Part shown: positions 1-64,000 of the stretch, one piece after another | How the letters are laid out: every line of letters starts with the position of its first letter | How positions within the stretch are numbered: position 1 is the first letter of the stretch | Assembly: GCA_019873725.1 (NCBI GenBank) | Contig: JAIOAS010000002.1 | Span: forward strand, 1,012 to 65,011 | DNA length: 64,000 nt | Origin: Chloroflexota bacterium | GTDB lineage: Bacteria; Chloroflexota; Anaerolineae; B4-G1; SLSP01 | Direction: 5' to 3' | The notes under the pieces: generated by a model | The model's database searches: none | Seen by the model: only the letters and a program-made list of their open reading frames with translations | Told to the model about the DNA's origin: nothing | Made by a program: the position numbers and the translations under genes

Positions 1-551
1 AGACGTCCCAGTTGCCTGCATTCTTCTTCTCGATCTCCTATTTCACGGGCTATCGTCAACGCACTCTGGTAGAAGGCCAGGCTCTTGTCTTTTTGTCCCA
101 AGACTCGATATGCACTTCCCAGGTTCCCCTGTAGCCGTGCCTCTCTGGCTCGATTGCCGAGACGGCGTGCCAACGCCAATCCCTGCTCATAATAGGTGAT
201 TGCAGCCTGAAGTTCCCCCATCGCTCTGAGTGCATCAGCAATCCCTGTTAAGTTGTTGAGTTGCAAGGCCATAGGTGCAACCTTTCCTACCAGGGTCTTA
301 TGCATTCCGACTAACAGTGCATAATACCCCCACAGAAATAAATGAGTAGCCTCTACGCTGTCCAAGACTCGACACGCCGCATCATAATCACCGGCTTTCA
401 CCAAGTGTTCAAACTCTGCCAATTGTGGCGCTAAATCCTCAAGCGCTTTCCACTCCTTCTCCGGCTTACGAATGCTGGCATAATACTCCGCTGCCCGCAA
501 TTCCAAGATGCGTCGGATATAGGTGGATGGTTGGGGTACTTCACGTGTCAT
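1..551 (-). CDS. TPR-repeat protein, 3' end beyond window (start ATG at 551)
   Basis: Manual minus-strand translation gives MTREVPQPSTYIRRILELRAAEYYASIRKPEKEW...MALQLNNLTGIADALRAMGELQAAITYYEQGLALARRLGNRAREARLQGNLGSAYRVLGQKDKSLAFYQSALTIAREIGD, typical 34-aa TPR periodicity (A/Y/G/L pattern). Not in the ORF track because it runs off the window edge. Confidence 0.5.
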   Translation of the reverse strand, partial: MTREVPQPSTYIRRILELRAAEYYASIRKPEKEWKALEDLAPQLAEFEHLVKAGDYDAACRVLDSVEATHLFLWGYYALLVGMHKTLVGKVAPMALQLNNLTGIADALRAMGELQAAITYYEQGLALARRLGNRAREARLQGNLGSAYRVLGQKDKSLAFYQSALTIAREIGDREEECRQLGR

Positions 552-734
552 CGTATGACTCGATTTTGGAACGTGAAAATGGATCGCTATCACGTTACTG
601 CCTGGTTGATTTTGTACTACTCTAATCCAAGTATAGGTACCTTTTGCAGACAGTCAAAATACCGTTGGCTCCCCACCCCTGCTGCGCTGCCAGATTTTCT
701 ATACGAAATCCCGAAATTCACCGGCTTAACCCCC

Positions 735-762
735 TTGATTTCGCATGCCCGCCATGTATAAT
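735..762 (+). promoter_or_regulatory. sigma70-like promoter (-35 TTGATT, 16-nt spacer, -10 TATAAT)
   Basis: cccTTGATTtcgcatgcccgccatgTATAATaaaaatatagcgg. The -10 is perfect and the -35 matches consensus at 4/6. Followed by a structured region and a terminator. Confidence 0.45.
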
Positions 763-769
763 AAAAATA

Positions 770-926
770 TAGCGGTAGAAAAACTACCGTGAAAAGGTCC
801 GGGGCTTCGGCTCCAAACCGCAGGAACCTCCAAGCCTGCGGCGTCCGGGTCAAGTAATGTGGCCTGGAAATGAAAGGGGAGGACTTGGAACTTCGGTTCC
901 AGGTCCTCCCCTTTTTTGTTTGCGTC
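770..926 (+). ncRNA. candidate structured leader or small RNA (~155 nt) between promoter and intrinsic terminator, class unknown
   Basis: Local hairpins ggtagAAAAActacc and ccgcagg...cctgcgg, a repeated GTCCGGG motif, and a terminator 17 nt before the RBS/ATG of the first tad-locus gene. The arrangement suggests an attenuator/riboswitch or an sRNA. Confidence 0.3.
872..926 (+). terminator. intrinsic terminator (16-bp stem, UUCG loop, U-tract)
   Basis: ggggaggacttggaac-TTCG-gttccaggtcctcccc followed by TTTTTTGTTTG. Confidence 0.65.
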
Positions 927-943
927 AAAGAGGGGTTAGGAAA

Positions 944-1543
944 ATGCGTCATATCGTCAGAATCACAGGGATCAGCGTCGGGCTGTGCTTGCTGCTGGGC
1001 TGCAATATCTTTTCGCTCTTGCCGTTGCCCATCGAGCCGCTGCCGGTGCGTCCGGTCGTCGTCGCCACGGCAACACCCACAGCGGGACAACTGCGCGTCA
1101 CAAGGGCATACACCGCCACGCACATCGCGCCCCCCACGGCAAGCAACGCCGTGACGCTGACACAACCCTTGGGTCTGACCCTATCTGCTCAGCCCACTGG
1201 CGTATTCATCGTCGTCGTGGCCGAGGTGCAGAACACGGGCACGGTGCGCCTTGACCTGGCCCAGGCTGAATTCACCCTGGACGACAATGCCGGGCACAGC
1301 TACTCCCGCGCGCAAGCCACCGAACTCGCCCTGAGCGTCGTCGAAGGGCCGCTGAGCGTAGCCGGAGGGCCAGCTTTGACGGACACTGCTCCGCTCTCCG
1401 ATCAAACCTTGCCGCCCAACGCACAAGTCGCGGGCTACCTGGTCTTTGACGTCAGCCCGGCCTACACCGCGCCCCTGCGCCTGACTGCGCGGATACCCGG
1501 CAGCCAAACCATCACATCCAATACTTTCACCGTGGAGGACTAA
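944..1543 (+). CDS. secreted lipoprotein, DUF4352-like
   Basis: N-terminus MRHIVRITGISVGLCLLLGC is a lipoprotein-type signal with cysteine. The C-terminal region (AQAEFTLDDNAGHSYS...GYLVFDVSPAYTAPLRLTARIPG) resembles the DUF4352 fold. RBS gagggg/aggaaa upstream. Confidence 0.55.
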   Translation: MRHIVRITGISVGLCLLLGCNIFSLLPLPIEPLPVRPVVVATATPTAGQLRVTRAYTATHIAPPTASNAVTLTQPLGLTLSAQPTGVFIVVVAEVQNTGTVRLDLAQAEFTLDDNAGHSYSRAQATELALSVVEGPLSVAGGPALTDTAPLSDQTLPPNAQVAGYLVFDVSPAYTAPLRLTARIPGSQTITSNTFTVED

Positions 1544-2275
1544 ATGCATACCAACGTACTCTGTGTCGCCCCCCAAGAAGCCCAGGCCGCAGCCCTGAGC
1601 GACGCCGTAACCGCCGTACCGGAGGTGCTGGTCGTCGGTATCTGCGACCCGCAAAAGACGTGGCAAATGCTAAAGTTCGTTGATGCCAACCTGATCGTTA
1701 CCCTGGAAGGGGCAGAGATTCCCGACGTTGAAAAACTCAGTATTCCAGTATTGCCTGTCCCGGAAAAGGAGGCCGCCGAGGTCCTGACCGCGTACCTGCA
1801 AGCGCAAGCGGCAAAGCAGCCGCCAGCGAAACAGGCTGCGCCCGCCACTGCTGCTCCCGTGGCAACCCCACGGTTGCCCTTCGCGCCACTTCGCCGCCAA
1901 CTGCGCCTCGGCTTCTACGGCACACGCGGTGGCGTCGGCACAACGACCGCCGTGGTCACCGCGGCCAAACTCCTGGCTACGCAGGGCAAGCGCGTAGCAC
2001 TCTTCGACGCAGCACAGCGCGGTGATCCCTATCTATTATTGGACCTTACTCCGTCCGACCAACCGGCCACGACCGGCAATATCACCGTATACCCCGATCT
2101 GGCCCTGGATGACGCGCGCGTCAGTTACGACGCGATCATCGTAGACGGCGGGCGCGAACGGCGGGCTTTCCCCGCGCGCTGGATCGCGATGGACAAACCG
2201 TTGTCTGAAGCGGCTGTCGCCAAACTGTTGGGTATTGACCTTGCGTTGCTCACTCAGGAGCAAGCCCAATGCTAA
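1544..2275 (+). CDS. TadZ/CpaE-like pseudo-ATPase (receiver-like N-domain + MinD/ParA-like domain lacking P-loop lysine)
   Basis: Walker-A position reads FYGTRGGVGTTT, where consensus is xKGGxGK[ST]; both lysines are absent. The N-terminal ~100 aa are receiver-like, as in TadZ. Confidence 0.55.
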   Translation: MHTNVLCVAPQEAQAAALSDAVTAVPEVLVVGICDPQKTWQMLKFVDANLIVTLEGAEIPDVEKLSIPVLPVPEKEAAEVLTAYLQAQAAKQPPAKQAAPATAAPVATPRLPFAPLRRQLRLGFYGTRGGVGTTTAVVTAAKLLATQGKRVALFDAAQRGDPYLLLDLTPSDQPATTGNITVYPDLALDDARVSYDAIIVDGGRERRAFPARWIAMDKPLSEAAVAKLLGIDLALLTQEQAQC

Positions 2276-2829
2276 TTCTCGTGGTGGGTGCAAAGGGCGG
2301 CATTGGCACAACCACGCTGGCGCAACACCTGTGCCGGCAGGCCAACGCCGTCCCCCTGGATGCCGCCGACGGCACATTGGCCCTGCAAATGGCTGCGCCA
2401 GGCGCGCCAGTGCTTGATCTAGGCTTCACCGCGCAGTGGACAGCGAGTCGCCGGGGACGCGCTGTCGAGCAAGCGGTCGAGACGCGGCAACCGTTGCTGT
2501 GGAGCGCCGCCTGCACCGTGTGGCGCGCGCCGGTGATGGCCTTCGTGTGGGACGCGGCAGCATTGGGACACGTCATTGCCGACGGCGGCACAACCCCGCC
2601 GCCCGCCCTGGTAGACCTCGCCAGCCTAATCCTCATCGTCAGCGCCGATAACCCGGTCGCCCAATGGCACGAGCGCCGCCTCAAGCAGCAATGGCCGCAG
2701 GCCCACGCCGTGGTCGGTGATCTGAAGGCGGCAGCCCAGGCGATTGCGGAGGAAACGTTGGGCGTGAAGAAGAAGCTTTCAGCTATCAGCTTTCAGCGTT
2801 CAGCCAGCAGTCCAAAAGCTGACCGCTGA
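2269..2829 (+). CDS. MinD/ParA-like protein with degenerate Walker A (GAKGGIGTTT)
   Basis: MLILVVGAKGGIGTTTLAQ: the signature lysine is present but the P-loop GK[ST] lysine is replaced by T. The C-terminal tail (KKKLSAISFQRSASSPKADR) is encoded by a hairpin-repeat element. Confidence 0.5.
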   Translation: MLILVVGAKGGIGTTTLAQHLCRQANAVPLDAADGTLALQMAAPGAPVLDLGFTAQWTASRRGRAVEQAVETRQPLLWSAACTVWRAPVMAFVWDAAALGHVIADGGTTPPPALVDLASLILIVSADNPVAQWHERRLKQQWPQAHAVVGDLKAAAQAIAEETLGVKKKLSAISFQRSASSPKADR

Positions 2830-2846
2830 CGGCTGAAAGCTAACGG
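2774..2846. repeat. tandem-heptamer inverted-repeat hairpin element (AGCTKWC / GCTGACG arms)
   Basis: agctttcagctatcagctttcagcgttcagccagc ... agctgaccgctgacggctgaaagctaacggc. Confidence 0.6.
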
Positions 2847-2874
2847 CAAATCATTCATCAAGGAGACAAACGAA

Positions 2875-3831
2875 ATGCGTATTCTGAAATCCATTCAATT
2901 CTGGGTCGGCCTGCTGCTCGTCGGGGGTGCGTTCGTGGGCGTGCTGCTGTTTGCGCAACTCACCACCCCGCCCACCTACGAAGTCGCCATCGCGGTGCAG
3001 GACATTCCGGCGTACACATCACTGCAAGACGCCTATACCAACGGTTATATTGCGTTGGACAAGCAATCGTTCAGCCCGTCGCTCTTGCAAGTCGTGCTGA
3101 CGCCCGAAACCTTGCAAGCGATGCTGGCCGATGGGGTCTTCGTCGAGACGGTCCGCGCGGGCGATGTGCTCAACCGAGGGCGCATTGCCACCGGTGAGAA
3201 CGCACAGAAAGTGCGCCGGCTGGCGCTGGCCCTCACCGATCCGCAATTGGTCATCAAGTCCATCCCAGTGGACGCCGAAACCACACCGTACATCGCGGTC
3301 GGCGACCTGGTGGACTTATACACCACGTTAGGCACCGTGCGCGCCACCGAGTTGGCGACCAGCACCGTGCCGCCTTTGCCCGCCGGGGTCACGCCACCCC
3401 CGCCCACACCGGAGCCGCTGCCCGACTACGAGGCGTTGACTCAGCCCGTGACGGTCACGCTGCAACTGCCGGTGACCAAGCGGGTGGTGGCCGGGGCCAT
3501 CGTGGTGCGCGTCAACCACGAGCAGATCGCCAACCCGCAGTATGGGGCGGTGACCGCCGATGGGCAACCCCAACCCGCACCGTTTATCGCCGGGCCGGTG
3601 GTGGGCGTGGACGTCCTCGTCCCCGAAACCACCGCCGAGAGCCTGGATTGGGCGGTGTTCAACGGCAAGATGTCCCTCGCGGTACGCCCCGCCATCTGGC
3701 GCGCGACCGTCGAGGCCGGGCAAGCCTTGCCGGAGACTCCGGGCTTCGCGTGGGAAGACTTCAATGCGGTGTTTTGGGGTGGTAGACGGCAGACGGTAGA
3801 CAGTAGACAGGGGGAGACGGAGACACGGTAA
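2875..3831 (+). CDS. cpaB: Flp pilus assembly protein CpaB/RcpC
   Basis: N-terminal TM helix (WVGLLLVGGAFVGVLLF), then SAF-like region (YEVAIAVQDIPAYTSL...GDVLNRGRI) and CpaB C-terminal domain. RBS aaggagacaaacgaaATG. Confidence 0.75.
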   Translation: MRILKSIQFWVGLLLVGGAFVGVLLFAQLTTPPTYEVAIAVQDIPAYTSLQDAYTNGYIALDKQSFSPSLLQVVLTPETLQAMLADGVFVETVRAGDVLNRGRIATGENAQKVRRLALALTDPQLVIKSIPVDAETTPYIAVGDLVDLYTTLGTVRATELATSTVPPLPAGVTPPPPTPEPLPDYEALTQPVTVTLQLPVTKRVVAGAIVVRVNHEQIANPQYGAVTADGQPQPAPFIAGPVVGVDVLVPETTAESLDWAVFNGKMSLAVRPAIWRATVEAGQALPETPGFAWEDFNAVFWGGRRQTVDSRQGETETR

Positions 3832-3940
3832 TGGGATGACGGGGTGACAAGGTGAGTGGGTGACAGCGTGAGATTCACCCTTTGTCCCCTCTCCCCTTCC
3901 CCCCGCCCCGTCTACCGTCTACCGTCTACTGTCTACTCTC
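3781..3940. repeat. tandem-heptamer inverted-repeat hairpin element (GGTAGAC family), nested arms
   Basis: ggtagacggcagacggtagacagtagacag ... ccccgtctaccgtctaccgtctactgtctac. Inner G-rich/C-rich arms pair with G-U wobbles. Confidence 0.65.
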
Positions 3941-3953
3941 CGAAGGAGGAACT

Positions 3954-5321
3954 ATGGAACGCATCAAGATTGTCATCGGCACAAAGGTATGGGACGACGT
4001 GCAGCGTCTGGAACGGGCGCTGTCCGAGATACCCGAAATGCAAATCGTCGCCGGGCCAACCACAGCTTCAGGGGTGTTTGCCGACGCCACCGAGATGGAG
4101 GCGGACATCGTACTTTTGTCGCCCACACTGCCAGGCTTTCGGCCAGAACTGGTGAGTGAACTGCTGCACTACGACGAGCGGCCCATTGCTTGCATTGGGC
4201 TGCTGCCCCCGCTGGAATCGCGCACTGACGAGTTACTGGCTCTGGGGATGAAAGGCCACGTCTCGTTGCCCCTCGACGACGCGCAGTTGCGGCGCTTGCT
4301 GGAACTGATCCCCAACGCCGTCACCCAGGCGCGCGCCGAACGGGCCAGCAGCAGCTACGTCGCCCTGGACACACCCACACTCTACACTCTGGCGGAGGCC
4401 GGGTGGCGACGCATGGTCATCGCCTTGTGGGGCACGGGCGGCGGCGTGGGCAAGACCAGCCTGGCGATCAACCTCGCGGCAGCCTTGGGCGTCATCGGCC
4501 AGCGCACTACCCTGTTGATGGACCTGGATATGACCCGCGGCGCAGTCGCGCCCCGCCTGGGCCTATCCCCGAAGGAAAACATCTACGGCCTGATCAATAC
4601 TTTACTGCTGGACTATCTGCGCACTCGGAATGCCAGTTGCCCGCCGCAGACGCTCCAGACGAAAGTGCAACTGTGGAACACCAGGCTGGCCTCGAAGCTG
4701 CACTGCCTGAGCGGTATCGCCTCAATGGAGGTCGCGGGCCGGGCAGAGTTCCGCGACGATCCGCACCGCACGCAGGCACTGACCCGCGCCATCATCGACA
4801 CCGCGCGCAAGCTCTATGACTTTGTGATCATCGACCTGGGGCCGGACATCAACAATGACGTGCATTTCGCCGCACTGGACGCCGCCGACCTGGTGCTGAC
4901 CGTGGTGCGGCCCGATGTGGCCGATATGCACTCCACCGGTCAGACTGTGCCGCGCCTGAAGCAGACCTTTGGCGAGGGCATCGGCAAGTTCGAGTTGGTC
5001 ATCAACCAGTGGAGCACCGAAACAGGTCTCAAGCTGAAGGACGTGATCAGCACCATTGGGATGAAGAAGTTCGCCCAAGTGCCCTACGATCCGCAGTTCA
5101 CCTACAGCAACAACCACCAGATGCCCTTCGTGCTGGAAAAGCCCAATCCCACGTCGGACGCGATTGTGTCAATGGCGGTGCGCTTTTACCCGCCGTTAGC
5201 GAACACCTGGGTTAGCCGTGGCGGGCAGATCGAAGGCGAGGCGGCAGCGTTCAAGCCACCGGAGCGTCGCAAAGAGCCGGGGCTGTGGCAGCAGGTGCAG
5301 AGTGTGTTCGTGGGGAAATGA
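3954..5321 (+). CDS. cpaE: Flp pilus assembly ATPase-like protein CpaE/TadZ
   Basis: Receiver-like N-domain (MERIKIVIGTKVWDD...IVLLSP) plus MinD/ParA domain with ALWGTGGGVGKTSLAINLAAAL. RBS gaaggaggaactATG. The upstream in-frame ORF start at 3882 lies inside a repeat element. Confidence 0.8.
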   Translation: MERIKIVIGTKVWDDVQRLERALSEIPEMQIVAGPTTASGVFADATEMEADIVLLSPTLPGFRPELVSELLHYDERPIACIGLLPPLESRTDELLALGMKGHVSLPLDDAQLRRLLELIPNAVTQARAERASSSYVALDTPTLYTLAEAGWRRMVIALWGTGGGVGKTSLAINLAAALGVIGQRTTLLMDLDMTRGAVAPRLGLSPKENIYGLINTLLLDYLRTRNASCPPQTLQTKVQLWNTRLASKLHCLSGIASMEVAGRAEFRDDPHRTQALTRAIIDTARKLYDFVIIDLGPDINNDVHFAALDAADLVLTVVRPDVADMHSTGQTVPRLKQTFGEGIGKFELVINQWSTETGLKLKDVISTIGMKKFAQVPYDPQFTYSNNHQMPFVLEKPNPTSDAIVSMAVRFYPPLANTWVSRGGQIEGEAAAFKPPERRKEPGLWQQVQSVFVGK

Positions 5322-5323
5322 AA

Positions 5324-5462
5324 CTGGTTGCTAGTTGCTGGTTGCTGGTTGCTGGTTGCTTGAAGCTCGATGCTCGATCCAGCAACGTGTAACCAGCAAC
5401 AAGTAACGAGTATCCAGTATCGAGTATCCAGTATCCAGCATCGAGCAACCAGCAACAAACAA
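5324..5462. repeat. tandem-heptamer inverted-repeat hairpin element (CTGGTTG / CCAGCAA family)
   Basis: ctggttgctagttgctggttgctggttgctggttgc...ccagcaacgtgtaaccagcaacaagtaacgagtatccagtatcgag. Confidence 0.65.
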
Positions 5463-5478
5463 CGAGGAGAGAGGAACA

Positions 5479-6279
5479 ATGAAAGAAAGCATCTTTTTGG
5501 AACGCGAAGTAGATCACGCGCGGCGCATTGGACTGTCGGAACGTCGGACCGGGATGTTGCGCCGGACGTTGGCGTTGAAACGGGAAGGATATACCCCCAG
5601 GCGCATCCGTGTCCAGATGTGCAAGGCCAACGTCACCTGGCGTGTGGCGCTGCGGACGCAGGAGGAGTTGGAACAGGAATTAGGCGTGGCGTGGGAAGGT
5701 GGGGTTTACGTCCCTGACAGTCCCGCTGTGCCCGCCGAGCAAGCGCAAGCCGTGGCCGAGGCCGGACGTGAACAGGCGCGGGGTAGCAACAAGCACCTCC
5801 GCGCCCAGTACGGTCTGCACAATGGCAGCACCGCGCCATACGGCTACGTTTTTGGCCCGGACATCACCATCAAGACCGCCGACGGGCAATCTTTGACCGG
5901 ACACAGCTTAGTCCCTGACCCAGATACAGCGGTTGTCGTAGCCGACATCTTCGCACAGTTCATCGGTGGGGCGTCGCCGTATACCATCGCCGCCGACCTG
6001 AACCGGCGCGGCATCGGCAGTCCCAACGGCGGACGCTGGGGCGAGGCCAACGTGCGCGACATCGTGCGCCGCGCGCCGCTGTACTCCGGGTACGTTGTCT
6101 ACCACGACGCGGCCCACAAGCAGGCGCGCTGGACGGGGATGCTGTACCCCGGCCAACACGAGGCCCTGATCGATTGGGAAACCACCCTGGCAGTCCTGGC
6201 TGTCACCGGACGCACATTGGAATGGACGTTTGGCCCGACACGGGAAGAAGCCACGCTTGCGACACCGGAGGTAGCCTGA
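5479..6279 (+). CDS. HTH + serine-recombinase 'Recombinase' domain protein lacking resolvase catalytic domain
   Basis: APYGYVFGPD...LVPDPDTAVVVADIFAQFIGGASPYTIAADLNRRGIGSPNGGRWGEANVRDIVRRAPLYSGYVVYH matches the Pfam Recombinase (PF07508) consensus. No S-Q-Y catalytic motif. N-terminal HTH-like RRIGLSERRTGMLRRTL. Confidence 0.55.
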   Translation: MKESIFLEREVDHARRIGLSERRTGMLRRTLALKREGYTPRRIRVQMCKANVTWRVALRTQEELEQELGVAWEGGVYVPDSPAVPAEQAQAVAEAGREQARGSNKHLRAQYGLHNGSTAPYGYVFGPDITIKTADGQSLTGHSLVPDPDTAVVVADIFAQFIGGASPYTIAADLNRRGIGSPNGGRWGEANVRDIVRRAPLYSGYVVYHDAAHKQARWTGMLYPGQHEALIDWETTLAVLAVTGRTLEWTFGPTREEATLATPEVA

Positions 6280-7616
6280 TGGCAGCGCCCTCGACCTTTG
6301 CCCAACGGGTCGCCGCGCACGCCACTGCGGAGTACCCCGATCCCTACACGGGCTTGCTCGCTGCTGCCCGTGACCGCCTGGCCGGACAGTTTAGCCTGGA
6401 AGCCTTGCGCACGCCCACTGCCCACGTCGAACGCGAGGCCGAGACGCTGCTGCGTTCCCTGGTCGAAGAACACGCGAATGCCGCGCTGCAACACGGCCGG
6501 CCCTTTACCGAGCCGCTGGAGGAGCTGGTCGCGCGCTTGCAGTACGACATCTTTGGCTACGGCGTCATCACCCCGTATCTGAATATGCCCACCGTCGAGG
6601 AAATTATGATCAACGGCCCGGACGTGATCTGGGTGGACGACGCCGAACGGGGAATGTACCGCGCCAGCGTGCGATTCGAGAGTCCGCGTGAGGTGCAGAA
6701 ACTCGTCGACCGCATCGCTGCGCGGCACGGACGGCGCTTCGACCGCTCCAACCCACGGGTCAACGCCAAGATGCCGGACGGCAGCCGCCTCAACGCCGTG
6801 ATGGAACCGCTGGTGGACAATGTGCCCGTCGCGGTGACGATCCGCCGCCACCGCCTGGTCGCCCGCACGCTGGATGACCTGGTGCGATTAGGGACGCTCA
6901 CTGCCGACATTGCGGGTTTCCTTAAGGAATGCGTGCTGGGCCGCCTCAACCTCATCGTCACTGGCGGCACGGGATCGGGCAAGACCAACACCCTCAACGC
7001 CCTGTGCGCCGTTCTCCCCCCGGAAGAACGGGTGGTCACCGTGGAAGATACCCCGGAACTCCAACTCGGTTTGGATAACTGGATTGCGATGGTCACCACG
7101 GAAGAAACTGAAGAAGGCCAACGTCCGATCACGCTGGACGACCTGGTGATCAACGCCTTGCGGATGCGCCCCGACCGCATCGTCACCGGTGAGGCGCGCG
7201 GGGCGGAGATTCGCTCCGTCCTGATGGCGGCTAACACCGGCCACGACGGGCAACTGCTGACCTTGCACTCCAATGGCGTCCACGAGATTGCCAACCGCGT
7301 GGTGCAGATGTGGCAACTGGCCGACTCAGCGATGGCCCCCGGCGTGATCACGCGTTATCTGGTCGATGCCTTCGACCTGGTGCTCTACATCGAGCGCGTC
7401 ACGGTCAACGGCCAACGCCGCCGCATCGTGCGCGAGGTCGCTGAGTTGCTGCCGTCGCGCCAGATGGAAGGTGACATCCCAGCGATCAATGTACTGTGGC
7501 AGGATACCGGCAATGGCTTGCAGTGGACGGGTCTGTATCCGCAGACGCTGGAAGAGAGCATCTACCTGCGCACCGGGCAACAGGTCAGCCTGCACCGCTA
7601 CTTCAAACGGGGGTGA
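6279..7616 (+). CDS. cpaF: Flp pilus assembly ATPase CpaF/TadA (VirB11-type secretion ATPase)
   Basis: LIVTGGTGSGKTNTLNAL Walker A, VTVEDTPELQL, RPDRIVTGEARG, and His box AANTGHDGQLLTLHSN. The ATG overlaps the previous stop (TGATGG). Confidence 0.9.
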   Translation: MAAPSTFAQRVAAHATAEYPDPYTGLLAAARDRLAGQFSLEALRTPTAHVEREAETLLRSLVEEHANAALQHGRPFTEPLEELVARLQYDIFGYGVITPYLNMPTVEEIMINGPDVIWVDDAERGMYRASVRFESPREVQKLVDRIAARHGRRFDRSNPRVNAKMPDGSRLNAVMEPLVDNVPVAVTIRRHRLVARTLDDLVRLGTLTADIAGFLKECVLGRLNLIVTGGTGSGKTNTLNALCAVLPPEERVVTVEDTPELQLGLDNWIAMVTTEETEEGQRPITLDDLVINALRMRPDRIVTGEARGAEIRSVLMAANTGHDGQLLTLHSNGVHEIANRVVQMWQLADSAMAPGVITRYLVDAFDLVLYIERVTVNGQRRRIVREVAELLPSRQMEGDIPAINVLWQDTGNGLQWTGLYPQTLEESIYLRTGQQVSLHRYFKRG

Positions 7617-7621
7617 GGACG

Positions 7622-7750
7622 ATGCGTTTTCTATGGGGAACACAAGCTGAAGCCGAGGTCAGTATGGTGCTGGTCGTTGGGCTGGTTCTGGTCTGCCTCG
7701 TAGTATTTGTGGCGTGTGCCGCGATGGGCGCGCCGCTGGGAGCTGTGTAG
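7622..7750 (+). CDS. small hydrophobic protein (42 aa), possible Flp-like or minor pilin
   Basis: MRFLWGTQAEAEVSMVLVVGLVLVCLVVFVACAAMGAPLGAV: a Gly followed by acidic residues and a ~22-aa hydrophobic helix. RBS ggtgaggac 6 nt upstream. Located between cpaF and cpaA. Confidence 0.3.
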   Translation: MRFLWGTQAEAEVSMVLVVGLVLVCLVVFVACAAMGAPLGAV

Positions 7751-8451
7751 TGAGTCAAGGGACAACCGCTGTCACACTCGTGCCCGCCCTGGTCGGCCTC
7801 TGGCTGGCTTGGTTGAGCTACGGCGATCGGCGGACACGCAACGTCCCGGCCTGGGCCACAGCCTTGCCCCTGGCAGTGTTGGGATTGCTGCGTGTTGTTG
7901 TAGTCCCACCGGATGGCGTGGTTGTACCTGGCGGCGCAGCGGTGGGGTTCGCCCTGCTGATGCTCTTGCTGTCCGACACGCCGTCCGCCATCTTCCCTGC
8001 CGGGGCCGCTGCGTTCTGCGCCGGACTCTCCGGGGAGCAGGCGCAAGTCCTGGTAGGCAGTTGGATCGCTGCGTTGGTGCTCGTTGACCTGAACATCTGG
8101 GGCGCAGGGGACGGCAAAGTGTTGGCCGTGTTGACGGCGCTGTATCCCGATGTGCGGGTACTGGTCGCAATGGGTATAGCTTTGCTCGCGGGCGGTGTGG
8201 TGACCTTGCTCCGGCACCGCCCACGCATTGGCGAACGCCGCACTTTCCCCGCCATCCCCTGGTTGGCAGTGGGAACAATGCTCTACCTGGTGTTGGTAGC
8301 GGTCAGCAATCAGCGTTCAGCTATCAGCTTCGGACTGCCAGCATCAAGCAACCAGCTTCCAGCATCCAATATTCAGCATTCACTCCCAAGTGCAAGGACT
8401 TCGGACTTTCGACTTTGGACTTGGGACTACTTTCAAGGAGGTTCACATTGA
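7750..8451 (+). CDS. cpaA: prepilin peptidase CpaA/TadV (A24 family)
   Basis: Polytopic membrane protein with LVDLNIWGAGDGKVLAVLTALYPD (the aspartyl peptidase DGK-type motif). GTG start at 7750 or ATG at 7714. The last ~48 aa are encoded by a repeat element and overlap the tadB start. Confidence 0.65.
   Translation: MSQGTTAVTLVPALVGLWLAWLSYGDRRTRNVPAWATALPLAVLGLLRVVVVPPDGVVVPGGAAVGFALLMLLLSDTPSAIFPAGAAAFCAGLSGEQAQVLVGSWIAALVLVDLNIWGAGDGKVLAVLTALYPDVRVLVAMGIALLAGGVVTLLRHRPRIGERRTFPAIPWLAVGTMLYLVLVAVSNQRSAISFGLPASSNQLPASNIQHSLPSARTSDFRLWTWDYFQGGSH
8301..8432. repeat. tandem-heptamer repeat element (CAGCNNT / CCAGC / GGACTT arms) encoding the cpaA C-terminal tail
   Basis: ggtcagcaatcagcgttcagctatcagcttcggactgccagcatcaagcaaccagcttccagcatcc...ggacttcggactttcgactttggacttgggac. 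Confidence 0.55.
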
Positions 8452-9332
8452 ATACACCGACTTTCCTTTTCGCCGCCCTGGCCGCCGCCGGGGTGCTCCT
8501 GGCCTGGATCGGGGCGACAACACGCGCTTACGTGCGCCTCGTACCCATCGATCAACGGGGAATACTCGCGCAGTTGAACACCCGCTTGCAGGCCGCTGAT
8601 ATTCCATTGTCCGCACGCGAGTTCCTGCTCACGGGTCTCGGGATCGGCGCGGTCTTGGCCGGGGGCGCGCTGGTCATCCTGGGGCCGACGGTTTTGGCCG
8701 CGGTCGTCATTTGCCTCGGTCCCGTCATCTATTGGCAGGCGTGGGCAGGCAAGCAGGAACGCTTCAAGCGCGAGTACGTCAACGCCCTCAGCCAGGCCAT
8801 CGAGACCTTGCTGCGGGCCTACAGCGCCAATCCCAACTTGACCGCCGCCTTGCAGGAGGCCACGCCCTATATGCGCGAACCGGTGCGTGGCGACTTCGTG
8901 CAGGTGGTCACATCCTTGCAGACCCGCGCGACGCTCAGCGACGCCCTCTACCAGGTGGCCGAACGGCGGCACAACCCGTACTTCGATATGCTGGCCGAGG
9001 CCCTCGTGGTGCGCGAGCAACAGGGCGGCAAACTCAAGACCGTCCTCGAAGGACTGCAAAGCCTGCTGCGTGGCGTGATCCAGATTCAGAACGAAGTCCG
9101 CGCCCGGCAAACACAGCCCAAACTGGAAGGCACGATTGTGGCCATTGCGCCGTTCGTTTTCCTCGCACTGCTCAAGCTGGCGTTGCGCGACTACGAGGGC
9201 GGCTTCTACGCCACGCTCGACGGGCAGATCGTGTTAGCCGTCGCCATTGTCTTCTCCGGGGTGGCTTATCTGCTCTCTCAGAAGATCGCCAAGGCCGGAC
9301 TTGACCTGGAAGCTCAGGGAGGTGCGCGATGA
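8448..9332 (+). CDS. tadB: Flp pilus assembly protein TadB (T2SS-F family)
   Basis: TTG start 7 nt after AAGGAGG. Membrane protein with T2SSF-like region (LSQAIETLLRAYSANPNLTAALQEATPYMREPVRGDF). Confidence 0.7.
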   Translation: MNTPTFLFAALAAAGVLLAWIGATTRAYVRLVPIDQRGILAQLNTRLQAADIPLSAREFLLTGLGIGAVLAGGALVILGPTVLAAVVICLGPVIYWQAWAGKQERFKREYVNALSQAIETLLRAYSANPNLTAALQEATPYMREPVRGDFVQVVTSLQTRATLSDALYQVAERRHNPYFDMLAEALVVREQQGGKLKTVLEGLQSLLRGVIQIQNEVRARQTQPKLEGTIVAIAPFVFLALLKLALRDYEGGFYATLDGQIVLAVAIVFSGVAYLLSQKIAKAGLDLEAQGGAR

Positions 9333-10237
9333 CGTACAGTCTGTGGTTCGCTTTCCTGGGTGGTCTGGGGACGTTCCTGGCGCTCAACGCCGGGCAACGC
9401 CGCGCCCCACGTACTTTGCGCGTGCGCCTGGGACTGGAACAGGTGCAAGCGCGGCGGCCCCTGGTAGATCGCTTGTTTGGCACGTGGGCGGAGAGCCTGT
9501 TACAGCGACGCGACGCCACCGACGTGGAAACGCGGCTCAAGCAAGCGGGGTTCTGGCAACGGGTCGGGGCGCTGTATCCCGATGTGCGCACCTTCTACGC
9601 CTACAAGGTCGCCAGCGCCACGCTGTTGGCCGTGCTGGGCTTGGGCGCAGGGCTGATCCTGGCGTCTCTGGGCGGTTTCAGTCCTGCGACGGGCCTGGCT
9701 GTCGCTGCGGCGACTGGTGCGCTGGGCTACTTCTTGCCGGATATGGACTTGAAGGGCAAGGTCTCGCGGCGCGACGACCAGATGCTCGCCGATATGGCTT
9801 CAGCGTTGGATCGCCTGGCGAACTTCCTGGCGGCGGGGTATCCCCTGGCGCAGGCGGTGCAGCAGTTGGCGGAGCGCCCCGGTGGGGTGTTCGTGGCCGA
9901 ACTGCGGCCTGTCGCGGCGCACTACAACGTCAGCGGCGATCTGGCGGCGGGGGTGGAAGCCTTGTTGGAAAACAACGGCAACCTGCCGCCGCTGATCCCG
10001 TTCGTGACGCTGCTGCGCACGACGGCGCGGTTGGGCGGCGGCGTGAGTGAACAGTTACGCGATTTGGCCGCAGAGCTACGGACGGAGTTGACCCAGCGCA
10101 TCACAGCGCGGGGCTACCGCAACACGGTCTTGATGATCGTCCCGGCCTTCTTCGCCATCCTCGCCACGCTGCTGGTCTTGGCCGCGCCCGGCGCGTTACG
10201 CGCCTTTGCCAGCCTGGGGACGGGCGGCTTTCTGTAA
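9329..10237 (+). CDS. tadC: Flp pilus assembly protein TadC (T2SS-F family)
   Basis: Overlapping start (ATGA). Membrane protein with T2SSF-like region (LDRLANFLAAGYPLAQAVQQLAERPGGVFVAEL). Confidence 0.7.
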   Translation: MTYSLWFAFLGGLGTFLALNAGQRRAPRTLRVRLGLEQVQARRPLVDRLFGTWAESLLQRRDATDVETRLKQAGFWQRVGALYPDVRTFYAYKVASATLLAVLGLGAGLILASLGGFSPATGLAVAAATGALGYFLPDMDLKGKVSRRDDQMLADMASALDRLANFLAAGYPLAQAVQQLAERPGGVFVAELRPVAAHYNVSGDLAAGVEALLENNGNLPPLIPFVTLLRTTARLGGGVSEQLRDLAAELRTELTQRITARGYRNTVLMIVPAFFAILATLLVLAAPGALRAFASLGTGGFL

Positions 10238-10264
10238 TAGCCGTTACGCGCCTGGCCGTTTTCT

Positions 10265-10346
10265 GACAGGATTAACAGGATTTTCAGGATTGGCAAAGGC
10301 TTTATGAGGTCTTTTTTCATCCTGTTCATCCTGGCAATCCTGTCCA
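10265..10346. repeat. CAGGATT-family inverted tandem repeat; paralog at 60713-60784
   Basis: gacaggattaacaggattttcaggatt ... catcctgttcatcctggcaatcctgtcc. The left arm is the exact reverse complement of the arm at 60758-60784. Confidence 0.7.
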
Positions 10347-10502
10347 AAGAAAGGAGGTGATGCCTATTGAATGACGACAACTAACCCATAACGGTCCCGC
10401 ACCTTACCGGGGGCGCAGTGCGTTCCACTGCGTCCCCACTTAACCGAAGCCATTCATAGTTCAGCCAAATCAGTTTCAGGCAGAAGGAGGAGAGATAAGC
10501 CT

Positions 10503-10787
10503 ATGAACATCGTGCAACGCACTCAAGATACAGTCACCCTGACCTATCTGCGGGTCAGCCAGCGTCTCGCGGCGCATCCCATCGCGCGACGGCTCAGCGC
10601 CTTGCAGCAGGGACGGGTCAAGCAGGCTTTGGCCTGCGAAGAGGGACAAGGCTTGCTGGAGTACATCATCGGCATCGCCGGGGTCTTTGTCGTCGCCGCT
10701 GCGGTGTTGGCGCTGTACCGCGCCATCCGCGGCAAGTACGGCGAAGCGACCAACAGCGTCAATTCGCTGACCATCACCGCGCCCTAA
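10503..10787 (+). CDS. flp: Flp family type IVb pilin (long leader)
   Basis: EEGQGLLEYIIGIAGVFVVAAAVLAL matches the G/XXXXEY Flp processing motif and is followed by a hydrophobic helix. Strong RBS aggagg. Unusually long ~47-aa leader. Confidence 0.7.
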   Translation: MNIVQRTQDTVTLTYLRVSQRLAAHPIARRLSALQQGRVKQALACEEGQGLLEYIIGIAGVFVVAAAVLALYRAIRGKYGEATNSVNSLTITAP

Positions 10788-10862
10788 GGCGTGCGCCGGG
10801 GAAGGCCCGTGCGCCGCCCTGGTGGACGCGCGGTCTTCCCCGGCCTGAAAGGAGTCACACAG

Positions 10863-11279
10863 ATGAACCAAGTGACACAACATCAAAAAGAGCAAGGCCA
10901 GGCCCTCATCGAGATGCTGTTGGTCTTGCCGGTCTTTCTGTTCCTGACCGGGGCGATCATCGGCATCGGCTGGGCCTACTGGGTGCGCCTGAATCACGTC
11001 GCCTATGCCCAGGATGCGACCACGATGGCGGGCAAAGCCAACGCCGTGGATGCGGGCCAGGCGTGGGCCGCGCGTTTTATCCAAGGGTCCAACGTGGACT
11101 TCGGGGCGCAGACGACGGTTGCGCCGTTGACGCTGCAACGCGGCGTCCAGGCCACGGCCCGGTACCAGGCCCCGGCGCTACTGCTGTGGGACTTAGCCGC
11201 ACCGGAAGTCACCGCCGGGGCGTTCACCCGCTGGGAGCAGTTCTACCCCGGCCCACCCGCGCCGGGCGCTTTTGAATGA
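10863..11279 (+). CDS. tadE: TadE-like pseudopilin
   Basis: HQKEQGQALIEMLLVLPVFLFLTGAIIGIG matches the TadE/TadG N-terminal motif. Confidence 0.7.
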   Translation: MNQVTQHQKEQGQALIEMLLVLPVFLFLTGAIIGIGWAYWVRLNHVAYAQDATTMAGKANAVDAGQAWAARFIQGSNVDFGAQTTVAPLTLQRGVQATARYQAPALLLWDLAAPEVTAGAFTRWEQFYPGPPAPGAFE

Positions 11280-11317
11280 CGGTGACACATACATCACAAG
11301 GAAAGGATAAATACACA

Positions 11318-13903
11318 ATGCGAAAGAAACGAATCTTGACCCTCGCTCTACTGGGCATTCTCATCATTTCCAACGTCGTGCGCGCCGTGGCTGCCCCGGC
11401 TGCACCGACTGCGCCATCGCGCCTCTTGACCTACCAGGGGCACCTACTGGACACAACAGGCTTGCCGGTGGCCGACGGTGCATACTCGATGGCCTTCAGC
11501 CTGTGGGACGCCGCGACAGACGGCGCACAGCTTTGGGGACCCGAAGCGCATACCGTGACCGTCACGGACGGCTACTTTGCGCTGCTCTTGGGCACGGAGA
11601 TACCCCTCGACGCGGCACACTTCACCGACGACACCTACCTGGAGATCGCGGTGAGCGGCGAGACGCTCACCTCCCGCCAGCCGTTGGGCGCTGTAGCGTA
11701 TGCGCTGGGTGCATCCCAGGCCGAGCACGCTGTCACTGCCGATGATGCGGCGCTGTTGGGCGGGGCCGCACCGGAGGTCTACCACGACTGGCGCAATCTC
11801 ACCCACGTCCCAGACGGCTTTGCCGATGGCCTCGACAATGACACGCTCTACACCGACGACGATGCGCTGTCAGCCGTGCAAGCTGCCGGGTATCTCACCG
11901 CCACCGGCGTCATCGAGGTGTTGAGCACCACGCACACGCTGACCGTCACCGTGGCCCACGCCCTGACCGCGAATGACGCGGAGACCCTCAACGGGCAGGC
12001 CGGGGACTACTACCTGGACTGGCGCAACTTCAACCATATCCCGGACGATTTTGCTGACGGTGTGGACAACGACACGACCTACAGCGCCGGTTTTGGTCTA
12101 GCACTGGAAGACGCCACCTTCAGCGTCATCGGCGCACCGTGGTCAGGCTTGGTCGGCATCCCGGCGGGCTTTGCTGACGGCGTGGACAACGACACAGTTT
12201 ACACCGATGAAGACGCACTATTGGCTGTGGAAGCCGCCGGATATGTCACCTCAAGCGAGGTCATCTCCGTGGTCAACCAGGCCGGCTATGTGACCGACGT
12301 GCAAGTGCTGGCCCTCATCACCAACACCACGTCACACACTTCGACGTATGCCTTTACTGCTGGAGATGCCGCGACCCTCAATGGACACGCCTGGGACTAC
12401 TACCTGGACTGGCGCAACTTCACGCACGTGCCTGACGATTTCACTGATGGCGTAGACAACGACACGACCTATACTGCCGGTTCTGGGCTGCGCCTGGACG
12501 GAACGATGTTTAGCGTCACCGGCGCACCGTGGTCAGGACTGACGGGCGTGCCTACCGGGTTTGCCGACGGGGTGGACAATGACACGACCTACGCGGCAAG
12601 CACTGGAATCACCCTGAGCGGGACACAGTTCAGTGTCGCTGTACCATATCGCTTGCCGCAAAGCTGCACCAGCGGGCAGATCGCTGAATGGAACGGGACG
12701 ACCTGGGTATGTGCTTCGGACAACGACAGCGGCGGCGACATCACCGCGGTCACCGCAGGGACAGGACTGACCGGCGGTGGCACAACGGGCAGCGTTGCTC
12801 TCGCCGCCGACACCGCTTATCTACAACGCCGCGTCAGCAGCACGTGCGCGGTGGGCAGCAGTATCCGCGCCATTAACGCCGACGGCACGGTGCTCTGCGA
12901 GGCCGACGACAATACCACCTACACTGCTGGGGATGGTCTGGCCCTGATCGGCACGCAGTTCAGCCTGTCCACACCCTATCAACTTCCCCAAACATGCGCC
13001 AACGGCCAAATGCCACAATGGAATGGCGCGGTGTGGGACTGCGGTAGTCCAGTTGTCCCTGGCTACGCTCGCACCCTGGTCGTCGCTGCGAGTGGCGGGG
13101 ACTTCATCAGCGTCCAGGCCGCCGTGAACAGCATCACCGACGCCAGTGCGACGAACCCGTACCTTGTCTGGATCGCGCCCGGTGTGTATGCCGAGACGGT
13201 GACGCTCAAGCCCTATGTCCACTTGCAAGGCGCGGGGCGCGATGTCACCGTGCTGCAAGGCAACATCACCGACGACGATGGTAGTCCAACGGACAAAGCG
13301 ACGCTGATCCTGGACAACAATACCAGCGTGCGTGACCTGTCGGTGAATAACAGCGGCAGCGAGGGGCAAACCCGCGTGGGGATCCTCGTGCCAATGGGAA
13401 AAAGCAATGTGCGCGTGGTCGATGTCAACGTGAGCAGTGGAGGCACAGCGCGCAGCAGTTTCGCGCTCTGGATCGCCGGACGCGCCACGCTGGAAAATGT
13501 CACCGCCACGGCCAGCGGGGGGACGGTCATCAACGCCGCCATGATGGTCAAGGCGCAGTCTGCGTATCCGCCGTTTCCCGCGGAAGCGACGCTCTACGAT
13601 GGCGTGTACACGGCCAGCGGAACGAACGCGATGGGCATCAAGGTGGAGAACCTCGACAGCCGCATGGTCGTCAATGCTGCTTACATCTCCGCTACCGAGG
13701 CGCTATACAGTGATGGCTGGATCGAGGTCTACCACAGCCGCCTGGAAGCGCCCACCCACGTGGTGGTCAACACACAAGCCAGCCAACCGCAGCGCGCGCT
13801 GGTCAAGTACACCGAGTTTGTGGGCGCGGGGGGCATCTTCAACACCATCACCTGTGTAGCCGTGAGTCGCGGTGCGACCTTCGGGGCGACGACGTGTCCG
13901 TAA
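11318..13903 (+). CDS. large secreted repeat protein with C-terminal right-handed beta-helix (pectin-lyase-fold) domain; candidate adhesin
   Basis: Signal peptide MRKKRILTLALLGILIISNVVRAVAA. About six copies of DWRN[LF]THVPD[GD]F[AT]DG[LV]DNDT[LT]YT. C-terminal VVAASGGDFISVQAAVNSI...GVYAETVTLKPYVHLQGAG beta-helix signature. Confidence 0.6.
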   Translation: MRKKRILTLALLGILIISNVVRAVAAPAAPTAPSRLLTYQGHLLDTTGLPVADGAYSMAFSLWDAATDGAQLWGPEAHTVTVTDGYFALLLGTEIPLDAAHFTDDTYLEIAVSGETLTSRQPLGAVAYALGASQAEHAVTADDAALLGGAAPEVYHDWRNLTHVPDGFADGLDNDTLYTDDDALSAVQAAGYLTATGVIEVLSTTHTLTVTVAHALTANDAETLNGQAGDYYLDWRNFNHIPDDFADGVDNDTTYSAGFGLALEDATFSVIGAPWSGLVGIPAGFADGVDNDTVYTDEDALLAVEAAGYVTSSEVISVVNQAGYVTDVQVLALITNTTSHTSTYAFTAGDAATLNGHAWDYYLDWRNFTHVPDDFTDGVDNDTTYTAGSGLRLDGTMFSVTGAPWSGLTGVPTGFADGVDNDTTYAASTGITLSGTQFSVAVPYRLPQSCTSGQIAEWNGTTWVCASDNDSGGDITAVTAGTGLTGGGTTGSVALAADTAYLQRRVSSTCAVGSSIRAINADGTVLCEADDNTTYTAGDGLALIGTQFSLSTPYQLPQTCANGQMPQWNGAVWDCGSPVVPGYARTLVVAASGGDFISVQAAVNSITDASATNPYLVWIAPGVYAETVTLKPYVHLQGAGRDVTVLQGNITDDDGSPTDKATLILDNNTSVRDLSVNNSGSEGQTRVGILVPMGKSNVRVVDVNVSSGGTARSSFALWIAGRATLENVTATASGGTVINAAMMVKAQSAYPPFPAEATLYDGVYTASGTNAMGIKVENLDSRMVVNAAYISATEALYSDGWIEVYHSRLEAPTHVVVNTQASQPQRALVKYTEFVGAGGIFNTITCVAVSRGATFGATTCP

Positions 13904-13912
13904 AGGAGGTCA

Positions 13913-15280
13913 ATGATGCGACATACACTGTTACTCCTGCTCCTGCTGAGCTGCTTGCTCGCTGCCCCTGTAGCAGCGCAAGCCCCCGGTCTGCAGCGCG
14001 TCACGGCGGACACGGCCAACGCCGTCGCCGGTGGCACGCTGACCAACGGGAACTACACGCTGCACGGCACGCTGGGCCAGACCAGCGTCGCCACCTCGCG
14101 GGGCACGACCGCCACCCTGACCGGCGGTATCTGGTCCGGCATCAACGCCGCTGAGGTGTTGGTGCTCGAAAAGACCTACCGCGACGTCACCCCCGCACGT
14201 ACCGAAGTCGGGGAGACACTGACCTTCATCGTCGCCGTGACCAACAACGGGGTGCGCCCGCAGGCTAACATCGTGGTCAGTGACACGCTACCGGTGGGCT
14301 TGACCTTGCTACCGCAGAGTGTTACGGCGGACAAGGGTACGGTCACGGCAAGTGACAACGCGCTCACGCTACACCTGGCGACGTTGAGCTACGAGGAAAT
14401 TGCGGTGCTCACCTATCGCGCCACGGTGGATGTGGGGACGGAGGGGCAAACACTGGTCAACACGGCGGTCGCGCAGAGCGATACTTATGGGCCGGTTAGC
14501 GAGTCGGCCAGTGTATCCGTATATCGTCCGACCCGCATCTTCCTGCCGTTGGTGATGCGCGGCTATCCCCCTACGCCGCCCGTAGTGCAGGTTGCGGATG
14601 CGCCGGGAACGTGTCCGGGCTTGAGCATTGCGCTGGACATCTTCTACCGCGAGGACTTCGACGGGGAGAACGACAACGACTGCTTTGCCTTCACTGCCGT
14701 CGCCGGGCAGACCTATGTGCTGGAAACGGGCGACCTGGGAGCACAGGCCGATACCCTACTGACCTTGTATGCCGCGACGGACTGTGGGACACCCCTGGCG
14801 GAGAACGACGACATCAACTACCCCCACGACGTGGCCTCGCGCATTGTCTGGACGGCTCCGGCAAACGGTGTCTACAGCGTCCTGGTGCGCAGCTACGACT
14901 GGCGCGTCTATGGGTCGGGCACGGAGTACACGTTCCGGGTAACGCGCAGCAATGGAGTTACGCCGCAGAGCGCACCGCCGTCCACTGACAAGCCCGTGCC
15001 ACCGCCTACACCGATGCCCGACACCGACGCCCGTGTTTCACGGCGCGTACCAGGTTTAGCCGCGCCCCTCGCCGAGAAGCCGACCCCGCCGCCTACGCCG
15101 GTCAAGCCGCCGGTTGCCCCGACGCCCACCGGTCTAGCGACGCCGGAGGCCACTCCGGTAGTGACACAGATCGTGTTGTTGCCGGAAACGGGTTACGCGG
15201 GACGACTCAGTGGAGCCGGTCTGGTGTTGGCTTTGCTGGGTGCTGGTGCGCTGTGGCGTGTGCGGAGGTCCGTAGCGTGA
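13913..15280 (+). CDS. LPXTG-anchored surface protein with DUF11-like repeat and PPC (pre-peptidase C-terminal) domain
   Basis: Signal peptide. DFDGENDNDCFAF...YDWRVYGSGTEYTFRV (PPC). Pro-rich linker. C-terminal LPETG + hydrophobic segment + RVRRS (sortase sorting signal). Confidence 0.65.
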   Translation: MMRHTLLLLLLLSCLLAAPVAAQAPGLQRVTADTANAVAGGTLTNGNYTLHGTLGQTSVATSRGTTATLTGGIWSGINAAEVLVLEKTYRDVTPARTEVGETLTFIVAVTNNGVRPQANIVVSDTLPVGLTLLPQSVTADKGTVTASDNALTLHLATLSYEEIAVLTYRATVDVGTEGQTLVNTAVAQSDTYGPVSESASVSVYRPTRIFLPLVMRGYPPTPPVVQVADAPGTCPGLSIALDIFYREDFDGENDNDCFAFTAVAGQTYVLETGDLGAQADTLLTLYAATDCGTPLAENDDINYPHDVASRIVWTAPANGVYSVLVRSYDWRVYGSGTEYTFRVTRSNGVTPQSAPPSTDKPVPPPTPMPDTDARVSRRVPGLAAPLAEKPTPPPTPVKPPVAPTPTGLATPEATPVVTQIVLLPETGYAGRLSGAGLVLALLGAGALWRVRRSVA

Positions 15281-16581
15281 TGCGCCGTTTCGCCGCGCTG
15301 CTCTTGCTGGGGTTGGTGGTGTGGGCCGTGCCGGTAGCGGCGCAGAAGCCCACGCCGCCACCCACGCCCGCGCCGGTCGTGGAACCGTCCGCTGCACCGA
15401 CCAAAGCGCCGGAACCGCCGACGCCCACGCCGGAGCCGCTGCCCACCGCGACGCCGGAAGCCTTGCTACCGACAGCGACAGCCGTGTGGCCTACGGCGAC
15501 GGCTACGACGGTGGAAACGACAGCGACACTGGATGTGCCCACGGCGACTGCCACTTTGCCTCGTCCTACCGCGACGCACGCGGTGACGCCTACAGTGGTA
15601 GTCACGGCGACGCTAGATGTCGCGCCAAGCACTGCATCCACGGCCACACCCGGCCAATGGCCGACGTTGCCGGGCTGGGTGTGGCCGGTGGTCGCCGGTA
15701 TTGGTGTGCTCATTCTGTGGCTTATCGTGCGCTTCGTGGGCTACACGCGGCAAGACCTGGCGATGAAGCGGCGGATGATCGCCGAGGATACGGCGGCGCG
15801 CGTCGCCGCCCACCGTCGTGATGTGGCGGCGCAGTTGCAGGAGACCGATGCCTGGCGGCACTTGCTCGGTCAGATCGCTACCGATGCGTTGGGCCAACCG
15901 GTGCGCATCGTCGGGGACACCTTGCCGTACATCAACGCCGACGACCTGGCCTTTACCGCGCTGGATGATCAGGGCGTGAGCTACTGCTTCACCGTGACCC
16001 CGCACAAGTTACCAGGCCAGGTCTACCGGCTGGACAACCCGGAAACCCAGGCTGAAGTCTCCGCTGTGTGGCACTATCTGGCAGCGCAGCGGCTACAGGG
16101 TGCGCTCCCCGCCGTCCCGCGCCAGGCGACGTGGATCCTGGTCGTGCAACGGCCCAGTTCCCCGCTACTGCGCCGCCGCACTAACCGGCGCTGGTGGCTA
16201 GGTGTAGCGTTGGGCGTCCTCTTGCTGATCGCGGCGAGTACCCTGGTCGGGGCGCGGTTGGTGCGAGCACACCTGGCGACGCCGACGCCTGCCGTAGCTG
16301 CCGTCACCCTGGTCAACGAAACGGGTGAGACGGTGAGTTTGTGGACACTGGAAAACGAACCAGTGTGCGTGGTCTGCCCTGAGGCGGCACTGTCGCCACA
16401 AGAGAGTCGTGTCTTGGACGTCACCCCTGGCCCCGTGCTCTGGGAAGTCGTCCGCGCGCCCTTCGGCGACTTCTACACCGCTTACCGCCTTGCCCTGGTC
16501 GAGACCTACGTCGCACCAGGGACCACCGCGCGGGATACGGTAATCACCCTATCCAAAATGCCATTCACCAATGGGAGGTGA
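15280..16581 (+). CDS. Pro/Thr-rich secreted protein with single TM helix and cytoplasmic C-domain
   Basis: Signal peptide MRRFAALLLLGLVVWAVPVAAQ, PTPPPTPAP... low-complexity region, TM WVWPVVAGIGVLILWLIV. The ATG overlaps the previous stop. Confidence 0.5.
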   Translation: MRRFAALLLLGLVVWAVPVAAQKPTPPPTPAPVVEPSAAPTKAPEPPTPTPEPLPTATPEALLPTATAVWPTATATTVETTATLDVPTATATLPRPTATHAVTPTVVVTATLDVAPSTASTATPGQWPTLPGWVWPVVAGIGVLILWLIVRFVGYTRQDLAMKRRMIAEDTAARVAAHRRDVAAQLQETDAWRHLLGQIATDALGQPVRIVGDTLPYINADDLAFTALDDQGVSYCFTVTPHKLPGQVYRLDNPETQAEVSAVWHYLAAQRLQGALPAVPRQATWILVVQRPSSPLLRRRTNRRWWLGVALGVLLLIAASTLVGARLVRAHLATPTPAVAAVTLVNETGETVSLWTLENEPVCVVCPEAALSPQESRVLDVTPGPVLWEVVRAPFGDFYTAYRLALVETYVAPGTTARDTVITLSKMPFTNGR

Positions 16582-16585
16582 AACG

Positions 16586-17032
16586 ATGCAAATTCGTAAC
16601 TCGCAACTCGCAACTCAGCCCGAACAAGGCCAGGCCCTCATCGAAATGCTCATCGCCTTGCCGCTGCTGCTCCTGATCCTGGCCGCGGTCATCGGCTTCG
16701 GGCGGGTGCTCTTTGTCGCCCTCGCCGTTGACCAGGCCGCCTTCACCGGTGGACGCTACGCCGCCGAGAGCCTGAATCCCTACCAGGCCGCGTACCAGGC
16801 CTACCGCGCCACGGCAATGAACCTGACCGCTAACGGGATCGACGCTGCGCCGATGGCCTGGCAACTCGACGCCGCCGGCTGGCAGCGTGGCGGGACGGTG
16901 ACCAACTACGCCGGCGTCGCCGTGCCCGTCAATGACATCCCGCTGGCCCCGCTGCTCTTCGGCAGCGACCGCGTGACGCTCTGGCAGGGTGCGACGTTCC
17001 GCATCGAAAGGTGGAAGTCGAAATGGCAGTGA
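16586..17032 (+). CDS. TadE/TadG-like pseudopilin
   Basis: QPEQGQALIEMLIALPLLLLILAAVIG. RBS gggaggtgaaacgATG. Confidence 0.7.
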   Translation: MQIRNSQLATQPEQGQALIEMLIALPLLLLILAAVIGFGRVLFVALAVDQAAFTGGRYAAESLNPYQAAYQAYRATAMNLTANGIDAAPMAWQLDAAGWQRGGTVTNYAGVAVPVNDIPLAPLLFGSDRVTLWQGATFRIERWKSKWQ

Positions 17033-17493
17033 GGACAGGGAGTAGGAAGTATGGAGTAGGGAGTAAGGGACGCTGGCGCGGCCCTGATGAACAGGGGCAA
17101 GTGCTGGTTTGGGTACTGGTGTTGCTCCCATTGCTCCTGCTGATGGCGGCGCTGCTCATCGAGGGTGGCCTGATGTACCGCACGTACCGGCTGGCGCAGA
17201 TGGCCGCCGATGCAGCGGCGCACGCCGCCGCCCAGGAACTGGACGTGGCCTTGTACATGCGTACCGGGCGCGTGGCGTTGACGCCCAATGCGGCGACCGT
17301 GGCGCGGACCATCGCCGCGACCAACACCCGCGGACTGGTGGCCTGCGGCGTCCCGCACGTATGGGCCAACCGTGTGGAACTCGTCTGTCAAGCGGACTTA
17401 CACCCTGTCGTGCTCATCGGCGGTCCCACGGTTCACGTCAGTGTGCGTGGCCGCGCCCGACCCGCCTGGGGTGCAACGGTGGAATACGAGTGA
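17023..17493 (+). CDS. tadG: TadG-like (Tad_N domain) pilus assembly protein
   Basis: DEQGQVLVWVLVLLPLLLLMAALLIEGGLMYRTYRLAQMAADAAAHAAAQE is Tad_N-like. Confidence 0.6.
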   Translation: MAVRTGSRKYGVGSKGRWRGPDEQGQVLVWVLVLLPLLLLMAALLIEGGLMYRTYRLAQMAADAAAHAAAQELDVALYMRTGRVALTPNAATVARTIAATNTRGLVACGVPHVWANRVELVCQADLHPVVLIGGPTVHVSVRGRARPAWGATVEYE

Positions 17494-17494
17494 C

Positions 17495-17656
17495 GGAGAT
17501 TGAGAGAGTGGGAGATTGAGAGAATGGGTGAATGGAGAATCAGCGAATGAGCGAATCAGCGTGCATCGCCTTTCTTCTTTCCCCCTTACTCCTTACTCCT
17601 TACTCCCTACTCCTATTCACCATTCTTAACTCGCAACTCATAACTCGCAACTCGCA
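17495..17656. repeat. compound tandem repeats (GAGATTGAGAGARTGGG x2; GAATCAGCG; CTTACTC xN; AACTCGC xN)
   Basis: The cccttactccttactccttactccctactcc run is the inverse of ggagtaggaagtatggagtagggagtaaggg at 17040-17070, so the pair flanks tadG. AACTCGC runs also occur at 16596-16620 and 54731-54768. Confidence 0.55.
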
Positions 17657-17665
17657 AGGAGAACA

Positions 17666-18382
17666 ATGAAACGACAACGACAACGACAACAACACAAACT
17701 CAAACGTCCCAGCTACATCTTACTGGCCGTCGGGATCATCTTCGGCGGTATTGTGTTGGCCGGTGGGGGGCGGCTGTATCGCTGGCTCACCGCGCCACGC
17801 ATTGATTTGCAGGCAACGCCGATTCCCACGGCGACTGCCTTGCCAGCACCCACGGCGACGCCGCGACCGGCCGGGTGGCAGGAACAACGAGACGCGCGCA
17901 GTGGGACGGTGTATCTCACCCCGCCAGCCGCCGAGGAACAGGCGTTGCGGACAGCGTTCGCCGTGCTGTTACAACGTACCCGCGTGGAAGCTGCCGATGA
18001 AGCGACGCTGCTGGCCTATGACTACGACGCCAGCATTGCCCAGGCGCGAGACTACGTGGCGGTGGACTTTGCCTGGCCCTTGCTGGACACGCCCTTCGTC
18101 TTCGTCCACACGGCGTTGGGGCCGGAGAATCCCATTCGCTGTGCTGATACGACGCATTGTTCTGTCACCCAGGCTGTGCTTGGCATCCAGGCCGTGCTCA
18201 TCTTTGATGCGGCGATGTGCCAATCATCGGGCAGTGCGCCGTGTCTGGCGCAGCTTGGCGATGACCAGATCGACGCGCGCGACAACCTGGTGACGGCGAC
18301 GTTTGTCCAGGATGCGGACGGCGGCTGGCGACTCACGGGCTGGGAGGCGCTGGCCTTGCCCACGCCGCCGGACACGTGGTAG
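17666..18382 (+). CDS. membrane-anchored hypothetical protein
   Basis: Basic N-terminus plus TM (ILLAVGIIFGGIVLAG). No recognisable domain. Confidence 0.45.
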   Translation: MKRQRQRQQHKLKRPSYILLAVGIIFGGIVLAGGGRLYRWLTAPRIDLQATPIPTATALPAPTATPRPAGWQEQRDARSGTVYLTPPAAEEQALRTAFAVLLQRTRVEAADEATLLAYDYDASIAQARDYVAVDFAWPLLDTPFVFVHTALGPENPIRCADTTHCSVTQAVLGIQAVLIFDAAMCQSSGSAPCLAQLGDDQIDARDNLVTATFVQDADGGWRLTGWEALALPTPPDTW

Positions 18383-18387
18383 AGGAG

Positions 18388-19875
18388 ATGAGTATGCACA
18401 CGAATGACAAACGCAAAACCGTTTTACGCATCGGCCTTCTGCTGCTGGTCACTGGACTGGCACTGTTGGCGCTGGCGGTGTTCGTCACCCCGGCAGGCGC
18501 GTGCTGTACGCCGCCGGAGAACAGTTGTTGCGGTGCTCCTACCAGTGGCTGCTTCAAGTGTGCCAGCGGTGGTTCTGGCGGTGGAGGAGGCGGTGGAAGT
18601 GCAACGCCGGTTCCCCCTGCACCAACGCCTGGCGAGGGTGGTGGCGGCGGCGGTACACCTGCGCCACCGCCTCCTACCGCGACACCGCCGGCGGGCTTGC
18701 CCGGTGGTGGTTTCTACCGGATGAGCTGCGACGCGCTGATTCCCGGCTGTCCCCACGACTGGACGGTGGTCTTGTGGTGGTGTATGCCGAGCGGCCAGTG
18801 CTACGTGGTGCAAGCGCGCTGTGCTGCCGCCGGGGAATGTGACCTGGCGACGCCCACGCCACGTCCCTCGCCAGAGCCAGGCGAGGGCAGTGAATGGCCG
18901 TGCGAAGATGTGCCCGATGTGTACCCTGGTGGCATTGACCAGACCTGCGATGACTGGCAGTGGAACATCGATGTGCAAGTCCAGATTCCGCCCGCGCAAG
19001 TGCTGCGCAATCCCTGGCCGCGTTCGCTGGTGGGCTTGCCAACCAAAATCTGGTACACCGGCGCGCCCAACCGTGTCGAAGCCTTTTCCACGGGCAAGGC
19101 GTTCCCCTGCAACGTGGACTACGGGGCAGCTTACAGCAGTACCGGCGATGTGCCGGCGTGTCCTTCACCGGTGGGTCAACCCACGGAAGGGACGCGGGTG
19201 AATCTGCAACTCGGCGCGGCCTGGCAACGCTGGACACAAGGGGCAGCAGGGGTGTACGGCTTCACCCCGCCGTATGCATCGCTGATCTCCGTGGGCGACC
19301 GCGCCTGGAATGGCGGCGGCAGTACCATACCGGGCAACTACCTGGAACACACCTTTCAGACTTCATCGTATGGCCTCACCGCCAACGGCCCGCGCTGGAA
19401 CCCGGACTGCCAGGACCGCAACTGTACCTGTGACGAACGGGTGCTGGCCTGGGATATGCCGGCGTATCAGGGCGGGGTGCAGACCTGGTGGTATCCGCAG
19501 TGGACGTGGAAGTACGACGAACTGCAATGCACACGCCGCGAGTGGGGCGACTGTTTCTACCGCGCCGAGCCGCCGTTGGGCATCTCCGCGCGCGGGTGCA
19601 GTTCCGGGGAACACACAGGGGAAGCCGACTGGTATCAGTTGGAACAATGCGTGGAATGGCGCTGGCGCAACATCACGGGGCCGCTGTTTGGCTGTTCTGG
19701 CGAGCAGCAAGGCGCGTGGTGCGTCTACGACTTGCGCAATCTTGGCTTTCAGCCAATGGTCACCTGGGCCGCCGCGCAGACTGCCGGGGCCGATGCCAAT
19801 GGGACGCAATGTGGCAGCTTCACGCCGGGTCTGGCGATTCCCGTCATCGAGGTGCAGGCGGTGTTAGAGCCGTGA
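18388..19875 (+). CDS. Cys/Trp-rich secreted or anchored hypothetical protein
   Basis: TM/signal (LLLLVTGLALLALAVFV), then CCTPPENSCCGAPTSGCFKCASGG, a poly-Gly/Pro linker, and more than 30 Cys and many Trp in the remainder. No known domain recognised. Start at 18388 or 18394. Confidence 0.45.
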   Translation: MSMHTNDKRKTVLRIGLLLLVTGLALLALAVFVTPAGACCTPPENSCCGAPTSGCFKCASGGSGGGGGGGSATPVPPAPTPGEGGGGGGTPAPPPPTATPPAGLPGGGFYRMSCDALIPGCPHDWTVVLWWCMPSGQCYVVQARCAAAGECDLATPTPRPSPEPGEGSEWPCEDVPDVYPGGIDQTCDDWQWNIDVQVQIPPAQVLRNPWPRSLVGLPTKIWYTGAPNRVEAFSTGKAFPCNVDYGAAYSSTGDVPACPSPVGQPTEGTRVNLQLGAAWQRWTQGAAGVYGFTPPYASLISVGDRAWNGGGSTIPGNYLEHTFQTSSYGLTANGPRWNPDCQDRNCTCDERVLAWDMPAYQGGVQTWWYPQWTWKYDELQCTRREWGDCFYRAEPPLGISARGCSSGEHTGEADWYQLEQCVEWRWRNITGPLFGCSGEQQGAWCVYDLRNLGFQPMVTWAAAQTAGADANGTQCGSFTPGLAIPVIEVQAVLEP

Positions 19876-20010
19876 GCTAGTTGCTGGTTGCTGGAAGCTC
19901 GAAGCTGGAAACTGGAAGCTGGAAAAGCCAGTGACCAGCAACCAGCAACCAGTAACCAGTAACCAGTAACCAGCTTCCAGCATCAAGTATCCAGCTTCAA
20001 GTATCAAGAA
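19876..20010. repeat. CTGGTTG/CTGGAAG inverted tandem-heptamer hairpin element
   Basis: gctagttgctggttgctggaagctcgaagctggaaactggaagctgg ... ccagtgaccagcaaccagcaaccagtaaccagtaaccagtaaccagcttccagc. Confidence 0.65.
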
Positions 20011-20030
20011 TCTCACAAGGAGGAACGTTT

Positions 20031-20420
20031 ATGAACAACATATCTTTATCAGGAACGGTGGTTCGGCGGCGGGTGTCGCCGGATCAGACGACGGTGTATC
20101 GGGTGCTGATCCCCCGTCAGCCGGGGATGTTACCGAATCCCGACGGCAAGAACTTCGACGCCATCGATGTGTGTTTCCCGCAAGCCGTGGGCAATGCGCC
20201 ATCGTGGCGGCAGGGTGACCAGGTGGAAGTGGCCGGGTTCTTGCAGCAGCGCGACACGCGGGAGAACCTGGTACACTTGCTACGGCGCGCCGAGGGCCTG
20301 GGCGATGCGGAGCGCAATGAACTCGCGGCGAACGCGCAGGGCTTTGTGCAACAGGCCAAGGTCGAGGTCGTGGCGACGCAGTGGCGGTTTTTGGGGAGGA
20401 GGGAGGAAGAGAGGAAGTAA
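20031..20420 (+). CDS. OB-fold (SSB/PriB-like?) hypothetical protein
   Basis: MNNISLSGTVVRR...YRVLI...DAIDVCF...GDQVEVAGFLQQR resembles the N-terminal beta-strands of SSB/PriB OB folds. Good RBS aaggagg. Confidence 0.3.
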   Translation: MNNISLSGTVVRRRVSPDQTTVYRVLIPRQPGMLPNPDGKNFDAIDVCFPQAVGNAPSWRQGDQVEVAGFLQQRDTRENLVHLLRRAEGLGDAERNELAANAQGFVQQAKVEVVATQWRFLGRREEERK

Positions 20421-20516
20421 CTCGACTTCAAGCAGCTTCGCACGTGCGGCTCTGTGGCTCTAGCCCTGGGCCTGATTTCAGATGTACCGGACGAAGCCCC
20501 TTCGCGTGCGTCACGC

Positions 20517-20567
20517 CACAAAAAAGTCGCCCCGGCTCAGGGATATACATCCCAGGAGACGGGGCTA
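20517..20567 (-). terminator. intrinsic terminator (minus strand) downstream of FGE remnant
   Basis: Minus-strand reading gccccgtctcctgggatgtatatccctgagccggggc followed by gacTTTTTTgtgg. Confidence 0.45.
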
Positions 20568-20699
20568 TTCTATCTTCGTCCGGCCTGTGGAGACCACAGG
20601 CGCGGCCAGGAGTCAGCCGCGCTTTCTCTCTGGGCGTTCGACTGACGCCGAACACCCTACCTCGGCCGCCAAGCCCGAAAGCCGGGCGGCATTTCTGGC

Positions 20700-20830
20700 A
20701 GAGCCGCAGAGAGGAATGAGCCGCCACACACACCCGCAACCCGGTGTCGTCGTTGTTGTCGTTGTTCCTGTTCCTGTGGTCGCGGCACGCGCAGCGGAGA
20801 GTTCGGCTGCCCCTACCCGCAACGGCGAAG
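20700..20830 (-). pseudogene. duplicated 3'-terminal remnant of the FGE-domain gene
   Basis: ~100 bp at ~85% identity to 20981-21075 (gagccgccacacacacccgcaacccgg...gtcgcggcacgcgcagcggaga). Minus-strand translation preserves the FGE C-terminal motif LRCACRD...GLRVCVAA. Confidence 0.45.
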
Positions 20831-20873
20831 TTGCAGGCAAGGGCACTATACGCCAGAGACAACAGATGTCAAA

Positions 20874-20921
20874 TGCCCAAAAAACCGTTTTGTAGCGGCC
20901 CAAGGGGGGTACCCCCCCTTG
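20874..20921 (-). terminator. terminator-like palindromes after CHAT-FGE gene
   Basis: caaggggggtacccccccttgg (G6-TA-C7 palindrome) plus the adjacent caaaacggttttttgg hairpin/T-tract on the minus strand. Confidence 0.4.
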
Positions 20922-20957
20922 GAACCCCCCAAGACCAAAGAACCAAAGGCCAAAGAT

Positions 20958-23327
20958 TCAAAGGGCAAAGGTGTGAGAGAAAGGAGCCGCCACACACACC
21001 CGCAACCCGGCGTCGACGTTGAGGTCGAAGTTCCCGAACCTGAGGTCGCGGCACGCGCAGCGGAGATACTCCTGGCTGTTCCAATATGCCCCGCCCCGCG
21101 CAACACGGTAATCATTCGAGCGCATATCCTCGCGCCCGTCGTCGGGCCGGTAAGGGTAGGTGAACTGCGGCCCCTTCCATTTCGGCCCCCAGCGCGTGCT
21201 CGTCCACTCCCACACATTGCCCGCCATGTCCGCGCACCCGTAGGGGCTGTCCCCCTGCGGCGAATACCGTCCCACTGGCGTGGTGCCTTTCACATTGTTG
21301 CCAAAATTGCACAATCGCTCTGTCGGCGGATCATCGCCCCACGGCCAGGTCCGTCCATCCGTCCCCCGCGCCGCTTTCTCCCATTCCGCCTCCGTCGGCA
21401 GGCGAACAATGCAAGAAGCGCGCGGCAGCTCTTCTGTCACCAGAATACCCCCGCGCCACACCTTGATCTTGCATCCGGCGTCTTGTATCTTTTCTGTCAG
21501 CCATTTGCAGTAGGCCACCGCCTCTTTCCAGTAAAGGCCTCTCACCGGGTGCTCGTCCTGGCCGAAGGGAAACTGCTTATTTTTCCAATAATACGGCGTC
21601 CTATCATGTCCCGTCTCCTGCACGAAAACCCCATACTGCGCGTTCGTCACCGGGTACTTGCCGATATAATACTCCGGCAGGTCAATAGTTCGCTGCGGCG
21701 TTTCCCACTCAAACTTGTACCAGTATGGTTCCTTAACCTGCCTGCGCAGCGCCGCCGCCTGTTGCGCCGTCGTGCCCATCCAGAACTTCCCCTTCGGGAC
21801 AAAAACCAACTCCGGCTCCCAACCCAGGCGCGGCTCCACGCCCTGGCGTGGTTCCTCCCGCCGATCGGGCTGTACTTTCCCTGCCGTTTCCTTCGGCTCC
21901 TTTCCCCCGGACGGCTGCACCTCCGTCGGCGACGTCGGCTCCTCCCGTGGCCGGCGAAGCATATCGATAAACCCATCCACCTTGATAGCCGTACTGGCGC
22001 TTTTCTCACCGGCTTTTTCACCAAGGCGGAACATCAAATCGCCGAACAACAACATCCAGGGAAGATCGCGCCGCACCTGCGCCAGTGTGGGATTATCGGC
22101 CAATCTGTCGAGCAAAACTCCGGCAATTTCGCGGAAAACGGCGCTGCGGGAAGGATCGTCCCGCCATGCTGCAAGCTGGGTGCGGATCGAGGGCCAGAAC
22201 TTCGGCAGTTCTATGTCGGCGGCTTGCACCCGTCCAGATTCGTTCACATGGAGCCAGAGTTGCCCATCTTCGCGCCGCATAAAGAGCGTTGGCACATAGG
22301 CATCGCTGCACCAGGCCGCATCCAGAGTGCGGCGCGCCGCATTCAGCGCGCGATCCACTACCCCGTCCAGCATCAGTTTTTTGTAGAAAATCGGCGTCAT
22401 ACGCCGCGCCGTGTCGATGTCCACAAAGTCCTGCATCGCCACCACTGCCGGGACACCAGCTTCGATCAGCCTCGGACCTAACCCGGCAAAAGCGTCCAAA
22501 GTTGCGCGCGTCGCGCTGTGACAGGCCGCCAGAAAGACCAGGCGCGGGCGCTTCTCCCCCTGCCGCTGAATAAGGGTGGCGAACTCCTTATCATCGACGC
22601 GCTTCACCTTACCATCATCGCCCTGCAAATAGAGCGCGGCCTGCCCGCTTTTCTGGCTGACACTTCCATGCCCCACAAAGTGCAGCACGTGATAGCCGTC
22701 ACCTTCACCGAGCGCCTCATTCAGGCGATCCAGTGTGATAGGGGCGGGAAGAGGCGTCACCTCGACGAACCGCATACCCCCTTTTTTCTTCGGGGGCAGA
22801 AAGTCAACAAAAGCTTCCTGCACCAACGCGTGTTCCTTCGCCACATCGATCTGCATCAGCCCGAGTTTGTCCTGCAAATCATCAGGATTCGAAACAACGA
22901 CCAGCACCCGAATGGGGTGAGCAGGGAGCAAGTCAGGCCGGGGAAGAGACAGAGGCAGGTGGCGTGAGAAAGGGGTCTTGTCGTCGGTTGCCAGCCAGAC
23001 ATCGCCGTCGCGCAGCAATTCCCAGGGCAGGCTATGGAGCTCGGCAGCGCCCGGCTCAATCCACAAACGAATCCGACGTTGCTCGTGACGGGCGCGCGCC
23101 GCCACCCACATATCGTGCAATCCAGGATCGGCAAAGAGCGCCGTAAAGAGGTCTTTTCCGTACTGCACCGGATCGCCACCGCTTCCCCAGAGGGGCAGGC
23201 CCTGCGTCGAGAAATCCCCGCTACACTCGCCGCCCTCCCCAAGTTTGACCGTCACATGATACACTCCCGTTCCCTTGGGAGCAATGCGAATTTCGAAATC
23301 CCAGAAAGCTTCCGGCGTCGTCTCCAT
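20958..23327 (-). CDS. CHAT (caspase-like) protease domain fused to FGE/SUMF1 (formylglycine-generating-enzyme-like) domain
   Basis: CHAT: HFVGHGSVSQKSG...LVFLAACHSA (His/Cys dyad). FGE C-terminus: GNVWEWT...YRVARGGAYWNSQEYLRCACRDLR...GLRVCVAA. Start METTPEAFWDFEIRI with RBS ggaggt 8 nt upstream. The ORF-track start at 23408 is probably an upstream extension. Confidence 0.75.
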   Translation of the reverse strand: METTPEAFWDFEIRIAPKGTGVYHVTVKLGEGGECSGDFSTQGLPLWGSGGDPVQYGKDLFTALFADPGLHDMWVAARARHEQRRIRLWIEPGAAELHSLPWELLRDGDVWLATDDKTPFSRHLPLSLPRPDLLPAHPIRVLVVVSNPDDLQDKLGLMQIDVAKEHALVQEAFVDFLPPKKKGGMRFVEVTPLPAPITLDRLNEALGEGDGYHVLHFVGHGSVSQKSGQAALYLQGDDGKVKRVDDKEFATLIQRQGEKRPRLVFLAACHSATRATLDAFAGLGPRLIEAGVPAVVAMQDFVDIDTARRMTPIFYKKLMLDGVVDRALNAARRTLDAAWCSDAYVPTLFMRREDGQLWLHVNESGRVQAADIELPKFWPSIRTQLAAWRDDPSRSAVFREIAGVLLDRLADNPTLAQVRRDLPWMLLFGDLMFRLGEKAGEKSASTAIKVDGFIDMLRRPREEPTSPTEVQPSGGKEPKETAGKVQPDRREEPRQGVEPRLGWEPELVFVPKGKFWMGTTAQQAAALRRQVKEPYWYKFEWETPQRTIDLPEYYIGKYPVTNAQYGVFVQETGHDRTPYYWKNKQFPFGQDEHPVRGLYWKEAVAYCKWLTEKIQDAGCKIKVWRGGILVTEELPRASCIVRLPTEAEWEKAARGTDGRTWPWGDDPPTERLCNFGNNVKGTTPVGRYSPQGDSPYGCADMAGNVWEWTSTRWGPKWKGPQFTYPYRPDDGREDMRSNDYRVARGGAYWNSQEYLRCACRDLRFGNFDLNVDAGLRVCVAAPFSHTFAL

Positions 23328-23502
23328 ACCCCTTACCTCCAAACACTCCACGCCCACGCCCAATCCACCGATCTGCCTATAAGTATACCCATCCTCCCAC
23401 CCGCGCAACTCCTCTCCCCATATCTAGCGCCCCCTTCTTGCCTCCTTGCTTCTTCCCCGTTATACTAGGGGCATAACATTTGGCGTAACGAGGAACAGCG
23501 TG

Positions 23503-24963
23503 ATGCGCACAGACTTGCTTTACTTCAACGGCATTGACGGCGATACCGGCAGCTACGACCTGCCCCCGATGTCCGCCGAGGAACTCGCCAAGGTAATCCT
23601 CGGTGAAGCGACTCCCCAAAATATCCTTGAATTACGCAGGCGGCATGAGCGGGAAACGGCCAAGCATCTAGGCCCGGAGGTGGATCCCAACAAGCTGGAT
23701 GAAGCAGGCTGGGGCGTGATCTTCCCCAAATACCCGGAAGAGGAACGCCAGAAAAAGGTGGAGGCGATCCGCGAGGCACTTCAGCCGCTGCTCCAATTGC
23801 GCGAGCAACAGGCCGGTGAACGCTTCGCCGCGTGGTGTCAGGGCACGGGCAAAGACTTTCAGATCGGTGATGACAAGAACAAAAACAAATATCTGGCGCG
23901 GCAAGGTATGGGGCCTGGCCCCGCCGATCCGAATATAGTGCCTTACTATCTGTTGATCGTGGGTAGCCCGGCCGACATCCCCTACGAATTCCAATCGCAA
24001 CTCGATGTCGATTATTTCGTTGGGCGCATCCACTTCGAGACGCCAGACGAATACGCAGCCTACGCCGCCAACGTCGTGGCAGCCGAGACAGGTCCAAAGA
24101 AGCAGGCGCGCAAAGCCGCATTCTTCAGTGTGGCCAATTCCCACGATCGCGCTACTCAACTTGGCGATACCAAACTCACCCAGCCACTAGCTGACAAGAT
24201 GCGCACCGGCTATCCTGATTGGGCTGTGCAGTTGTATCCGCCAGACCAGGCGTACAAAGCGACGTTGGCCTCGCTGTTGGGCGGCGCAGAGACACCGGCC
24301 TTCCTCTTTACGTCCAGTCACGGGATGAAGTTCGCCAAAGGTAGCCCACGCCAGCTTTCGCACCAGGGTGCGCTGCTCTGCCAGGATTGGCCCGGCCCGG
24401 AGGAGTGGACAAAACCCCTCATCCCTCAAGACTTCTACTTTGCAGGTGACGACTTGACGTCAGCCGCCGACCTGCATGGACTGGTTGCCTTTTTCTTCGC
24501 CTGTTACGGCGGCGGCACACCGCTCTGTGACGGGTTCGCCCGGCAAGCCCACCCGGGCGGCACATCTACCACGCGCTTCGAGATAGCCCCCTATCCTTTC
24601 CTGGCGCAGTTGCCGGTAAAGATGCTAGGCCGGTCACACGGAGCACTCGCCGTAGTCGGTCATGTGGACCGCGCCTGGGGTTGCTCTTTTGAGTGGGGCG
24701 CAGCAGAAACGCAGACGACCGTCTTCGAGGGCGCAGTGGAGCGGCTGCTCAAAGGCTATCCCATCGGCTGGGCGATTCAATACTTTAACAATCGTTATGC
24801 CAGTCTCGCCGTTATGCTAAATGATGAGCTTAGAGAGATCGACTTCGGGAAGCGCTATGATCCGCCCAAGCTGGCAGAGCTGTGGATAGCCAACAACGAC
24901 GCGCGTGGCTATGCGATCATCGGCGACCCAGCCGTAAGGCTGCCGGTGGACAAAGCCCCCTGA
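23503..24963 (+). CDS. caspase-like (clan CD) cysteine peptidase-domain protein
   Basis: Putative His/Cys dyad FLFTSSHGM ... VAFFFACYGGGT in the order and spacing typical of caspase/gingipain/clostripain folds. Divergently transcribed from the CHAT-FGE gene. Confidence 0.5.
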   Translation: MRTDLLYFNGIDGDTGSYDLPPMSAEELAKVILGEATPQNILELRRRHERETAKHLGPEVDPNKLDEAGWGVIFPKYPEEERQKKVEAIREALQPLLQLREQQAGERFAAWCQGTGKDFQIGDDKNKNKYLARQGMGPGPADPNIVPYYLLIVGSPADIPYEFQSQLDVDYFVGRIHFETPDEYAAYAANVVAAETGPKKQARKAAFFSVANSHDRATQLGDTKLTQPLADKMRTGYPDWAVQLYPPDQAYKATLASLLGGAETPAFLFTSSHGMKFAKGSPRQLSHQGALLCQDWPGPEEWTKPLIPQDFYFAGDDLTSAADLHGLVAFFFACYGGGTPLCDGFARQAHPGGTSTTRFEIAPYPFLAQLPVKMLGRSHGALAVVGHVDRAWGCSFEWGAAETQTTVFEGAVERLLKGYPIGWAIQYFNNRYASLAVMLNDELREIDFGKRYDPPKLAELWIANNDARGYAIIGDPAVRLPVDKAP

Positions 24964-25133
24964 GCCTGCGGGCTGCACCCCCTCCCCAGCTTGCAGGGCT
25001 TCGTGCTTTTGACCCTGTGATTCCAGCCCTGGGCCATCACCCTCACTCCCCAACTCCGCGATCACACCCGCACCGACATCGACTTCGACCCACGGTCCGC
25101 CAGCGGCGCCGTTAGCGCAGGTTATCTGTACCC

Positions 25134-28100
25134 TCAGCGGTTTCGACACACGAGCGGCAGATAGACGCGCAGCGGAGAGTAGCCGACAGCCTGTACCTCC
25201 AGTGTGCGTTGCGGCTGTAGAGGGTCGGTGCTGCTGATCCACAGCGTGGTTGTGACCGGCCCGACCTCCGCCGGACGGAAGTCCACCATGGCCGTGCAGA
25301 ATGCGCCCGGCGCCAGCGTTGCCAGCGTGCAGTTGTCTTGCGCCAGGCGGAAGCGGGACGCCGCCGCGCCCTCAAAGAGCATGGTGCGCACTGTGAGGTC
25401 GAGGCCCCCGCTGTTGGTCAGTGTGAAGGGGGTGCGCGCGTACGACAAGCCGACAGCGGCTTGCCCGGCATCGAGCGGGCCGGAGGGGCTGAGGGTCAGC
25501 GCGGGCGGATCGGCTGCACTGAAACTCCAGCTCCTGGTGTTGTTGATCGTGTTCGTGTCGGTGGGCACCACGTCGCTTACTTCACCCCTGAAGGTATAGC
25601 TGCCTGGAGCAGTCGGCGCGAAGGTCGCGCTCAGGTCGTGCCGCTCGAATGGCGTGAGGTGGAGCGTGCTGCGGGCCAGCAGTGTCTCGCCGCCGGTGGG
25701 CGGCGTCACGTACAGACTGAGTGTCGCGGTCACCGGCGCGCCCGTGTTGTGCAGGCGCAGAACGACTGTGTTCGTCATGCCGCGGGCCAGCGTTACCGGA
25801 GCGCTCGTGGTTGGATCGCGCTGCGGTGGCTGCACGCGCAGCGCATCGGCCGGCAGTGCCAGGTCCACCGTCGGCATGGACGCGACTGTCACCTGCACTG
25901 AGGCGCTGACCATCACACCCGCGCTGTCCGCCGCCTCATAGGTCAGCGTATGCGTGCCCGTCGGCAGAAGCACGCCGCTCAAGTTCGGGCCGCTGCCCAG
26001 CGTGCCGGTGGCCGTGCGCCACGTCCCGGTCATCACGATCCCGTCTTCCGGGTCGTAGACGCTGGCCTGGAGCGTCCAGCGCGTCTCCGGCTCGCCGCAC
26101 GCACCGTCTTCTGGCGACCAGATGGCGATCGTGGGTGGCAGGTTGGGTCTCGTCAGCTCGTCAACCTGCCCGGCTGCCAGGCGAAAGCCGTCGGATGCGG
26201 TCACACGCAGCGCCAGATTGTCGCTCACCGGCAGGGCGTTCACCGGCAGCACGACGTGGTCGCCCTCGACCGGCAGGCCGAGCGCCGACCACGTGACACC
26301 GCCGTCGGTGCTGTACTGTACCAGGTTCTGCAGCGGTTGGCCCGCGGGCATATCGCCGGTGGTTTGCCAGCGCAGGGTGAAGGTGACGGCGTCTCCTGAG
26401 CCAGGCAGCGTTGTCCCGGTCACAGGCTCCAGGATTTGTGTGGTCAACGGGCCTGAACCGCTAAAGACTGCTATCGCCGGGCCGGTGTAGGGGTCGTAGG
26501 CTAATTCTAACTGCGGCGGGTCGCTGTAAAGGTTGACGGTCGCCAAGAACGCATCGTAGTCGCGCCCGGCGTCACGGCCCGGAATGGCGTTGCTCAACAG
26601 GACAAAAGATGGAAATCCGGCATCATCGTAGCGCAGGTAGAGGTAACTGAAGTCGCTGTACGAGCAGAGTGGCAGGCCGCTTGACGTGCTCGCCTCAGCC
26701 GTCGTCGCTGCGCTCTGGGTCGGGCTCACAGACGACAGCATCGCAGTTGCCGGCGCCGGAAGTTCTACGATGCGGACCGTATCCGGGATCAGTTCAAAAT
26801 CGAGGCACAGTTCCCGCGTGTATCCCTGCGTAGTTCCAAGTGTCTCGACCCGCCGCGTCTGTCCTGAGATGACCAGCGTGCGTTGGGCTGATGGTGCGCC
26901 AGCAATACCCGTCGCTGTCACTAACGGCGTCAGGGTGCCGAAATACGTCCTAAATGCGTTCACCGTGCTGATGCTGGGCCACCGGTTCAACAATCCCGCG
27001 CCCATGATGTCGTACCACATCGGATTGTCGGTCGCCCAGTAGACGTTGTTGCCCGGAAGGTGACACACGCGACCGGCATCGCACGCCGAGAAGAAGCCGT
27101 TGATGGTTGCACTGCTGGTGGACGGCATGTCCAGGAACACGGTTACGTCTTCCAGCGGCATTCCCAGGTCGGGATAGTTGGGCCAGTTGTACTGTTCGAC
27201 TGTGTTGTACAGCCCGATGCCGTGCCCCATCTCGTGGAAAACGGCCTCCGGCTTGTCCTCGTCCACGAAGATCACTCCGCGGCGCAGCGCCATGCTCGCG
27301 CCGTCGGCTCCTCCTATTGAGCCATGCGGCATCACCGCCACGATAAAGTCGGTTACATCCTGCGGTTGCCCGTATTTGGCCGCATAGGCGTTCAGAAAGG
27401 CGCGCCGTCCCGCCAACTGTGTAGACAAGGAGTTCAGCAGCCCGGTGGTGGTCCAGTGCGTTGTCTTGTGCACCAGAGGCGGCAGCAGGCGCACGTTGAC
27501 CCTGTTGGCGGGAATGGGAAACATGGCCGGGAGGGCGCTTTCCAGCACCGCGGCCACCGGCCCCGCTTTCGCCGCGCCGGACGGAAGCTGGATGGGGATC
27601 ACGGCAATGCGCAGTTCGCGGGCGGGCGGCGCCTGGAAATAGAGCGTCCCCGGCAAGCCGCTCAGTTGCGTCAGGCTGCCTGTACCGCCATAGCCGGTCA
27701 CCCCGCTTGTATCCAACCACACTTCCAGCGTGGCGGCGCTTTTATCGGTGGGCGGCAGGATGAAGTTGACGGTGCTGCGTCCCAGGTTGTTGCCGTTCCG
27801 GCCATAGTCTATGCTGTCGCGGTGCAGCGTCAGACTGCTGCCAGCGGTGGGTTCCACGGTCTGCCCGTCAAACACGGCATAGACATGCACATTGTTTACG
27901 GTGCGGTCGTTGGTGACCAGGTTCAGGCTCAGCAACGTCTCCTTGCCCTGGACTAACTCCCCGGCCCCCGAGGTCCCATATCTCCCCACACTCTGCAGTA
28001 CACGGTAGAAGGGAGAGCCGAGGTAGTTGTTGAGCCAGAACGACGGGAAGACATCCGTATCAGTGCACCAGCGGCCCGTGACGTTAGCTGGCGCCACCTC

Positions 28101-29564
28101 GAAGATCGTGTCGTCCACGTAAGCGCCCCGGCGCAGAAAACCTCGCGGTCCGCTTTCCAGGACGGGGCCGTCCGTGTCGCCGTAGTAGTTGGCCCCGACC
28201 GGGATTTTGTTCTGGCAAAGCCAGGTACCTTCGGTCACCAGCGCCCGGCTGCCCAGGAAGCTGTTGGTCTCGAACGTGGGTGTGGGAGTCTCGCCGAAAT
28301 AGCAGAACCCACTCAGCGCGACTGCATCCATGAACACGTTGCCCTGAAAGACAGCATCCGTGTTTTGGTTCACGGTTACCTGGCCGGCGAAATCATTCAG
28401 GATGAAGTGCGGGTGCCCGGTCGCAGCCATGAGGTTCACCGGGCCGCGAAACGAAGAGTCCTGGATGGTAACTCCTGCGCCAGAGGTGATATACATCTGG
28501 ACTCCACCTGGAACCGTCAGACGGCGGGCTTCGAGCGTCCCTTCGATAGACGGGCAATCAGTGCTAGGGCAGGCTCCCTGAGCGTAGAAGGCTGAGCCGG
28601 TATACTCAACAGTGTTCAAGGTTACCCCTGAATCGACAGCCAACTGGGCGTCCAGGAGGCTCAAATTCGTTACGTCCTGGATGGTCACGTTGCCTTGCGG
28701 CCGGTTAATTTGAAGCGACAGGCCGTCTATATACTGTATTGCCAGCCCGACTGCTGTCACTACCTTCAGGTCCGAGCTGCTGCTGAGGCTTGAGCCGGCG
28801 CTCCCCACATCGAAGCGAAGGTTGGCGTGGGTCAGGTCGGAGAAGCTGTGCGGGGAGTACAGTGAGATCTGCGCCACCGAGATGACCGATTGGGAATCCA
28901 ACGCCAGCGTTCCATAGGCTCTGATCGAGCAGGAGCCTTCAGGCAGCAGCAGCAACTGAGTCTGGGCGATGTTCAGGGTTTTCCCCTCCGGGATGTCAAT
29001 CCCACCAGCGCAGACCACCATGCCTTCAAGGGTCTCGTCGAAGAGCAACGCGCCTGACGCCTGGTCGCCAGTCACAACAGCCTCCGTCGTCAGGGGTGTG
29101 GACGTTTGTTGCAGGTTGTTGTCCGCATCGTAGCGTTCGACGATCACGCTGAACGCATAGGTGCGCGCATCCAGGTTCGCGTGGTGATAGGCGCCGGTGA
29201 AAACATAGTCACCCCCTGGCGCTTGCTCGCGTTTCAATTCGACCTGCGCGCCGCCACCAGCCGGGGTGCCCATCAGGCGATAGACACAGTAAGCGTAGGC
29301 GCAATAGTCGGACAGGTAGTAGCTCAGATGCACGGTTTTAGGGCCGATGTAGGACGCCCCCAGGCTATTGAAGGTCGGCGCGGCGGGCTGGCAACGTGTA
29401 GCGTCGCACGCCGCCTCAGCAGTCGTTTTGTCCGATGGGACAGCTGGCGTCATCGCTGCTTCTGGGTGCGCCGCCGTGCGGGGCGCAGGCCATAACAGCC
29501 AAATGCTTGATATGCTGCTTAAGCACACAATCGCCAATGGAAGAAGGAATTTATGGGGTTTCAT
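25134..29564 (-). CDS. giant secreted multidomain zinc metalloprotease (HEXXH; M6/M64-like), beta-helix and CARDB/ASH-like Ig domains
   Basis: Signal peptide MKPHKFLLPLAIVCLSS. AVFHEMGHGIGLYNTVEQY zinc-binding motif. Right-handed beta-helix-like repeats. C-terminal Ig-like/ASH domains. Alternative upstream start at 29606. Confidence 0.7.
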   Translation of the reverse strand: MKPHKFLLPLAIVCLSSISSIWLLWPAPRTAAHPEAAMTPAVPSDKTTAEAACDATRCQPAAPTFNSLGASYIGPKTVHLSYYLSDYCAYAYCVYRLMGTPAGGGAQVELKREQAPGGDYVFTGAYHHANLDARTYAFSVIVERYDADNNLQQTSTPLTTEAVVTGDQASGALLFDETLEGMVVCAGGIDIPEGKTLNIAQTQLLLLPEGSCSIRAYGTLALDSQSVISVAQISLYSPHSFSDLTHANLRFDVGSAGSSLSSSSDLKVVTAVGLAIQYIDGLSLQINRPQGNVTIQDVTNLSLLDAQLAVDSGVTLNTVEYTGSAFYAQGACPSTDCPSIEGTLEARRLTVPGGVQMYITSGAGVTIQDSSFRGPVNLMAATGHPHFILNDFAGQVTVNQNTDAVFQGNVFMDAVALSGFCYFGETPTPTFETNSFLGSRALVTEGTWLCQNKIPVGANYYGDTDGPVLESGPRGFLRRGAYVDDTIFEVAPANVTGRWCTDTDVFPSFWLNNYLGSPFYRVLQSVGRYGTSGAGELVQGKETLLSLNLVTNDRTVNNVHVYAVFDGQTVEPTAGSSLTLHRDSIDYGRNGNNLGRSTVNFILPPTDKSAATLEVWLDTSGVTGYGGTGSLTQLSGLPGTLYFQAPPARELRIAVIPIQLPSGAAKAGPVAAVLESALPAMFPIPANRVNVRLLPPLVHKTTHWTTTGLLNSLSTQLAGRRAFLNAYAAKYGQPQDVTDFIVAVMPHGSIGGADGASMALRRGVIFVDEDKPEAVFHEMGHGIGLYNTVEQYNWPNYPDLGMPLEDVTVFLDMPSTSSATINGFFSACDAGRVCHLPGNNVYWATDNPMWYDIMGAGLLNRWPSISTVNAFRTYFGTLTPLVTATGIAGAPSAQRTLVISGQTRRVETLGTTQGYTRELCLDFELIPDTVRIVELPAPATAMLSSVSPTQSAATTAEASTSSGLPLCSYSDFSYLYLRYDDAGFPSFVLLSNAIPGRDAGRDYDAFLATVNLYSDPPQLELAYDPYTGPAIAVFSGSGPLTTQILEPVTGTTLPGSGDAVTFTLRWQTTGDMPAGQPLQNLVQYSTDGGVTWSALGLPVEGDHVVLPVNALPVSDNLALRVTASDGFRLAAGQVDELTRPNLPPTIAIWSPEDGACGEPETRWTLQASVYDPEDGIVMTGTWRTATGTLGSGPNLSGVLLPTGTHTLTYEAADSAGVMVSASVQVTVASMPTVDLALPADALRVQPPQRDPTTSAPVTLARGMTNTVVLRLHNTGAPVTATLSLYVTPPTGGETLLARSTLHLTPFERHDLSATFAPTAPGSYTFRGEVSDVVPTDTNTINNTRSWSFSAADPPALTLSPSGPLDAGQAAVGLSYARTPFTLTNSGGLDLTVRTMLFEGAAASRFRLAQDNCTLATLAPGAFCTAMVDFRPAEVGPVTTTLWISSTDPLQPQRTLEVQAVGYSPLRVYLPLVCRNR

Positions 29565-29862
29565 TTCTTCGCTTATCTCCGTTCGATCAGTATTTTTCTG
29601 TGTCACCGACTATAAATGAGTAAACGAAAGGGATATTTAATCTGTATTGTGCCACAAAACATACCGGATACAAGCTAACACTACAGCCTGATTCAAAGCA
29701 CGGCTTGCGCTTACTCCATCAAAACCCGGAGGCCGTGCCGCCTGGCTCTGACTCCCTCGGCAGCGGGAAGTGGAAATGCTATCTGATGGGCCGGAAGAGC
29801 CAGTCATCGATCCTGTATTAGCGGATGGTCAATCGGGAATGAGAGAGGCGGGGTAAAGGCAG

Positions 29863-32800
29863 TCAGCGATTCGCAGGGGGTTGGACGGCGGTGATTTCTT
29901 TCAGCAATTGGGCGGCCTGCTGCGCCAGTTGCACAAAACGCCGTTTGAGTTGTTCCGGCGACTCGCCCTGGATATTCACGAAGAATGGGTCGGTGGGATG
30001 CGGCTTTCTGCCGGCGAGGCGACCTCCCAGCACTTTGAGCAATGGCGCCCAGGGATAGCCATGCCGCTTCAGGCCGGAAATTGCTGTGGCGTCGAACGCC
30101 AGCGGGTAGCCGGTTTGCTCCAACAGACTGGGCTGCTGCCCCAATGCCAGTTCGACCAGCGCGGCATCCAGCAGCAGACGCCCGGCGCGCGCCAGCAGCG
30201 CCTCGCGCTGGATGTGCTGTAGCCGTTCCTGTCCGCGCTGCACGCGCGCCCATTCAGCTTCAGCGGCGGATTGCACCGCGGTTTGTGCCGCGGCGATCTG
30301 CGCTGGCGTCCAGGTGATGTCGCTCTCGGATTTCAGCGCCTTGCGCAGCTCCGCCAAACGTCCTACGGGCTGCAAGTTCCCCGTCTTATCCTGTGTGAAG
30401 TATCCCACCCGCGGCAACGGTTCAGCAATTGCAATGCGCAGGATCGTAGAAGGTACAGCCTTTGATGTTACATCGCCTGCGAGGTCGGGCAAACTCTGAA
30501 GCAATGCGTCCAGCAAGGGATTGCCAAACGTCAGCAGTCGCACGGTGTTGGGATGAGTGTCGAACACCTGACGGTCGAAGGTAACGGCAGTTTGTGCGCC
30601 TTCCAGACTTAGCCAGTAAGCTCCCGCTATCGTTTCGTGAGGCTGGAAGTGCGTTTTTAGCGTAGGCGCTTCAAGGATGGCGGAGGCCATCTCCGGCAAA
30701 TTGAAGGCAACCTGGTTGCCCGCTGCCCCTGTCGCTTCCACTTCGGGATGCGCGGCCCACTCATCGAGGTTTAGCTGCGCCGTTTGCCGATCCAGGGCCG
30801 CGTCAAGATCGGCCAATTCCTGTTGGAGCACTCGCTGCCGCTCCGCGTCGCCGGTCAACGCCACACGCTGGATGGCGCGCCCCACCTGCGCCAGGATGGG
30901 TTGCAGCGGCCCCACAACGTCCTGGAACCAATCGATCCGGTTGTTGAGCGCCTGGTACACTTTGGCTTCGACGGTCTCTTTGTAGAAATAGTTATAAATC
31001 CATACCCGCTCGTAACGCTGCCCAATGCGGTCCACGCGCCCGATGCGTTGCTCGACCCGCATGGGATTCCACGGCATATCGTAATTGATCAACACGCCGC
31101 ACGTTTGCAGGTTCAAGCCTTCGCTGGCCGCCTCGGTCGCCAACAGGATTTTGATCCGTTCGCCCTCGCGGAAGGCGTTTTTCAACTCTTCTTTGGTGAT
31201 GGGCATCCAGGCGTTGCCGTCCCACCATTCGCCGCCGCGCCCGCTATAGCAGGCGACCTGGCTGCCGTATTGCTGCCGCAGTTGCTCACGTAGAAAGTCC
31301 AACGTGTCGGTATATTGCGTAAACACCAGCGCCGTCTCGCGTTGGCGAAATGCGGTCCCCAGATCGTGTTGCAATTGCGCGACTTTGGAATCATGGCCAC
31401 TCAGCGCCTGCAACGCGTGCAGGAAATCTTCAACGTAGGCGATTTCCTCCTGGTACTCTGCCGCGTAGTCTGGATCACGCGCCACGGCGAGGTCTTCGTC
31501 TATATCGAGCGCCAGTACGTCCTGTTCCAGATCATCGTCGTCCCAGAGCAGATCAGCCTGCCCGCGCAGGAAAGCCAGCCGGCGATTCAGGCTGCATTGG
31601 ACAGCGTGAAAGCTGCTGGTGAGCCGCCGGCGGTAGACGGTCATCACAAACCCCAGCCCTTTGCGCTTGGCCTCGTACTTGCGGTAGAAGTTGCTGATGT
31701 ATTCTTCGATGCGCAGGTATAGCTCGCGTTCCTCTTCCCGCATATCAATCCAGATCAGACGAGGGTCGCGGTAAGGGACGTTCTCCCGCAACAATCCCCG
31801 GCGGACATAATCGCGCAGCAGTGGGCGCGTGTTGCGGAAAACCAGTCGGCGCAGCGGTGTCGTGCGTTGAAGCAACTCCGCAGCCAGCGTTTGTGCTGTG
31901 GGTGGCAGTTTCTTGAATCCGGCGGCAGCAGCCTGGGGGTCAGCTTCGAGGACCTGTTGGAGTTGCGCCCAATCGACTGCGCCCAAACGTTGTTGCGCCT
32001 TGTGCGACCATTCTGCGGAGACACCGTCCGCCGCGCCGTCCCCACCGGCCGCGCGTTCGGCCTGGAACATACGAAAGACGAAGTCCCAGTCCGGTTCTTG
32101 ACTGCGCAACTCGGTGTAGAAACGCAGGAAATTGCGCCCGTCAGCGCCCCATTCGCCGCTCAATCCAAGCAACGTGAGCAAATCCCACACTTCGATGGGA
32201 TCGACTTGCATCGGCGTGGCGGTCATCAAGAGTAGGGATTGGGTGCGCGCTTGCAAGCCGCGCAGCAATTCGAGCAATCGGTTGGGACGATAGGTGCGCT
32301 GATCGAGGAAATCTTTGCGGCGGGCGTGATGCGCTTCGTCGACGAGCACCAAATCCCAGGCGGCTGAGGTCAGTAATTCGGCCTGCCGATCCTGGCGCTT
32401 GAGGAGCTGGCTGGAGGCTAACGCCAGGTTGACGCTGTCCCAGGGATTCGGAGTGGATACGGGTTGGATTTGCTCCCAATAATCCACGAAATCCTTGCCG
32501 TTATACAGCGGGACGTTGAGGGCGAACTTCTCGTAGAGTTCTTCCTGCCATTGGCGCAGCACGGACTTGGGCGCGAGGATCACCGCGCGTTTGACCAGCC
32601 CGCGCAGCCAGAGTTCGCGCAGCACCAGCCCCGCTTCGATGGTTTTGCCCAGGCCGACTTCATCGCACAACAGATAGCGCGAGGGGTACGTCTCGACGAT
32701 CTGTCTGGCGACGGCAATCTGGTGCGGCCAGGGCGCTACCGGCGCCGTCGCTGTTCCCAAGCCGGCGCCATTGATCAGGTGTGGCGCATCCTGTAGGAAG

Positions 32801-33621
32801 CGGCTTACCCAACGTTCGCGTTCCACGGCTGAGGCCAGGAGCAGTTGGGGCTTGTGCTCCTCGGTGCGAGAGGGCTTTCCAGGTTCACATTCCAACGGAT
32901 CGCGGTTGGGTGCAGCGTGGGGCGTGTAGCGCAGCAGGCTTTGCCGCGCGGCTTCAGGCACAGGGAGCGAAATCCAATCCGGCTCGCGGTGTTCCCACAG
33001 ACGCTCGAAGCGCGCCACGGCCTCCGCCACCCATAGCCGCCCCTCATTCCACGAACAGAACACCATAAACTGTTCGTAGTTGTGTTCCCAGCCGGTTTCC
33101 GATTCGTTGATGCTGCCGCTAAAGGCGACCTGATGGCCCTCAGCGTCGGTGAAGATACCGACTTTCGGATGGAAGTAGTCGTGGGTGTCGGGCGCGGGGA
33201 GGGGCAAGCCGCCAGGACCTTTGGGGAGCACCACGCGGATGTCCAGGCGCTCGTGGGCTACCAACCAGGCCAACGCTTCCAACCGCGCGCGGAGCAGATG
33301 GTCGGTCAAGGTCTCTGGATCGGGCAAGCCCGGACCCAGGCTATTGGCGACCACATCAGGCAGGTTGTAGCCGGCTTCAATGGCCGCCACATCTTCCCGG
33401 CTGAGTTGCGCGCCGACGAGCAGGCGCATCCGTCCGCCGTTGGCGATGAGGTGCGCCACGCCTGCCGCCGCAATCGCCAGCGCGTGGCTGCTAAAGTAGC
33501 CCGTCATCCGGTCGTAACGCACGCTGGCGGTGAGGGCCGGGATGTAGAAGGTGTGCAGCCGGTCATCGCCGGGACCGTAGGAGAGGCGAAAAGAAAGGTC
33601 TGGCAGAAGATTAGCCATCAT
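29863..33621 (-). CDS. PLD-like (HxK) nuclease domain fused to SNF2/Rad54-family helicase
   Basis: PLD: YFHPKVGIFTDAEGHQVAFSGSINESETG. Helicase: LLCDEVGLGKTIEAGLVLREL, LVDEAHHARR, LLATEAASEGLNLQTCGVLINYDMPWNPMRVEQRIGRVDRIGQ. Start overlaps the upstream stop (ATGA). Confidence 0.8.
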   Translation of the reverse strand: MMANLLPDLSFRLSYGPGDDRLHTFYIPALTASVRYDRMTGYFSSHALAIAAAGVAHLIANGGRMRLLVGAQLSREDVAAIEAGYNLPDVVANSLGPGLPDPETLTDHLLRARLEALAWLVAHERLDIRVVLPKGPGGLPLPAPDTHDYFHPKVGIFTDAEGHQVAFSGSINESETGWEHNYEQFMVFCSWNEGRLWVAEAVARFERLWEHREPDWISLPVPEAARQSLLRYTPHAAPNRDPLECEPGKPSRTEEHKPQLLLASAVERERWVSRFLQDAPHLINGAGLGTATAPVAPWPHQIAVARQIVETYPSRYLLCDEVGLGKTIEAGLVLRELWLRGLVKRAVILAPKSVLRQWQEELYEKFALNVPLYNGKDFVDYWEQIQPVSTPNPWDSVNLALASSQLLKRQDRQAELLTSAAWDLVLVDEAHHARRKDFLDQRTYRPNRLLELLRGLQARTQSLLLMTATPMQVDPIEVWDLLTLLGLSGEWGADGRNFLRFYTELRSQEPDWDFVFRMFQAERAAGGDGAADGVSAEWSHKAQQRLGAVDWAQLQQVLEADPQAAAAGFKKLPPTAQTLAAELLQRTTPLRRLVFRNTRPLLRDYVRRGLLRENVPYRDPRLIWIDMREEERELYLRIEEYISNFYRKYEAKRKGLGFVMTVYRRRLTSSFHAVQCSLNRRLAFLRGQADLLWDDDDLEQDVLALDIDEDLAVARDPDYAAEYQEEIAYVEDFLHALQALSGHDSKVAQLQHDLGTAFRQRETALVFTQYTDTLDFLREQLRQQYGSQVACYSGRGGEWWDGNAWMPITKEELKNAFREGERIKILLATEAASEGLNLQTCGVLINYDMPWNPMRVEQRIGRVDRIGQRYERVWIYNYFYKETVEAKVYQALNNRIDWFQDVVGPLQPILAQVGRAIQRVALTGDAERQRVLQQELADLDAALDRQTAQLNLDEWAAHPEVEATGAAGNQVAFNLPEMASAILEAPTLKTHFQPHETIAGAYWLSLEGAQTAVTFDRQVFDTHPNTVRLLTFGNPLLDALLQSLPDLAGDVTSKAVPSTILRIAIAEPLPRVGYFTQDKTGNLQPVGRLAELRKALKSESDITWTPAQIAAAQTAVQSAAEAEWARVQRGQERLQHIQREALLARAGRLLLDAALVELALGQQPSLLEQTGYPLAFDATAISGLKRHGYPWAPLLKVLGGRLAGRKPHPTDPFFVNIQGESPEQLKRRFVQLAQQAAQLLKEITAVQPPANR

Positions 33622-34283
33622 TCTCGCTGAGGTTGTCTGTGTTCACAACCATTTTGGTCACACACTACCATTTCTAAGAAATATGCCAGGCTCCGATTCC
33701 TTTGCGCAGCTGTTGCTAACATTTGCATTTGTTCGGCGATCTCACCGGATTTCGATTTTTCGTACCGTACCCGTTTGGTATCCCGAGTGCCTTTTTCTTT
33801 GGCCACCTGACGAATAATATGGGTAATGGTTTCCTCCGCTTGAGACGGAGTATAGCCTTCTGTTTGCCCGCTTTGCTGGGGAGTATATCTGCTACCTCTA
33901 TTCCCAGCTTGAAAGCGTACAATCGCCTGCGTGTCGGTTAAGAGCCAACATTCAAGACAACTATGCGCCACAATTAACCCTACTATCATATCCTTTGGTG
34001 GGTCTTCGCAAAGTTCATCAAATGCTTGTGTAATCCGTCGCAGTAGGGCACGTTTGCTCGGATCATGAGGTTCTTGATCAACAACAAACATAACACAGTT
34101 ACACTGCTTATGCTGCGCGCTCGCTACCACCTTTTGCATCTTGGCAACGGTTTCTATTTCGTCTACTGAGTGAAACTCGACAAAAACGTGTGTGTTTATG
34201 CCATACTGCCGTCGCCAGTTTTCGGCCAGAATTTTGTAGGCAGCATTGCTCGAATCATCTACGGAGAGCAGTAAGCCCATCAA
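33618..34283 (-). CDS. DUF4276-like protein (putative Toprim/OLD-like partner of AAA_21 ATPase)
   Basis: 221-aa low-GC gene translationally coupled on both sides. Acidic/His-rich motifs (FVVDQEPHD, CLECWLL). Assignment to DUF4276 is from memory of the family consensus; low certainty. Confidence 0.4.
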   Translation of the reverse strand: MMGLLLSVDDSSNAAYKILAENWRRQYGINTHVFVEFHSVDEIETVAKMQKVVASAQHKQCNCVMFVVDQEPHDPSKRALLRRITQAFDELCEDPPKDMIVGLIVAHSCLECWLLTDTQAIVRFQAGNRGSRYTPQQSGQTEGYTPSQAEETITHIIRQVAKEKGTRDTKRVRYEKSKSGEIAEQMQMLATAAQRNRSLAYFLEMVVCDQNGCEHRQPQRE

Positions 34284-35998
34284 AACACCCCCTGATCCAA
34301 GATGTTTTTACGGGTCAGGTCGCCTAACCGATATTCATCCAGCCACGGCGCAAATTCTTCCGCCGTAACCGGCTCAAATGTGGTTTTTCCTTCTTCATCC
34401 CGTCGCGCAATGAACACTTGGAGATAGGATGCCTCTGCACGTAAATCAAAGCAATCCATAAAGTCGGGGCTGTGGGTCGTAATGACGATTTGTGGTCGCC
34501 GAAACTCCTGATCGTCCGACTCTGGCTCAAGATCTACGACTGAGCGGATAGCGTCGGCCAACCATAACATCAAATGAGGATGCAAGCCCCGATCTGGCTC
34601 TTCCAGACAGATCAAGGCGGCGCCTGGATCGCCGATAAGAACAGCCAATGTAGAGAGGAGACAAAGCGTGCCATCAGACATGCTTTCCGCTGGAATGGCA
34701 CGGCCAGGAAAGAATGTCTCGTTAAAAGCGATTTCAGCCTTGCCGGTTCCGCCAGTTACAGATGCGCGAAGCGTGGTTGTCAGGGATTGCGCTGCGCGAA
34801 TGGCGCTATGCAGGCGCTCCTGAATTTCCTCGAAAAGATCGTTTGTTGTTTCATTGTGCTTCAGAGCGTACAAAAAAGCACTTAGATTGCCAGCATTGTT
34901 TTGTAACGCTGGTATTTCTTCTCCTATGCTTTCTGGAATCACACTCTCCCGTGCAGCGCGCGGATCAACTTGAAGGAAACGCCAGCCCTGTATAAACCGA
35001 TACAAGTTTTCCAAAGGTGGGAAAGTCGTTTCCCGTCCGTACGTTGCTAAAGCGGCTGTCCGCAAAGGCAATTTCCCTTGCACTGGAAGGTATCGGGGAT
35101 GCTGGTTTTCGGGATCAGAATTGGGGTGCTCGGCGTAACGTTCCACTTTTCCGGCTTGCCGGTCAATGAAGGCGATTTCAGGTCCGATGGAATGCAACCT
35201 GAGCATCAAGCGCTCCCTATCGATAATCAGTCTGTCCCTTGCCTGCTTGATGGCTAGTTCGTAGCGCGGCGCAAAGCGTCCCTGCTGACCGGGAACTGCC
35301 ATTGTCAGATCAAATGTGAATTGCGGTTCGATTTCATCTGAAGTTCCATACCAAAACAGATGGCGGGCCATTTCCTGGTGCCCTTTTCCGATACCCTCAC
35401 TTGCCAGATCATGAACAAACCTTAAGGCTTTGAACAGATTTGATTTCCCGCTGGCATTTGGCCCGATGATGATATTGAGTTGTTTTAGTTCTATGCTAGA
35501 GTCAAAAATGCTTCTGAATCCGGTGATATGAATTTCTCGTAACAGGGGTGAGAAAACACGATGTTGTTGTTCCACAAAGGCCAAGGCTTCATCGGCTGTG
35601 ACGAGTTCGTTCCGTCCATTTTGTCTCACCCAATACGCTTCAAGCTCTTTCTGGCGATAGGGTTTGGCGTTATCATTTCCATACACACGCAACACGACAA
35701 CTGCGCCCCTTGCAGTTTCCACCGTTTCAATTTTGGGTGTTAAGGGCGGAGCGCAATGCTGTAAGCAGAGGTTTTCCAGTTGCGCTTGCAGGCGTTCAGG
35801 ATCCGGAACCCCGACAATTTCGGCAGCTCCGGCCTCGGCAGTTCCGGTCACGCCAAAAATGATCCATCCCTCAAAAACGCCGTTGGCGAACGCAATAACG
35901 GCAGGGAGCACCGCGGATACAGAGGTAAAGTCAGTTTTGAATGCGGTCCATCTGTTTTCACCCGCACTTATCCGCTCCCGTAAAACCTCCTCAATCAC
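34280..35998 (-). CDS. AlbA_2/Schlafen-like DNA-binding domain fused to AAA_21 (ABC/OLD-type) ATPase
   Basis: N-terminus LPAVIAFANGVFEGWIIFGVTGTAE (AlbA_2-like). Walker A NIIIGPNASGKSNLFKALRF. Walker B/D-loop ALICLEEPDRGLHPHLMLWLADAI. Confidence 0.6.
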   Translation of the reverse strand: MIEEVLRERISAGENRWTAFKTDFTSVSAVLPAVIAFANGVFEGWIIFGVTGTAEAGAAEIVGVPDPERLQAQLENLCLQHCAPPLTPKIETVETARGAVVVLRVYGNDNAKPYRQKELEAYWVRQNGRNELVTADEALAFVEQQHRVFSPLLREIHITGFRSIFDSSIELKQLNIIIGPNASGKSNLFKALRFVHDLASEGIGKGHQEMARHLFWYGTSDEIEPQFTFDLTMAVPGQQGRFAPRYELAIKQARDRLIIDRERLMLRLHSIGPEIAFIDRQAGKVERYAEHPNSDPENQHPRYLPVQGKLPLRTAALATYGRETTFPPLENLYRFIQGWRFLQVDPRAARESVIPESIGEEIPALQNNAGNLSAFLYALKHNETTNDLFEEIQERLHSAIRAAQSLTTTLRASVTGGTGKAEIAFNETFFPGRAIPAESMSDGTLCLLSTLAVLIGDPGAALICLEEPDRGLHPHLMLWLADAIRSVVDLEPESDDQEFRRPQIVITTHSPDFMDCFDLRAEASYLQVFIARRDEEGKTTFEPVTAEEFAPWLDEYRLGDLTRKNILDQGVF

Positions 35999-36012
35999 AT
36001 CTGGCCTCCTTC

Positions 36013-38856
36013 CTAAAATCCGTATTTCATCCGGCGCAATTCAAAGGCGAAAGCGCCGCCTTCCAGAATAGATTTGACCTGTTCGCACACCTCAGGGGTA
36101 TCCACAAAGCCGCTAGATAAAACGCGCGCATGTAAGTCTTTGTCCTCTTGTACGACATCCAAGGCAATGATCAGTTCAGCATCGCCGGCAACAGGAATGT
36201 TGGGATTGTGGGTTGTAAAGAGCATTTGACGTTTACCTCGTTCCGCGCGCAGGGTCTCGACAATCTCCTGATAAATAAAACGATTGTCCAAATCATCTTC
36301 GGGCTGATCAATAATCAACGGCTCATTCGACTCAAGCAGCAAAATGGATAGAATAGCCGTACAGCCTTGCCCAACGGATACGCCTTCCCCCAAACGCCGG
36401 CCCAAAGCGCGCCAGATTCCGGGAGTGCGGTCCCCTTCATCTAAGGCGATGTTCATCTCGATTGTGACGCGATCCGGCGGTTGCATTTCATCAAGTTCCA
36501 GGCGCGTTTTAAGGTCCAGGCGTTCACGTAACTTTTCGAGCCTGTCGCCGTCCAGGTTACAATACTGTCTGAGTTGGGTCAAAGCATCAGGGATGAACAA
36601 ACTGGCCTGGGGCTGCGGCAACCATTCGGCGTAAAGCGATTCTCCTGTATTTTCTCCTTCAGCAGCCTCGATCAATGCTAACAAGGGTAGTAAATGAGGG
36701 GATTGAGTTTGCACCAGAGCGTCATAATCGGTAGCGCGCAACCGCGTACCCCGCAAGTAACGCTCCCATACTTCACGTAGCCAGTCTGCATCACGGCCCT
36801 GTTCGACGGTGATCCGAATGCGCTGTAAACGGTTGGTGATACTTGCGGCCTTTTCCTGCCTTAACTCATATTGCTGTTTACTGTTCTCTACCAGTCGCCG
36901 CAGATATGCGCGACGTTGCGCAAATAGCTGCTGTAATTCGCGTCTGGATTTTTCAACTTCGCGTTCTAAACGTTCCAATTCTGCACGTTCGCGTTCAAGG
37001 CGTAATACACCATCCGGCGATAAATCCGGCAACGCGCTTAACGCCTCACGATAGCGCGTCTCAAACATGTCGCGCGCCTGCACCCAAGTCCCCTGCGCCT
37101 GCTCAATCTCGGTCTGCGCTTCCTTTAACCTTTCTTCAACTATTTGCCACGTAGCCTCCACATCTCGCGCCAGGCGTTGTATACGTTCGCCTAACCACTT
37201 CAACTGCGCTGCATTGGGTAGAGTCTGGAGAGTATCATCAGGCAATAAGGTTTCTGGCGGCGCTATACGACGTCGTGTTTCTTCGAGCACTTTGCCGGAT
37301 TGTCTCAGATGCAGCAAGGCGTCATCCCACCCCTGCATTTCACGGTCATAGAGACGTTTGGTTGCCGACAATTCCTGGATGCCCAATTGATGGTATTGGC
37401 GCAATTGTTCTTCAATCCGCGCTTTGCTTTTGAGACGCTCCTTCGTCTGTTTGATGCGTTCATACTCAGCGATAATCGCTTCACGATTACGGCGCAATTC
37501 GATCAACTGTGTATTATGCTCGCGCTTCAGTTGTTCTAAACTTTCCCCGACAAACCGATCCAACAACTCCAATTGTGAACTGACGTTCTCAGAAGTATAC
37601 AGGATTTCTTTCTGCCCGTAGAGTTGTGGCCGGAACACATCTACCGGACGCAAGTCTGTAGATAACCAATGCCCATTCGATTCACACCGTTCCACCTGCG
37701 TAGGGTTGCGTCCTTGTCGTACCAGACGATAGCGCGTGCGATCCTTGACGATCTCCAATTCGGCGCGCCCTGTTTCCGGCAAAAACACATCGGCAAATCC
37801 TCGAAGGTCTACTTCTTTGGTCCGTAAGGGTTCGATCTCCCATAAATAACGCAATAATTCCACCAGGGCTGATTTTCCGGTCCCACGTGCGCCAATGAGA
37901 CAATTCAGACGCGGGTTGAATTGCAGATTGATTTCACGCAGGAACCCGGTCGTATTGAATCCGTTTTGCTTAACCAAACGCAAGGCTGTTAGATAGCATC
38001 CTGGCTCTGGCGGCGGATTATCTCTTAGTCGTAGACGAGCCTGGGGGTCATGTAATGCATTTTTAAGCGCGGAGAAGTTGGGACATTCACATTTCACATG
38101 GGTAAACCATGTACCAATTTCTTCAAGCTGGTGAGCATCGGAGGCATTTAGACATGCAATTGGCCGTTCGCGTCGAAAATCAGCGTCGTTATGTTGATTG
38201 GTGACGACAAGCCGTTGCCATTCACTCAGTTCCGCAATGGTACTTTTGTGGATTTGTACGCCCAGGAGTTTGGGGTGACAAAAATCGCGTTTACGCTTAA
38301 GACCCTTGTTCGATTTTGAATCCAACAAACTGTCTTCAGAACTAAAAACATGCGCGGCAATCGCTATGCCATCGCGGTTTGCAATTGCCTGTACAACGTC
38401 GGTGAAACTGCGCGGCGTTGGAATACAAAATCCCGCATCTGTAAAGCGCTCCTTGAGGTCAAGATCATCATCCAAAAAGCGTTCGAGAATCTCAACCTTT
38501 GTATCTTCTGAGAAAATTGCCAAAATATGGATAGCGCCAAGGCCCCCTGAGGCGCTGACTTCTATTCCTGGCAACACAACGAAAGTTTCTCCATAGAGTT
38601 CCTTTGCCGCCTGTCTTAAAGGATCAATCCAGCTCGCGTCGTTGTGATTGGTAATCGCAATTGCGTCCAGTCCGGCTATTTCATGCGCTTGGCGGACATA
38701 ACGACGGGCAAAGGCAAGTTTCTCCTCCGGAGTCGCTGGTATCGCCTCGCCGTTCGGCATGGTGAAATGTTGCCCCACGCCGGGCGCATGTAGATGTATG
38801 TCAAACTTTTTGTAAGTTGCTCCCAAGCTCATCAACCGCTCCTTTGATCTAAACAC
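36013..38856 (-). CDS. PHP-domain phosphoesterase fused to SMC/Rad50-like coiled-coil ATPase
   Basis: PHP: KKFDIHLHAPG...AIAITNHND...GIEVSA. Walker A LIGARGTGKSALVELL, ~400 aa of coiled-coil-like sequence. C-terminal LIIDQPEDDLDNRFIYQEIVETL...LFTTHNPNIP (Walker B/D-loop/H-loop). Confidence 0.7.
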   Translation of the reverse strand: MFRSKERLMSLGATYKKFDIHLHAPGVGQHFTMPNGEAIPATPEEKLAFARRYVRQAHEIAGLDAIAITNHNDASWIDPLRQAAKELYGETFVVLPGIEVSASGGLGAIHILAIFSEDTKVEILERFLDDDLDLKERFTDAGFCIPTPRSFTDVVQAIANRDGIAIAAHVFSSEDSLLDSKSNKGLKRKRDFCHPKLLGVQIHKSTIAELSEWQRLVVTNQHNDADFRRERPIACLNASDAHQLEEIGTWFTHVKCECPNFSALKNALHDPQARLRLRDNPPPEPGCYLTALRLVKQNGFNTTGFLREINLQFNPRLNCLIGARGTGKSALVELLRYLWEIEPLRTKEVDLRGFADVFLPETGRAELEIVKDRTRYRLVRQGRNPTQVERCESNGHWLSTDLRPVDVFRPQLYGQKEILYTSENVSSQLELLDRFVGESLEQLKREHNTQLIELRRNREAIIAEYERIKQTKERLKSKARIEEQLRQYHQLGIQELSATKRLYDREMQGWDDALLHLRQSGKVLEETRRRIAPPETLLPDDTLQTLPNAAQLKWLGERIQRLARDVEATWQIVEERLKEAQTEIEQAQGTWVQARDMFETRYREALSALPDLSPDGVLRLERERAELERLEREVEKSRRELQQLFAQRRAYLRRLVENSKQQYELRQEKAASITNRLQRIRITVEQGRDADWLREVWERYLRGTRLRATDYDALVQTQSPHLLPLLALIEAAEGENTGESLYAEWLPQPQASLFIPDALTQLRQYCNLDGDRLEKLRERLDLKTRLELDEMQPPDRVTIEMNIALDEGDRTPGIWRALGRRLGEGVSVGQGCTAILSILLLESNEPLIIDQPEDDLDNRFIYQEIVETLRAERGKRQMLFTTHNPNIPVAGDAELIIALDVVQEDKDLHARVLSSGFVDTPEVCEQVKSILEGGAFAFELRRMKYGF

Positions 38857-38920
38857 TGAACGCTCTCATCCCTATTCTACAACAACTTCCTCAGAAGCCG
38901 CACACAAGTCGCCCTCTGTC

Positions 38921-38990
38921 CATTCCAGTATCGAGCTTCCAGCATCCAGCCTCAAGCTTCCAGCTTCCAGCATCCAGCCTCAAGCCCCAA
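38921..38990. repeat. GCTGGAA/GCTGGAT tandem repeats forming the methyltransferase C-terminal tail
   Basis: cagtatcgagcttccagcatccagcctcaagcttccagcttccagcatccagcctcaagc. Confidence 0.5.
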
Positions 38991-41900
38991 CTTCCCCTGC
39001 ACCATCTCCACCCGCTCCTCTTCCTCCGCCGGGACCTCCAACGCCTCGAAGAACGCCGCGCGGATGCCGTCCAGCGCCGCCGCCTCCGGGCGGACGAACT
39101 TGCCCTTGACCTTGCCGCGCGGCACGGCATTGATGAACGCTTGCAGCGCCGCCTTGAACGCGCCATCCGCGCCCAAACCGCTCTTCTTGAGGAACGCCTC
39201 GCAGGCCGCCGCGCCATCCTCCGCGTAGACGAGCATCACGGTATGGACGGCGTCCAGCCAGGTGTCGTAGTGTTTGGCTTCGGGGTCCACTTTGCCACGC
39301 GCGCGGCGCTGTTTGGGTTGGAGCATGGTGACGTCGCTGCCGCTCTTGCTGATGACGCGCTGCGCCACCAGATCGCGCTCCACGTCCAGCCCCAGCGCCA
39401 GGGCGAGCTTGCGTGCTTCGTCCGCCGGGAAGGTCTCCGCCTGGAACGCATCCCACGCCATCAACGCCCAATCGGTGACGGGATCGAACTGCACGTCGCG
39501 CCCCAGGAGCAGGCCGCGCTTGCGTAAGGCAATGACTTCTTCGCGGGCCAGATCGAGCGCGGTTTCCGGGCGCAAGGCTCTGGGCTGCCCGGTGCGTTCG
39601 TCCACCTCGCGGGTGAGGACGGGCCAGCGTTCGGAAATGACGGCGAGCACGGGGCCAAAGGTGCTCAGGTAAAGATCGACGCCGCTGATGCCCTGCGCGT
39701 TGAACTCCGCCGCCTTCTCGCGGGCCACAGCGCGCACGCGCGGCGCGAGATCGTCCCACCAGACGGGTTGCTCGAAGCTGGAAGCTGGATACTCGATACT
39801 GGAAGCTGGTTGCTGGATGCTGACGGCTGATAGCTGACGGCTGACGGCTGACGGCTCGCTGCGTTTCCGGCACACCAGCAGTATCGTGCTCTGCGCGGCG
39901 TTTTTCTTGGCCTGGTGGAGGGAGTGCTCGCTTTCGGTGTGGACGGGCCACGAGGCGGTAATGGTGAACCCGGCGTTGATGAGCGCCATCGCCAGGGTGT
40001 CCCACGCTTCGACCTGTTTGTGGGTGAACATCACGGTGAGGACGCCGTCGTCGCGGAGGACGCGCGCCATCTCGCGGAAGGACGCGCCCATTTTGCGCTC
40101 GTAGTCCTGCGCGGCCATCTCCCGTTTGTTGCCGCCCAGATCGGTAAAGCGGGCAGGATTGGCAACGGCTTCGGCGTCCTTGTCGGTGAGTTGGGCAGCG
40201 AACCACTCCGGGTAGAGGTGGCCCACGGTGCGCTTGAGCCACACGTAGAAAAAGTCCGCGAGTTCTGCGTACATCACGTTGTCGTAGTAGGGCGGGTCGG
40301 TGACGATGACATCCACCGAACCATCCGCCAGCGCGGCGAGGCGGGCGGCGTTGCCTTGAAGCTGCGTAAGCGGGCCGCGTGCCATTGCCGCCGTTCCCAA
40401 CTTCGCCGGCGCGAAGGCAAGCAAATCGGCCATATCTTTGTAGGCATCGGCAACTTGACTGATGGCCCACGGCATCAAGTTGGCCGAAGCGTCGAATTCA
40501 CCGTGACTCCAGACAAAAGCGTAATCGTGGCGGTCGAAATTGCTGCGCAGCCCTCGGCTTGGGTCGAAACGGCACAGCCGGTTGTTATAGATCACCATCT
40601 TGTCCATCATCAGACCGAGATAAGCTTCGATGGCAGGAGCGCGTTCTTCGCCCAAGACTTTATAGATTTCAGGGCGTAGTTCTGACAAAGTTTCGATGGC
40701 TGTCCCCATCGCTAACAGTTGTCGCGGTGAGAAGAAGTCCGACCAGATCGGCATCCCGTACAATGCCGGCCGCATATCATTGCCCTGTGGGAACGCCTCC
40801 GTCGGAATCAAATCCCGTGCTTCCCACAGCGGACGTCTGCGAGCCAGTTCCGCCTCCGCCGCCGCGACGGCGTCCAGGTCGGCCTCGGTGGGCGCGCGGA
40901 AGTCGAAGCCGCCACGCCGTTTGAGCGCCACCGAGTAGAGCATCTGCCCCATGCGCCCGGCCTGCGCCTCGGCTTTGATGTAGTCGCCGTCAATGGCGTC
41001 GCCGGTCCACGGGGAGCGGCCTGTGCCCCGGCTCACCGTGCCTTCGTCGGGGTCGTACTGTAAGGGTGAGGCATCCCCACCCACACCGTCGTTCACTACC
41101 TCCCATGCGTCTTCCGTGGTGTCTTGACGATTACGTTGATTGCCGGGATGCCTCGCCCGTACGATCTCGAAGCGCGGCGCATCCCAGGCCGGGTCGGTCA
41201 GCACGCGGACGGCTATGGGCGGGGATTTGCTCAGCCACCAGTTAGGGCTGAGTGGGACGGGCTTTCCCGTCACCGGGCAGGCGACGGTCCGCGCCCAGAG
41301 GTAGGCGAAGATGTTCTCGCCTTTACCCTTGGGGAAATACGGTGCGAGTTTCTCCTGTACCCGTTTGGCCCACACATTCCCCCACTTTTTGATGTCCGCC
41401 GCCAGTTCCGGGCCGAACGTCGCAGGGTAGTCGAGTGTGGCCTTGAGGATGACGCACGCCACAGGGTTGAGTTCGTTGGCAATGGTCGCCAGCCCGTAGC
41501 GCCGCGCCTCAAAAGGAATCGAACCGCCGCCAGCAAAGGGATCGAGGACGACGACGTCTTTCAAAGACCTGACAGGTCTCGGAAGACCTGTCAGGTCTAG
41601 CAGTTTCTCGAAAAGCGCCAGGTCGTCGGCTTCAGGGTTGACGGTGAAGGCGCGGGCATAACCATAGGGATTCGCACCCAGGTCTTCGCCGGTTACACGG
41701 GCATTGAGCAGTATCTGGCGCATCTTTGCCGGATCCCCCTTGATGCCGAGGAACCGCAGGAACCAGGCGCGATAGGCGGCCTCGTCGTCGAAAGGATTCG
41801 TAGCACAGGCTTCCAGCCTGTCCCACGCCGGCAACAACGAAGCCACAATCGCCGCGCGGGAGATCGTCAACGGGCGGCGCGCCCACCAGACATGGAGACG

Positions 41901-42008
41901 GTTGAGCGGAGGCTTCTGCGCCGCGCTCGCATCGCGCAGGCTCTCCGCGCCGATGGCGTCGAAGGGGAGCCAGGATTCGATGAGGGATTGGGGGTGGTCA
42001 GATGACAT
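38952..42008 (-). CDS. DUF1156-family N6-adenine DNA methyltransferase
   Basis: N-terminus ESWLPFDAIGAESLRD...LHVWWARRPL (DUF1156), LDPFAGGGSIPFEARRYG (SAM-binding motif I), DPPY-like VIVTDPPYYDNVMY. An internal S/Q/A-rich linker and the C-terminal tail are encoded by repeat elements. Confidence 0.7.
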   Translation of the reverse strand: MSSDHPQSLIESWLPFDAIGAESLRDASAAQKPPLNRLHVWWARRPLTISRAAIVASLLPAWDRLEACATNPFDDEAAYRAWFLRFLGIKGDPAKMRQILLNARVTGEDLGANPYGYARAFTVNPEADDLALFEKLLDLTGLPRPVRSLKDVVVLDPFAGGGSIPFEARRYGLATIANELNPVACVILKATLDYPATFGPELAADIKKWGNVWAKRVQEKLAPYFPKGKGENIFAYLWARTVACPVTGKPVPLSPNWWLSKSPPIAVRVLTDPAWDAPRFEIVRARHPGNQRNRQDTTEDAWEVVNDGVGGDASPLQYDPDEGTVSRGTGRSPWTGDAIDGDYIKAEAQAGRMGQMLYSVALKRRGGFDFRAPTEADLDAVAAAEAELARRRPLWEARDLIPTEAFPQGNDMRPALYGMPIWSDFFSPRQLLAMGTAIETLSELRPEIYKVLGEERAPAIEAYLGLMMDKMVIYNNRLCRFDPSRGLRSNFDRHDYAFVWSHGEFDASANLMPWAISQVADAYKDMADLLAFAPAKLGTAAMARGPLTQLQGNAARLAALADGSVDVIVTDPPYYDNVMYAELADFFYVWLKRTVGHLYPEWFAAQLTDKDAEAVANPARFTDLGGNKREMAAQDYERKMGASFREMARVLRDDGVLTVMFTHKQVEAWDTLAMALINAGFTITASWPVHTESEHSLHQAKKNAAQSTILLVCRKRSEPSAVSRQLSAVSIQQPASSIEYPASSFEQPVWWDDLAPRVRAVAREKAAEFNAQGISGVDLYLSTFGPVLAVISERWPVLTREVDERTGQPRALRPETALDLAREEVIALRKRGLLLGRDVQFDPVTDWALMAWDAFQAETFPADEARKLALALGLDVERDLVAQRVISKSGSDVTMLQPKQRRARGKVDPEAKHYDTWLDAVHTVMLVYAEDGAAACEAFLKKSGLGADGAFKAALQAFINAVPRGKVKGKFVRPEAAALDGIRAAFFEALEVPAEEEERVEMVQGKLGLEAGCWKLEA
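39772..39856. repeat. heptamer repeats (CTGGAAG + GCTGACG types) inside the DUF1156 MTase coding sequence
   Basis: gaagctggaagctggatactcgatactggaagctggttgctggatgctgacggctgatagctgacggctgacggctgacggc. Confidence 0.6.
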
Positions 42009-42069
42009 AAAAGAATCTCCCTACAGTGTAGTATCATGCATAATGTATGATGTTATGCTAAAAACGTTA

Positions 42070-42852
42070 TCACTTGGTTCGCGTCATTTCAATGAGCAGG
42101 AACTTACCTGACTGTAAATACGCCTTCCTGTATTCAAGCTCACCGTTTCGGCGCTGGAAAACTATGATAAGTTCGTTATCACTTAACCAAGTATAATCCA
42201 AGACCTGGTAAGCTATGTCGGTAACACGCAGAACCTGTTGCCCATCAGTGCGAGCAGCAAAAAGCTCAACCACTTCGCTTTTCACGGATTGAGCGGGAAA
42301 CACGACCCATGCGCCGTCAGGCGAAAAGGCTGGTGCCAATGTCGTCAGTATCACAAAGTCGGTGTGCAGACCGGTTGTACCAGAGTGAAATGTTGGCATC
42401 GTAAGCGTACGGGATATAAGGTCTAGAGTATACAAGTTCACTACAGAGTCGCTCTGACCATAAAAAGCAATTCGTTCGGTTTCCTTATGGTAGACTGGCT
42501 GAATTTCCTCGACTGTTGGACTTCGTGTGAGATAATCACATGAATATGTCGCCGTTACTGTTTCACAAATGTACAGATCGTTATCTTCTATCATCACAAA
42601 TCGAGAAGGCACCGTCTGGCTGTAAGGTAGCGTCAATAAACGAGAGGAGGCATCTGGCAAAACCACATCGCTTACAGGATTCTTAGATAATATAGGGCGA
42701 TATAAAATGGCACTAACAATGCACAAAGTCAGTATCAACAAAATTCCAAGTAAGGGCAAATTAATACGGATATACCACCATAGTTTATCAAATACCCCCG
42801 GTTTAGGATCATAGGTCGGGGAGCCTGCAGCCGATTCAAACTCTTCAGACAT
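42070..42852 (-). CDS. membrane-anchored partial beta-propeller (PD40/TolB-like) protein
   Basis: N-terminal TM (INLPLLGILLILTLCIVSAIL). SPDGAWVVF and DGQQVLRVTD PD40-like strands. The locus is markedly AT-richer than its flanks. Confidence 0.4.
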   Translation of the reverse strand: MSEEFESAAGSPTYDPKPGVFDKLWWYIRINLPLLGILLILTLCIVSAILYRPILSKNPVSDVVLPDASSRLLTLPYSQTVPSRFVMIEDNDLYICETVTATYSCDYLTRSPTVEEIQPVYHKETERIAFYGQSDSVVNLYTLDLISRTLTMPTFHSGTTGLHTDFVILTTLAPAFSPDGAWVVFPAQSVKSEVVELFAARTDGQQVLRVTDIAYQVLDYTWLSDNELIIVFQRRNGELEYRKAYLQSGKFLLIEMTRTK

Positions 42853-42857
42853 AACAC

Positions 42858-43178
42858 TTAACCAATCAGATGGTGCCTAATCTTGTTTCGTAGTCCTTTA
42901 TGATGCTCTAGTACGCCAGTAAACTCTGGCTGGGTCTGAGCATCCTGATTGACCAATATCCGGTTGGCTTGGCGCCATGCTTTCCAGGCTTCAGAATAGT
43001 CACCTTTGTTTAGAGCATTATCGACCTCTATATGTAACTTAATGACCTGCCCTCTAGCATTATCAGATACTTCGGTGCCATCACCACTTAAACCAGGAAG
43101 AGACCTGATATTGGAGAAAGTCACCAGTCTGCCAAATCCCAGAACGCTGCCTATCCAAACAATGATATCTCTGATCAT
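42858..43178 (-). CDS. hypothetical small protein
   Basis: 106-aa ORF in the AT-rich insert, coupled spacing to neighbours. No recognisable domain. Confidence 0.3.
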   Translation of the reverse strand: MIRDIIVWIGSVLGFGRLVTFSNIRSLPGLSGDGTEVSDNARGQVIKLHIEVDNALNKGDYSEAWKAWRQANRILVNQDAQTQPEFTGVLEHHKGLRNKIRHHLIG

Positions 43179-43196
43179 TTTCTTGCCCTTCTTCCA

Positions 43197-44210
43197 CTAG
43201 CTTTGTGCCTGTTTTCGCGAAAGTGCATCATAATCAAAAATCTCTATTGCTGCGTTGGGGTCCTGATCGCGGAAAAAGCGACTAACATACTTCCATCGTT
43301 CGCGCTCATCTTCATCATCGATGAAATACCTCAATCCCAGGTGCTCGCGTAATTCGTCTTTATGAAGCGTAAACGCAACCTTAACTGTATGTCCCCAGGC
43401 TAATGCCCCCTGAATTGCAAAAACGTAGAAAATATAAGCCACAAAACACGTAATGATGGCCTGCAATATTACCGAGTACCAGAAGTCAAAACTTTGAAGA
43501 ACAGGAGCAAATAGAAAGTCAGTGTAGAGTAACTCACCACCAAATATTAGCGTGATAATGCTCATGTTTAGCAGGAAATCCAAGAGCGATTTTTCGGCAG
43601 CAACGGAAGTCGCATAACCGCTTTTCTGTAAAAATGGTACAAGATAAGGCCACAAAGCCACAGAATCAATACCGTAAAGCACAGAAGGATATTGTTCGGC
43701 GCAAGCAATGACATTGCCTAGCCGTGTCGGCAAAATACGACGGAGCTCATGTTGAGGATAAATGTAATTGAGTTCCTCTTTGCAAACGTTTCTTTGCACC
43801 TCGGCCTTTGAGCGCTCCGGTGAACCTGCAGGGGACTTCTCAGCCAATTCCCGCCATTTTCCATACTCCCTTTTAAGGTAAAAGACTCGCCGTTCGTTAG
43901 AATCGCGCAACCATTGCCCAATCCCTGTCCACAGCCACGGATAGCCTTCAAAAAGGCGGATAATACTGATATTCAGAACGTTCAAGGCATATGCAACCAC
44001 AAGGATAGCAAAACCAGCGATCATACCTGAGGATAAATCAAGGTTCAATGCCTGCAAATGCTCAAATAATCTTGTACCCTGGAAACGTGGCCAAACAAAC
44101 GCGATATTAAGTCCAACCAAAATCACCGAAGGCAGCAGCATATCAAAGCGCAATACCTGTAGAAACAAAGCTACTAAATCTGATAGTGTTTTTACGAGAA
44201 CAGTCATGCT
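43197..44210 (-). CDS. polytopic membrane protein, unknown function
   Basis: Start MTVLVKTLSDL. At least 5 predicted hydrophobic helices and a charged C-terminal domain. AT-rich. Confidence 0.4.
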   Translation of the reverse strand, partial: SMTVLVKTLSDLVALFLQVLRFDMLLPSVILVGLNIAFVWPRFQGTRLFEHLQALNLDLSSGMIAGFAILVVAYALNVLNISIIRLFEGYPWLWTGIGQWLRDSNERRVFYLKREYGKWRELAEKSPAGSPERSKAEVQRNVCKEELNYIYPQHELRRILPTRLGNVIACAEQYPSVLYGIDSVALWPYLVPFLQKSGYATSVAAEKSLLDFLLNMSIITLIFGGELLYTDFLFAPVLQSFDFWYSVILQAIITCFVAYIFYVFAIQGALAWGHTVKVAFTLHKDELREHLGLRYFIDDEDERERWKYVSRFFRDQDPNAAIEIFDYDALSRKQAQS

Positions 44211-44221
44211 TTGCTCCTTAC

Positions 44222-45241
44222 TTATTCCTCCGCCAGCAGTACCCGTAACGCCTTCTGCGCACGAATGGCATCCGGCCCGGCGGTGCATTTGCTGAACCAG
44301 TAATAGGCTTCCTCACCGCTCATCGCCTGGATGCCCTGCCCAATCGCCTCGATGCGATCCTGGCGCGTCAGCGGCTTCACCGCCAGCAAGATCAGCGCCA
44401 GGCGCAGCCCCGTCGGTTCGTCAAGGTAGAAAGGCTTGTCGCTGCCCACAGCGCGGGCCAGGTCGGTGGCCTTGTAGCCATTGGCGCGCAGCGCCGCGAG
44501 CAGGTGCTCGGTCGTCGCGTGGAGCGTCTGCGCATCCACGTCCACGCTCCACAACGCCTGTGCGGCGGGCTTTGTGGCCTGCTCGTAAGCGAATTTGGCA
44601 GTCTGCCGCCCATTGAGCCACTGGTATAACGCCGCGCGGTAGCCCCCGGCAGGATCAGGCAACGTGTAGAGCACAAAAGGCCGGGCCGGGTCGGGTTGGA
44701 AGCTGGGTGCTGGTTGCTGGATACTGGTTGCTGGTTGCTGGATGCTGGATGCTGGATGCTCGATGCTGGATGCTGGATGCTCGATGCTGGATGCTGGTTG
44801 CTGAGGGCTGACCGCTGACTGCTGATAGCTAATAGCTGACGGCTGACGGCTGATAGCTGATGGCTGATCGCTGACATCGAAGAGACGGCGGCGGCCGGCG
44901 GTATGCAGCGGTGCGGGCAGGCGTTGCGGAGCGGCGAAGAACCAGCCAAAGCACGGCGCGCCGGGAAAGGGTTGGTCCAGGCGGTGCTGGGCTTGCAAGG
45001 CTGCGTAAGATTCGGCGTCCAGCGCGCGGATCTCGACCAGTTCCACCGTCCCGAGGAGTGCGCCGTAGGCCAGCGCATCGGGATCGAAGCCCAGGGCGCG
45101 GCAGCGTGCGTCCCGGCGCGTGGCGGCGGCGTGCACTGCCAACGGGCCGCGATAGGCCGTCTGCCAGGTGCGGATGTCCACCGTCTTTTCACCGCGGACG
45201 ATCTGCTCCGCGCGCGGCTGGTGGAAGCTCAAAGCTTTCAC
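44222..45241 (-). CDS. ASCH-domain protein fused via repeat-encoded linker to DUF3780-like C-terminal domain
   Basis: ASCH: MKALSFHQPRAEQIVRGEKTVDIRTWQTAYRGPLAVHAA...GTVELVEI. Linker SDQPSAISRQPSAISYQQSAVSPQQPASSIEHPASSIEHPASSIQQPATSIQQP encoded by heptamer repeats. The C-terminal ~170 aa sit in the position expected for DUF3780 in DUF1156/DUF499 cassettes. Confidence 0.5.
   Translation of the reverse strand: MKALSFHQPRAEQIVRGEKTVDIRTWQTAYRGPLAVHAAATRRDARCRALGFDPDALAYGALLGTVELVEIRALDAESYAALQAQHRLDQPFPGAPCFGWFFAAPQRLPAPLHTAGRRRLFDVSDQPSAISRQPSAISYQQSAVSPQQPASSIEHPASSIEHPASSIQQPATSIQQPAPSFQPDPARPFVLYTLPDPAGGYRAALYQWLNGRQTAKFAYEQATKPAAQALWSVDVDAQTLHATTEHLLAALRANGYKATDLARAVGSDKPFYLDEPTGLRLALILLAVKPLTRQDRIEAIGQGIQAMSGEEAYYWFSKCTAGPDAIRAQKALRVLLAEE
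44698..44876. repeat. heptamer repeats (CTGGATG/CTCGATG + GCTGACG types) inside the ASCH-DUF3780 coding sequence
   Basis: ggatgctggatgctggatgctcgatgctggatgctggatgctcgatgctggatgctggttgctgagggctgaccgctgactgctgatagctaatagctgacggctgacggctgatagctgatggctgatcgctgac. Confidence 0.65.
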
Positions 45242-48200
45242 TTTTCCTCCGCGTCAAGTTGGATCACGTCCAGCCCCACCGTCGTGAGCACTTCGTGCAG
45301 GGTGCGGAAGGCGTCGCTATCCACGGCCAGCCCTTCGGGGAAACGCAAAATCAACGTCAACGTCATCGTGAATTTGTCGGCGAGCTTCGCCAGGTCATCC
45401 GTCGCGGCCTTGAGCTGGCGATAGCGTTCCCAGGCCAGGTCGACGGTGAAGGTGGCCGATTCATCCTCCCCGAACTCGGCTGCTGAACGCAGTTGTACCC
45501 GCGCCGCAGGCGCATTCAGTTGTGGGATGACGACGCCCACCGTGCGCAACGCCCGCGCGCCGGCCTGTCCCTGCCCTTGCAGCGCGATGCGGAGCGTCTG
45601 GATATGGGTGATCTGCCGGTCATGGCAGATATCGGACAATTGCTGGAACGCCTGCTGCGGCACCCCCGCACCGCGCAGCGGTTTTTCTGTGGGCGGTGGC
45701 GTGATGATGATGTCTTCCCCACACGTACATTGCGATTGTGGCTTTCCGCAGACCGGGCACGGTTCTTCCGGCGGCGGTGTGATGATCACCTTACCTTTGA
45801 TCGGCAGGCCCAGTCGCGCGGCCTCGGCGGGCAGGTACAGATACGCCTCATCGGCGATCTGCACCGCGGGCGGTGGGGAGTCGTGATCGTAGCCCATCTC
45901 GGCGCGCGCGTCGTAGTAAATCCACGTCTGTGTCTTGATCCCGTTGAGGATCGTCTTCTTCAGTTGGTTCAGATCGAACAACATCGGGAGGCTCAGCCGG
46001 CGGGCAAACGCCTTGCGCAAGTCCTCGGTCGTCATTTGCGTGAGATTGGCGTCCCAAGCCCGCGATTTCACGTAAGCGGCGGACAGCATCTGCTCGTTAC
46101 CGGTGAGCGCCTTCTGCTGCTGTCGCAGCACGCGCAGCACCACGTCGGATTGGTCTTTTTGCACATCGCCCTGATCCTGTGCGGGCAGCATCTCGTGCAT
46201 CAGATACCCGTCGCGCTGCAATGCATCCGCCTGCGGAAAGTAGCAATGCCGGTAGACTTTCGTGATGCCCACCCGCACATCCAACTCCGCGCTTTCACCG
46301 AGCTTCTTGATCTTTTTGCGCTGCTCCTCGGTGAACTCCTGCATCCGCTGCGCGTCGCCCGTGATCCGGTTGATGCCCAGGTAGTAGCGAACGGTATCCA
46401 CCACATCATCAACCCGCTCGCCATCGGCCACCAGGAACAGCAGATTGTTGGGGAAGCGGCGATACCCCTCCATCGCGCCGGCGCGCGCCGCGAGCTTGCG
46501 CGCCAGTTCGGGCGGTTGCGGCGCGGTCGCCGTGGCGCTGGCCGCGTCGTAATGCAACACGACCAGCTTGGGCGCATCGGCGTCATCGTCCACGTCGTCG
46601 GCTTCCTGGGGAAAATAGATAACCTTGAACGCGCCGCTCTTCCAGACCTTGCGGATGCGCGCATCCAGTTCCGCTTTGGCCGTCGTCAGCCCCACCAGTT
46701 GCATTTCGTCGTTGATGATTTTGTTGATCGAAGGCTCCGGCTTGAAGCGATACCGCAGCCCGTCCCACTCGAAGAACCAGCCCTTGTCGTAGAGCCGTTC
46801 CGCCGCCTTGTGGACCAACGCCGGCTCGTCGCCTGGCGCCAGCGCGCCCAGCAGCAATTCGGGCGGCGCGATGCCGGAGATCGCGCCCTGTACCAGGCTA
46901 TGCAGGAACACCGTGGTCGCCACGCGGCGGGCGTAGCGCGGCTTGCCCGTCATCACCCAGGGACCGTCGATCTGGTAGGCGTGGCCCGGCGCAGCGCCTT
47001 TGGGACTGACGATGTCGGCTTCGATCACTTGCCGGAAGGCCGGACGCTCCAGGCGGCTGGTGAGGTCTTCGGCGATCTCCGTGTTGCGCAAGTCCACGTG
47101 ATACGGCGCGATGAACCAGGCATCGGCCGGGCGCTCTTCCCAGACCCGGCGCACCACCAACGCCAGCAGGCGCAGTGCGCCGCGCGTCTTTTGGAAATTG
47201 GGGATCGTCGCCACCCGCAGAGTCAGCGCGTTGAGGAGTTCTGGGTGAAATGGGTAAGCCGCCGCCAGCGCCTGCGCGTATTCCGCCGTAAGCGCCTGCG
47301 TGGGCAAGGCCACGTTCTGCTCGTGCCAGCGGCGGTAAGCCTCCGTGTACGCCTGCGCCGTCTCGGCGGCGGCCTGGGCGTCAATCGTCGCAAACAACCG
47401 GTGGCGCACAATCGCGGCGATCTCCGTCTCGCCGGTAGGGGTGATGACCCGCTCTTGCCGCGCCGAAACCTTGTACGCTTCGGCCAGGTGCGCGCGCAGT
47501 TGGTCGGTCTCCTTCGCAAAGGCGTCTTCCGCGCCAGCCAGGGTGAGCACCACGACGACGTTGGCGCGGCTGGCAGCGAACTCCAGCAGCGACATCAAAA
47601 AAGCCACCGTCTGCTCGGCCAAATCGGATTTTCCGGTAGCGGTGGGGACGGATTGCGCGGCGCGCATGTGCCGGGCCACTTCGTCCAGCATAATTAGCGT
47701 GGGCCGGTCACCCAGCAGTTCGGCAAAGAGGCCAGTGCCGGGCGCGGAGCGGTGCTGATCGCTCTCCTGCGCCAGCGCGTACCCGGCCGGGCCGCCGAGT
47801 TGGTAGGCCAGTTCGCCCCATAGCGTAAACGTGCGGAGATTGGCGTCTGCATGATAAAGCCCCGTCGTGGGATCCAGGTCCGAACCTACCACACCGGCGA
47901 TGCGCACCTGATCAGGCGCGGGTAACAAAGCCGGGTCCACCACCTGCGGCATCAGCGCCGCGGGCAGGTCTTGGCCGCGCGCCGCGTGATACAGCGCAAT
48001 GAGATTGTGCGTCTTGCCGCCGCCGAAAGCGGTTTCCAGGCGCAGAATCGGGCTGCTGGCAGGGCGTGCGCCGGTCAGGCGCCCGAGGGCTTCAGTCAAC
48101 AACAGCCGCAGGCCGGCGGTAGGATATGTGTTCTCGAAAAAGGTCGTGGGGTTTTGGTACACCGGCACAGCTTTGCCATCCAGCACATCCTTGAGCCGGG

Positions 48201-48276
48201 CAGCAAAAATGTCTTCAGTCAATTGCCCCTGCAAGACTTCGGGCCGAGGCGTACAGGTATCAAAAACGAGTTGCAT
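45238..48276 (-). CDS. DUF499-family ATPase
   Basis: MQLVFDTCTPRPEVLQGQL...ILRLETAFGGGKTHNLIALYHAARG matches the P-loop and N-terminal region of DUF499. RBS aggagg 6 nt upstream of the ATG at 48276. The longer ORF-track start at 48576 is unlikely. Confidence 0.6.
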   Translation of the reverse strand: MQLVFDTCTPRPEVLQGQLTEDIFAARLKDVLDGKAVPVYQNPTTFFENTYPTAGLRLLLTEALGRLTGARPASSPILRLETAFGGGKTHNLIALYHAARGQDLPAALMPQVVDPALLPAPDQVRIAGVVGSDLDPTTGLYHADANLRTFTLWGELAYQLGGPAGYALAQESDQHRSAPGTGLFAELLGDRPTLIMLDEVARHMRAAQSVPTATGKSDLAEQTVAFLMSLLEFAASRANVVVVLTLAGAEDAFAKETDQLRAHLAEAYKVSARQERVITPTGETEIAAIVRHRLFATIDAQAAAETAQAYTEAYRRWHEQNVALPTQALTAEYAQALAAAYPFHPELLNALTLRVATIPNFQKTRGALRLLALVVRRVWEERPADAWFIAPYHVDLRNTEIAEDLTSRLERPAFRQVIEADIVSPKGAAPGHAYQIDGPWVMTGKPRYARRVATTVFLHSLVQGAISGIAPPELLLGALAPGDEPALVHKAAERLYDKGWFFEWDGLRYRFKPEPSINKIINDEMQLVGLTTAKAELDARIRKVWKSGAFKVIYFPQEADDVDDDADAPKLVVLHYDAASATATAPQPPELARKLAARAGAMEGYRRFPNNLLFLVADGERVDDVVDTVRYYLGINRITGDAQRMQEFTEEQRKKIKKLGESAELDVRVGITKVYRHCYFPQADALQRDGYLMHEMLPAQDQGDVQKDQSDVVLRVLRQQQKALTGNEQMLSAAYVKSRAWDANLTQMTTEDLRKAFARRLSLPMLFDLNQLKKTILNGIKTQTWIYYDARAEMGYDHDSPPPAVQIADEAYLYLPAEAARLGLPIKGKVIITPPPEEPCPVCGKPQSQCTCGEDIIITPPPTEKPLRGAGVPQQAFQQLSDICHDRQITHIQTLRIALQGQGQAGARALRTVGVVIPQLNAPAARVQLRSAAEFGEDESATFTVDLAWERYRQLKAATDDLAKLADKFTMTLTLILRFPEGLAVDSDAFRTLHEVLTTVGLDVIQLDAEEK

Positions 48277-48454
48277 ACCACCTCCTGTGGCCTGGAAATG
48301 GGTCGTGATCCGTCTACAGTTTATCATCTTTTGGGGAAGGATGCAAATGTACTTGCTATAGGGCACAATCTTCCTTGCTTTTTCGCAGCCTGACGTTATA
48401 GTTAGGGTATGCACATTGTCGTATTCCGGTTCTTGAGATGACTTCAAGCTATCT

Positions 48455-51220
48455 ATGATGACAGCAGTACAATCCCCAACACCTACTACGCACCGGCGAT
48501 TCTTCTCAGACCGCCAAGCCGCGCTGCGGTGCATCGCCTCCGCGTTGGAATCTGCCGAACACATACGGATTGCCACGGCGTACTTTGAGGGTTCAGGATT
48601 TCAGGCGCTCCAAGAGACGCTCAGAGGCAAAAAGATTCGTCTGCTTGTGGGACGGCAGGAAGGTGGAGAAGATAGCTTTCGCGAAGTATTGAAAGAATTC
48701 GTCCGAGAGCTTTCCTATGGTCCGCAAGAGCATCGCAGCCGCGCTATGCAGCAAATGTTGGAGGCGCTGGAACAAGGATGGATGACCGTAGCAGTGGGAG
48801 CAGCGTTATCCGAAGACTTGCCCTGGCTAGAGGCGCGCTATCTCTACCATCATGCCAAACTCTACATCGCCGATGAACGATTCGCAGTAGTTACATCAGC
48901 TAATTTTTCATACCATGGCTTGTGTATTAGCCGTGAAGCTGGGATCACGGTCACTGATTCCGACGATGTGCGCTACTTTGTCCATTGCTTCGACAAGTAT
49001 TTTGACCAGGCGCGTTCCATTACTGCAGAGCTAATCGAAGCCCTGCGGGCGTATCTGCGCGCGTATGATCCCTATGTAGTCTATGCTCGCGCTTTGCTGG
49101 AACTGTATGGCTTGCCACAGGACGAAGCGCCGCCACAATTGCCCCCTTTGGCCAAGTACCAGGAAGGCGTAGTATCCAGCGTTTTGCGGTCGCTCCTGGA
49201 ACACCATGGGGCGTTCCTTATTGCTTCGACCGGCTTGGGCAAGACAATCATCGCCGCACACGTCGCAGCCTACTTGCGGATGCAAGGTGAAATCGATAGC
49301 GTAGTGGTGATCGGACCGGCAGGACTCCGTGAGGTCTGGAGGCGCTCCATGCGGGCAGCGCGGGTACCCAGCGTAGAATTCTCATATCACACCCTCACCC
49401 GCACCGACGGCGACTCAAACTTGCCCATCCTGGAACACGAACTGCGCCAGGTCAATGAGCAGACACTTATTATCCTTGACGAATCCCATCGCCTGCGCAA
49501 TGAAAGCAGCAATGGCGGCGATCTGCGGTTGAGCAATGCGCGAATCCAAGAAGCCGTGCGGGAAAAAGGGGCCAAAGTGTTGCTCCTAACCGCCACCCCT
49601 TATGGCAAGGATTTTTCGGAAGTCGAAAGTCAATTGAAGCTCTTGCCTGCTCCGAGACACGCTATGCACACTGCATTAGGATTCACCACCAGCATTACGA
49701 CATGGCAAGCGCAAAAGTTGGCCGATTTGCCAGAACTACCGCCCTGTACAGTGCTAACCACACCGGATGTCGTGCGGCACTTTGGACATCAAGACGAACA
49801 GGGTGAACGCTATGTTGTATTCTCTGAAACCGATCGGCGCTATTTCCCGCGCCGTATCCGCCTGCAGACCGTACGTTACGACAACCCTTTCGATGAGTTC
49901 CTGGCTGAGCTTCTCGAAAGTAAATTGCTGTATAAAGAATTGGCATCCGGCAAACCATCTCCACAGGCTGCTCTGCCACTCGACCTACCCAATGGACATG
50001 GTGAAAGGCTACCCCTGCAAGAAGCACTCTTCTTACATCAGTTTTGTTCTTCGCCAGCAGAAGTCAAAGAGGTGTGTGACAAACTTGAGTTCGGCGGCTA
50101 CAACTACACCTTTGCCCGCCAAAAGGAACTGAGCGATTTCGTCCGGGAACGACGCAGACTCATCCGACAATCTGGGAACCCTCGCAAAGACCCAAAGCTA
50201 CGGGCCTTATTCGACATTATCAAGACGGCTAAAGACAGCAAATTAGTCATCTTTTGCGAGTATCATGCCACAGCACGTTATCTACGAGAAGGATTACTGA
50301 AGCTTATGCCGCGTTTGAAAGTCGAAACGACGCTGGATGTATCCGATTTGGATGGTCTTCTACGTCGTTTTGCTCCGCTGGCTAATGAAGTGCTGCCGGA
50401 AGAGCGCCAACCAGAACAAGAAATCCAGGTATTGATCGCCACACGCTCTATGGCTGAGGGCTTTAACCTGCAGGATGCGGCAATACTGGTCAATTACGAT
50501 CTGTCTTGGACAGTCTTACAACTGGCACAACGTATGGGGCGCATTCTACGTCCCTGGCATATTCCCCGCGACGTAACCATCTATAACTTTGTACCTTCTA
50601 CAATGGATCATGCGCGCATTGCACATGCTCGTAATTGGGAACGCCGCTTGCGAGAACGCAATCGCCAACATCGCTCGCTTGCCCAGATCCCCGTGATGGT
50701 TTATAAGGAAAGCCGCCAGAGCAATTTGGCGCAAGAGCTTGAGATGGAACGCCTGGGGCGCGAAATGTACCTGTCTGGAGAGACCTATGCTGACCTGGAT
50801 TTACACCAGGTAATGGAATTCATCCAATCGGTGGATGATCTCACGACCAGCACCTTCTACAATGATCTGGCAACCATTGCCAACCGTGATGAAATTCTCA
50901 ACTTGCCGGCTGGGATCCGGAGCGCCATGGTCAAGCCTGGTCGCAAGCGTCTGTTTCTCTTGCTGCGTAGCGCGCGTTCACGTTTGGATACAGTTCTGGC
51001 AGACAGTAGAGGGCGTCCATTGGATGAAAGTTGGCGACGCGATGACGTGATGCGGGCCATTCGATGTCTGCCTGAGACACCCAAAGCACCTGCTGCTACC
51101 TATCCTACACCTGATGATTTTGACACCTGGATCGAAGTTACACGCAATGAGTGGGCGACCCAGCACGGACTCGATGCAACAAAACTACAGATCGTCTGTG
51201 CTTTGGCATTACTGCCGTAG
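48455..51220 (+). CDS. PLD-like (HxK) domain fused to SF2 helicase (DEAD/SNF2-like)
   Basis: PLD: YLYHHAKLYIADERFAVVTSANFSYHG. Helicase: FLIASTGLGKTIIAAH, LIILDESHRLRN, VLLLTATPYG, VLIATRSMAEGFNLQDAAILVNYDLSWTVLQLAQRMGRILRPW. Confidence 0.75.
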   Translation: MMTAVQSPTPTTHRRFFSDRQAALRCIASALESAEHIRIATAYFEGSGFQALQETLRGKKIRLLVGRQEGGEDSFREVLKEFVRELSYGPQEHRSRAMQQMLEALEQGWMTVAVGAALSEDLPWLEARYLYHHAKLYIADERFAVVTSANFSYHGLCISREAGITVTDSDDVRYFVHCFDKYFDQARSITAELIEALRAYLRAYDPYVVYARALLELYGLPQDEAPPQLPPLAKYQEGVVSSVLRSLLEHHGAFLIASTGLGKTIIAAHVAAYLRMQGEIDSVVVIGPAGLREVWRRSMRAARVPSVEFSYHTLTRTDGDSNLPILEHELRQVNEQTLIILDESHRLRNESSNGGDLRLSNARIQEAVREKGAKVLLLTATPYGKDFSEVESQLKLLPAPRHAMHTALGFTTSITTWQAQKLADLPELPPCTVLTTPDVVRHFGHQDEQGERYVVFSETDRRYFPRRIRLQTVRYDNPFDEFLAELLESKLLYKELASGKPSPQAALPLDLPNGHGERLPLQEALFLHQFCSSPAEVKEVCDKLEFGGYNYTFARQKELSDFVRERRRLIRQSGNPRKDPKLRALFDIIKTAKDSKLVIFCEYHATARYLREGLLKLMPRLKVETTLDVSDLDGLLRRFAPLANEVLPEERQPEQEIQVLIATRSMAEGFNLQDAAILVNYDLSWTVLQLAQRMGRILRPWHIPRDVTIYNFVPSTMDHARIAHARNWERRLRERNRQHRSLAQIPVMVYKESRQSNLAQELEMERLGREMYLSGETYADLDLHQVMEFIQSVDDLTTSTFYNDLATIANRDEILNLPAGIRSAMVKPGRKRLFLLLRSARSRLDTVLADSRGRPLDESWRRDDVMRAIRCLPETPKAPAATYPTPDDFDTWIEVTRNEWATQHGLDATKLQIVCALALLP

Positions 51221-51267
51221 AAAGTTGATGGTTTATTGGCTGTGGAGTGCGACAACAACGGATACCG

Positions 51268-51296
51268 GTATCCCTCTTGATTTCACCCCCTCCCGT
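51268..51296 (+). promoter_or_regulatory. second sigma70-like promoter (TTGATT-17/18-TATAAT)
   Basis: ctcTTGATTtcaccccctcccgtatggTATAATattgg. Same -35 and -10 hexamers as the promoter at 735-762. Confidence 0.4.
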
Positions 51297-51484
51297 ATGG
51301 TATAATATTGGTAAGAATCGTTCTTTACCAGTTCCATAACCTGCCCATCCTGACCTGCCCGCGCCTGTCGCGGGTCCGCTGTCTTTGTTGCATCATATCC
51401 GGTCATCGGACTGGAAACCCTGACATACCTTGAAAGCCCCACCGGGGCATCTGACGTTTTTCACGCCTGACGGACTTTGTGCCG

Positions 51485-51516
51485 CCCACGTTAGATGCTT
51501 GCCCGCGTGGGGCTTT
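51485..51516 (+). terminator. terminator-like hairpin + U-tract
   Basis: cccacg-ttagatgcttgcc-cgtggg followed by gcTTTTTgcg. Confidence 0.3.
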
Positions 51517-52073
51517 TTGCGTTCCAATGATACCTTCAGTCCGTGGTCGCGGCATCGGCCTTGCAGCGCAAGGCTTGTGCCGAGGCTCCGGCCTCACATC
51601 CGGCCCTGTCTGATCAAGACAAGGCGCAATGGGCAGAACCTTAACAACCTCAATATTCTTATTCTGACTGCGAAAGGCAGAGCCGTGGGCAGCGCCCGGA
51701 GAACAATCCCGGTGCATTTCCTGCGGCTGCCAATACGCAATTCTGAAACGTAAAGACGTAAAACGTAATGCGCAAGAAAGACACGGCGACTTGGCTTTGT
51801 CCCTTTACGTTTCACGTTTTACGCCTTATTCTGCCCATCTTTGCTTTGGCCTCTCCGGTGCCCCGGCCTAAAAACAGTCGGTGCGCGGGAGACGCACTGA
51901 TTGATACCCTGGTTCATCCACGCACCACCCCGACCCCGGCTTCAGCTTGTCGAGTCAGCCAGGCGATGGGGCGTCCGGCTGACCACTGTTTTCGTCGTTG
52001 TCCTTCACACGGGAGGCGCATCGTTCTCCCGTCGTGGAGAACCCGTGCGCCTCTCAGTTGTGATCCACTGGTA

Positions 52074-52124
52074 ATCAACAAATCTCAAATCAACAAATCT
52101 CAAATCAGCAAATCACAAATCTAA
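52074..52124. repeat. AAATCTCAAATCA tandem repeat upstream of RBS; paralog at 60878-60920
   Basis: aatcaacaaatctcaaatcaacaaatctcaaatcagcaaatcacaaatcta. Both copies end ...GGAGGTATRC(G)AATG. Confidence 0.55.
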
Positions 52125-52137
52125 TCGGAGGTATGCA

Positions 52138-53052
52138 ATGTCTTGGCAAGATCGTGACAACTCGCAGATTCTACAAGAAGAAATGGTGTCCGAATACCCG
52201 TTCATTCAATACGTGAACGATGGTGGTTCGTTGGAACCCCGCGAAACCACCGGCGGCTTTGCGATGAGCGCGGAGCAGGCGGAACTGCTCAAGGCTACGC
52301 CCAACGGCGCGGTCGAACACACGCTCATCTTCAGCACCGGCGAAAGCGAAAGTGTGTTCTTCACCGACTGGCTGCGCTTCGTGCCTTTGGCGACGCGCTT
52401 CGCCTGGGTCAAGGACGGCAACCGGCTCGGCGGCTTCGTGGACGGGGCGCGCGGGAAACTGCAAGCCCTGGGCTACGTGGAGACCGAGAGCGGGTACGTC
52501 GGCCCGGTGATGCTAACCGTCAAAGGGATGGCATCGAAAGACCTGGCGCAGGCGTTGCGCGAACACCGGCAGGCGGTGCGCAAGGCGACGCAGGGCAAGG
52601 CCCCCAGTTCGTTCTTCGCGGTGCTGCTGCACGCCGGGGAACCGGCAATGCGCGGCACCAAGCAGAAGAGCCGCGCCACCCCCATTGTACGTTCCAATGA
52701 GTTCGACCCGGATGTGGACTACATCGGGGACGAGCTGGCCGACCTCATCGAGGCCGAGTGGGAGCTGTACAAGCAATGGGCGGCGGCCTGGGAGCACAAC
52801 CCCGGTCCCAACGGTGACGGTGAATTGGCTGACGGCGACGTACCGGTCGAGGAAGAAGGCGCTGCGCCTACCGACGCTCCGGCGAAGGCTGGCAAAGCGG
52901 ACGCTGTTCCGGCGACGGAGAGCACCAAACGGTTGCTCACCGCGTTGATGCGCGGCAAGGGCTTCACGCCGGACGCCATCGACAGCACGCTGGATGGCAT
53001 CACCGCCGACGCCGCGCAAGCCTTGCTCGCCGAACTGAAGCGCCAGGGGTAA
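52138..53052 (+). CDS. hypothetical protein (acidic C-terminal tail)
   Basis: 304-aa ORF with RBS cggaggtatgcaATG. No recognised domain. Confidence 0.45.
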   Translation: MSWQDRDNSQILQEEMVSEYPFIQYVNDGGSLEPRETTGGFAMSAEQAELLKATPNGAVEHTLIFSTGESESVFFTDWLRFVPLATRFAWVKDGNRLGGFVDGARGKLQALGYVETESGYVGPVMLTVKGMASKDLAQALREHRQAVRKATQGKAPSSFFAVLLHAGEPAMRGTKQKSRATPIVRSNEFDPDVDYIGDELADLIEAEWELYKQWAAAWEHNPGPNGDGELADGDVPVEEEGAAPTDAPAKAGKADAVPATESTKRLLTALMRGKGFTPDAIDSTLDGITADAAQALLAELKRQG

Positions 53053-53055
53053 GCG

Positions 53056-53535
53056 ATGGACGGACAAGCTGTATACCGCGTCTATCGCCGTCACCCCGCG
53101 CAACACCGTCCGGCGCGTCAGGCCCAAGTGCGTCCGGCGCAGGAACCCCGTGAAACGGAGAACCTGCACTGGCGACCGGCGCAGCAAGCCGCACCAACTC
53201 GGACTGTACCGTGCCAGGCGGCGGACTTGCACTGGCGGCCACAATGCCAGCAAGCGCACGCGCCGGCGCCGCGCCACCCGCGCTCCGCACCCCGGCGCAA
53301 GCCGCGCGGAGGGGCCAGGTGGTGGCGTCCGCTGTTCTTGTTAGCGTTGATCGTGCCTGGTCTGACGTGGCTGTATGCCCAAGCGCCGCGCCTGTTGCCC
53401 TTCACGGCCCGACACGGTGCGCACCCTGGCTTGCTTCTGCTGGTCGTGGTCGCCCTGGTGGTAGCCGGTGGACTGAAGCAGGTGGTCTGGTTCAAGACCA
53501 TGCAGCGCGTTGCGCCCACGTTGTCTGAGGAGTAG
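53056..53535 (+). CDS. Arg-rich N-terminus, two-TM membrane hypothetical protein
   Basis: WRPLFLLALIVPGLTWLY and LLLLVVVALVVAGGL hydrophobic helices. Confidence 0.4.
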   Translation: MDGQAVYRVYRRHPAQHRPARQAQVRPAQEPRETENLHWRPAQQAAPTRTVPCQAADLHWRPQCQQAHAPAPRHPRSAPRRKPRGGARWWRPLFLLALIVPGLTWLYAQAPRLLPFTARHGAHPGLLLLVVVALVVAGGLKQVVWFKTMQRVAPTLSEE

Positions 53536-53695
53536 GTTTCTGTCCTACATCCGATGTAAAAGCCCCTGGCTTTTACCAAGCGCCTGTGGACTCAGTTCCC
53601 AGGCGCTTTTCTCCATTCCTGCCCTGTCGAGGAGGCTGTGCGCCTCCGTGACAGGAGACGCCGGCCTTCCTCGTCACCTACGAGGAGGTATACAA

Positions 53696-54165
53696 TGACC
53701 TTTCAGCAAGTTCAAGGCGAGCCCCTTCACCAAGTTCAGGGCAAGCCATTTGCCCCTGTCCTGAAGCTGCCCACAATGGCAGCCCCGCTTCACCCCGTCG
53801 CCTTCACCCCGGAACAGCAACAGCGCCGCGCCCGGTTGATCCAACAGACCGGTACCGCGCTGCGCGCTGATCCCACGGTGACACGTCTACGGGGCACAAT
53901 GACCCCCACGCCGCCGCGCGCGGTGTGGCTGGACTTCACGTTGTCGTATGATGCCACACCCTATTGCCTGACGTTTCCCAACACCGCGCCCACCGTAACC
54001 CTGTGGATGCCGGGACGCTTCGCGCCGTGGGAGACGCTGGCCTGCTGGACGTTGGCCGACTTTGCAACCGGCGCAGACCTGTGGGAAGCCGTGAAAGCCA
54101 CCCTGGACGCGCCGGAACTGGACGTGCTCCACCGTTGGCTGGAAGACACCGGAGGTGTACCGTGA
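53696..54165 (+). CDS. hypothetical protein
   Basis: RBS cgaggaggtatacaATG. The ORF-track start at 53638 lacks an RBS. Confidence 0.4.
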
Positions 54166-54692
54166 ATGCCACGCTCGCCCACGAACTCCAACAACGGTTG
54201 GGCTACCACTTTGCCAACCCTGACCTGCTGCGCCTGGCCTTGACCCACAGTTCCGCCGGCGTGCAGAACTACGAACGCCTGGAACACCTGGGCGACGCGG
54301 TGCTGGAACTGGCGGTGACCTACTGGCTCTACCGCGACTTCCCGCACTTCGGGCCGGGCCAGATGAGCATCTTGCGCGCCGAGTTGGTGCGCGCTGAAAG
54401 CCTGGCGCGCTTCGCCCGGCAACTGGAACTGCCCTGGGCTGTGCGCTTGAGCCTGCGCGCCGACAGTCGTGGCTTGCGCCAGCGCACCTCGGTGCTCAGC
54501 GACGTCTTCGAGGCGGTGCTGGGTGCGGTGTTCGTGGACACGGCGCTTGACACCGGCAACACCGATTTAGCGACGGTGCAGACTGTGCTCCGTCCGTTGG
54601 TGACGCCGCTGGCCGATACCGTCATCCACCGCAACCCCGGCTTCTACCGCATATCCACTCCGGGACTCACGCTGTATCCCAGCCTGCCCTGA
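54163..54692 (+). CDS. mini-RNase III-like ribonuclease (catalytic domain only, no dsRBD)
   Basis: YERLEHLGDAVLELAVTYWLY matches the RNase III signature ERLEFLGDA. Acidic SDVFEAVLGAVFVD. GTG start overlapping the upstream stop. Confidence 0.6.
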
Positions 54693-54730
54693 CCCCGCAT
54701 CCCGCGCGGAACGGGCAACGCCCCTAACCT

Positions 54731-54768
54731 GTAACTCGCAACTCGCAACTCATAACTCGCAACTCATC
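54731..54768. repeat. AACTCGC tandem repeat
   Basis: gtaactcgcaactcgcaactcataactcgcaactc, immediately 5' of caaggaggtaactcgtATG. Confidence 0.55.
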
Positions 54769-54786
54769 CCCAAGGAGGTAACTCGT

Positions 54787-55713
54787 ATGAACCCATTGTT
54801 GTCATCCGCGTTGGCTTACACCCGCGCGGGCTTATCCGTGATTCCCTGTGACCGGCGGCGCAAACAACCGCGCCTGCGCCGGTGGAAGCCGTACCAGGAC
54901 CGTCCACCCACGCCTTTCGAGGTGTGGCGCTGGTTCGGTCCCTGGACGCAGGCCGACGCCCTCGCCGTGATCACCGGTGGGGTCAGCGGCGATCTGGAAG
55001 TGCTCGACTTCGATGCGCCCGCGCTGTTCGCGCAATGGGCGACGGCGCTGATGCAGTACGACGCGACGCTGCTCGCGCGGCTGCCCGTGGGGCAGACGCA
55101 AAGCGGCGGCTACCACGTGTACTATCGTTGTGACGTGGCGATCAGCGGCAACCAGAAACTAGCCGTGGATCCAGCCAAGCCCGGCGGCAAGTTCACGCTC
55201 ATCGAAACGCGCGGCGCGGGCGGCTACGTGCTGGCCCCGCCGAGCGCGGGCTACACGCTGCTGCAGGGCGACCTGACCGCGATCCCGTTTCTGAGCTGCG
55301 AAGAACGTGCGGCGCTCTTGGACACCGCGCGGCAGTTCAGCCGTGTACCGCCGGTCTGCGTGCCACGCACGGCGATGACGCCCTGGCGCTATGCAACGCA
55401 GGCCCACCGGCCCGGCGACGACTACAACCGGCGCGGGGACGTGGTGGGCATCCTGGAACGCCACGGCTGGCGCTGTGTACGCCACGTCCACGAGGCATCG
55501 TACTGGCGACGACCGGGGAAGCGGTGCGGACATTCCGCCACCTACAACTACCGCGACTCGCGCTGTTTCTACGTCTTCACCAGCAATGCCCCGCCGTTCG
55601 ACCCCGCGCGGGCCTACAGCCCCTTCGCCGTGTTTGCGTTGTTGGAACACGGCGGCGACTACCACGCGGCGGCCACGGCCTTGCGGCAGTTAGGCTATGG
55701 CGGTAGCTCATAG
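54787..55713 (+). CDS. bifunctional primase-polymerase (Prim-Pol) N-terminal domain replication protein
   Basis: ALAYTRAGLSVIPCDRRRKQP...WKPYQDRPPTPFEVWRWF...LAVITGGVSGDLEVLDFD matches the Prim-Pol (PF09250) pattern with acidic catalytic motif. Confidence 0.65.
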   Translation: MNPLLSSALAYTRAGLSVIPCDRRRKQPRLRRWKPYQDRPPTPFEVWRWFGPWTQADALAVITGGVSGDLEVLDFDAPALFAQWATALMQYDATLLARLPVGQTQSGGYHVYYRCDVAISGNQKLAVDPAKPGGKFTLIETRGAGGYVLAPPSAGYTLLQGDLTAIPFLSCEERAALLDTARQFSRVPPVCVPRTAMTPWRYATQAHRPGDDYNRRGDVVGILERHGWRCVRHVHEASYWRRPGKRCGHSATYNYRDSRCFYVFTSNAPPFDPARAYSPFAVFALLEHGGDYHAAATALRQLGYGGSS

Positions 55714-55813
55714 CTATCAGCCGTCAGCGGTCAGCGTTAGCAGCGCAGCCAGCCCTTGACGTGAGGATGAGATGCACCTCCGGGCTGATGGCTGAAAGCT
55801 GAATGCTGACGGC
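55706..55813. repeat. AGCTATCAGCCGTCAGC / GCTGATGGCTGAAAGC inverted tandem-heptamer hairpin
   Basis: agctcatagctatcagccgtcagcggtcagcgttagc ... gctgatggctgaaagctgaatgctgacggc. Confidence 0.6.
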
Positions 55814-55836
55814 TTTTACTCACAAGGAGAACCACG

Positions 55837-56298
55837 ATGAACACCTTTGTCAGTCTTGTCTACGTTGAAACATTAGCCGACTTTGCTCGCGAAGTGTCCT
55901 GTGAGTGCCCGGTGCGGCTGTTGTTGTCGCACCAGACGCAAGGGCAGAGTCCCTTGTTCAGCCGCGTCTACACGTTGACGTTAGCTGGTTTCAACGCCTA
56001 CCACGAACTGGTCATTCTGGCCGACACCGTGCAGATTGACCTCGACCCGCAAGGACAACAGCCCTGGACGGCGGCAGGGGAGTCCATTGCCGAGCAGGTC
56101 GCCACCTGGCGCGCCCTGGTGCGCGAGCATCTGGAAGCGCGCGGGTATACCGTGTGGCCGGCAATGTACGCGCTCCCGAAGGATTACACCGCCTTGCGGG
56201 GCACGTTCGAGTGTGTGCGCTGGCGCAAGACCGGGGACACCTGGTCGGTCGAAGCCGCCACGCCGGAAGCGGAGGCAACCCAATGCCCTACCGCTTGA
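55837..56298 (+). CDS. hypothetical protein
   Basis: 153-aa ORF with RBS aaggagaaccacgATG. Confidence 0.35.
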   Translation: MNTFVSLVYVETLADFAREVSCECPVRLLLSHQTQGQSPLFSRVYTLTLAGFNAYHELVILADTVQIDLDPQGQQPWTAAGESIAEQVATWRALVREHLEARGYTVWPAMYALPKDYTALRGTFECVRWRKTGDTWSVEAATPEAEATQCPTA

Positions 56299-56771
56299 CC
56301 TATAATGACCGCCTGTACATCCAATGTGACGTCTGCGGGAAGGTGTATCCGCAGCTCTTTGCCGACGACTTTGCCACACCCTTGCCACCCGGCTGGGGCG
56401 GCGGGCCGTCACACGTGCGCTGTCTGTACTGTGAAGCCGACTGGCCGCAATGCGATGTGTATGGTTATGGCTGGAAATCGGGAACACCCGTGCCAATCAT
56501 CGATCACTGGACCGGCGCGCGGTCAGGGCCGGTGTTCCCCGGCGAACCACCGGAGCACTACCCGCTGGGCTACTTCCGTAGCTTTGGCGCGGCCCAAGTG
56601 CCGTACTTCTCGCGCAAAGCGAAGGTGCACCTGTTGGGCCACTGGATCAGCAGCGCCGAACGGGTGTTGCCGACCCTGAGCCGCCTCGACCAACCGGCGC
56701 AAGAACGCCGCATCGCCCGCTGGCGACAGGAGTTCGACGCGCTGCTGGCCGAGATCGCAGCGGACCGTTGA
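56283..56771 (+). CDS. hypothetical Cys-containing protein (possible zinc ribbon)
   Basis: CDVCGK...CLYC pairs. ATG at 56283 inside the longer ORF-track call 56154..56771. Confidence 0.3.
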   Translation: MPYRLTYNDRLYIQCDVCGKVYPQLFADDFATPLPPGWGGGPSHVRCLYCEADWPQCDVYGYGWKSGTPVPIIDHWTGARSGPVFPGEPPEHYPLGYFRSFGAAQVPYFSRKAKVHLLGHWISSAERVLPTLSRLDQPAQERRIARWRQEFDALLAEIAADR

Positions 56772-56885
56772 TTGTAACTTGAAAACATCACCCTTGCAGG
56801 AGTTGCTGCCGCTCCTGCAACGGGGGCACGTGGGCAGCAACTCCTGCACGCATCTTAAAACCAAGACTATGCAGGAGGAACAATA

Positions 56886-57575
56886 ATGAGCACTTTGCAT
56901 ACTTTGCCCTTACACGAACGCCCGGCGGCGCGCTTGAGTTACGTCGGCAGCGCTGGGGTCAGCCAGGTCGAACTCCTGGCGCTTCTCATCGGTGGCCCTG
57001 ACCAACTCGACATCGCGCAAGCCGTGGTGCAACGCTTTGGGGACACACTGCCCCAGGCTTTGACCGATGAACTCCTTGCCATCCCCGGCATCGGAGCGGC
57101 GACAGCGGCCCGGATACGGGCGGCTCTGGAACTGGGACGGCGGTTTGCCCACGGCCAAGACACCGACCGGCGACAGATCAGCAGTCCGAGCGACGCCGCC
57201 GACATCCTGATGGCCCTCATCGGCCATGCTGAACAGGAGTGCTTTGCCGTGCTGTATCTGGACATCCGCAACCGCGTGCAGGATCAGGAGATTCTGTATC
57301 GCGGCACGCTCAACACCACGCATATCCGTCCCGCCGAAATCTTTCGCGGTGCGGTGCGGCGCAATGCGGGCGCGGTGTTGGTCGGGCATAACCATCCTTC
57401 GGGCGACCCACGGCCTTCCCCGGAAGACCGCGACATCACCCGTACCCTGATCCAGAGCGGGAAATTGGTGGAGATAGACGTGGTGGATCACGTGATCATC
57501 GGACGTAACCGCTGGACGAGCTTGCGCCAGACTGGTGGTGAACTCTGGGAGGCGTTGCCGGGGGTGACCCGATGA
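56886..57575 (+). CDS. radC: RadC-like JAB/MPN domain protein
   Basis: HhH region (LAIPGIGAATAARI) plus JAMM motif VLVGHNHPSGDPRPSPEDRDITRTL. Confidence 0.8.
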   Translation: MSTLHTLPLHERPAARLSYVGSAGVSQVELLALLIGGPDQLDIAQAVVQRFGDTLPQALTDELLAIPGIGAATAARIRAALELGRRFAHGQDTDRRQISSPSDAADILMALIGHAEQECFAVLYLDIRNRVQDQEILYRGTLNTTHIRPAEIFRGAVRRNAGAVLVGHNHPSGDPRPSPEDRDITRTLIQSGKLVEIDVVDHVIIGRNRWTSLRQTGGELWEALPGVTR

Positions 57576-57907
57576 ACGGTGTCACACCGCTACCTGGCAA
57601 GTGGCGGGCGCGACACTCCACGGCGCTGGCCGATGAGACCCGCGCGGCAGTGGAAGCCTGTCTGAATAGCTTTGCCGCTACGAAGACGGCAACGCCGACC
57701 CCGCCGACCACTGTGTCGGCCCAATGGGAAGACCTGTTGGCCGGACGGCTGGCGCACTGCCACTTACCAGCCGGCGTCCTGGAACGCCTCATTGCCGAGG
57801 CCGTGGCCGACACGATGTCGGCAATGGCCGCGACGTTGGAACGCCAGTTGCGCTTCCGCATCCAACGCGAGCAACAGGCGCAATTGCAGACCTGTGACGA
57901 TTACTGA
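57572..57907 (+). CDS. hypothetical protein
   Basis: 111-aa ORF with overlapping start. Confidence 0.3.
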   Translation: MNGVTPLPGKWRARHSTALADETRAAVEACLNSFAATKTATPTPPTTVSAQWEDLLAGRLAHCHLPAGVLERLIAEAVADTMSAMAATLERQLRFRIQREQQAQLQTCDDY

Positions 57908-58207
57908 GTGGTACTGTTGATCGTGTTGTTACATTTCTCCGCGTATTGGCCTACTCCGTAAGTGCTGACATCGTTTGACGATTCCAGCACACTGCGACTC
58001 TATGTCGCGCATCCGCAAGGGAAGCGGACGAGGACGCACAGCGTCTTTCTCCGCTTCCCCGGCCTTTTCTTCGCAGGACCGCGCTGCGTGCGGCTCTGCT
58101 TTTCGCAGAATACGTTTTTCCCCGGCAGGGAGGCACATCGTTTCCCCGCCTGGGGAGCTATGTGTGCCACCTTGCCACCATTCTATCTTGAGCAAGGAGG
58201 CTCAACC

Positions 58208-59329
58208 ATGCAACTGACCTGTGTGAACGAAACCTTGAGTGCCGGCCTGAGCCGGGTGGGACGCGCCGCGTCTCCCCGTGCGACGGCAATGCCCATCTTG
58301 GGCCATGTTCTGTTGGATGCCACACCCGATACGCTGACCCTCGCGGCCAGCAACCTCGAATGGCACATCGTCCAACGCATTCCCGCCGTGGTCACTGAAC
58401 CCGGGCGCGTCACCGTCCCCGCGGCAGCCTTCGCCGAGTGGGTCAAGATGCTGCCCGCTGGTTTGACCTCGGAACTGACGCTGGACGTCACGTCCCTCAC
58501 GTTGTCAATGACCTGTGACCAGGCCAACGCGCGCTTTCGCGGCCTGGATGCAACGGAGTACCCGCTTCTGCCGGAACCCGATGCCGACAGCGTGGAAGTC
58601 GAGGCTACGGCCTTGCGCGCGGCGCTGACCCGCGTGGCGTTCGCCGCCTCGGAGGACGCCGCCCGTCCGGTGTTGATGGCCGTGCTGGCGCACTTCGCGG
58701 GACAGACCCTCACGCTGGCGGCTGCCGATGGCTACCGCCTGTCCGAGGCGCAAGTTCCGCTGGCCGCGCCGGTCACCGCGCCCTTCGATGTGCTGATTCC
58801 TGCGCCGGTCTTGGCCGAAGTCCAACGGTTGTTGGGCCGCGAAGGGACGGTGACGTTGTCCGTCACTGACCTGCGCGACCGCATCGCCTTGCACTTCGAC
58901 GCGACCACGGTGGTCTCCCAAGTCGTGGCCGGGACTTACCCCAACTACAAGGCGGTGATCCCGACCAGCACGGCCACGAGCGTCACGGTGGAACGCGCGG
59001 CAGTGCTCCACGCCTGCCAGCGGGCGCGCATCTTTGCCCGCGATGTCGGCGGCCTGGTGCGGTTGCACCTCGATGACGCTGGCCTGACGGTGACGGCGGA
59101 GTCCGCCACGGGCGGCGATAGCAGCACGGTCGTGCTGGTGGTGAGCCACCAGGGACTGGCGCTGGATATTGCCTTCCGTGTGGACTTCCTCATCGAAGCG
59201 TTAGCCGCGTTGGACACCTCGCTGGTAGGACTGCGCTTCAACAGCGCCCTGCAACCGGGTGTCATTGGGCTGGCTGATGTGGATGCCTTCGTCCACGTGG
59301 TGATGCCGATGGAGATCGGTAGACGGTAG
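58208..59329 (+). CDS. dnaN: DNA polymerase III beta subunit (sliding clamp)
   Basis: MQLTCVNETLSAGLSRV...AMPILGHVLLDA...LTLAASNLEWHI and YPNYKAVIP motif. RBS agcaaggaggctcaaccATG. The C-terminal codons overlap a repeat element. Confidence 0.8.
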   Translation: MQLTCVNETLSAGLSRVGRAASPRATAMPILGHVLLDATPDTLTLAASNLEWHIVQRIPAVVTEPGRVTVPAAAFAEWVKMLPAGLTSELTLDVTSLTLSMTCDQANARFRGLDATEYPLLPEPDADSVEVEATALRAALTRVAFAASEDAARPVLMAVLAHFAGQTLTLAAADGYRLSEAQVPLAAPVTAPFDVLIPAPVLAEVQRLLGREGTVTLSVTDLRDRIALHFDATTVVSQVVAGTYPNYKAVIPTSTATSVTVERAAVLHACQRARIFARDVGGLVRLHLDDAGLTVTAESATGGDSSTVVLVVSHQGLALDIAFRVDFLIEALAALDTSLVGLRFNSALQPGVIGLADVDAFVHVVMPMEIGRR

Positions 59330-59538
59330 ACGGTAGACAGGAGGGAGAGAATTCTCCCCGTCTACTGTTGGCTGACTATTGGCTACCCGGCCTGACAAGG
59401 CCACTCAACATCAATGTGAATCGTTGTGCAACATTAACCTGGAGACGGAAGACAACCGACTACCGACAGGGCAACACCCCCTCTTCCCCTTCTCCCTTTC
59501 CCCGCCCCGTCTACCGTCTACTGTCTACCGTCTACTCT
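59318..59538. repeat. GGTAGAC-family inverted tandem-repeat hairpin; paralog of 3781-3940
   Basis: ggtagacggtagacggtagacagg ... ccccgccccgtctaccgtctactgtctaccgtctactc. The right arm plus flanking C-rich tract is ~90% identical to 3893-3940. Confidence 0.7.
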
Positions 59539-59551
59539 CAAGGAGAAATCG

Positions 59552-60685
59552 ATGAACCCTGTACTGACCTTTCAAGATGATGTTACCTCGTTGTTGACCG
59601 AGTTGCGGCGCTATCTGGCGCAGTACCCGGAGATGCCGCTGCTGTGCAGCGTGACGTACCCCTTGCCTGGCTTGCCGTTGATCCCGGAACGCGCCGAGCG
59701 CGTCTACCGCAACTACCGCCAGTATCTCCAAACGCCGTGGGGCCTCGCCGTCTACACCGACATCCGCCACTACCAGTACCCGCAGCTTTCTTACGCGGGC
59801 CTCTACACGCTGGTCGAAGTGGCGAAAGACGTCGTGTGTCCGCAGCCGACGGCGCCAGAACCCGCTGTGGCCGTGGTCAACCCGATCAATGGACTGGCCG
59901 CGGTCTACGCGGGTGACACCCTGGCGACGGAGACAATGGACGGTACGCCGGCCTGGGAAGGGAAGCTGATCTTGCCCGACCACTGGAATGCGGTCGATGT
60001 GCTGTACCAGGTACGGCTGGCGTTGGCCCAGGCGGGTGCCGCGTGGTATCCCGGTGCGTTGTACGTCGAACGAGTGGCCTATCCCTGGCTCACGCCAGAG
60101 GGCTTGCCCACGCAGACGGCCTACATCGCCAACGGGGAAGTGCGCTTGCCCGTCATCGGCTACGCCATCGACCCGCATACCGAGGCGCTCGTGTACCTGA
60201 GCCTGGTGGGGCACAAGACCGCCGCGCGCAGCATCTGGGGATCGCTGAACACGATGCACCAGCGCAAGCTGACCCTGGAAGCGCACCGCACCCAGACTAC
60301 GGTGGTTTCGTCGCACAACTACGCCACCTACACCGCCAGCGTGGACGCCGACACGGGCCTGCTGCGGATGCAGATCGTGGAACGCCGCGCCTGCGCCGCC
60401 GATGTGGAGGACTGGGTCTACCTGGTCACCCCACCGGGCCTGGACGCAGCGGCGGTCAATGCGGCCTTCGCCGCGCGCCTCAGCGCCGTGTTGCCTATCG
60501 GCGTGCCGGCGCAATGGGGCGGCAAGTTGCGCGAGGCCGGCGACGATCTGGGCCTGGTGCGGCGGTGCTTGTGCGGTGGGGACGTGGGCGCAGCCTACGC
60601 GCTCACCGCTGATGAACAATGGCTGGACGTGATCGCAGGCTTGTTGCGCGACGATCCGGCCTTCGTGATTCCTGAGACGTTGTAA
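59552..60685 (+). CDS. hypothetical protein
   Basis: 377-aa ORF with RBS caaggagaaatcgATG. No recognised domain. Confidence 0.45.
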   Translation: MNPVLTFQDDVTSLLTELRRYLAQYPEMPLLCSVTYPLPGLPLIPERAERVYRNYRQYLQTPWGLAVYTDIRHYQYPQLSYAGLYTLVEVAKDVVCPQPTAPEPAVAVVNPINGLAAVYAGDTLATETMDGTPAWEGKLILPDHWNAVDVLYQVRLALAQAGAAWYPGALYVERVAYPWLTPEGLPTQTAYIANGEVRLPVIGYAIDPHTEALVYLSLVGHKTAARSIWGSLNTMHQRKLTLEAHRTQTTVVSSHNYATYTASVDADTGLLRMQIVERRACAADVEDWVYLVTPPGLDAAAVNAAFAARLSAVLPIGVPAQWGGKLREAGDDLGLVRRCLCGGDVGAAYALTADEQWLDVIAGLLRDDPAFVIPETL

Positions 60686-60712
60686 GCGTGATCTTACGCG
60701 GTTTGTTCCTTT

Positions 60713-60784
60713 GGACAGGATTAACAGGATAAAAAAGTTGGCAGCAAGCCTTTCCTAATCCTGAAAATCCTGTTAATCCTGTCA
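60713..60784. repeat. CAGGATT-family inverted tandem repeat (paralog of 10265-10346)
   Basis: gacaggattaacaggat ... aatcctgaaaatcctgttaatcctgtc. Confidence 0.7.
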
Positions 60785-60877
60785 GAAAATGACACACCAC
60801 GTCACGCCTGATCTTACACACCGGGGGATGCACCATGCATTCCCCCGGTGGGAATGTACGGTGTGTCCTCCGTTGGT

Positions 60878-60920
60878 CAATCATCAAATCTGCAAATCAC
60901 CCAATCATCAAATCACATCA
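60878..60920. repeat. AATCATCAAATCWS tandem repeat upstream of RBS
   Basis: caatcatcaaatctgcaaatcacccaatcatcaaatcacatca. Confidence 0.5.
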
Positions 60921-60935
60921 ATGGAGGTATACGAA

Positions 60936-63900
60936 ATGGCACGTCTAATCAATGCTGAAGTGTTGGGGTTCTTCGCGACCCCACCAAATGTCACCGCGCT
61001 CATCGCGGAATGGTTACAGGCCCCACAAGGCGAAAAACTGTGGCGGCTCCTCGATCCCTGCTGTGGCGAAGGCGTGGCTGCCGCGCAACTGGCGACTGCG
61101 CTCGGCGGCCCGGTACAAACCTGGGGCGTCGAACTGAGTCCCAAGCGTGCCGAACGCGCCGCAGCGGTGCTGGACAAGGTCCACAACACCGCCTGGCAAG
61201 CCACGCGGGTGAGTAAGGAATCCGTGTCGTTGCTATTGTTGAACCCCCCGTATGACAGCGACCTGGACGGCGACAGCAAGCGCCTGGAAATCGAATTCCT
61301 GCGCACGGCGCTGCCCACGTTGGTCCACGGCGGGGTCCTGGTCTACATCGTGCCCCAACACCTGTTGGGCTACCGCGACGTGGCGCGGCTGTTGTCCGGC
61401 CACTTTGAGAACATCGTCGTGCGCCGTTTTCCCGACGGCGAGTACGAACGCTTCAAGCAAGTCGTGGTGCTGGCACGGCGCAAGCCCTACAGCACGCCGA
61501 CCGAGGAAAGCCTGGATGTCTTGCGCGCCTTGCGCGACGCCGACCTGCCGCCGTTGGCCGCACCGCCCGAACGCTGGCGACGCGAGTTACCTGCTGCGCC
61601 GCTGAAGGCGAAGTGTGTGCGCATCGACCTCAGCGACCGCGAGCAGGTGGCTCTGGGCTACGCCCTGGACTGGCCGGATGCGCTGCGCCAGGCGTTGCAA
61701 CCGCAAAGCCAGACCCCTTTCTGCCCCCCGATCCCGCTCAAGAAAGGGCACGTGGCGATGCTGATGGCCTCCGGGCTGATGGGCACCTTGCTCATCCGCA
61801 AGGACGGGCAGCGGCTCTTGGTCAAGGGCCGCGTGCGCAAGGCGCAGGACGTGAGCACCGAGGAAACGGAGAAAGGCGACGTGATCACCATCCGCCGCGA
61901 CCGCTTCACCACCACGGTGGGCGTCGTGTCCGCTGACGGTGTGCAAGTGCTCGACGACGTAGCCGGGTTGACTGCCTTTATGGAAGACTACGGCGAGGAA
62001 ATCGCTGCCGAAATCCTGAAGCATCCCCCGCGCTACGACTTGAAGCCGACAACGGCAGAATGGCAACACCTGAGCACGCTGGGCAAGAACCGTGCGGCGC
62101 TGCCAGGCCAGGCCGAAGCCGGGTTGCTGCCAGTGCAGAAGCACGTGACGATTGCACTGACACGCACGTTGCAAGCGCGGAAAAACGCCCTGATCCAGGG
62201 CGAAATGGGTTGTGGGAAGACCACGATTGGCCTGGCGACCATCGATGCGCTCAACGCCTACCCCGCACTGGTCGTTGGTCCGCCGCACCTGGTGGAGAAG
62301 TGGCTGCGTGAGGCCGCCGAGGTCATCCCCGGTGTGCAGGTGCGCGAGTTGCGCAAGGTGGGGCGCAATGGCGACCCGCACGATATCAACGATGCACGCG
62401 AGTTTGTTGAAGACTGGCAAGCCGGGCGCTTGGGCGACAAGGCCATCGCCGTCATCTCCGAGACCAGCGCCAAGCTGGGATCAGGGTGGCGCGGGGCCAC
62501 CGCGACGCGCTACATGCTGCTGCGGCCTAAGCCACGCCGCGATGAACGCGAGGTCGATCCGGCGCAGGTGCAGCGGGAGCAGTTCCGCAAGGCCGTGCAA
62601 GCCTACAAGGAAGCACGAAGAGTGCTCCTGGAACTCAGCACCGGCGACGATGCCACCGCTGTGGCGCAGCAACGCGCTACGGTGGAGCGACTACGGAAAG
62701 CAGCATTGCAAGTCGCCACGACCATCCCGGTGTGTCCTGACTGTGGCAAAGTGCAACAGGAGCGCAATGGTTTGCTCTTGACGGCGAAGCTGTTCGACAA
62801 GCAGCCACGCCACTGCGACCGTCCCGGCATCGGCTGGGCGCGGGATGCGCAAGGCAGCAAGCTACGCGACGACGACGGCCAACCCACGTGGGTCTGGGAC
62901 GTCGAACACGAACACGCGCCGCGCTGTACCAATGCGTTGTTCCAGTTCGGGGATCAGTTCCGCCGTTGGCCCATCGCCGACTATGTACGTCGCAAGTGTC
63001 GCCACGTCTTCAAGCTGCTGATCGCCGACGAGGTGCATCAGTTCCGCAGCAAGGACAGCGACCGCGGCCAAGCCTTCCATCACTTGATCACGGCGACCAG
63101 ATACCATCTGGGAATGACAGGGACGGTCTACGGGGGGAAGTCCACCTCGGTCTTCTACCTCTTCTACCGCCTGTTCCCCCAGGTGCGTAACGCCTTCCCC
63201 TTCAATGGGGAGAAGCAGTGGGCGGCTAAGTACGGGGTGCTGGAAACGCGGCAGTATGGGGCCAAGGGCGCGACCGACGACGACAGCGCCGAGTTCGGGA
63301 GCTTCAATGCCACCCGGCGCGGGCACGTTACCGTCACCGAAAAGCCCGGCGTCTCCCCTGCGATCCTCTCGCAGATCGTGGATCACGCGATCTTCCTATC
63401 CTTGAAAGACCTCGGCGTGGGCCTCCCGGCCTACCGCGAGGAAGCCTTGCCCCTGGCGATGACCCCGGAGCAGGCCGCGCAGTACCAGCGAATGGAAGGG
63501 GCGCTGCGCCTGCAAGCGCGGCAGTACCCCAGTTGGCTATCCACGTGGCTGCAATGGTCGCTGTCGCGGCCTAACTCTGCCTTCCGCCCGGAAATCGTGG
63601 AGAAGCAGCGCCGGGACGACGAGGGCAATGTCATCGACGTGACCGCGTTTATGGAGTTGCCGGAGATTGTTGCCGGGGTGGATGCCACGACCAATTCTTC
63701 GGGTGAAGTGGTGTACGTGCCCAACGGCACTGCGCCACTGCCCAAGGAAGCCTGGTTGGTGGACTTCATCAAGGCCGAGAAAGCCGTGGGGCGCAAGACG
63801 CTGGTCTTCGTGCGCCAGACGGCCACGCGCGACATCCAGCCACGTATCCAGGCGGTGCTACGCCAGGCGCAGCTACGCGCGCAGGTGCTCTACGCTAACG

Positions 63901-64000
63901 TGGACACCCGCAAGCGCGAAGCCTGGGTCAACCGCCACGCGCCGGGGTTGGATGCCTTGATCTGCAATCCAGCTTTAATCGAAACTGGACTGGACCTTGT
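60936..64000 (+). CDS. N6-adenine DNA methyltransferase fused to SNF2-like helicase (DarB-like), C-terminus beyond window
   Basis: MTase: LLDPCCGEG (motif I), LLLLNPPYD (motif IV). Helicase: LIQGEMGCGKTTIGLA, LIADEVHQFRS, GMTGTVYGGKS. Zn-ribbon CPDCGK...HCDR. Continuous frame to the window end. Confidence 0.75.
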   Translation, partial: MARLINAEVLGFFATPPNVTALIAEWLQAPQGEKLWRLLDPCCGEGVAAAQLATALGGPVQTWGVELSPKRAERAAAVLDKVHNTAWQATRVSKESVSLLLLNPPYDSDLDGDSKRLEIEFLRTALPTLVHGGVLVYIVPQHLLGYRDVARLLSGHFENIVVRRFPDGEYERFKQVVVLARRKPYSTPTEESLDVLRALRDADLPPLAAPPERWRRELPAAPLKAKCVRIDLSDREQVALGYALDWPDALRQALQPQSQTPFCPPIPLKKGHVAMLMASGLMGTLLIRKDGQRLLVKGRVRKAQDVSTEETEKGDVITIRRDRFTTTVGVVSADGVQVLDDVAGLTAFMEDYGEEIAAEILKHPPRYDLKPTTAEWQHLSTLGKNRAALPGQAEAGLLPVQKHVTIALTRTLQARKNALIQGEMGCGKTTIGLATIDALNAYPALVVGPPHLVEKWLREAAEVIPGVQVRELRKVGRNGDPHDINDAREFVEDWQAGRLGDKAIAVISETSAKLGSGWRGATATRYMLLRPKPRRDEREVDPAQVQREQFRKAVQAYKEARRVLLELSTGDDATAVAQQRATVERLRKAALQVATTIPVCPDCGKVQQERNGLLLTAKLFDKQPRHCDRPGIGWARDAQGSKLRDDDGQPTWVWDVEHEHAPRCTNALFQFGDQFRRWPIADYVRRKCRHVFKLLIADEVHQFRSKDSDRGQAFHHLITATRYHLGMTGTVYGGKSTSVFYLFYRLFPQVRNAFPFNGEKQWAAKYGVLETRQYGAKGATDDDSAEFGSFNATRRGHVTVTEKPGVSPAILSQIVDHAIFLSLKDLGVGLPAYREEALPLAMTPEQAAQYQRMEGALRLQARQYPSWLSTWLQWSLSRPNSAFRPEIVEKQRRDDEGNVIDVTAFMELPEIVAGVDATTNSSGEVVYVPNGTAPLPKEAWLVDFIKAEKAVGRKTLVFVRQTATRDIQPRIQAVLRQAQLRAQVLYANVDTRKREAWVNRHAPGLDALICNPALIETGLDL

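What the first reader, a model, noticed from the sequence alone, without database searches (positions are those of the whole stretch)
13913..15280. LPXTG sortase substrate with PPC domain inside the tad locus; shared R-[IV]-[FY]-L-P-L-V-[MC]-R motif with the giant metalloprotease
The protein ends in LPETG + hydrophobic segment + RVRRS, so it is predicted to be covalently wall-anchored. No sortase is present in the window.
- Internally it contains PTRIFLPLVMRGYP.
- The 1,477-aa metalloprotease (25134-29564) ends with LRVYLPLVCRNR.
- An almost identical 8-mer in two unrelated secreted proteins suggests a conserved processing or sorting recognition site. It could be a propeptide junction or a novel C-terminal sorting motif.
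- The flanking beta-helix repeat protein and Pro/Thr-rich membrane protein suggest a pilus-associated adhesin set.
Basis: seen in the sequence. Interest (0 to 1): 0.55.

Follow-up and report, generated by a model that had tools for sequence, protein, structure and literature searches.

The report
YLP-box sorting tag in Anaerolineae proteins
The short peptide shared by the two secreted proteins is a real tag found on many exported Chloroflexota proteins, usually at the very C-terminus; NCBI already lists it as the "YLP-box putative sorting motif", and nobody knows what reads it.

Summary
ORF 13913-15280 (+) has a signal peptide, an N-terminal module, a CLIPPER/DUF11 domain, RIFLPLVMRGY, a PPC domain, a Pro-rich stalk and LPETG+TM+RVRRS. 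The HEMGH metalloprotease lies on the minus strand (25134-29564) and ends RVYLPLVCRNR*.

The match is not chance. 102 of these are Chloroflexota (Anaerolineae, Thermoflexia, Ardenticatenales, Caldilineales). In that DNA plus the window the relaxed motif occurs 131 times, against 1-2 for permuted controls. 21 of 24 boxes found beyond the probe lie within 9 residues of the stop. 81% of carrier ORFs have signal-peptide-like N-termini. Codons vary synonymously, and carriers are otherwise unrelated.

The motif is not new. NCBIfam holds two tiny models, NF050076 and NF053834 "ultrashort_CTERM", both named "YLP-box putative sorting motif". Both window segments pass the second model's cutoff. I found no paper on it.

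The protease carries a typical C-terminal box. The LPXTG protein carries an unusual, family-conserved internal box in a linker that AlphaFold models with low confidence.

The mechanism is unknown. My best guess is a tag read after export, for surface retention or docking. The LPXTG reading is plausible but unproven, and the tad linkage holds only in close relatives.

The parts
13913..15280 (+). Gene for the 455-aa exported protein that carries an internal YLP-box and a C-terminal LPETG tail
   Evidence: ORF. 58 homologues in Anaerolineae-type MAGs. AF2 model.
13913..13984 (+). Signal peptide (aa 1-24, MMRHTLLLLLLLSCLLAAPVAAQA)
   Evidence: Read directly from the sequence. It passes the signal-peptide heuristic.
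13985..14143 (+). N-terminal ~55-aa module (…YTLHGTLGQTS…LTGGIWSG). It is homologous to small secreted Chloroflexota proteins in which the YLP-box follows the module directly.
   Evidence: hhalign gives 98.4% probability, E 4e-15. BLASTP gives 4e-5. The AF2 confidence here is low.
14159..14521 (+). CLIPPER (formerly DUF11) CnaA-like stalk domain, aa 83-203
   Evidence: PF01345 scores 53.3 bits against a cutoff of 24.6. TIGR01451 scores 42.6 bits. AF2 pLDDT is above 90. The domain is described in PMC12617251.
14537..14566 (+). Internal YLP-box, I209-F-L-P-L-V-M-R-G-Y218, in a low-confidence (presumably flexible) linker
   Evidence: L211 is nearly invariant (>=90%) and P212 invariant across 28 homologues; pLDDT below 50 for residues 210-218. 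NF053834 scores 13.6 against a cutoff of 10, and NF050076 scores 14.6 against 15.
14582..14950 (+). PPC (pre-peptidase C-terminal type) beta-sandwich domain, aa 224-346
   Evidence: PF04151 scores 26.9 bits against a cutoff of 25.9. AF2 models it with confidence.
14951..15178 (+). Pro/Thr-rich stalk modelled with low confidence, aa 347-422
   Evidence: Composition read from the sequence. AF2 confidence is low over most of it: pLDDT below 50 for residues 351-357, 370-388 and 405-433.
15179..15277 (+). LPETG, a hydrophobic helix and RVRRSVA: an LPXTG-type tripartite tail
   Evidence: Conserved in orthologues. HMM scores are below the cutoffs.
25134..29564 (-). Gene for the 1476-aa exported HEMGH zinc metalloprotease-like protein (an alternative GTG start lies at 29606)
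   Evidence: The exact protein is in the public collection on a 75,294-bp NCBI contig.
27222..27236 (-). HEMGH zinc-binding motif
25221..25508 (-). Ig-like 'choice-of-anchor D' type domain just before the tail
   Evidence: NF012200 scores 44.4 bits against a cutoff of 45. PF22544 scores 25.9 against 25.5.
25137..25166 (-). C-terminal YLP-box, V-Y-L-P-L-V-C-R-N-R followed by the stop (the typical position)
   Evidence: NF053834 scores 13.1 against a cutoff of 10. The orthologue P0177 ends RIYLPLILRGR*.
11276..13903 (+). 875-aa fibre-like protein directly upstream. It is the conserved partner gene.
   Evidence: Homologues sit next to small YLP-box proteins in at least 10 loci. Some of them carry a Peptidase_S74 chaperone domain.
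15253..16581 (+). 442-aa Pro/Thr-rich membrane protein directly downstream. No family match.
   Evidence: The position is conserved in L122/L123.
3882..11279 (+). Upstream half of the tad locus: TadZ-like, CpaF, A24 peptidase, TadB, TadC, TadE-like
   Evidence: Pfam results.
16571..17493 (+). Downstream TadE-like and TadG-like pseudopilin genes
   Evidence: Pfam results.

Best explanation
Both peptides are instances of the Chloroflexota 'YLP-box', consensus x-[YH]-[RK]-[IV]-Y-L-P-L-V-[LM]-R-N-Y, usually followed by 0-3 residues and the stop.

**Shown here**
- The box is a protein-level motif of Sec-exported proteins that are otherwise unrelated.
- It is largely confined to Anaerolineae-type Chloroflexota.
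- It normally sits at the extreme C-terminus, in the slot where homologues from other lineages carry other anchoring modules.
- It has no transmembrane helix and no basic cluster.
- The metalloprotease has the typical terminal box.
- The 455-aa protein is an elaborated member of a small-protein family (signal peptide + ~55-aa module + YLP-box). A CLIPPER stalk domain now lies before the box. A PPC domain, a Pro-rich stalk and an LPXTG-type tail lie after it. The box therefore sits in a linker modelled with low confidence, which I read as exposed.

**Inferred**
- After export, a lineage-specific partner not yet identified reads the exposed peptide as a short linear motif.
- I think the most likely outcome, about 40%, is retention or docking of the protein at the cell surface (wall, S-layer or sheath). 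This would resemble a receptor-read tag such as dockerin or PTS1/KDEL, not a membrane-coupled sortase or exosortase reaction.
- Proteolytic processing at the box and covalent modification are the main alternatives.
- In the 455-aa protein the LPXTG-type tail would supply covalent wall attachment by a sortase encoded elsewhere. The box would then serve a second, different role.
For: **Recurrence and lineage**
102 have Chloroflexota titles.

**Position**
- 59 of 98 probe-matched boxes lie within 9 residues of the stop.
- 21 of 24 boxes found beyond the probe do so too.

**Specificity**
- 131 hits against 1-2 for permuted motifs.

**Selection acts on the protein**
- All codon positions vary synonymously.
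- The unprobed -1 position is I/V/L in 115 of 126 boxes.

**Export**
- 52 of 64 carrier ORFs have signal-peptide-like N-termini, against 115 of 504 other ORFs.

**Curated models**
- NF050076 and NF053834 match both window segments.

**Exposed linker**
- pLDDT is below 50 for residues 210-218, between two confident domains.

**Conservation in the family**
- The box is kept down to about 36-40% identity. P212 is invariant and L211 nearly so.

**Anchor slot**
- The box follows a choice-of-anchor D type domain. Other carriers have choice-of-anchor X or T domains.
- The 30%-identical protease homologue P0209 ends in dockerin repeats instead.
- The orthologue P0177 keeps the box.

**Position tolerance**
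- Boxes also occur right after signal peptides (L050, L062, L074) and before CARDB-like, PPC, CBM-like or LTD modules.

**Relation to small YLP-tailed proteins**
- hhalign gives 98.4% probability.
- The upstream fibre gene is conserved.
Against: - No partner, receptor or enzyme was identified. Neighbour clustering across about 100 loci found no recurrent candidate.
- There are no experimental data, and no paper on the motif in the searchable corpus.
- The survey loci were chosen by the motif itself. Only the 24 extra boxes and the flanking positions are unbiased.
- NF050076 is narrowly missed: 13.9 and 14.6 against a cutoff of 15. In full-length scoring the 455-aa protein reaches only 10.6 bits and the protease is not reported. 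Perfect-consensus carriers are also lost in that mode, so it says little.
- A box directly before PPC domains, which Pfam describes as removed from mature peptidases, fits a cleavage site as well as it fits docking.
- The box in the 455-aa family has F for Y and G for N.
Confidence: 0.6

Rival explanations
1. The box is a proteolytic maturation site (propeptide junction). A secreted or surface protease cuts at or next to it. This trims a few residues in most proteins. In the minority with internal boxes it releases the downstream PPC, CARDB-like or other modules. In the 455-aa protein the cut would free the N-terminal module and CLIPPER half from the wall-anchored PPC-stalk half.
For: - Internal boxes sit exactly at domain borders in low-confidence or Pro-rich linkers.
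- Several precede PPC domains (P0050, P0053-55, L109). By Pfam's family description, PPC domains are absent from mature peptidases.
- Tandem boxes occur at some C-termini (L002, L027, L116).
Against: - Most boxes are 0-3 residues from the stop, so cutting there would remove almost nothing.
- Boxes directly after the signal peptide (L050, L062, L074) would only remove a 10-40 residue stub.
- No co-located protease was found.
Confidence: 0.22
2. The box is a true covalent sorting signal or a modification site. An unknown extracytoplasmic transpeptidase, ligase or glycosyltransferase recognises it. The enzyme then attaches the protein to a wall or sheath polymer or a lipid, or modifies the invariant Tyr or Arg/Asn.
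For: - The box meets six of Haft's eight attributes of small C-terminal sorting signals: near the C-terminus, several per genome, invariant residues, signal peptides, unrelated carriers, and homologues with other anchors.
- NCBI names it a putative sorting motif.
- Glycosyltransferase, sugar-transferase and sortase genes lie beside YLP-box genes in L119.
- A GT-C-like membrane protein lies next to carriers in L006, L112 and L115.
Against: - The box has no transmembrane segment and no basic cluster. These hold all characterised substrates at the membrane enzyme (attributes 4 and 5).
- N-terminal and internal positions are hard to reconcile with a reaction that releases the C-terminus.
- The neighbouring enzymes occur in only one or a few orthologous loci.
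Confidence: 0.15
3. The similarity is chance, a DNA-level repeat, or merely the edge of a neighbouring domain, with no signalling role.
For: - The pairwise BLASTP E-value for the 13-residue match alone is only 0.051.
- The motif is short and hydrophobic.
Against: - 131 hits against 1-2 for the controls.
- Strong restriction to one lineage.
- Clustering at the C-terminus.
- Synonymous codon variation.
- The box follows unrelated domains: beta-helix 'DIGADE' ends, choice-of-anchor D/X/T, CLIPPER and the small module.
- AF2 places it outside both flanking domains.
- Curated HMMs exist.
Confidence: 0.03

Closest known systems
NCBIfam NF050076 (sort_motif_YLP) and NF053834 (ultrashort_CTERM): 'YLP-box putative sorting motif-containing protein'
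   Same: - The consensus is the same (…[IV]YLPLVxRNY).
- The lineage is the same.
- The carriers are secreted proteins.
- Both window segments align to positions 2-11 or 2-10 of these models. Both pass the NF053834 cutoff.
   Different: - Both fall just short of the NF050076 cutoff.
- The 455-aa protein carries the box internally, has F/G in place of Y/N, and also has an LPXTG-type tail.
- The family is defined by computation only. No function has been tested.
Tripartite C-terminal sorting signals (LPXTG/sortase, PEP-CTERM/exosortase, PGF-CTERM, GlyGly-CTERM, MYXO-CTERM), as defined by Haft (bioRxiv 10.1101/2023.06.07.544157)
   Same: - C-terminal position.
- Many unrelated signal-peptide proteins per genome.
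- An invariant signature.
- The same slot after 'choice-of-anchor' domains.
- Homologues that carry other anchors.
   Different: - No transmembrane helix and no Arg cluster.
- 10 residues instead of 20-40.
- It tolerates N-terminal and internal positions.
- No cognate enzyme is known.
Dockerin-cohesin and other non-covalent surface-docking modules
   Same: - It is a terminal add-on to diverse exoenzymes.
- A homologue of this very protease (P0209) carries dockerin repeats where this one has the YLP-box.
   Different: - A dockerin is a folded ~70-residue Ca-binding domain with a known receptor.
- The YLP-box is a 10-residue peptide with no known receptor.
Receptor-read C-terminal peptide tags of eukaryotes (PTS1 -SKL, KDEL), cited from general knowledge
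   Same: - An ultrashort C-terminal peptide without a membrane segment.
- It is attached to many unrelated cargo proteins.
   Different: - The compartment and lineage differ.
- The analogy is only functional and is untested.
- The YLP-box also works, or at least persists, away from the C-terminus.
CLIPPER/DUF11-containing fibrillar adhesins (PMC12617251)
   Same: - The layout is signal peptide, N-terminal module, CLIPPER stalk domain and C-terminal sorting signal.
- The match to PF01345 is strong.
   Different: - There is only one CLIPPER domain and the protein is short (455 aa).
- It carries an extra PPC domain and the YLP-box.
- Isopeptide-bond residues were not examined.

Membership tests
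YLP-box putative sorting motif (NCBIfam) | Score at or above the NF053834 (ultrashort_CTERM) cutoff of 10 bits | tested here: met
   On excised segments the protease tail scores 13.1 and the 455-aa protein's box 13.6. The homologue P0041 scores 14.3 as a full-length protein. In full-length mode HMMER's filters lose even perfect-consensus carriers (L008, L030), so absence there says nothing.
YLP-box putative sorting motif (NCBIfam) | Score at or above the NF050076 (sort_motif_YLP) cutoff of 15 bits | tested here: not met
   13.9 (protease) and 14.6 (455-aa protein) on segments. 10.6 for the full-length 455-aa protein. Canonical tails score 15.5-16.3.
YLP-box putative sorting motif (NCBIfam) | Core residues [IV]-[YF]-L-P-L-[VIL]-x-[RK] | tested here: met
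   The window has RIFLPLVMR and RVYLPLVCR. The logo from 126 boxes is.
YLP-box putative sorting motif (NCBIfam) | Carrier is an exported protein of Chloroflexota | tested here: met
   Both proteins have signal-peptide-like N-termini. One of the 58 homologues (P0037) carries the source name 'Anaerolineae bacterium'; most carry no name. 102 of 119 motif loci are Chloroflexota.
YLP-box putative sorting motif (NCBIfam) | Location at the extreme C-terminus | tested here: inconclusive
   Met for the protease, where 2 residues follow the core R. Not met for the 455-aa protein, where 239 residues follow. About a third of the probe-matched boxes are likewise internal.
Classical tripartite C-terminal sorting signal (Haft attributes) | Near the C-terminus, multiple per genome, at least 3 invariant residues, signal peptide, unrelated carriers, homologues with other anchors | tested here: met
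   Several MAGs contribute 3-4 loci each. The attributes are listed.
Classical tripartite C-terminal sorting signal (Haft attributes) | Hydrophobic transmembrane segment after the signature | tested here: not met
   The stop follows 0-3 residues after RNY in most carriers. The protease ends ...LPLVCRNR*.
Classical tripartite C-terminal sorting signal (Haft attributes) | Cluster of 2-5 basic residues at the end | tested here: not met
   There is a single conserved Arg.
Classical tripartite C-terminal sorting signal (Haft attributes) | Cognate sorting enzyme co-distributed with the signal | not testable with these tools
   This needs whole-genome phylogenetic profiling. Clustering of neighbouring genes found nothing recurrent.
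LPXTG sortase substrate (tail of the 455-aa protein) | LPXTG pentapeptide, hydrophobic helix, basic tail and N-terminal signal peptide | tested here: met
   LPETG-YAGRLSGAGLVLALLGAGALW-RVRRSVA. Conserved in orthologues with LP[ETIAD]TG.
LPXTG sortase substrate (tail of the 455-aa protein) | Curated HMM cutoffs (TIGR01167 15.9 bits; PF00746 20 bits) | tested here: not met
   13.3 and 12.2 bits.
LPXTG sortase substrate (tail of the 455-aa protein) | A sortase encoded in the same genome | not testable with these tools
   None in the 64 kb. A sortase (PF04203, 1e-35) lies near YLP-box genes, and near a fibre protein ending in LPASG, in Ca. Thermoflexus japonica L119.
CLIPPER/DUF11 (PF01345) and PPC (PF04151) domains | Pfam gathering scores | tested here: met
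   53.3 against 24.6, and 26.9 against 25.9. AF2 models both domains with confidence.
Choice-of-anchor D domain (NF012200) | Cutoff of 45 bits | tested here: not met
   44.4 bits, 0.6 below the cutoff. The related PF22544 passes, 25.9 against 25.5. 11,067 library proteins match this region at E<=0.001; among the best 150, the C-terminal tails vary and include PEP-CTERM-type and TM-plus-basic tails.
Tad/Flp pilus accessory protein | Conserved placement inside a tad locus | tested here: inconclusive
   The synteny is the same in the 75%-identical L122/L123. The 50%-identical L120 has no tad genes within 10 kb. Loci of the small-protein relatives show no tad hits.

The most novel reading that the evidence does not exclude
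The YLP-box may be the handle of a surface-display system mechanistically unlike every characterised prokaryotic sorting pathway. It would be a 10-residue tag with no membrane segment that tolerates different positions. An extracellular receptor or enzyme specific to Anaerolineae-type Chloroflexota would read it. On this reading the 455-aa protein, with its LPXTG tail and internal box, together with its fibre-like partner, belongs to the display or docking apparatus and is not mere cargo.
Probability: 0.3. Interest if true: 0.75.

Novelty: new member of a known kind. Interest (0 to 1): 0.45.

Why it matters
**Why the question is open**
- Anaerolineae-type Chloroflexota are abundant in sludge, sediments and hot springs.
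- Their envelope is poorly understood.
- They export large numbers of enzymes and adhesins.

**What the tag offers**
- The tag marks dozens of exported proteins per genome, yet it has no membrane segment. It therefore cannot work like sortase or exosortase signals, and it points to an uncharacterised way of handling surface proteins.
- The motif is catalogued but unstudied. No paper was found in the searchable corpus.
- The question 'what reads the YLP-box?' can be tested directly. The tag could also serve as a simple marker for predicting the Chloroflexota surface proteome, and possibly as a display tag.

**What this window adds**
- It holds one typical member.
- It also holds one informative exception: a conserved internal box in a protein that also has an LPXTG-type tail. 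This argues that the box is not simply an alternative wall anchor.

Tried and rejected
**Searches that failed or found little**
I used a degenerate DNA pattern on genome contigs instead.
- Literature searches for the peptide strings, 'YLP-box' and Chloroflexota sorting signals found nothing relevant.
- The protease C-terminal 160 aa against 1.84 billion representatives returned mostly multi-repeat Ig-like proteins of other phyla. Only one true orthologue, P0177, was found.
- A word-indexed search with the last 700 aa gave only 2 hits.
- Exact look-up of the window proteins' contigs failed.
- A PDB sequence search found no relatives.

**The search for a reader or enzyme**
- All-against-all clustering of 1,822 ORFs from about 100 loci gave only the fibre-like partner and generic ABC, kinase and regulator genes.

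**Leads judged too weak to use**
- The PamT (CPR pilus tip pilin) similarity of the N-terminal module is far below the cutoff: 26.6 and 13.3 bits against 240. I treat it as a lead only.
- I considered an Asn-specific (legumain or C25-type) cleavage at R-N-Y by the neighbouring C25-like protein. That protein has no signal peptide, and Asn is not kept in the 455-aa family (RGY).
- I considered an N-glycosylation sequon (N-Y-S/T). Most boxes end at RNY*, so this does not fit.
Full report
**1. The observation**

The ORF at 13913-15280 (+) encodes 455 aa. It contains YRPTRIFLPLVMRGYPP and ends LPETG, a 21-residue hydrophobic stretch and RVRRSVA.

The large protein ends GYSPLRVYLPLVCRNR* and carries HEMGH. 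It lies on the minus strand, 25134-29564 from its ATG.

In the six-frame translation of the window the pattern [FYILVM]LP[LIVM][LIVM].[RK] occurs in these two ORFs only. BLASTP of the two proteins finds nothing in common except the 13 residues around the motif.

**2. Anatomy of the 455-aa protein**

- Pfam finds DUF11, now renamed CLIPPER, at aa 91-196. CLIPPER is a CnaA-like stalk domain of fibrillar adhesins (PMC12617251). Pfam also finds PPC at aa 254-327.
- An AlphaFold2 model built on 28 homologues gives two confident beta-sandwich domains, 83-203 and 224-346. The motif (210-218) falls between them at pLDDT below 50. I read this as an exposed linker, not part of either fold.
- Across homologues down to about 36-40% identity the motif is kept at this junction. 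P212 is invariant and L211 nearly so.
- It is also kept in proteins with other architectures, such as P0053 and P0055.
- The LPXTG-type tail is kept in most full-length orthologues (LPETG, LPTTG, LPITG, LPATG, LPDTG).

**3. Is the motif more than chance?**

I scanned one genome from each of 185,579 species for the degenerate DNA pattern of YLPLVxRNY. I calculated about 70 chance matches for the whole collection. The 17 others look like chance. They lack the I/V at position -1 and mostly sit mid-ORF or in very short ORFs.

Results in the Chloroflexota loci plus the window (750 kb):

| Test | Result |
|---|---|
| Relaxed motif [FYW]LP[LIVMF][LIVMATF].[RK] | 131 hits |
| Three permuted versions of the motif | 1-2 hits each |
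| Boxes not matching my probe, within 9 residues of the stop | 21 of 24 |
| Probe-matched boxes, within 9 residues of the stop | 59 of 98 |
| Probe-matched boxes, more than 60 residues before the stop | 34 of 98 |
| Unprobed position -1 is I, V or L | 115 of 126 |
| Complete carrier ORFs with signal-peptide-like N-termini | 52 of 64 |
| Other long ORFs with signal-peptide-like N-termini | 115 of 504 |

Every codon of the box varies synonymously, so selection acts on the peptide and not on a DNA repeat. Many MAGs contribute several loci each.

**4. It is already catalogued**

NCBIfam holds two very short models:

- NF050076 sort_motif_YLP: 11 positions, cutoff 15 bits.
- NF053834 ultrashort_CTERM: 10 positions, cutoff 10 bits.

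Both are described as 'YLP-box putative sorting motif-containing protein'. Scores on excised segments:

| Segment | NF053834 (cutoff 10) | NF050076 (cutoff 15) |
|---|---|---|
| Protease tail | 13.1 | 13.9 |
| Box of the 455-aa protein | 13.6 | 14.6 |
| Canonical tails | 11.2-15.1 | 14.4-16.3 |

In full-length mode the tiny models are mostly lost to HMMER's filters. This happens even for perfect-consensus carriers, so their absence says nothing.

No paper in the searchable corpus mentions the motif. It is therefore known as a curated computational entity with no tested function.

**5. How it compares with classical sorting signals**

Haft lists eight attributes of small C-terminal sorting signals.

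The YLP-box meets six:
- C-terminal position.
- Multiple copies per genome.
- Invariant signature residues.
- Signal peptides on the carriers.
- Carriers that are otherwise unrelated.
- Homologues with other anchors.

On the last point, the box follows a choice-of-anchor D type domain here, and choice-of-anchor X or T domains in other carriers. The orthologue P0177 keeps the box (RIYLPLILRGR*). The 30%-identical homologue P0209 ends in dockerin repeats instead.

It fails two: there is no transmembrane helix and no basic cluster. It therefore cannot be held at a membrane-embedded sortase or exosortase-type enzyme in the usual way.

**6. Position tolerance**

Boxes also occur elsewhere:
- 10-40 residues after a signal peptide: L050, L062, the S8 protease in L074, and two boxes in L049.
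- In tandem at C-termini: L002, L027, L116.
- At domain borders followed by CARDB-like, PPC, CBM-like or lamin-tail modules.

This favours an exposed short linear motif read by a partner over a reaction that needs a free C-terminal stub. Because several internal boxes precede PPC domains, a processing site remains a serious rival.

**7. What the gene is**

The first ~77 residues of the 455-aa family are homologous to small secreted Chloroflexota proteins of 90-135 aa. These consist of a signal peptide, the module (...Y.L.GT.GQ...Y.L.GGFWGG) and then directly the YLP-box and the stop. hhalign gives 98.4% probability, E 4e-15.

In at least 10 loci these small genes lie directly downstream of a homologue of the window's 875-aa fibre-like protein. 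Some of those homologues carry a Peptidase_S74 intramolecular chaperone domain.

The window gene is therefore an elaborated family member. A CLIPPER domain has been inserted before the box. A PPC domain, a stalk and an LPXTG-type tail have been added after it.

The tad-locus placement is real here and in a 75%-identical relative. It is absent in a 50%-identical one. The fibre/YLP gene pair is the conserved unit, not the tad linkage.

**8. LPXTG**

The tail has all three parts and is conserved. It scores under the curated cutoffs. No sortase lies in the 64 kb.

Sortases do exist in the lineage. In Ca. Thermoflexus japonica (L119) a sortase (PF04203, 1e-35) lies a few genes from two YLP-box genes, and from a fibre protein that ends LPASG + TM + RRRK.

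The co-occurrence of an LPXTG-type tail and a conserved YLP-box in one protein argues that the two signals are not redundant.

**9. Verdict**

The motif is not new, because NCBI has models for it. Its mechanism is unknown.

My probability estimates:

| Reading | Probability |
|---|---|
| Tag read after export, for surface retention or docking | about 40% |
| Cleavage site | about 22% |
| Covalent sorting or modification | about 15% |
| Chance or artefact | about 3% |

The identity of both peptides as YLP-boxes is about 90% certain.

Noticed in passing
window 11276-13903 and 13913-15280; L046, L048, L066, L073, L086, L087, L095, L102, L107, L119: A fibre-like protein is followed by a small secreted 'GGFW module + YLP-box' protein, and this gene pair is conserved across Chloroflexota. 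Some fibre copies carry a Peptidase_S74 chaperone domain. The small module weakly resembles the N-terminus of the CPR pilus tip pilin PamT (NF058579, 26.6 bits against a cutoff of 240). The CPR pam operon paper also reports a co-localised tail-fibre-like gene.
   Followed up: partly
L022, L045, L053, L083, L088, L091, L094, L100, L101, L108 (C-terminal ~170-180 aa after an internal YLP-box): A recurrent CARDB-like extension begins 'xxxPDLVV' and ends in a second ultrashort C-terminal motif, (H/D/A)LPxRP*. In four of these loci (L083, L091, L101, L108) the next gene encodes a small secreted protein whose mature N-terminus starts LPPRP. That protein has a 'WQELWTVVQWQD...VEGWRGTLD' domain. The same domain replaces the LPXTG tail in the homologues P0042 and P0043.
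   Followed up: partly
L119 (Ca. Thermoflexus japonica BEHY01000012) 119-7243: A sortase (Pfam 1e-35), a GT2 glycosyltransferase and a sugar transferase lie next to two YLP-box genes. A fibre protein in the same locus ends LPASG + TM + RRRK.
   Followed up: partly
P0209 (924-aa partial homologue of the metalloprotease): It ends in type-I dockerin repeats where the window protein has its YLP-box. Its source organism was not determined.
   Followed up: no
window 20958-24963 and 29863-35998: The protease is flanked by a CHAT + FGE-sulfatase fusion (minus strand) and a C25-like peptidase homologue without a signal peptide. Beyond it lie a PLD/SNF2 helicase and a Schlafen/AbiEii-type ATPase. This looks like a defence-type gene island unrelated to the tad locus.
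   Followed up: no
window 5479-6279; L122/L123 1-581: An ORF with a 'Recombinase' (PF07508) match sits just upstream of the CpaF ATPase gene. It is kept in the same place in the 75%-identical relative, so it may be a tad-locus component and not a mobile-element remnant.
   Followed up: no
L006:1686-3839, L112:2643-4367, L115:1287-3479: A large multi-pass membrane protein with a weak PIG-U / GT-C-like match (E 8e-5, below the cutoff) lies next to YLP-box proteins. The three loci appear orthologous.
   Followed up: no
L071 (title 'Patescibacteria group bacterium'): This locus carries a convincing internal YLP-box (…LVYLPLVARNYEGP…) in a 605-aa ORF. The contig may be mis-binned, or the motif may occur outside Chloroflexota.
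   Followed up: no

Follow-up and report, generated by a model that had tools for sequence, protein, structure and literature searches.

The region at 20.5-24.96 kb of the window (the whole 64,000-nucleotide stretch of DNA analysed here) appears, with moderate confidence, to be a compact accessory module belonging to the caspase/CHAT-type conflict systems of filamentous and multicellular bacteria. In our best explanation, which we consider fairly probable, a CHAT protease sensor varied by a DGR, a template repeat (TR) RNA and a C25-like executioner protease would together form a defence or cell-death cascade. The module is a reduced, STAND-less form of the known caspase/CHAT-nSTAND1-WD40/TPR/FGE conflict systems. 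A conserved C25-like family lying beside caspase-like sensors, combined with a DGR-rewritten domain, suggests a programmable cascade that leads from sensor to executioner.

All three open reading frames listed by an earlier note on this DNA are present, and its description of two divergently transcribed clan-CD proteases is confirmed, with both His/Cys dyads intact. The CHAT-FGE gene (20958-23327, minus strand) is separated by a 175-bp intergenic region (23328-23502) from the C25-like gene (23503-24963, plus strand), and the third gene (20031-20420, plus strand) encodes an OB-fold protein of 129 aa. Recognised from its ORF, its Pfam CHAT and FGE-sulfatase matches and its orthologs, the CHAT-FGE gene lies within an 816-aa ORF (20958-23408, minus strand) in which the ATG at 23327 is the probable start, giving a protein of 789 aa. 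This protein, the proposed sensor and initiator protease, begins with a small beta domain, after which come the CHAT domain, a linker that is first helical and then charged and Pro-rich, and lastly the FGE/C-type-lectin-fold domain. The fusion proposed earlier holds, since both domains are matched in Pfam far above the cutoffs: the clan CD caspase-like CHAT domain (22323-23162, minus strand) matches PF12770 with an E value of 5e-32 and 111.8 bits (cutoff 24), and the FGE-sulfatase domain (20997-21815, minus strand) matches PF03781 with an E value of 8e-46 and 157 bits (cutoff 23.3). The CHAT motifs HFVGHG and AACHSA are found in the protein. Conservation of the catalytic residues, a check that had been suggested, is complete in both families, with the CHAT dyad His220/Cys269 kept in 67/67 aligned CHAT relatives and the C25-like dyad His273 (SSHGM) and Cys334 (FACYGGG) invariant in 48 homologs. 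Orthologs of CHAT-FGE (P0121-P0127) are 50-93% identical to it. CHAT-FGE proteins without a C25-like neighbour also exist (L083, L084 and L097); L097 is a distant CHAT-FGE on a 226-kb contig with fragmented genes. The PADLOC search proposed in the earlier note returned a weak, domain-level SAVED_CHAT match (3e-10) that is limited to the CHAT part (residues 227-372 of the 816-aa ORF, profile positions 136-267), and no PADLOC model matched the C25-like protein or the protease pair. Pfam found no SAVED domain in the CHAT-FGE protein.

The earlier note had left the function of the FGE-like domain open; we find instead a DGR-diversified ligand-binding domain, which changes the identity of the CHAT-FGE protein. 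The catalytic, copper-binding cysteine pair of human FGE (C336 and C341) aligns to an Asn and a gap, a strong indication that the domain is devoid of the FGE catalytic cysteines. Within the Pfam FGE-sulfatase domain, and ending 15 nt before the stop codon, lies a 92-bp variable repeat (VR; 20975-21066, minus strand), which codes for a hypervariable stretch of 12 residues flanked by RCACRD and GLRVCVAA, and which includes a GC-rich 3' end that resembles an IMH. It aligns without gaps to the 92-bp TR (20709-20800, minus strand), with 12 mismatches of which 11 fall at TR adenines (Fisher p=1.5e-8). The same pattern is seen in the related locus L082 (10/11 mismatches at TR adenines, p=1.3e-7), and at both loci every adenine mismatch falls on the first or second codon position. 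All 7 orthologs are hypervariable over this segment, even one that is 93% identical overall. Between the window and L082 the TRs differ at 2 nt and the VRs at 15 nt; as the VRs of the lineages differ only at template-adenine positions, mutagenic homing took place after the lineages split. The VR is identical across six independent assemblies of the L082 lineage, which gives no hint that diversification is continuing in that lineage. VR and TR share an identical GC-rich 3' end, which is followed by two VR/TR-specific differences that are kept in both lineages. Just 3' of the CHAT-FGE stop codon and 40 nt downstream of the VR, a GC-rich inverted repeat (I1, I3, I4; 20887-20935, minus strand), whose sequence is identical in L082, may serve as a terminator and/or as a DGR target-recognition hairpin. 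Judged from its sequence, the FGE domain is the scaffold of a predicted variable ligand-binding site, and we rejected the reading as a formylglycine-generating enzyme.

The TR lies in an ORF-like stretch of 144 aa (20428-20862, minus strand) that had been missed, and it repeats the 3'-terminal part of the FGE domain, with an A-rich core that reads as AAC/GAC codons (HRNRNNDNNDDT). We read this stretch as a TR RNA gene and rejected a coding gene or pseudogene because of the adenine pattern of the VR/TR mismatches, the promoter and the terminator. The promoter is a near-consensus sigma-70-type site (20845-20872, minus strand; TTGACA, 16 nt, TATAGT; 11/12 matches) and both hexamers are kept in L082. 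The predicted non-coding RNA of ~320 nt (20517-20840, minus strand) would comprise the TR and a structured spacer of ~170 nt and would finish with a terminator-like hairpin (20530-20542) and a T-run; its predicted fold is -159 kcal/mol (z=-4.9). The TR-region alignment that contains it (457-461 bp) is 95% identical to L082, compared with ~85% for the flanking genes, and homology of this region ends right after the T-run. The TR is thus predicted to be a stand-alone non-coding RNA gene with its own promoter and terminator. An Rfam search of 19.7-23.6 kb gave no family match, TR RNA included. A self-comparison of 93 sequences revealed this A-biased repeat only in the window, L082 and L092, and a TR-specific 27-mer recovered only the L082 genotype from metagenome contigs. 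Pfam scans found no reverse transcriptase (RT) in the 64-kb window, and no RVT domain in non-overlapped ORFs of at least 200 aa; none was found within 10 kb in L082 or L093-L096 either, and an RT-motif regex over the 93 sequences gave spurious matches only, with no true RT motif in any locus. Avd was likewise absent from the Pfam matches in the window and from the 10 kb examined in the L082 lineage, and no Avd/HRDC accessory protein was seen near the TR, where the adjacent 129-aa gene encodes the SSB-like OB fold. The absence of an RT from the window implies that the enzyme must act in trans, or was lost.

The C25-like protein of 486 aa, for which a longer TTG ORF starts at 23446, gives a partial match to Pfam Peptidase_C25 (E 2e-7, 30.9 bits, cutoff 23) and contains no other Pfam domain. 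A promoter-like site at 23438-23466 is weak (9/12 matches) and alone is not above chance. As its profile matched no PDB sequence, a fold search was needed: the AlphaFold model (pLDDT 83, pTM 0.87) has as its best Foldseek matches the gingipains Kgp and RgpB (prob 1.0, E 9e-8 to 5e-5). After the catalytic Cys the model shows a disordered loop (residues 339-363) at the position of the caspase linker, which fits a zymogen. Inspection of the sequence identified no signal peptide or N-terminal hydrophobic signal, no Ig-like domain and no T9SS C-terminal domain, and by these features the protein is classed as cytoplasmic. Homologs at 55-82% identity number >5000, and among 185,579 species genomes the family counts 420 relatives, at least 50% identical throughout, in phyla that include Chloroflexota, Acidobacteriota, Cyanobacteria, Desulfobacterota and Bdellovibrionota; viral contigs contained no relatives. 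NCBIfam matched neither the C25-like nor the OB-fold protein. The words 'gingipain' and 'C25' are absent from the full text of PMC8195603 and PMC7159879, and a wider literature search returned no relevant paper on this partner. Two known families were considered and rejected: EACC1/Pepco, because EACC1 is a small single-TM domain (PMC7159879), and PCaspase, which is annotated as C14 with H79/C146 and is retained as an analogy. The C25-like proteins are a highly conserved, uncharacterised gingipain-fold family that is nearly always encoded beside caspase-like sensors.

This linkage was counted over 42 C25-like loci flanked on each side by at least 5 kb of sequence. CHAT lay no more than 5 kb from the C25-like gene at 33/42 loci, nSTAND1 at 30/42 and either of them at 36/42; conservation of the neighbourhood, on which the earlier note had made its pairing depend, therefore extends well beyond this genome. 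The partners have CHAT/caspase-nSTAND1-WD40/TPR, CHAT-SIR2, CHAT-FGE or nSTAND1-FGE architectures. In the window, no nSTAND1 match was obtained in a six-frame translation searched with a profile from 60 nSTAND1 ORFs, nor was a STAND NTPase, a SIR2 domain or another obvious terminal effector found. Since most relatives have one of these and the window has none, the module could be reduced or partly disabled.

The flanking OB-fold protein had been counted with the module. Its fold is borne out by structure modelling (no Pfam match; model pLDDT 88; bacterial SSB and PriB OB folds at prob 1.0, E 1e-5), but its membership is not: the gene closes the Tad pilus operon next to the module, in relatives it is always the terminal gene of that operon, with unrelated genes after it, and it is missing from 80 other C25 loci. 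The close relative L085, in which the module is missing, is homologous only up to the end of the OB gene, and the homologous stretch in L082 has the TR terminator and the C25 stop codon as its exact limits. At the same site, other relatives carry a type III R-M system, an NB-ARC-TPR gene or other cargo. The defence island reported beside the module is real, with adjoining Hma, HEC-01A-like AAA_21-Schlafen and Ppl genes. Sequence comparison shows that the module was inserted at a variable defence-island hotspot.

A protease-based role in defence or cell death, which the earlier note had raised, is the best reading of this locus, and by analogy its function would be abortive infection or cell death. 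There is a direct precedent from experiment: SAVED-CHAT has been reported to cleave and activate a second caspase-like protease, PCaspase, leading to abortive infection (Steens et al., bioRxiv 10.1101/2023.06.23.546230), and protease-gated death effectors are common (10.1101/2025.11.14.688446). For the present module we infer what the ligand is, that clustering activates CHAT, which protease comes first, that one cleaves the other, and that the cell dies. The diversified lectin-fold domain would bind an invader-derived molecule inside the cell, and ligand binding would cluster and thereby activate the CHAT domains. CHAT would then cleave the C25-like protease, made as a latent zymogen, probably in the disordered loop after its catalytic Cys, the position of the caspase intersubunit linker; this loop and the conserved adjacency of the gene families lend the step indirect support. 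Once active, the C25-like protease would degrade cellular proteins, causing growth arrest or death of the infected cell. The TR RNA would be used by an RT acting in trans, unless the RT was lost. A broader proposal, which we advance only tentatively, is that the C25-like family is a widespread, undescribed 'universal executioner' of bacterial Apaf-1-like and CHAT sensors, wired here, where there is no NTPase switch, to a CHAT initiator whose receptor could be rewritten by a DGR in trans via a stand-alone template RNA.

The same anatomy could serve a regulatory or developmental role, in which a DGR-tuned receptor responds to an endogenous or environmental signal with limited proteolysis in filament differentiation, cell division or kin recognition, resembling the CHAT protease HetF of Nostoc or cyanobacterial 'regulatory pathway tuning'. 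The CHAT domain indeed gives a domain-level match to NCBIfam HetF (E 8e-18), yet its 64 bits are far below the family cutoff of 1200. The C25-like family is enriched in filamentous and multicellular lineages (Chloroflexota, Nostocales, Acidobacteriota and Desulfobacterota), a regulatory function has been argued for DGR targets with CHAT, caspase or kinase domains (PMC7517822), and the VR is stable across the six assemblies. However, the module is accessory, being missing from L085 and lying at a hotspot that in other relatives holds R-M and other defence genes, and the effectors that partner related loci (SIR2, patatin and nSTAND1-WD40) are typical of conflict systems. We regard a regulatory or developmental role as unlikely.

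Rather unlikely, too, is a decaying relic of a larger nSTAND1-plus-DGR system, in which the STAND and RT components were lost, the VR is frozen and the protease pathway is dead. The window does lack nSTAND1, SIR2, RT and Avd, a consensus VR is fixed in the six assemblies, and the related locus L006 has a fuller set, with CHAT-FGE, nSTAND1-FGE, a second CHAT protein and C25. Against decay, both ORFs and their dyads are intact in lineages at dS 0.2-0.6, with dN/dS of 0.2-0.35 indicating purifying selection (0.20-0.23 for the C25-like gene; 0.35 for CHAT-FGE versus its L082 ortholog). Moreover, conservation is higher in the non-coding TR region than in the flanking genes, this region has kept its promoter and terminator, and the template-adenine differences between the VRs of the lineages point to homing after the split.

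We give equally little weight to another protease logic, in which the C25-like protein would be an upstream or maturation protease that frees the C-terminal modules (SIR2, FGE) of CHAT-X proteins, or in which the two proteases would be parallel effectors that do not cleave each other. The constant element is the C25-like protein, while the C-terminal modules of its CHAT partners vary and are attached through a long, disordered and charged linker; proteolytic release of effectors has been put forward for related systems (Kaur et al., PMC7159879), and some C25-like homologs are fused to extra small or membrane-spanning domains. By contrast, the sensor-linked CHAT acts upstream in the sole characterised two-caspase system (10.1101/2023.06.23.546230), the sensor (VR) of the present module sits on the CHAT protein, and the C25-like loop fits a zymogen. 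Finally, an enzymatic FGE domain (formylglycine generation or EgtB-like C-S bond formation) with a pseudogene fragment as the downstream copy would agree with the strong Pfam match and with the NCBI name of the orthologs ('SUMF1/EgtB/PvdO family nonheme iron enzyme'), but it is largely refuted and highly improbable given the missing cysteine pair, the adenine-specific mismatches between gene end and downstream copy in two lineages (p about 1e-8), the promoter and terminator of that copy, and the known DGR variable proteins of the same fold, such as Treponema TvpA (2y3c), which is among the PDB sequence matches of the domain together with FGE, EgtB and PorK.

If the preferred wiring, from CHAT sensor to C25-like executioner, is true, the module is among the simplest natural hypervariable receptors fused to an initiator caspase-like protease with a dedicated executioner, and it joins DGR-written 'antigen sensors' with CHAT-to-caspase anti-phage cascades, so far studied apart. 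If the 'universal executioner' reading is also true, a minimal, reprogrammable, antibody-like sensor would drive a two-step bacterial caspase cascade. With two proteins and one RNA, the module is small enough to reconstitute, which would test whether DGR-diversified intracellular lectin-fold domains sense invaders, how a ligand activates CHAT without an NTPase or a nucleotide signal, and what role is played by a conserved cytoplasmic gingipain-fold family found alongside Apaf-1-like proteins across several phyla. For trans-acting DGR reverse transcriptases, the stand-alone TR RNA gene offers a clean case to study.

Several known systems share parts of this design. With the gingipains RgpB and Kgp (C25, Porphyromonas), its best structural match, the C25-like protein has in common the two-subdomain caspase-like fold and the His/Cys dyad, but identity is only 10-13% over the top five matches (TM-score ~0.41-0.48), and it is cytoplasmic and tied to CHAT/STAND genes rather than to secretion. 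As in the classical DGRs (Bordetella phage BPP-1 Mtd, Treponema TvpA), TR and VR differ specifically at adenines, the TR is rich in AAY codons, and a CLec/FGE-fold protein carries the VR at its C-terminal end, with a GC-rich 3' boundary and a putative hairpin nearby; in contrast to them, no RT or Avd adjoins the TR and the target is a protease inside the cell instead of a receptor on the surface or the tail fibre. The Apaf-1-like caspase/CHAT-nSTAND1-WD40 proteins (PF20703; PMC13581612), the commonest C25-like neighbours, belong to the same CHAT clade as the window protein (~35-45% identity), which has no STAND NTPase or WD40/TPR sensor and in which the lectin-fold VR domain would take the sensor role.

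SAVED-CHAT/PCaspase, of type III-B CRISPR/CBASS, likewise encodes two clan-CD proteases together, with a sensor fused to CHAT and a stand-alone second caspase-fold protease, possibly cleavage-activated, in a cytoplasmic and defence setting. Here, however, the sensor is a DGR-variable lectin fold and not a SAVED cyclic-oligonucleotide sensor, the second protease has the gingipain fold (two subdomains, His273/Cys334) as opposed to C14, no sigma factor, inhibitor or kinase gene accompanies it, and cleavage is a proposed step. The nSTAND1-containing, DGR-associated STAND-FGS systems (Kaur et al. 2021, PMC8195603) provide a precedent for an FGS sensor combined with a caspase-type effector and a DGR link, which the window has without the STAND NTPase. 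CLec sensors diversified by DGRs, among them a CHAT-TIR target, have also been described, as have DGR loci that are incomplete or work in trans (Dore et al. 2024, PMC10907252). These DGR-CLec/FGE conflict sensors and the window share a cytoplasmic protein with a C-terminal FGE/CLec domain and 3' VR, the link to caspase-like CHAT effectors, a filamentous host lineage, an incomplete DGR locus with the RT presumably in trans, and nSTAND1 in relatives. The window differs from them in having neither a STAND/MoxR NTPase nor an RT in cis, and in what it has instead: a stand-alone TR RNA beside its target, a sensor fused straight to the protease, and a C25-like partner that neither of the two papers mentions.

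Three ORFs that the earlier note had grouped into a candidate module are real. The first lies on the minus strand (20958–23408), and its likeliest start is an ATG at 23327, giving a 789 aa protein (CHAT-FGE) with Pfam matches to CHAT (E 5e-32) and FGE-sulfatase (E 8e-46). The second, on the plus strand (23503–24963), encodes a 486 aa protein (C25-like) with a partial but above-threshold Pfam match to Peptidase_C25. The third, also on the plus strand (20031–20420), encodes a 129 aa protein with no Pfam, NCBIfam or PADLOC match, for which structural modelling predicts an SSB/PriB-type OB fold (pLDDT 88, Foldseek prob 1.0). The CHAT dyad formed by His220 (in HFVGHG) and Cys269 (in AACHSA) is kept in 67 of 67 aligned relatives, and the clade to which this CHAT domain belongs displays a swappable C-terminal module, which can be FGE, SIR2_2 (the commonest), NACHT, TPR or PQQ propellers. 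By inspection, neither a signal peptide nor a transmembrane segment is apparent in CHAT-FGE or in the C25-like protein. GC content is ~0.6 across the whole region, and close relatives are annotated as Anaerolineae.

The FGE-fold domain is a receptor written by a diversity-generating retroelement (DGR) and not an enigmatic enzyme. An ORF-like stretch on the minus strand (20428–20862) repeats the end of the domain. Read along the coding strand, a 92-bp segment at the 3′ end of the CHAT-FGE gene (20975–21066) aligns without gaps to 20709–20800; of the 12 mismatches, 11 coincide with adenines in the downstream copy (Fisher p 1.5e-8), which has adenine at 19 positions. The arrangement recurs in L082, an ortholog genotype from a JGI metagenome whose CHAT-FGE is 72% identical to that of the window; here the downstream copy has adenine at 10 of the 11 mismatched positions (Fisher p 1.3e-7). 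Every mismatch is at codon position 1 or 2, and the downstream copy consists of AAC/GAC codons (HRNRNNDNNDDT). Because adenine-biased mismatches are the defining signature of DGRs, we assigned the gene end as the variable repeat (VR) and the downstream copy as the template repeat (TR). When the window is compared with L082, the template copies differ by 2 nt and the gene copies by 15 nt, while the 11–13 residues between RCACRD and GLRVCVAA are different in all 7 orthologs, even in one with 93% overall identity. In agreement with a DGR target, the window domain appears to lack both catalytic cysteines of FGE when aligned with the human enzyme, and the Treponema DGR variable protein TvpA is among the PDB sequence relatives of the domain. 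In CHAT-FGE, an intact CHAT protease is thus joined to a hypervariable domain of the lectin fold. Scanning 93 sequences for adenine-biased repeats returned the signature in the window and in the L082/L092 genotype only. The VR is identical in 6 L082-lineage assemblies from different samples, which counts against current DGR activity.

The module also contains a dedicated template RNA gene, and the sequence features around the TR indicate that it is a stand-alone gene with a predicted transcript of ~320 nt, starting near 20838 and ending near 20520. Between the terminal hairpin of the CHAT-FGE gene (20887–20935) and the TR lies a near-consensus minus-strand promoter (TTGACA, 16 nt, TATAGT; 11/12 matches), and a terminator-like hairpin with a T-run (20530–20542) follows ~170 nt past the TR. 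The predicted RNA folds far better than shuffled controls (z=-4.9), and its region has no match in Rfam. The TR region is 95% identical to that of L082, as compared with ~85% in the flanking coding DNA, and homology ends just past the T-run. We found no match to a reverse transcriptase (RT) or to the DGR accessory protein Avd in any substantial ORF of the 64-kb window, and the annotation of the L082 lineage shows none in the surrounding 10 kb; probing a metagenome collection with a TR-specific 27-mer recovered only the L082 genotype. For exactly such targets, DGR loci that are incomplete and RT/TR pairings that act in trans are on record (PMC10907252).

The family of the C25-like protein is large, with >5000 clusters, and unusually well conserved, with 55–82% identity to the query among the best 120 matches listed. 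Among 185,579 species genomes there are 420 relatives, spread over Chloroflexota, Acidobacteriota, Cyanobacteria, Desulfobacterota, Bdellovibrio and others; a search of IMG/VR viral contigs found none. The family keeps His273-Gly274, Cys334 and a C-terminal WTANNDARG...GDPAV motif without exception, and the N-terminus (FNGIDGDTGSY..PPM) is conserved as well. The family profile has no match among PDB sequences; in Foldseek, the AlphaFold model (pLDDT 83, pTM 0.87) comes closest to two gingipains, Kgp and RgpB (prob 1.0, E 9e-8 to 5e-5, TM 0.41–0.48), with only weak matches to SAVED-CHAT and caspase-7. Residues 339–363, immediately past the catalytic Cys, are predicted to be disordered, and their length varies across the alignment. 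In caspases, an intersubunit linker that is cut upon activation occupies the position just after the catalytic Cys. Many C25-like homologs carry or precede a small conserved domain of ~110 aa without Pfam match and a protein of ~250–290 aa (for example L003, 9–2153; L045, 8254–8589; L049, 11956–12696). Some versions have two transmembrane helices. The window has neither the domain nor the protein, which could be protease-gated membrane effectors.

In order to survey linkage, 80 of the 420 C25-like loci were annotated with purpose-built profiles, and counts were taken over the 42 loci whose sequence extends 5 kb or more to either side. Within 5 kb of the C25-like gene we observed CHAT in 33/42, an nSTAND1 NTPase in 30/42 and either in 36/42 loci, so that the linkage of the two protease families is conserved. 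The C25-like protease of the window is a conserved, intact gingipain-fold enzyme and an evolutionarily linked neighbour of CHAT. Pfam scans of representative partners gave CHAT-nSTAND1-WD40 in Nostoc, caspase(C14)-nSTAND1-WD40 in Oscillochloris, nSTAND1-WD40 with a separate CHAT-SIR2, and nSTAND1-FGE alongside CHAT-FGE at one C25-like locus (L006); patatin, muramidase, M23 and lipoxygenase genes also occur near C25-like loci. Fuller relatives, such as the L044 or L049 type, combine CHAT-SIR2, nSTAND1-WD40 and C25. Such loci are NTPase-centred conflict systems of multicellular bacteria, as described, including nSTAND1/FGS systems, by Kaur et al. (PMC7159879, PMC8195603), among which bacterial Apaf-1-like proteins are also counted (PMC13581612). 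No nSTAND1, SIR2 or other conflict-system component was found in the window, and its module is therefore a minimal version; the missing STAND NTPase may reflect a simplified design or decay. At L083 and L084 (10001–15889), another CHAT-FGE (601 aa) shares an operon with nSTAND1-WD40 and a separately encoded SIR2_2 protein, and the C25-like gene is absent; this component is thus common but not obligate. At cyanobacterial loci (L053, L055, L060–L065, L068, L070, L076, L078, L080), a ~450 aa GHSFG-motif gene sits directly upstream of the C25-like gene and CHAT-nSTAND1-WD40 follows it, often with a lipoxygenase close by. The GHSFG protein looks like an alpha/beta-hydrolase, with no Pfam match, and the arrangement is reminiscent of protease-activated alpha/beta-hydrolase effectors (Evans et al. 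2025).

The interpretation in the earlier note is partly supported: the conflict-module idea and the linkage stand, but the OB gene, which the note had placed at the flank, falls outside the module. In every context examined (the window and L085–L091, relatives of this gene) it is the co-directional last gene of a Tad pilus operon, an odd location for an ssDNA-binding OB fold, and the cargo that follows varies: NB-ARC-TPR and dNK genes, an MFS transporter, a type III R-M system, or the CHAT/C25 module (window, L082). Since the operon end is constant and the cargo changes, the OB gene is a bystander; its ~30 relatives are restricted to this Anaerolineae lineage. Nucleotide homology to L085, the closest such relative (93% in the OB gene), ends at the OB stop codon, while homology to L082 runs from the TR terminator through the C25-like stop codon and then ceases. 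Past this block the window encodes a 1490 aa secreted protein and an Hma/HEC-01A-like/Ppl defence island, and L082 encodes DISARM-like helicases. From these breaks, the module (20.5–24.96 kb) is a self-contained accessory unit that occupies a variable defence hotspot, in a defence-island setting. Compared with L082, the CHAT-FGE gene of the window has a dN/dS of 0.35 and the C25-like gene one of 0.23, the latter giving 0.20 against the C25-like locus L002; these values (0.20–0.35) indicate that both genes are kept by purifying selection. Within CHAT-FGE (window 20961–23327 vs L082 10001–12355), dS is 0.62 in the CHAT part and 0.22 in the FGE part, 0.22 also being the value of the C25-like gene, and the linker (21975–22252) gives no blastn alignment to L082. 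The uneven dS suggests a mosaic history, in which recombination may have swapped the protease half.

Several other features were noted in the window. Between a 499 aa gene and the OB gene (19875–20013), 7-nt repeats CCAGNAA and the complement TTGCTGG form a long imperfect hairpin with a predicted RNA fold of -58 kcal/mol (z=-6.4). The gene for the 1490 aa protein (25134–29606), which has a hydrophobic segment at its N-terminus and a HYDIN/ASH-type Ig-like domain at its C-terminus, is convergent with the C25-like gene and missing from the L082 lineage. The composite defence island (29863–51220) holds an Hma system, with an HmaA-like PLD+SNF2 helicase (29863–33621), the HmaB DUF1156 methylase (38952–42008) and the HmaC DUF499 ATPase (45238–48576). 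It also encloses a DUF4276 gene and genes for a Schlafen/AlbA_2 fusion of an AAA_21 ATPase (HEC-01A-like), a Ppl-like PHP+ATPase and an ASCH/DUF7680 protein. Two low-GC ORFs without family match (42070–44288) lie there too, as does a second HKD-SNF2 helicase on the opposite strand. At the far end of the window, RNase III-like, PrimPol, RadC/JAB and DnaN-like (beta-clamp) genes are clustered (53964–59329), perhaps as part of a mobile element. An ORF with a serine-recombinase 'Recombinase' domain (5479–6279) overlaps the beginning of the region that holds the Tad ATPase gene, and may be a remnant or have a mis-set start.

By analogy, the variable FGE/lectin-fold domain would bind an invader molecule inside the cell, as proposed for FGS/CLec sensors (PMC8195603, PMC10907252). 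Ligand-driven clustering might then switch CHAT on, on the model of SAVED-CHAT filaments and of the induced proximity of initiator caspases. CHAT would cut a latent C25-like protease, which, once activated, may degrade cellular proteins. In the literature searched, we met neither a CHAT-VR fusion without STAND, nor a TR RNA gene that stands alone, nor the very conserved C25-like partner family; no published description of this family was found there, which is not proof of novelty, and neither 'gingipain' nor 'C25' is mentioned in the full text of PMC8195603, PMC7159879, PMC13581612 or the SAVED-CHAT preprint (10.1101/2023.06.23.546230). [quoted passage not shown] The proposed activation of the C25-like protease and the ensuing protein degradation would be analogous to SAVED-CHAT/PCaspase and to protease-gated death effectors (10.1101/2025.11.14.688446).

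Follow-up and report, generated by a model that had tools for sequence, protein, structure and literature searches.

Three blocks of inserted genes in a probable Hma/MANTIS-type anti-phage operon of a Chloroflexota bacterium, including an undescribed membrane cassette

Hma, which corresponds to Gao_RL and to the Type-2 BREX-related (BR) and MANTIS-type systems, is a methylation-based anti-phage system of four genes, encoding, in order, a DUF499 AAA+ ATPase, a small reader or co-activator, a DUF1156 methylase and an HKD(PLD)-SF2 helicase nuclease. Published work on Type-2 BR/MANTIS describes hemimethylated asymmetric 6-bp sites, restriction that favours inverted pairs of sites and a four-gene core that is sufficient in Pseudomonas. 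The second gene of MANTIS encodes a stand-alone DUF3780 protein (MtsB), and ASCH fusions of DUF3780 occur in a subset of Type-2 BR systems. The hma operons also serve as insertion sites for other genes, a pattern called 'guilt by embedding': embedded genes were reported in 62.7% of 1,485 Hma systems, with 96.7% co-oriented (Payne et al. 2024), and Septu, Ppl, PARIS and AAA_21 systems have already been described as nested within them (Payne et al. 2024; Microb Biotechnol 2024). In the published screen, which allowed at most three intervening genes, seven of the nine Hma-embedded candidates that were tested proved active (Payne et al. 2024).

Here, we compared these systems with a gene cluster in a 64,000-nucleotide stretch of a Chloroflexota genome, referred to below as the window. 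The loci nearest to it point to the Anaerolineae as the probable class of the host. Ten co-directional genes occupy positions 29863-48276 of the minus strand, and a single divergent PLD-helicase gene lies at 48455-51220 on the plus strand. The ORFs of the first-pass annotation are present at their coordinates, although its count of eleven co-directional genes has to be corrected to ten, which is also the sum of its own gene list, the eleventh being the divergent gene. Its description of the junctions as 4-bp overlaps or gaps under 100 bp was accurate: three junctions are 4-bp overlaps, and the others are gaps of 5, 14, 14, 18, 61 and 95 bp. Co-transcription of the ten minus-strand genes is assumed from their spacing only. 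A consensus scan for promoters and terminators between 29400 and 49000 yielded sites no commoner than in shuffled controls, and no tRNAs were detected in the window. Four of the ten genes form the core:

45238-48276, minus strand: hmaC / mtsA-type DUF499 AAA+ ATPase, 1012 aa
44222-45241, minus strand: ASCH + DUF7680 protein in the MtsB/DUF3780 position, 339 aa
38952-42008, minus strand: hmaB / mtsC-type DUF1156 N6-adenine DNA methyltransferase, 1018 aa
29863-33621, minus strand: hmaA / mtsD-type HKD(PLD) nuclease + RapA-like SNF2 helicase, the core effector, 1252 aa

According to the first-pass annotation, the combination of genes matched no named system. On the contrary, the PADLOC profiles HmaC, HmaB and HmaA were all matched within one co-directional run, and the order of the four core functions is that of Hma/MANTIS, with all catalytic motifs present. 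The hmaC product matched PADLOC HmaC (E 2.4e-108 over 778 residues) and Pfam DUF499 (8.8e-40), and scored 246 bits against NCBIfam DUF499_antiphage, which is under the equivalog cut-off; it carries the P-loop FGGGKT and the Walker B motif LIMLDE, and its gene has a GC content of 0.64 and a GC3 of 0.79. Its start at 48276 is backed by a profile alignment that begins at residue 4 and by a 1011-aa orthologue. The hmaB product matched PADLOC HmaB (4e-77), Pfam DUF1156 (4e-16) and N6_N4_Mtase, with methylase motif I DPFAGGG (FxGxG) and motif IV DPPY, and is encoded at a GC content of 0.64. The hmaA product matched the PADLOC models HmaA (2.2e-67), PLD_Helicase (2e-73) and BrxH (9e-79), as well as Pfam SNF2, Helicase_C and PLDc_2, while its 399 bits against NCBIfam phospholipD_antiphage fall under the cut-off. 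It contains the motifs HPK(x5)D...GSIN, GLGKT and DEAH, and its nearest solved relatives are RapA, a likeness also reported for BR helicases. The DUF499, DUF1156_MTase and PLD_Helicase models, which PADLOC keeps separate from Hma, match the core as well. No solved MANTIS structure was recovered by a sequence search of the PDB.

The second core gene is where the locus may depart from MANTIS. Its 339-aa product matched Pfam DUF7680 (E 4e-29 to 2.3e-28) and ASCH (1.4e-5), the latter domain also matching ASC-1 structures at 8e-10, and it gave no Pfam match to DUF3780 among hits listed up to E = 10, contrary to the first-pass domain call. An ASCH-DUF7680 gene follows the DUF499 gene in every related locus. 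Strict membership of MANTIS is not established because the protein in the MtsB position carries DUF7680 instead of DUF3780. Nevertheless, we consider it very probable that this is the known four-gene Hma/Gao_RL/Type-2 BREX-related/MANTIS-type system, into whose operon other defence genes have been inserted. If it works like its published homologues, its DUF499 AAA+ ATPase would serve to load short, asymmetric sites with the DUF1156 N6-adenine methylase, and the ASCH-DUF7680 reader or co-activator would stimulate methylation, so that self DNA is marked. Unmethylated foreign DNA, recognized by the same complex, would be cut by a dimeric HKD(PLD)-SNF2 translocase-nuclease. For this locus, methylation and restriction, like whatever activity the cargo may have, are predictions from sequence.

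Six foreign genes lie within this operon, in three blocks. Like the published Hma-embedded systems, the locus carries co-oriented cargo between hma genes, with a Ppl-type gene and a pair of the HEC-01 ABC ATPase type among it; unlike them, it has two slots filled at once. Between hmaC and hmaB there are four genes, if the ASCH-DUF7680 gene is counted, and between hmaB and hmaA there are three. In the order of transcription, the cargo genes, and a tandem repeat at one of their junctions with the core, are:

43197-44207, minus strand: cargo 1 gene 1, four-helix integral membrane protein, 336 aa
42858-43178, minus strand: cargo 1 gene 2, small protein, 106 aa
42070-42852, minus strand: cargo 1 gene 3, single-pass anchor + partial TolB-like beta-propeller, 260 aa
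38923-38978: heptanucleotide tandem repeat covering the methylase stop and the junction with cargo 2
36013-38856, minus strand: cargo 2, Ppl-related TrlF-family PHP + ABC/SMC-like ATPase, 947 aa, GC 0.50
34280-35998, minus strand: cargo 3 gene A, HEC-01A-like Schlafen/AlbA_2 + ABC ATPase, 572 aa, GC 0.51
33618-34283, minus strand: cargo 3 gene B, partner weakly similar to DUF4276/RloB/HEC-01B (TOPRIM-type), 221 aa, GC 0.47

Core and cargo are readily told apart by composition. The four core genes have a host-like GC content of 0.61-0.65 and a GC3 of 0.73-0.79, against a GC3 of 0.42-0.50 in the cargo, and heptamer repeats typical of this genome occur inside core genes and are absent from the cargo. 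Repeats of this type lie in frame at 39769-39856 and 44697-44875, and a stretch of ~60 aa linking ASCH and DUF7680 is coded by such in-frame units. We considered the repeat at the methylase/TrlF junction as a mark of the insertion mechanism and dropped the idea, since these repeats are scattered across the whole window and are mostly intergenic.

Two of the three blocks, both in the slot between methylase and helicase, resemble described defence genes. The 947-aa protein passed the NCBIfam TrlF_fam_ATP cut-off (442 bits against 350) and failed that of Ppl_antiphage (195 bits against 1000); PADLOC Ppl matched its first two thirds only (3.6e-44), and Pfam assigned PHP_C and AAA_23/AAA_21. With the single-gene Ppl and TrlF systems it shares an N-terminal PHP phosphoesterase and an ABC/SMC-like ATPase. 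Since its score is far under the Ppl equivalog cut-off, it is, by sequence, a TrlF-family relative of Ppl and not Ppl itself. The TrlF family is also found alone on plasmids. A literature search for the term TrlF retrieved spectroscopy papers only, and we know of no function tested so far for this family.

The 572-aa protein matched PADLOC HEC-01A over residues 158-562 (7.2e-45), as well as AriA, AbiLi and PDC-M07A. Its Pfam domains are AAA_21 (4e-27), with the Walker A motif GPNASGKS, and an N-terminal AlbA_2 (4e-14, residues 14-132), which the HEC-01A model lacks. As in HEC-01, PARIS and AbiL-type pairs, a small partner gene follows downstream with a 4-bp overlap, and it overlaps the gene on its other side, hmaA, by 4 bp as well. 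Unlike in those pairs, the likeness of the 221-aa partner to DUF4276/HEC-01B is only marginal: it reached 24.8 bits against the Pfam DUF4276 cut-off of 30.2, which makes the first-pass call of a DUF4276-like protein weaker than proposed, and gave PADLOC HEC-01B at 4.5e-4 and RloB at E = 0.035. The remaining first-pass domain calls, namely DUF499, ASCH, DUF1156/N6_N4_Mtase, PHP_C with AAA_23/AAA_21, AlbA_2 with AAA_21 and SNF2/Helicase_C/PLDc_2, agree with our searches. HEC-01 is defined as a candidate system, also occurring outside Hma, and conferred no protection in its sole published test. The TrlF/Ppl-like and HEC-01-like blocks probably work on their own, as back-up or abortive-infection modules, and would share the transcription of the core.

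The remaining block, cargo 1, between the reader and the methylase, is the only one of the three that is undescribed. The first-pass annotation had noted three AT-rich membrane or propeller genes here, and their GC content of 0.44-0.45 (core, 0.61-0.65), the four helices predicted in the first protein, the one in the third and the TolB-like fold of the latter all bear this out. The membrane protein starts at ATG 44207, behind an AAGGAG site, and not at the start of a 363-aa ORF; its invariant motifs are EGY (in FEGYP) and LPT.LGN (in LPTRLGN). Counterparts of the small protein, 103-116 aa long, occupy the same place in related loci, with 52% identity in the closest orthologous locus. The 260-aa protein has a single transmembrane helix (residues 32-50) and two nearly invariant cysteines, Cys96 and Cys105; its AF2 model has a pLDDT of 77, the best Foldseek matches are TolB (E 3e-7), and a precomputed Pfam match is Tricorn_N. 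Apart from weak matches to TolB and to lasso-peptidase propellers, the cassette proteins matched no Pfam (to E = 10), PADLOC, NCBIfam or PHROG family, and the four-helix protein had no fold match. A scan of 185,579 species-representative genomes recovered 131 relatives of the membrane protein, and a scan of 2.9 million viral contigs recovered none.

Membrane-associated defence modules such as Kiwa and Zorya exist. The cassette shares with them, at a conceptual level only, integral membrane proteins and a putative extracytoplasmic sensing domain, set here inside a defence operon, but it has no sequence or fold similarity to their PADLOC models. Most likely, the cassette is a further embedded defence module, in which an extracytoplasmic TolB-like sensor would act with a four-helix membrane protein bearing cytoplasmic helical domains and a small adaptor; we regard it as a testable defence candidate. 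The absence of a PADLOC model for it may be explained by the gap of four genes between hmaC and hmaB, which exceeds the three-gene limit of the published screen.

The distribution of the cassette bears on two other explanations, both of which we consider unlikely. It was found in the slot between reader and methylase of ~10 distinct Hma loci, and all close homologues of the membrane protein that we recovered (36-100% identity) lie between the ATPase/reader and the methylase of such loci. A copy with 31% identity lies at the corresponding position in a type-3 BREX locus (L013), between BrxC and PglXI, where the propeller and small-protein counterparts gave marginal pairwise BLASTP matches (E = 0.05 and 0.02, respectively). 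Moreover, the divergence of the cassette follows that of the core more closely than the divergence of the methylase does (Spearman 0.91 against 0.66), while the cassette stays AT-rich. These observations would suit a lineage-specific accessory of BREX-type machines that tethers the ATPase-methylase complex to the membrane or relays a signal from the envelope, and the MANTIS authors mention, as one safeguard that might operate, a spatial separation from the chromosome. The co-divergence, in particular, would be expected equally of a functional accessory of this Hma lineage and of an autonomous guest. As regards tethering, two variants can be distinguished: the complex would meet incoming DNA at the membrane, or it would be kept away from the chromosome.

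Against an accessory role, most Hma loci of the subtype either lack the cassette or have other genes in the slot. Among 46 loci with both an ASCH-DUF7680 gene and a methylase gene, the two are less than 150 bp apart in 4 and flank the cassette in 3; the other loci hold other genes, including OLD/GajA-like, HEC-01 and SIR2-like ones. An earlier idea, drawn from the first five contexts, that the cassette is a fixed part of an Hma subtype was rejected because most surveyed loci fill the slot otherwise. In addition, cassette-like trios adjoin integrases in two loci without a nearby Hma or BREX gene (the two partner proteins being weakly similar), distant homologues of the membrane protein occur in unrelated contexts, such as beside TPR-CHAT or caspase proteins, and the GC3 of the cassette is well under that of the core.

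The other explanation, which we judge about equally doubtful, is that the cassette is a passenger without a role in defence, such as an envelope or housekeeping module lodged in a permissive site. The lack of similarity to any defence family would be expected of such a passenger, some distant homologues lie among housekeeping genes (L009), and TolB-like propellers are common among envelope proteins. However, the cassette recurs within defence operons of two kinds and adjoins integrases, other occupants of the same slot include recognized defence genes, and seven of nine tested Hma-embedded candidates were active in the published screen. Its evolution is also faster than that of the core: compared with the nearest orthologous locus, its proteins are 74, 52 and 64% identical, against 88-91% for the core. 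Beyond an embedded defence module in general, a more specific and rather improbable version would have the cassette as an undescribed anti-phage module that partners BREX-type ATPase-methylase machines in both Hma and type-3 BREX, where it links envelope events to restriction or holds the machinery at the membrane, its AT-rich coding being selected to keep a toxic effector low.

Upstream of hmaC lies the divergent gene mentioned above:

48277-48454: divergent intergenic region between hmaC and the second PLD-helicase gene, 178 bp
48455-51220, plus strand: stand-alone HKD(PLD) + SF2 helicase, divergent, 921 aa, GC 0.53

The first-pass annotation regarded the cluster as bracketed by two PLD-helicases. 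Both exist, but one is the Hma effector and the other an unrelated neighbour. The 921-aa protein has the Pfam domains PLDc_2, ResIII and Helicase_C and the motifs HAK(x4)D, GLGKT and DESH, and its PADLOC and NCBIfam matches are weak only. Its homologues adjoin MmeI-like and type I R-M genes. Next to the core, the gene occurs only in the closest relative, where it is 96% identical; in two further close relatives (L094 and L103), it is missing from the region upstream of HmaC. It is a separate gene of a defence island, outside Hma.

For the locus as a whole, the first-pass annotation had left two options, a hotspot of stacked systems or one composite system, and the evidence supports stacking. 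A single new defence machine comprising all ten co-directional genes, and perhaps the second PLD-helicase, is very unlikely, even though the spacing is tight, with a 4-bp overlap even at the cargo-core junction between the HEC-01B-like gene and hmaA, the order methylase-TrlF-HEC-01A-HEC-01B recurs in another locus (L098, HmaC 78% identical) and the cassette co-diverges with the core. The gene order proved to be conserved in part: that of the core recurs in dozens of loci, while the cargo varies between them. The closest relative, an orthologous locus (L091-L093) with the same flanks and core (HmaC 91% and HmaA 88% identical), has ORFs of 188, 151 and 49 aa in the methylase-helicase slot where the window has TrlF and HEC-01. 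In close relatives (HmaC 88-93%), a different 596-aa gene replaces the membrane cassette. The strong difference in composition between core and cargo, the occurrence of TrlF alone on plasmids and of HEC-01 outside Hma, and the sufficiency of the four-gene core in Pseudomonas likewise speak against a composite. A variant of DISARM or canonical BREX can practically be dismissed, as the first-pass annotation also held: the helicase matches DrmD and BrxH models and the methylase weakly matches PglX, but between 29.8 and 51.2 kb there was no match to DrmB/DUF1998, PglZ (BREX types 1-6) or BrxL, the DrmA and DrmD models were matched by SNF2 helicases only (DrmA weakly), the ATPase matched HmaC and the DUF499 model and not PADLOC BrxC, and the best full-length matches were those of Hma.

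The locus is, therefore, one more instance of a published pattern, an Hma operon with inserted guests, and as a whole it is an ordinary finding. It adds an example from an under-sampled Chloroflexota-like lineage to the rule that Hma/MANTIS operons are insertion sites for defence genes, and, together with its relatives, it offers a clean natural comparison between loci whose cores and flanks are almost the same and whose two slots differ in cargo. Its practical value lies in the leftovers, namely the conserved membrane cassette, which is absent from PADLOC v2, and the likewise unassigned 596-aa gene and genes for the 188-, 151- and 49-aa proteins. If the cassette proved to be coupled to the complex of ATPase and methylase, it would be relevant to a question raised for MANTIS and BREX, namely how host DNA that is not fully methylated avoids restriction.

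The cluster consists of ten tightly packed minus-strand genes running from 48276, the start of the DUF499 gene, down to 29863, joined by 4-bp overlaps or separated by gaps of 5–95 bp. The first-pass annotation, whose observation of the cluster was largely right, counted eleven minus-strand genes; a separate, divergent gene lies at 48455–51220. An AAGGAG site precedes the start codon of the first AT-rich gene, the ATG at 44207, which gives a product of 336 aa. Composition across the cluster is a mosaic; the remainder of the window has GC and GC3 values like those of the core genes.

Features and composition of the cluster
48276–29863, minus strand: ten-gene run, including the four large core genes (GC 0.61–0.65, GC3 0.73–0.79)
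44207–42070, minus strand: membrane cassette of three AT-rich genes, 43197–44207, 42858–43178 and 42070–42852 (GC 0.44–0.45, GC3 0.42–0.44)
38856–33618, minus strand: cargo genes (GC 0.47–0.51, GC3 0.43–0.50)
48455–51220, plus strand: divergent helicase (GC 0.53, GC3 0.54)

Heptanucleotide tandem repeats (units GCTGGAT, GCTGACG, CCAGCAT and CCGTCTA, among others) are scattered over 2774–59535, mostly between genes, with arrays at 3908, 5324–5458, 8338–8428, 17584–17657, 19890–20012, 38923–38978, 39769–39856, 44697–44875, 54733, 59507 and other positions. Two arrays lie in frame in core genes (the methylase and the linker of the ASCH-DUF7680 protein) and encode QPASSIE-type peptide repeats; the low-GC cargo of the window has none. 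Short tandem heptamer repeats are known from cyanobacteria, and the arrays look similar.

The combination of genes had been thought to match no named system. PADLOC models, however, match the DUF499 ATPase as HmaC (2.4e-108), the DUF1156 methylase as HmaB (4e-77) and the PLD-SNF2 protein as HmaA (2.2e-67), and Pfam and NCBIfam concur on the core genes. The motifs of the ATPase (FGGGKT, LIMLDE), the methylase (DPFAGGG, DPPY) and the helicase-nuclease (HPK(x5)D...GSIN, GLGKT, DEAH) are intact. This gene set carries four names in the literature, namely Hma, the DUF499-centred BREX-related Type-2, Gao_RL and MANTIS. A fusion of HKD to a helicase, together with a small gene for DUF3780 that is at times fused to ASCH, defines the BREX-related Type-2 systems. 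In a September 2026 preprint on MANTIS, the ATPase is reported to load the methylase, and hemimethylation of asymmetric 6-bp sites to be stimulated by the small protein; restriction, which prefers inverted pairs of unmodified sites, requires the full set of four proteins, the dimeric PLD-helicase (the candidate nuclease) among them. The core genes of the window keep the same order of roles, but the small gene encodes ASCH and Pfam DUF7680, with no match to DUF3780. Given this composition, we file the locus with confidence as Hma and, by its architecture, as putatively MANTIS-type. The ASCH part of this reader protein (44222–45241) also matches the phage family phrog_3193 (5.5e-22).

The six remaining co-directional genes are cargo, embedded as three blocks in a core of Hma/MANTIS type. 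The 947-aa protein passes the NCBIfam cut-off for TrlF (442 bits against 350) and is related to Ppl only distantly (195 bits against 1000); its homologues stand alone on plasmids. The 572-aa protein fuses a Schlafen/AlbA_2 domain to an ABC ATPase, the part that matches HEC-01A (7e-45); its 221-aa partner shows only a marginal resemblance to HEC-01B/DUF4276. HEC stands for 'Hma-embedded candidate'; according to the source paper, 62.7% of 1,485 Hma systems carry embedded genes, co-oriented in 96.7%, and HEC-01 gave no protection in the assay used there. A second paper described Septu, Ppl, PARIS and AAA_21 systems in hma regions. The core has been published before, and so has the pattern of embedding.

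Comparison with related loci gives direct evidence that cargo is exchanged. The orthologous locus of a close relative (L091–L093, L095) keeps the flanking genes on both sides, with identities to the window of 96% for the divergent PLD-helicase, 91% for HmaC, 88% for HmaA and 78% for the methylase. At the position of TrlF and HEC-01, between methylase and helicase, it carries three small low-GC ORFs of 188, 151 and 49 aa (L092:13844–15000); no PADLOC match was found for the 188-aa protein, whose N-terminus is hydrophobic. Another locus, L098 (HmaC 78%), has methylase, TrlF, HEC-01A and HEC-01B in the same order as the window. Scanning metagenomes with an ASCH-DUF7680 profile recovered 80 loci, and in 46 of these the reader gene and the methylase gene were present together. 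The space between these two genes was shorter than 150 bp in 4 of the 46 and held the membrane cassette in 3; the remaining loci had other genes there, and the GC content of the space was below that of the core gene in all but one. Among the occupants sampled are an OLD/GajA-like gene, a HEC-01 pair and a SIR2/pAgo-associated-like gene. In the three closest cores lacking the cassette (L094, L096 and L103; HmaC 88–93% where present), a 596-aa gene (L094:11208–12995) with no PADLOC match occupies the slot and is another embedded candidate. An Hma locus from the Anaerolineae MAG GCA_023382535.1 (L004:4722–21137) has several more cargos around the cassette: an HSP70 with a GrpE-like partner and a pentapeptide-repeat protein, a TIR-KAP NTPase, and BrxC_BrxD-domain genes.

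In the divergent 921-aa PLD-helicase the HKD motif is intact and SF2 helicase motifs are present; the protein matches defence models through its helicase core only. Its family is well conserved (50–84% identity) in Chloroflexota and cyanobacteria. Members also occur next to MmeI-like genes and type I restriction genes. The helicase gene borders on Hma in the window and in the closest relative only, and is absent upstream of HmaC in L094 and L103. It is a defence-island neighbour, and the idea that two PLD-helicases bracket one system does not hold. A Prim-Pol gene (54787–55713) and a DnaN beta-clamp gene (57962–59329) lie a few kb beyond it, and in L176:1–7881 a homologue has genes for DnaB and DNA polymerase III alpha next to it; the helicase may be linked to a replication module or mobile element. 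At the other end (20958–29606), a CHAT and FGE-sulfatase protein (816 aa) is encoded ~6 kb from hmaA, which it directly adjoins in the close relative; the intervening stretch, encoding a Peptidase_C25-like protein (505 aa) and a 1490-aa 'choice-of-anchor D' surface protein, is apparently an insertion. Further upstream, 3882–10237 contains Tad/Flp-pilus-like genes (CpaE/ParA-like ATPase, T2SSE ATPase, T2SSF) and genes for large DUF11/PPC surface proteins, which places the Hma locus among ordinary envelope genes and not in a large defence island.

Searches of Pfam, PADLOC, NCBIfam and PHROGs gave nothing beyond weak propeller matches for the three cassette proteins. The first is modelled with confidence as all-helical with four hydrophobic helices (pLDDT 90.6), and its EGY and LPT.LGN motifs are invariant within conserved FEGYP and LPTRLGN stretches. 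The third (260 aa) combines one membrane helix with a partial TolB-like propeller, and its nearly invariant cysteine pair hints at an extracytoplasmic location. All close homologues recovered of the first protein (36–100% identity) occupy the same Hma slot, with a propeller gene downstream and, in most loci, a small gene before it; they represent about 10 distinct loci, mostly from Anaerolineae-type assemblies.

Among the loci that carry the cassette, the membrane protein diverges in step with HmaC (Spearman rho 0.91 over 55 pairs, which are not independent and include duplicate loci; rho 0.66 for the methylase), and this correlation points to long co-inheritance of cassette and core. The cassette proteins evolve more quickly, with 74, 52 and 64% identity to the nearest orthologue against 88–91% for the core. 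The GC3 of the cassette is lower than that of the adjoining core genes by 5–46 points in each locus examined (the window, L092, L004, L006, L007, L008 and L001), with no sign in these loci of drift towards the composition of the host. Selection for AT-rich codons could account for this low GC3, as could repeated replacement out of a low-GC pool.

A genome-wide scan detected 131 more distant relatives of the first protein (24–35% identity) outside Hma, in Acidobacteriota, Gemmatimonadota, Actinomycetota and others; no relative was found on viral contigs. In a type-3 BREX locus (L013:84–10369; BrxF, BrxC at 1758 bits, PglXI at 1223 bits), a 31% identical membrane protein, with a small gene and then a propeller-like gene after it, lies between BrxF-BrxC and the PglXI methylase, a position equivalent to the Hma slot. 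Two relatives beside integrases head a similar trio. Others adjoin TPR-CHAT proteins (1250–1470 aa, in L055 and 12 other actinomycete loci) or kinase-plus-caspase proteins, as in L042:4504–10855, where a Ser/Thr kinase and a PQQ-propeller-TPR-caspase protein are encoded. Pairings of this kind are characteristic of conflict or cell-death modules. What is left as novel is the membrane cassette, together with some unassigned alternative cargos of related loci; new defence functions may reasonably be sought in them, with their activity and mechanism still inferred.
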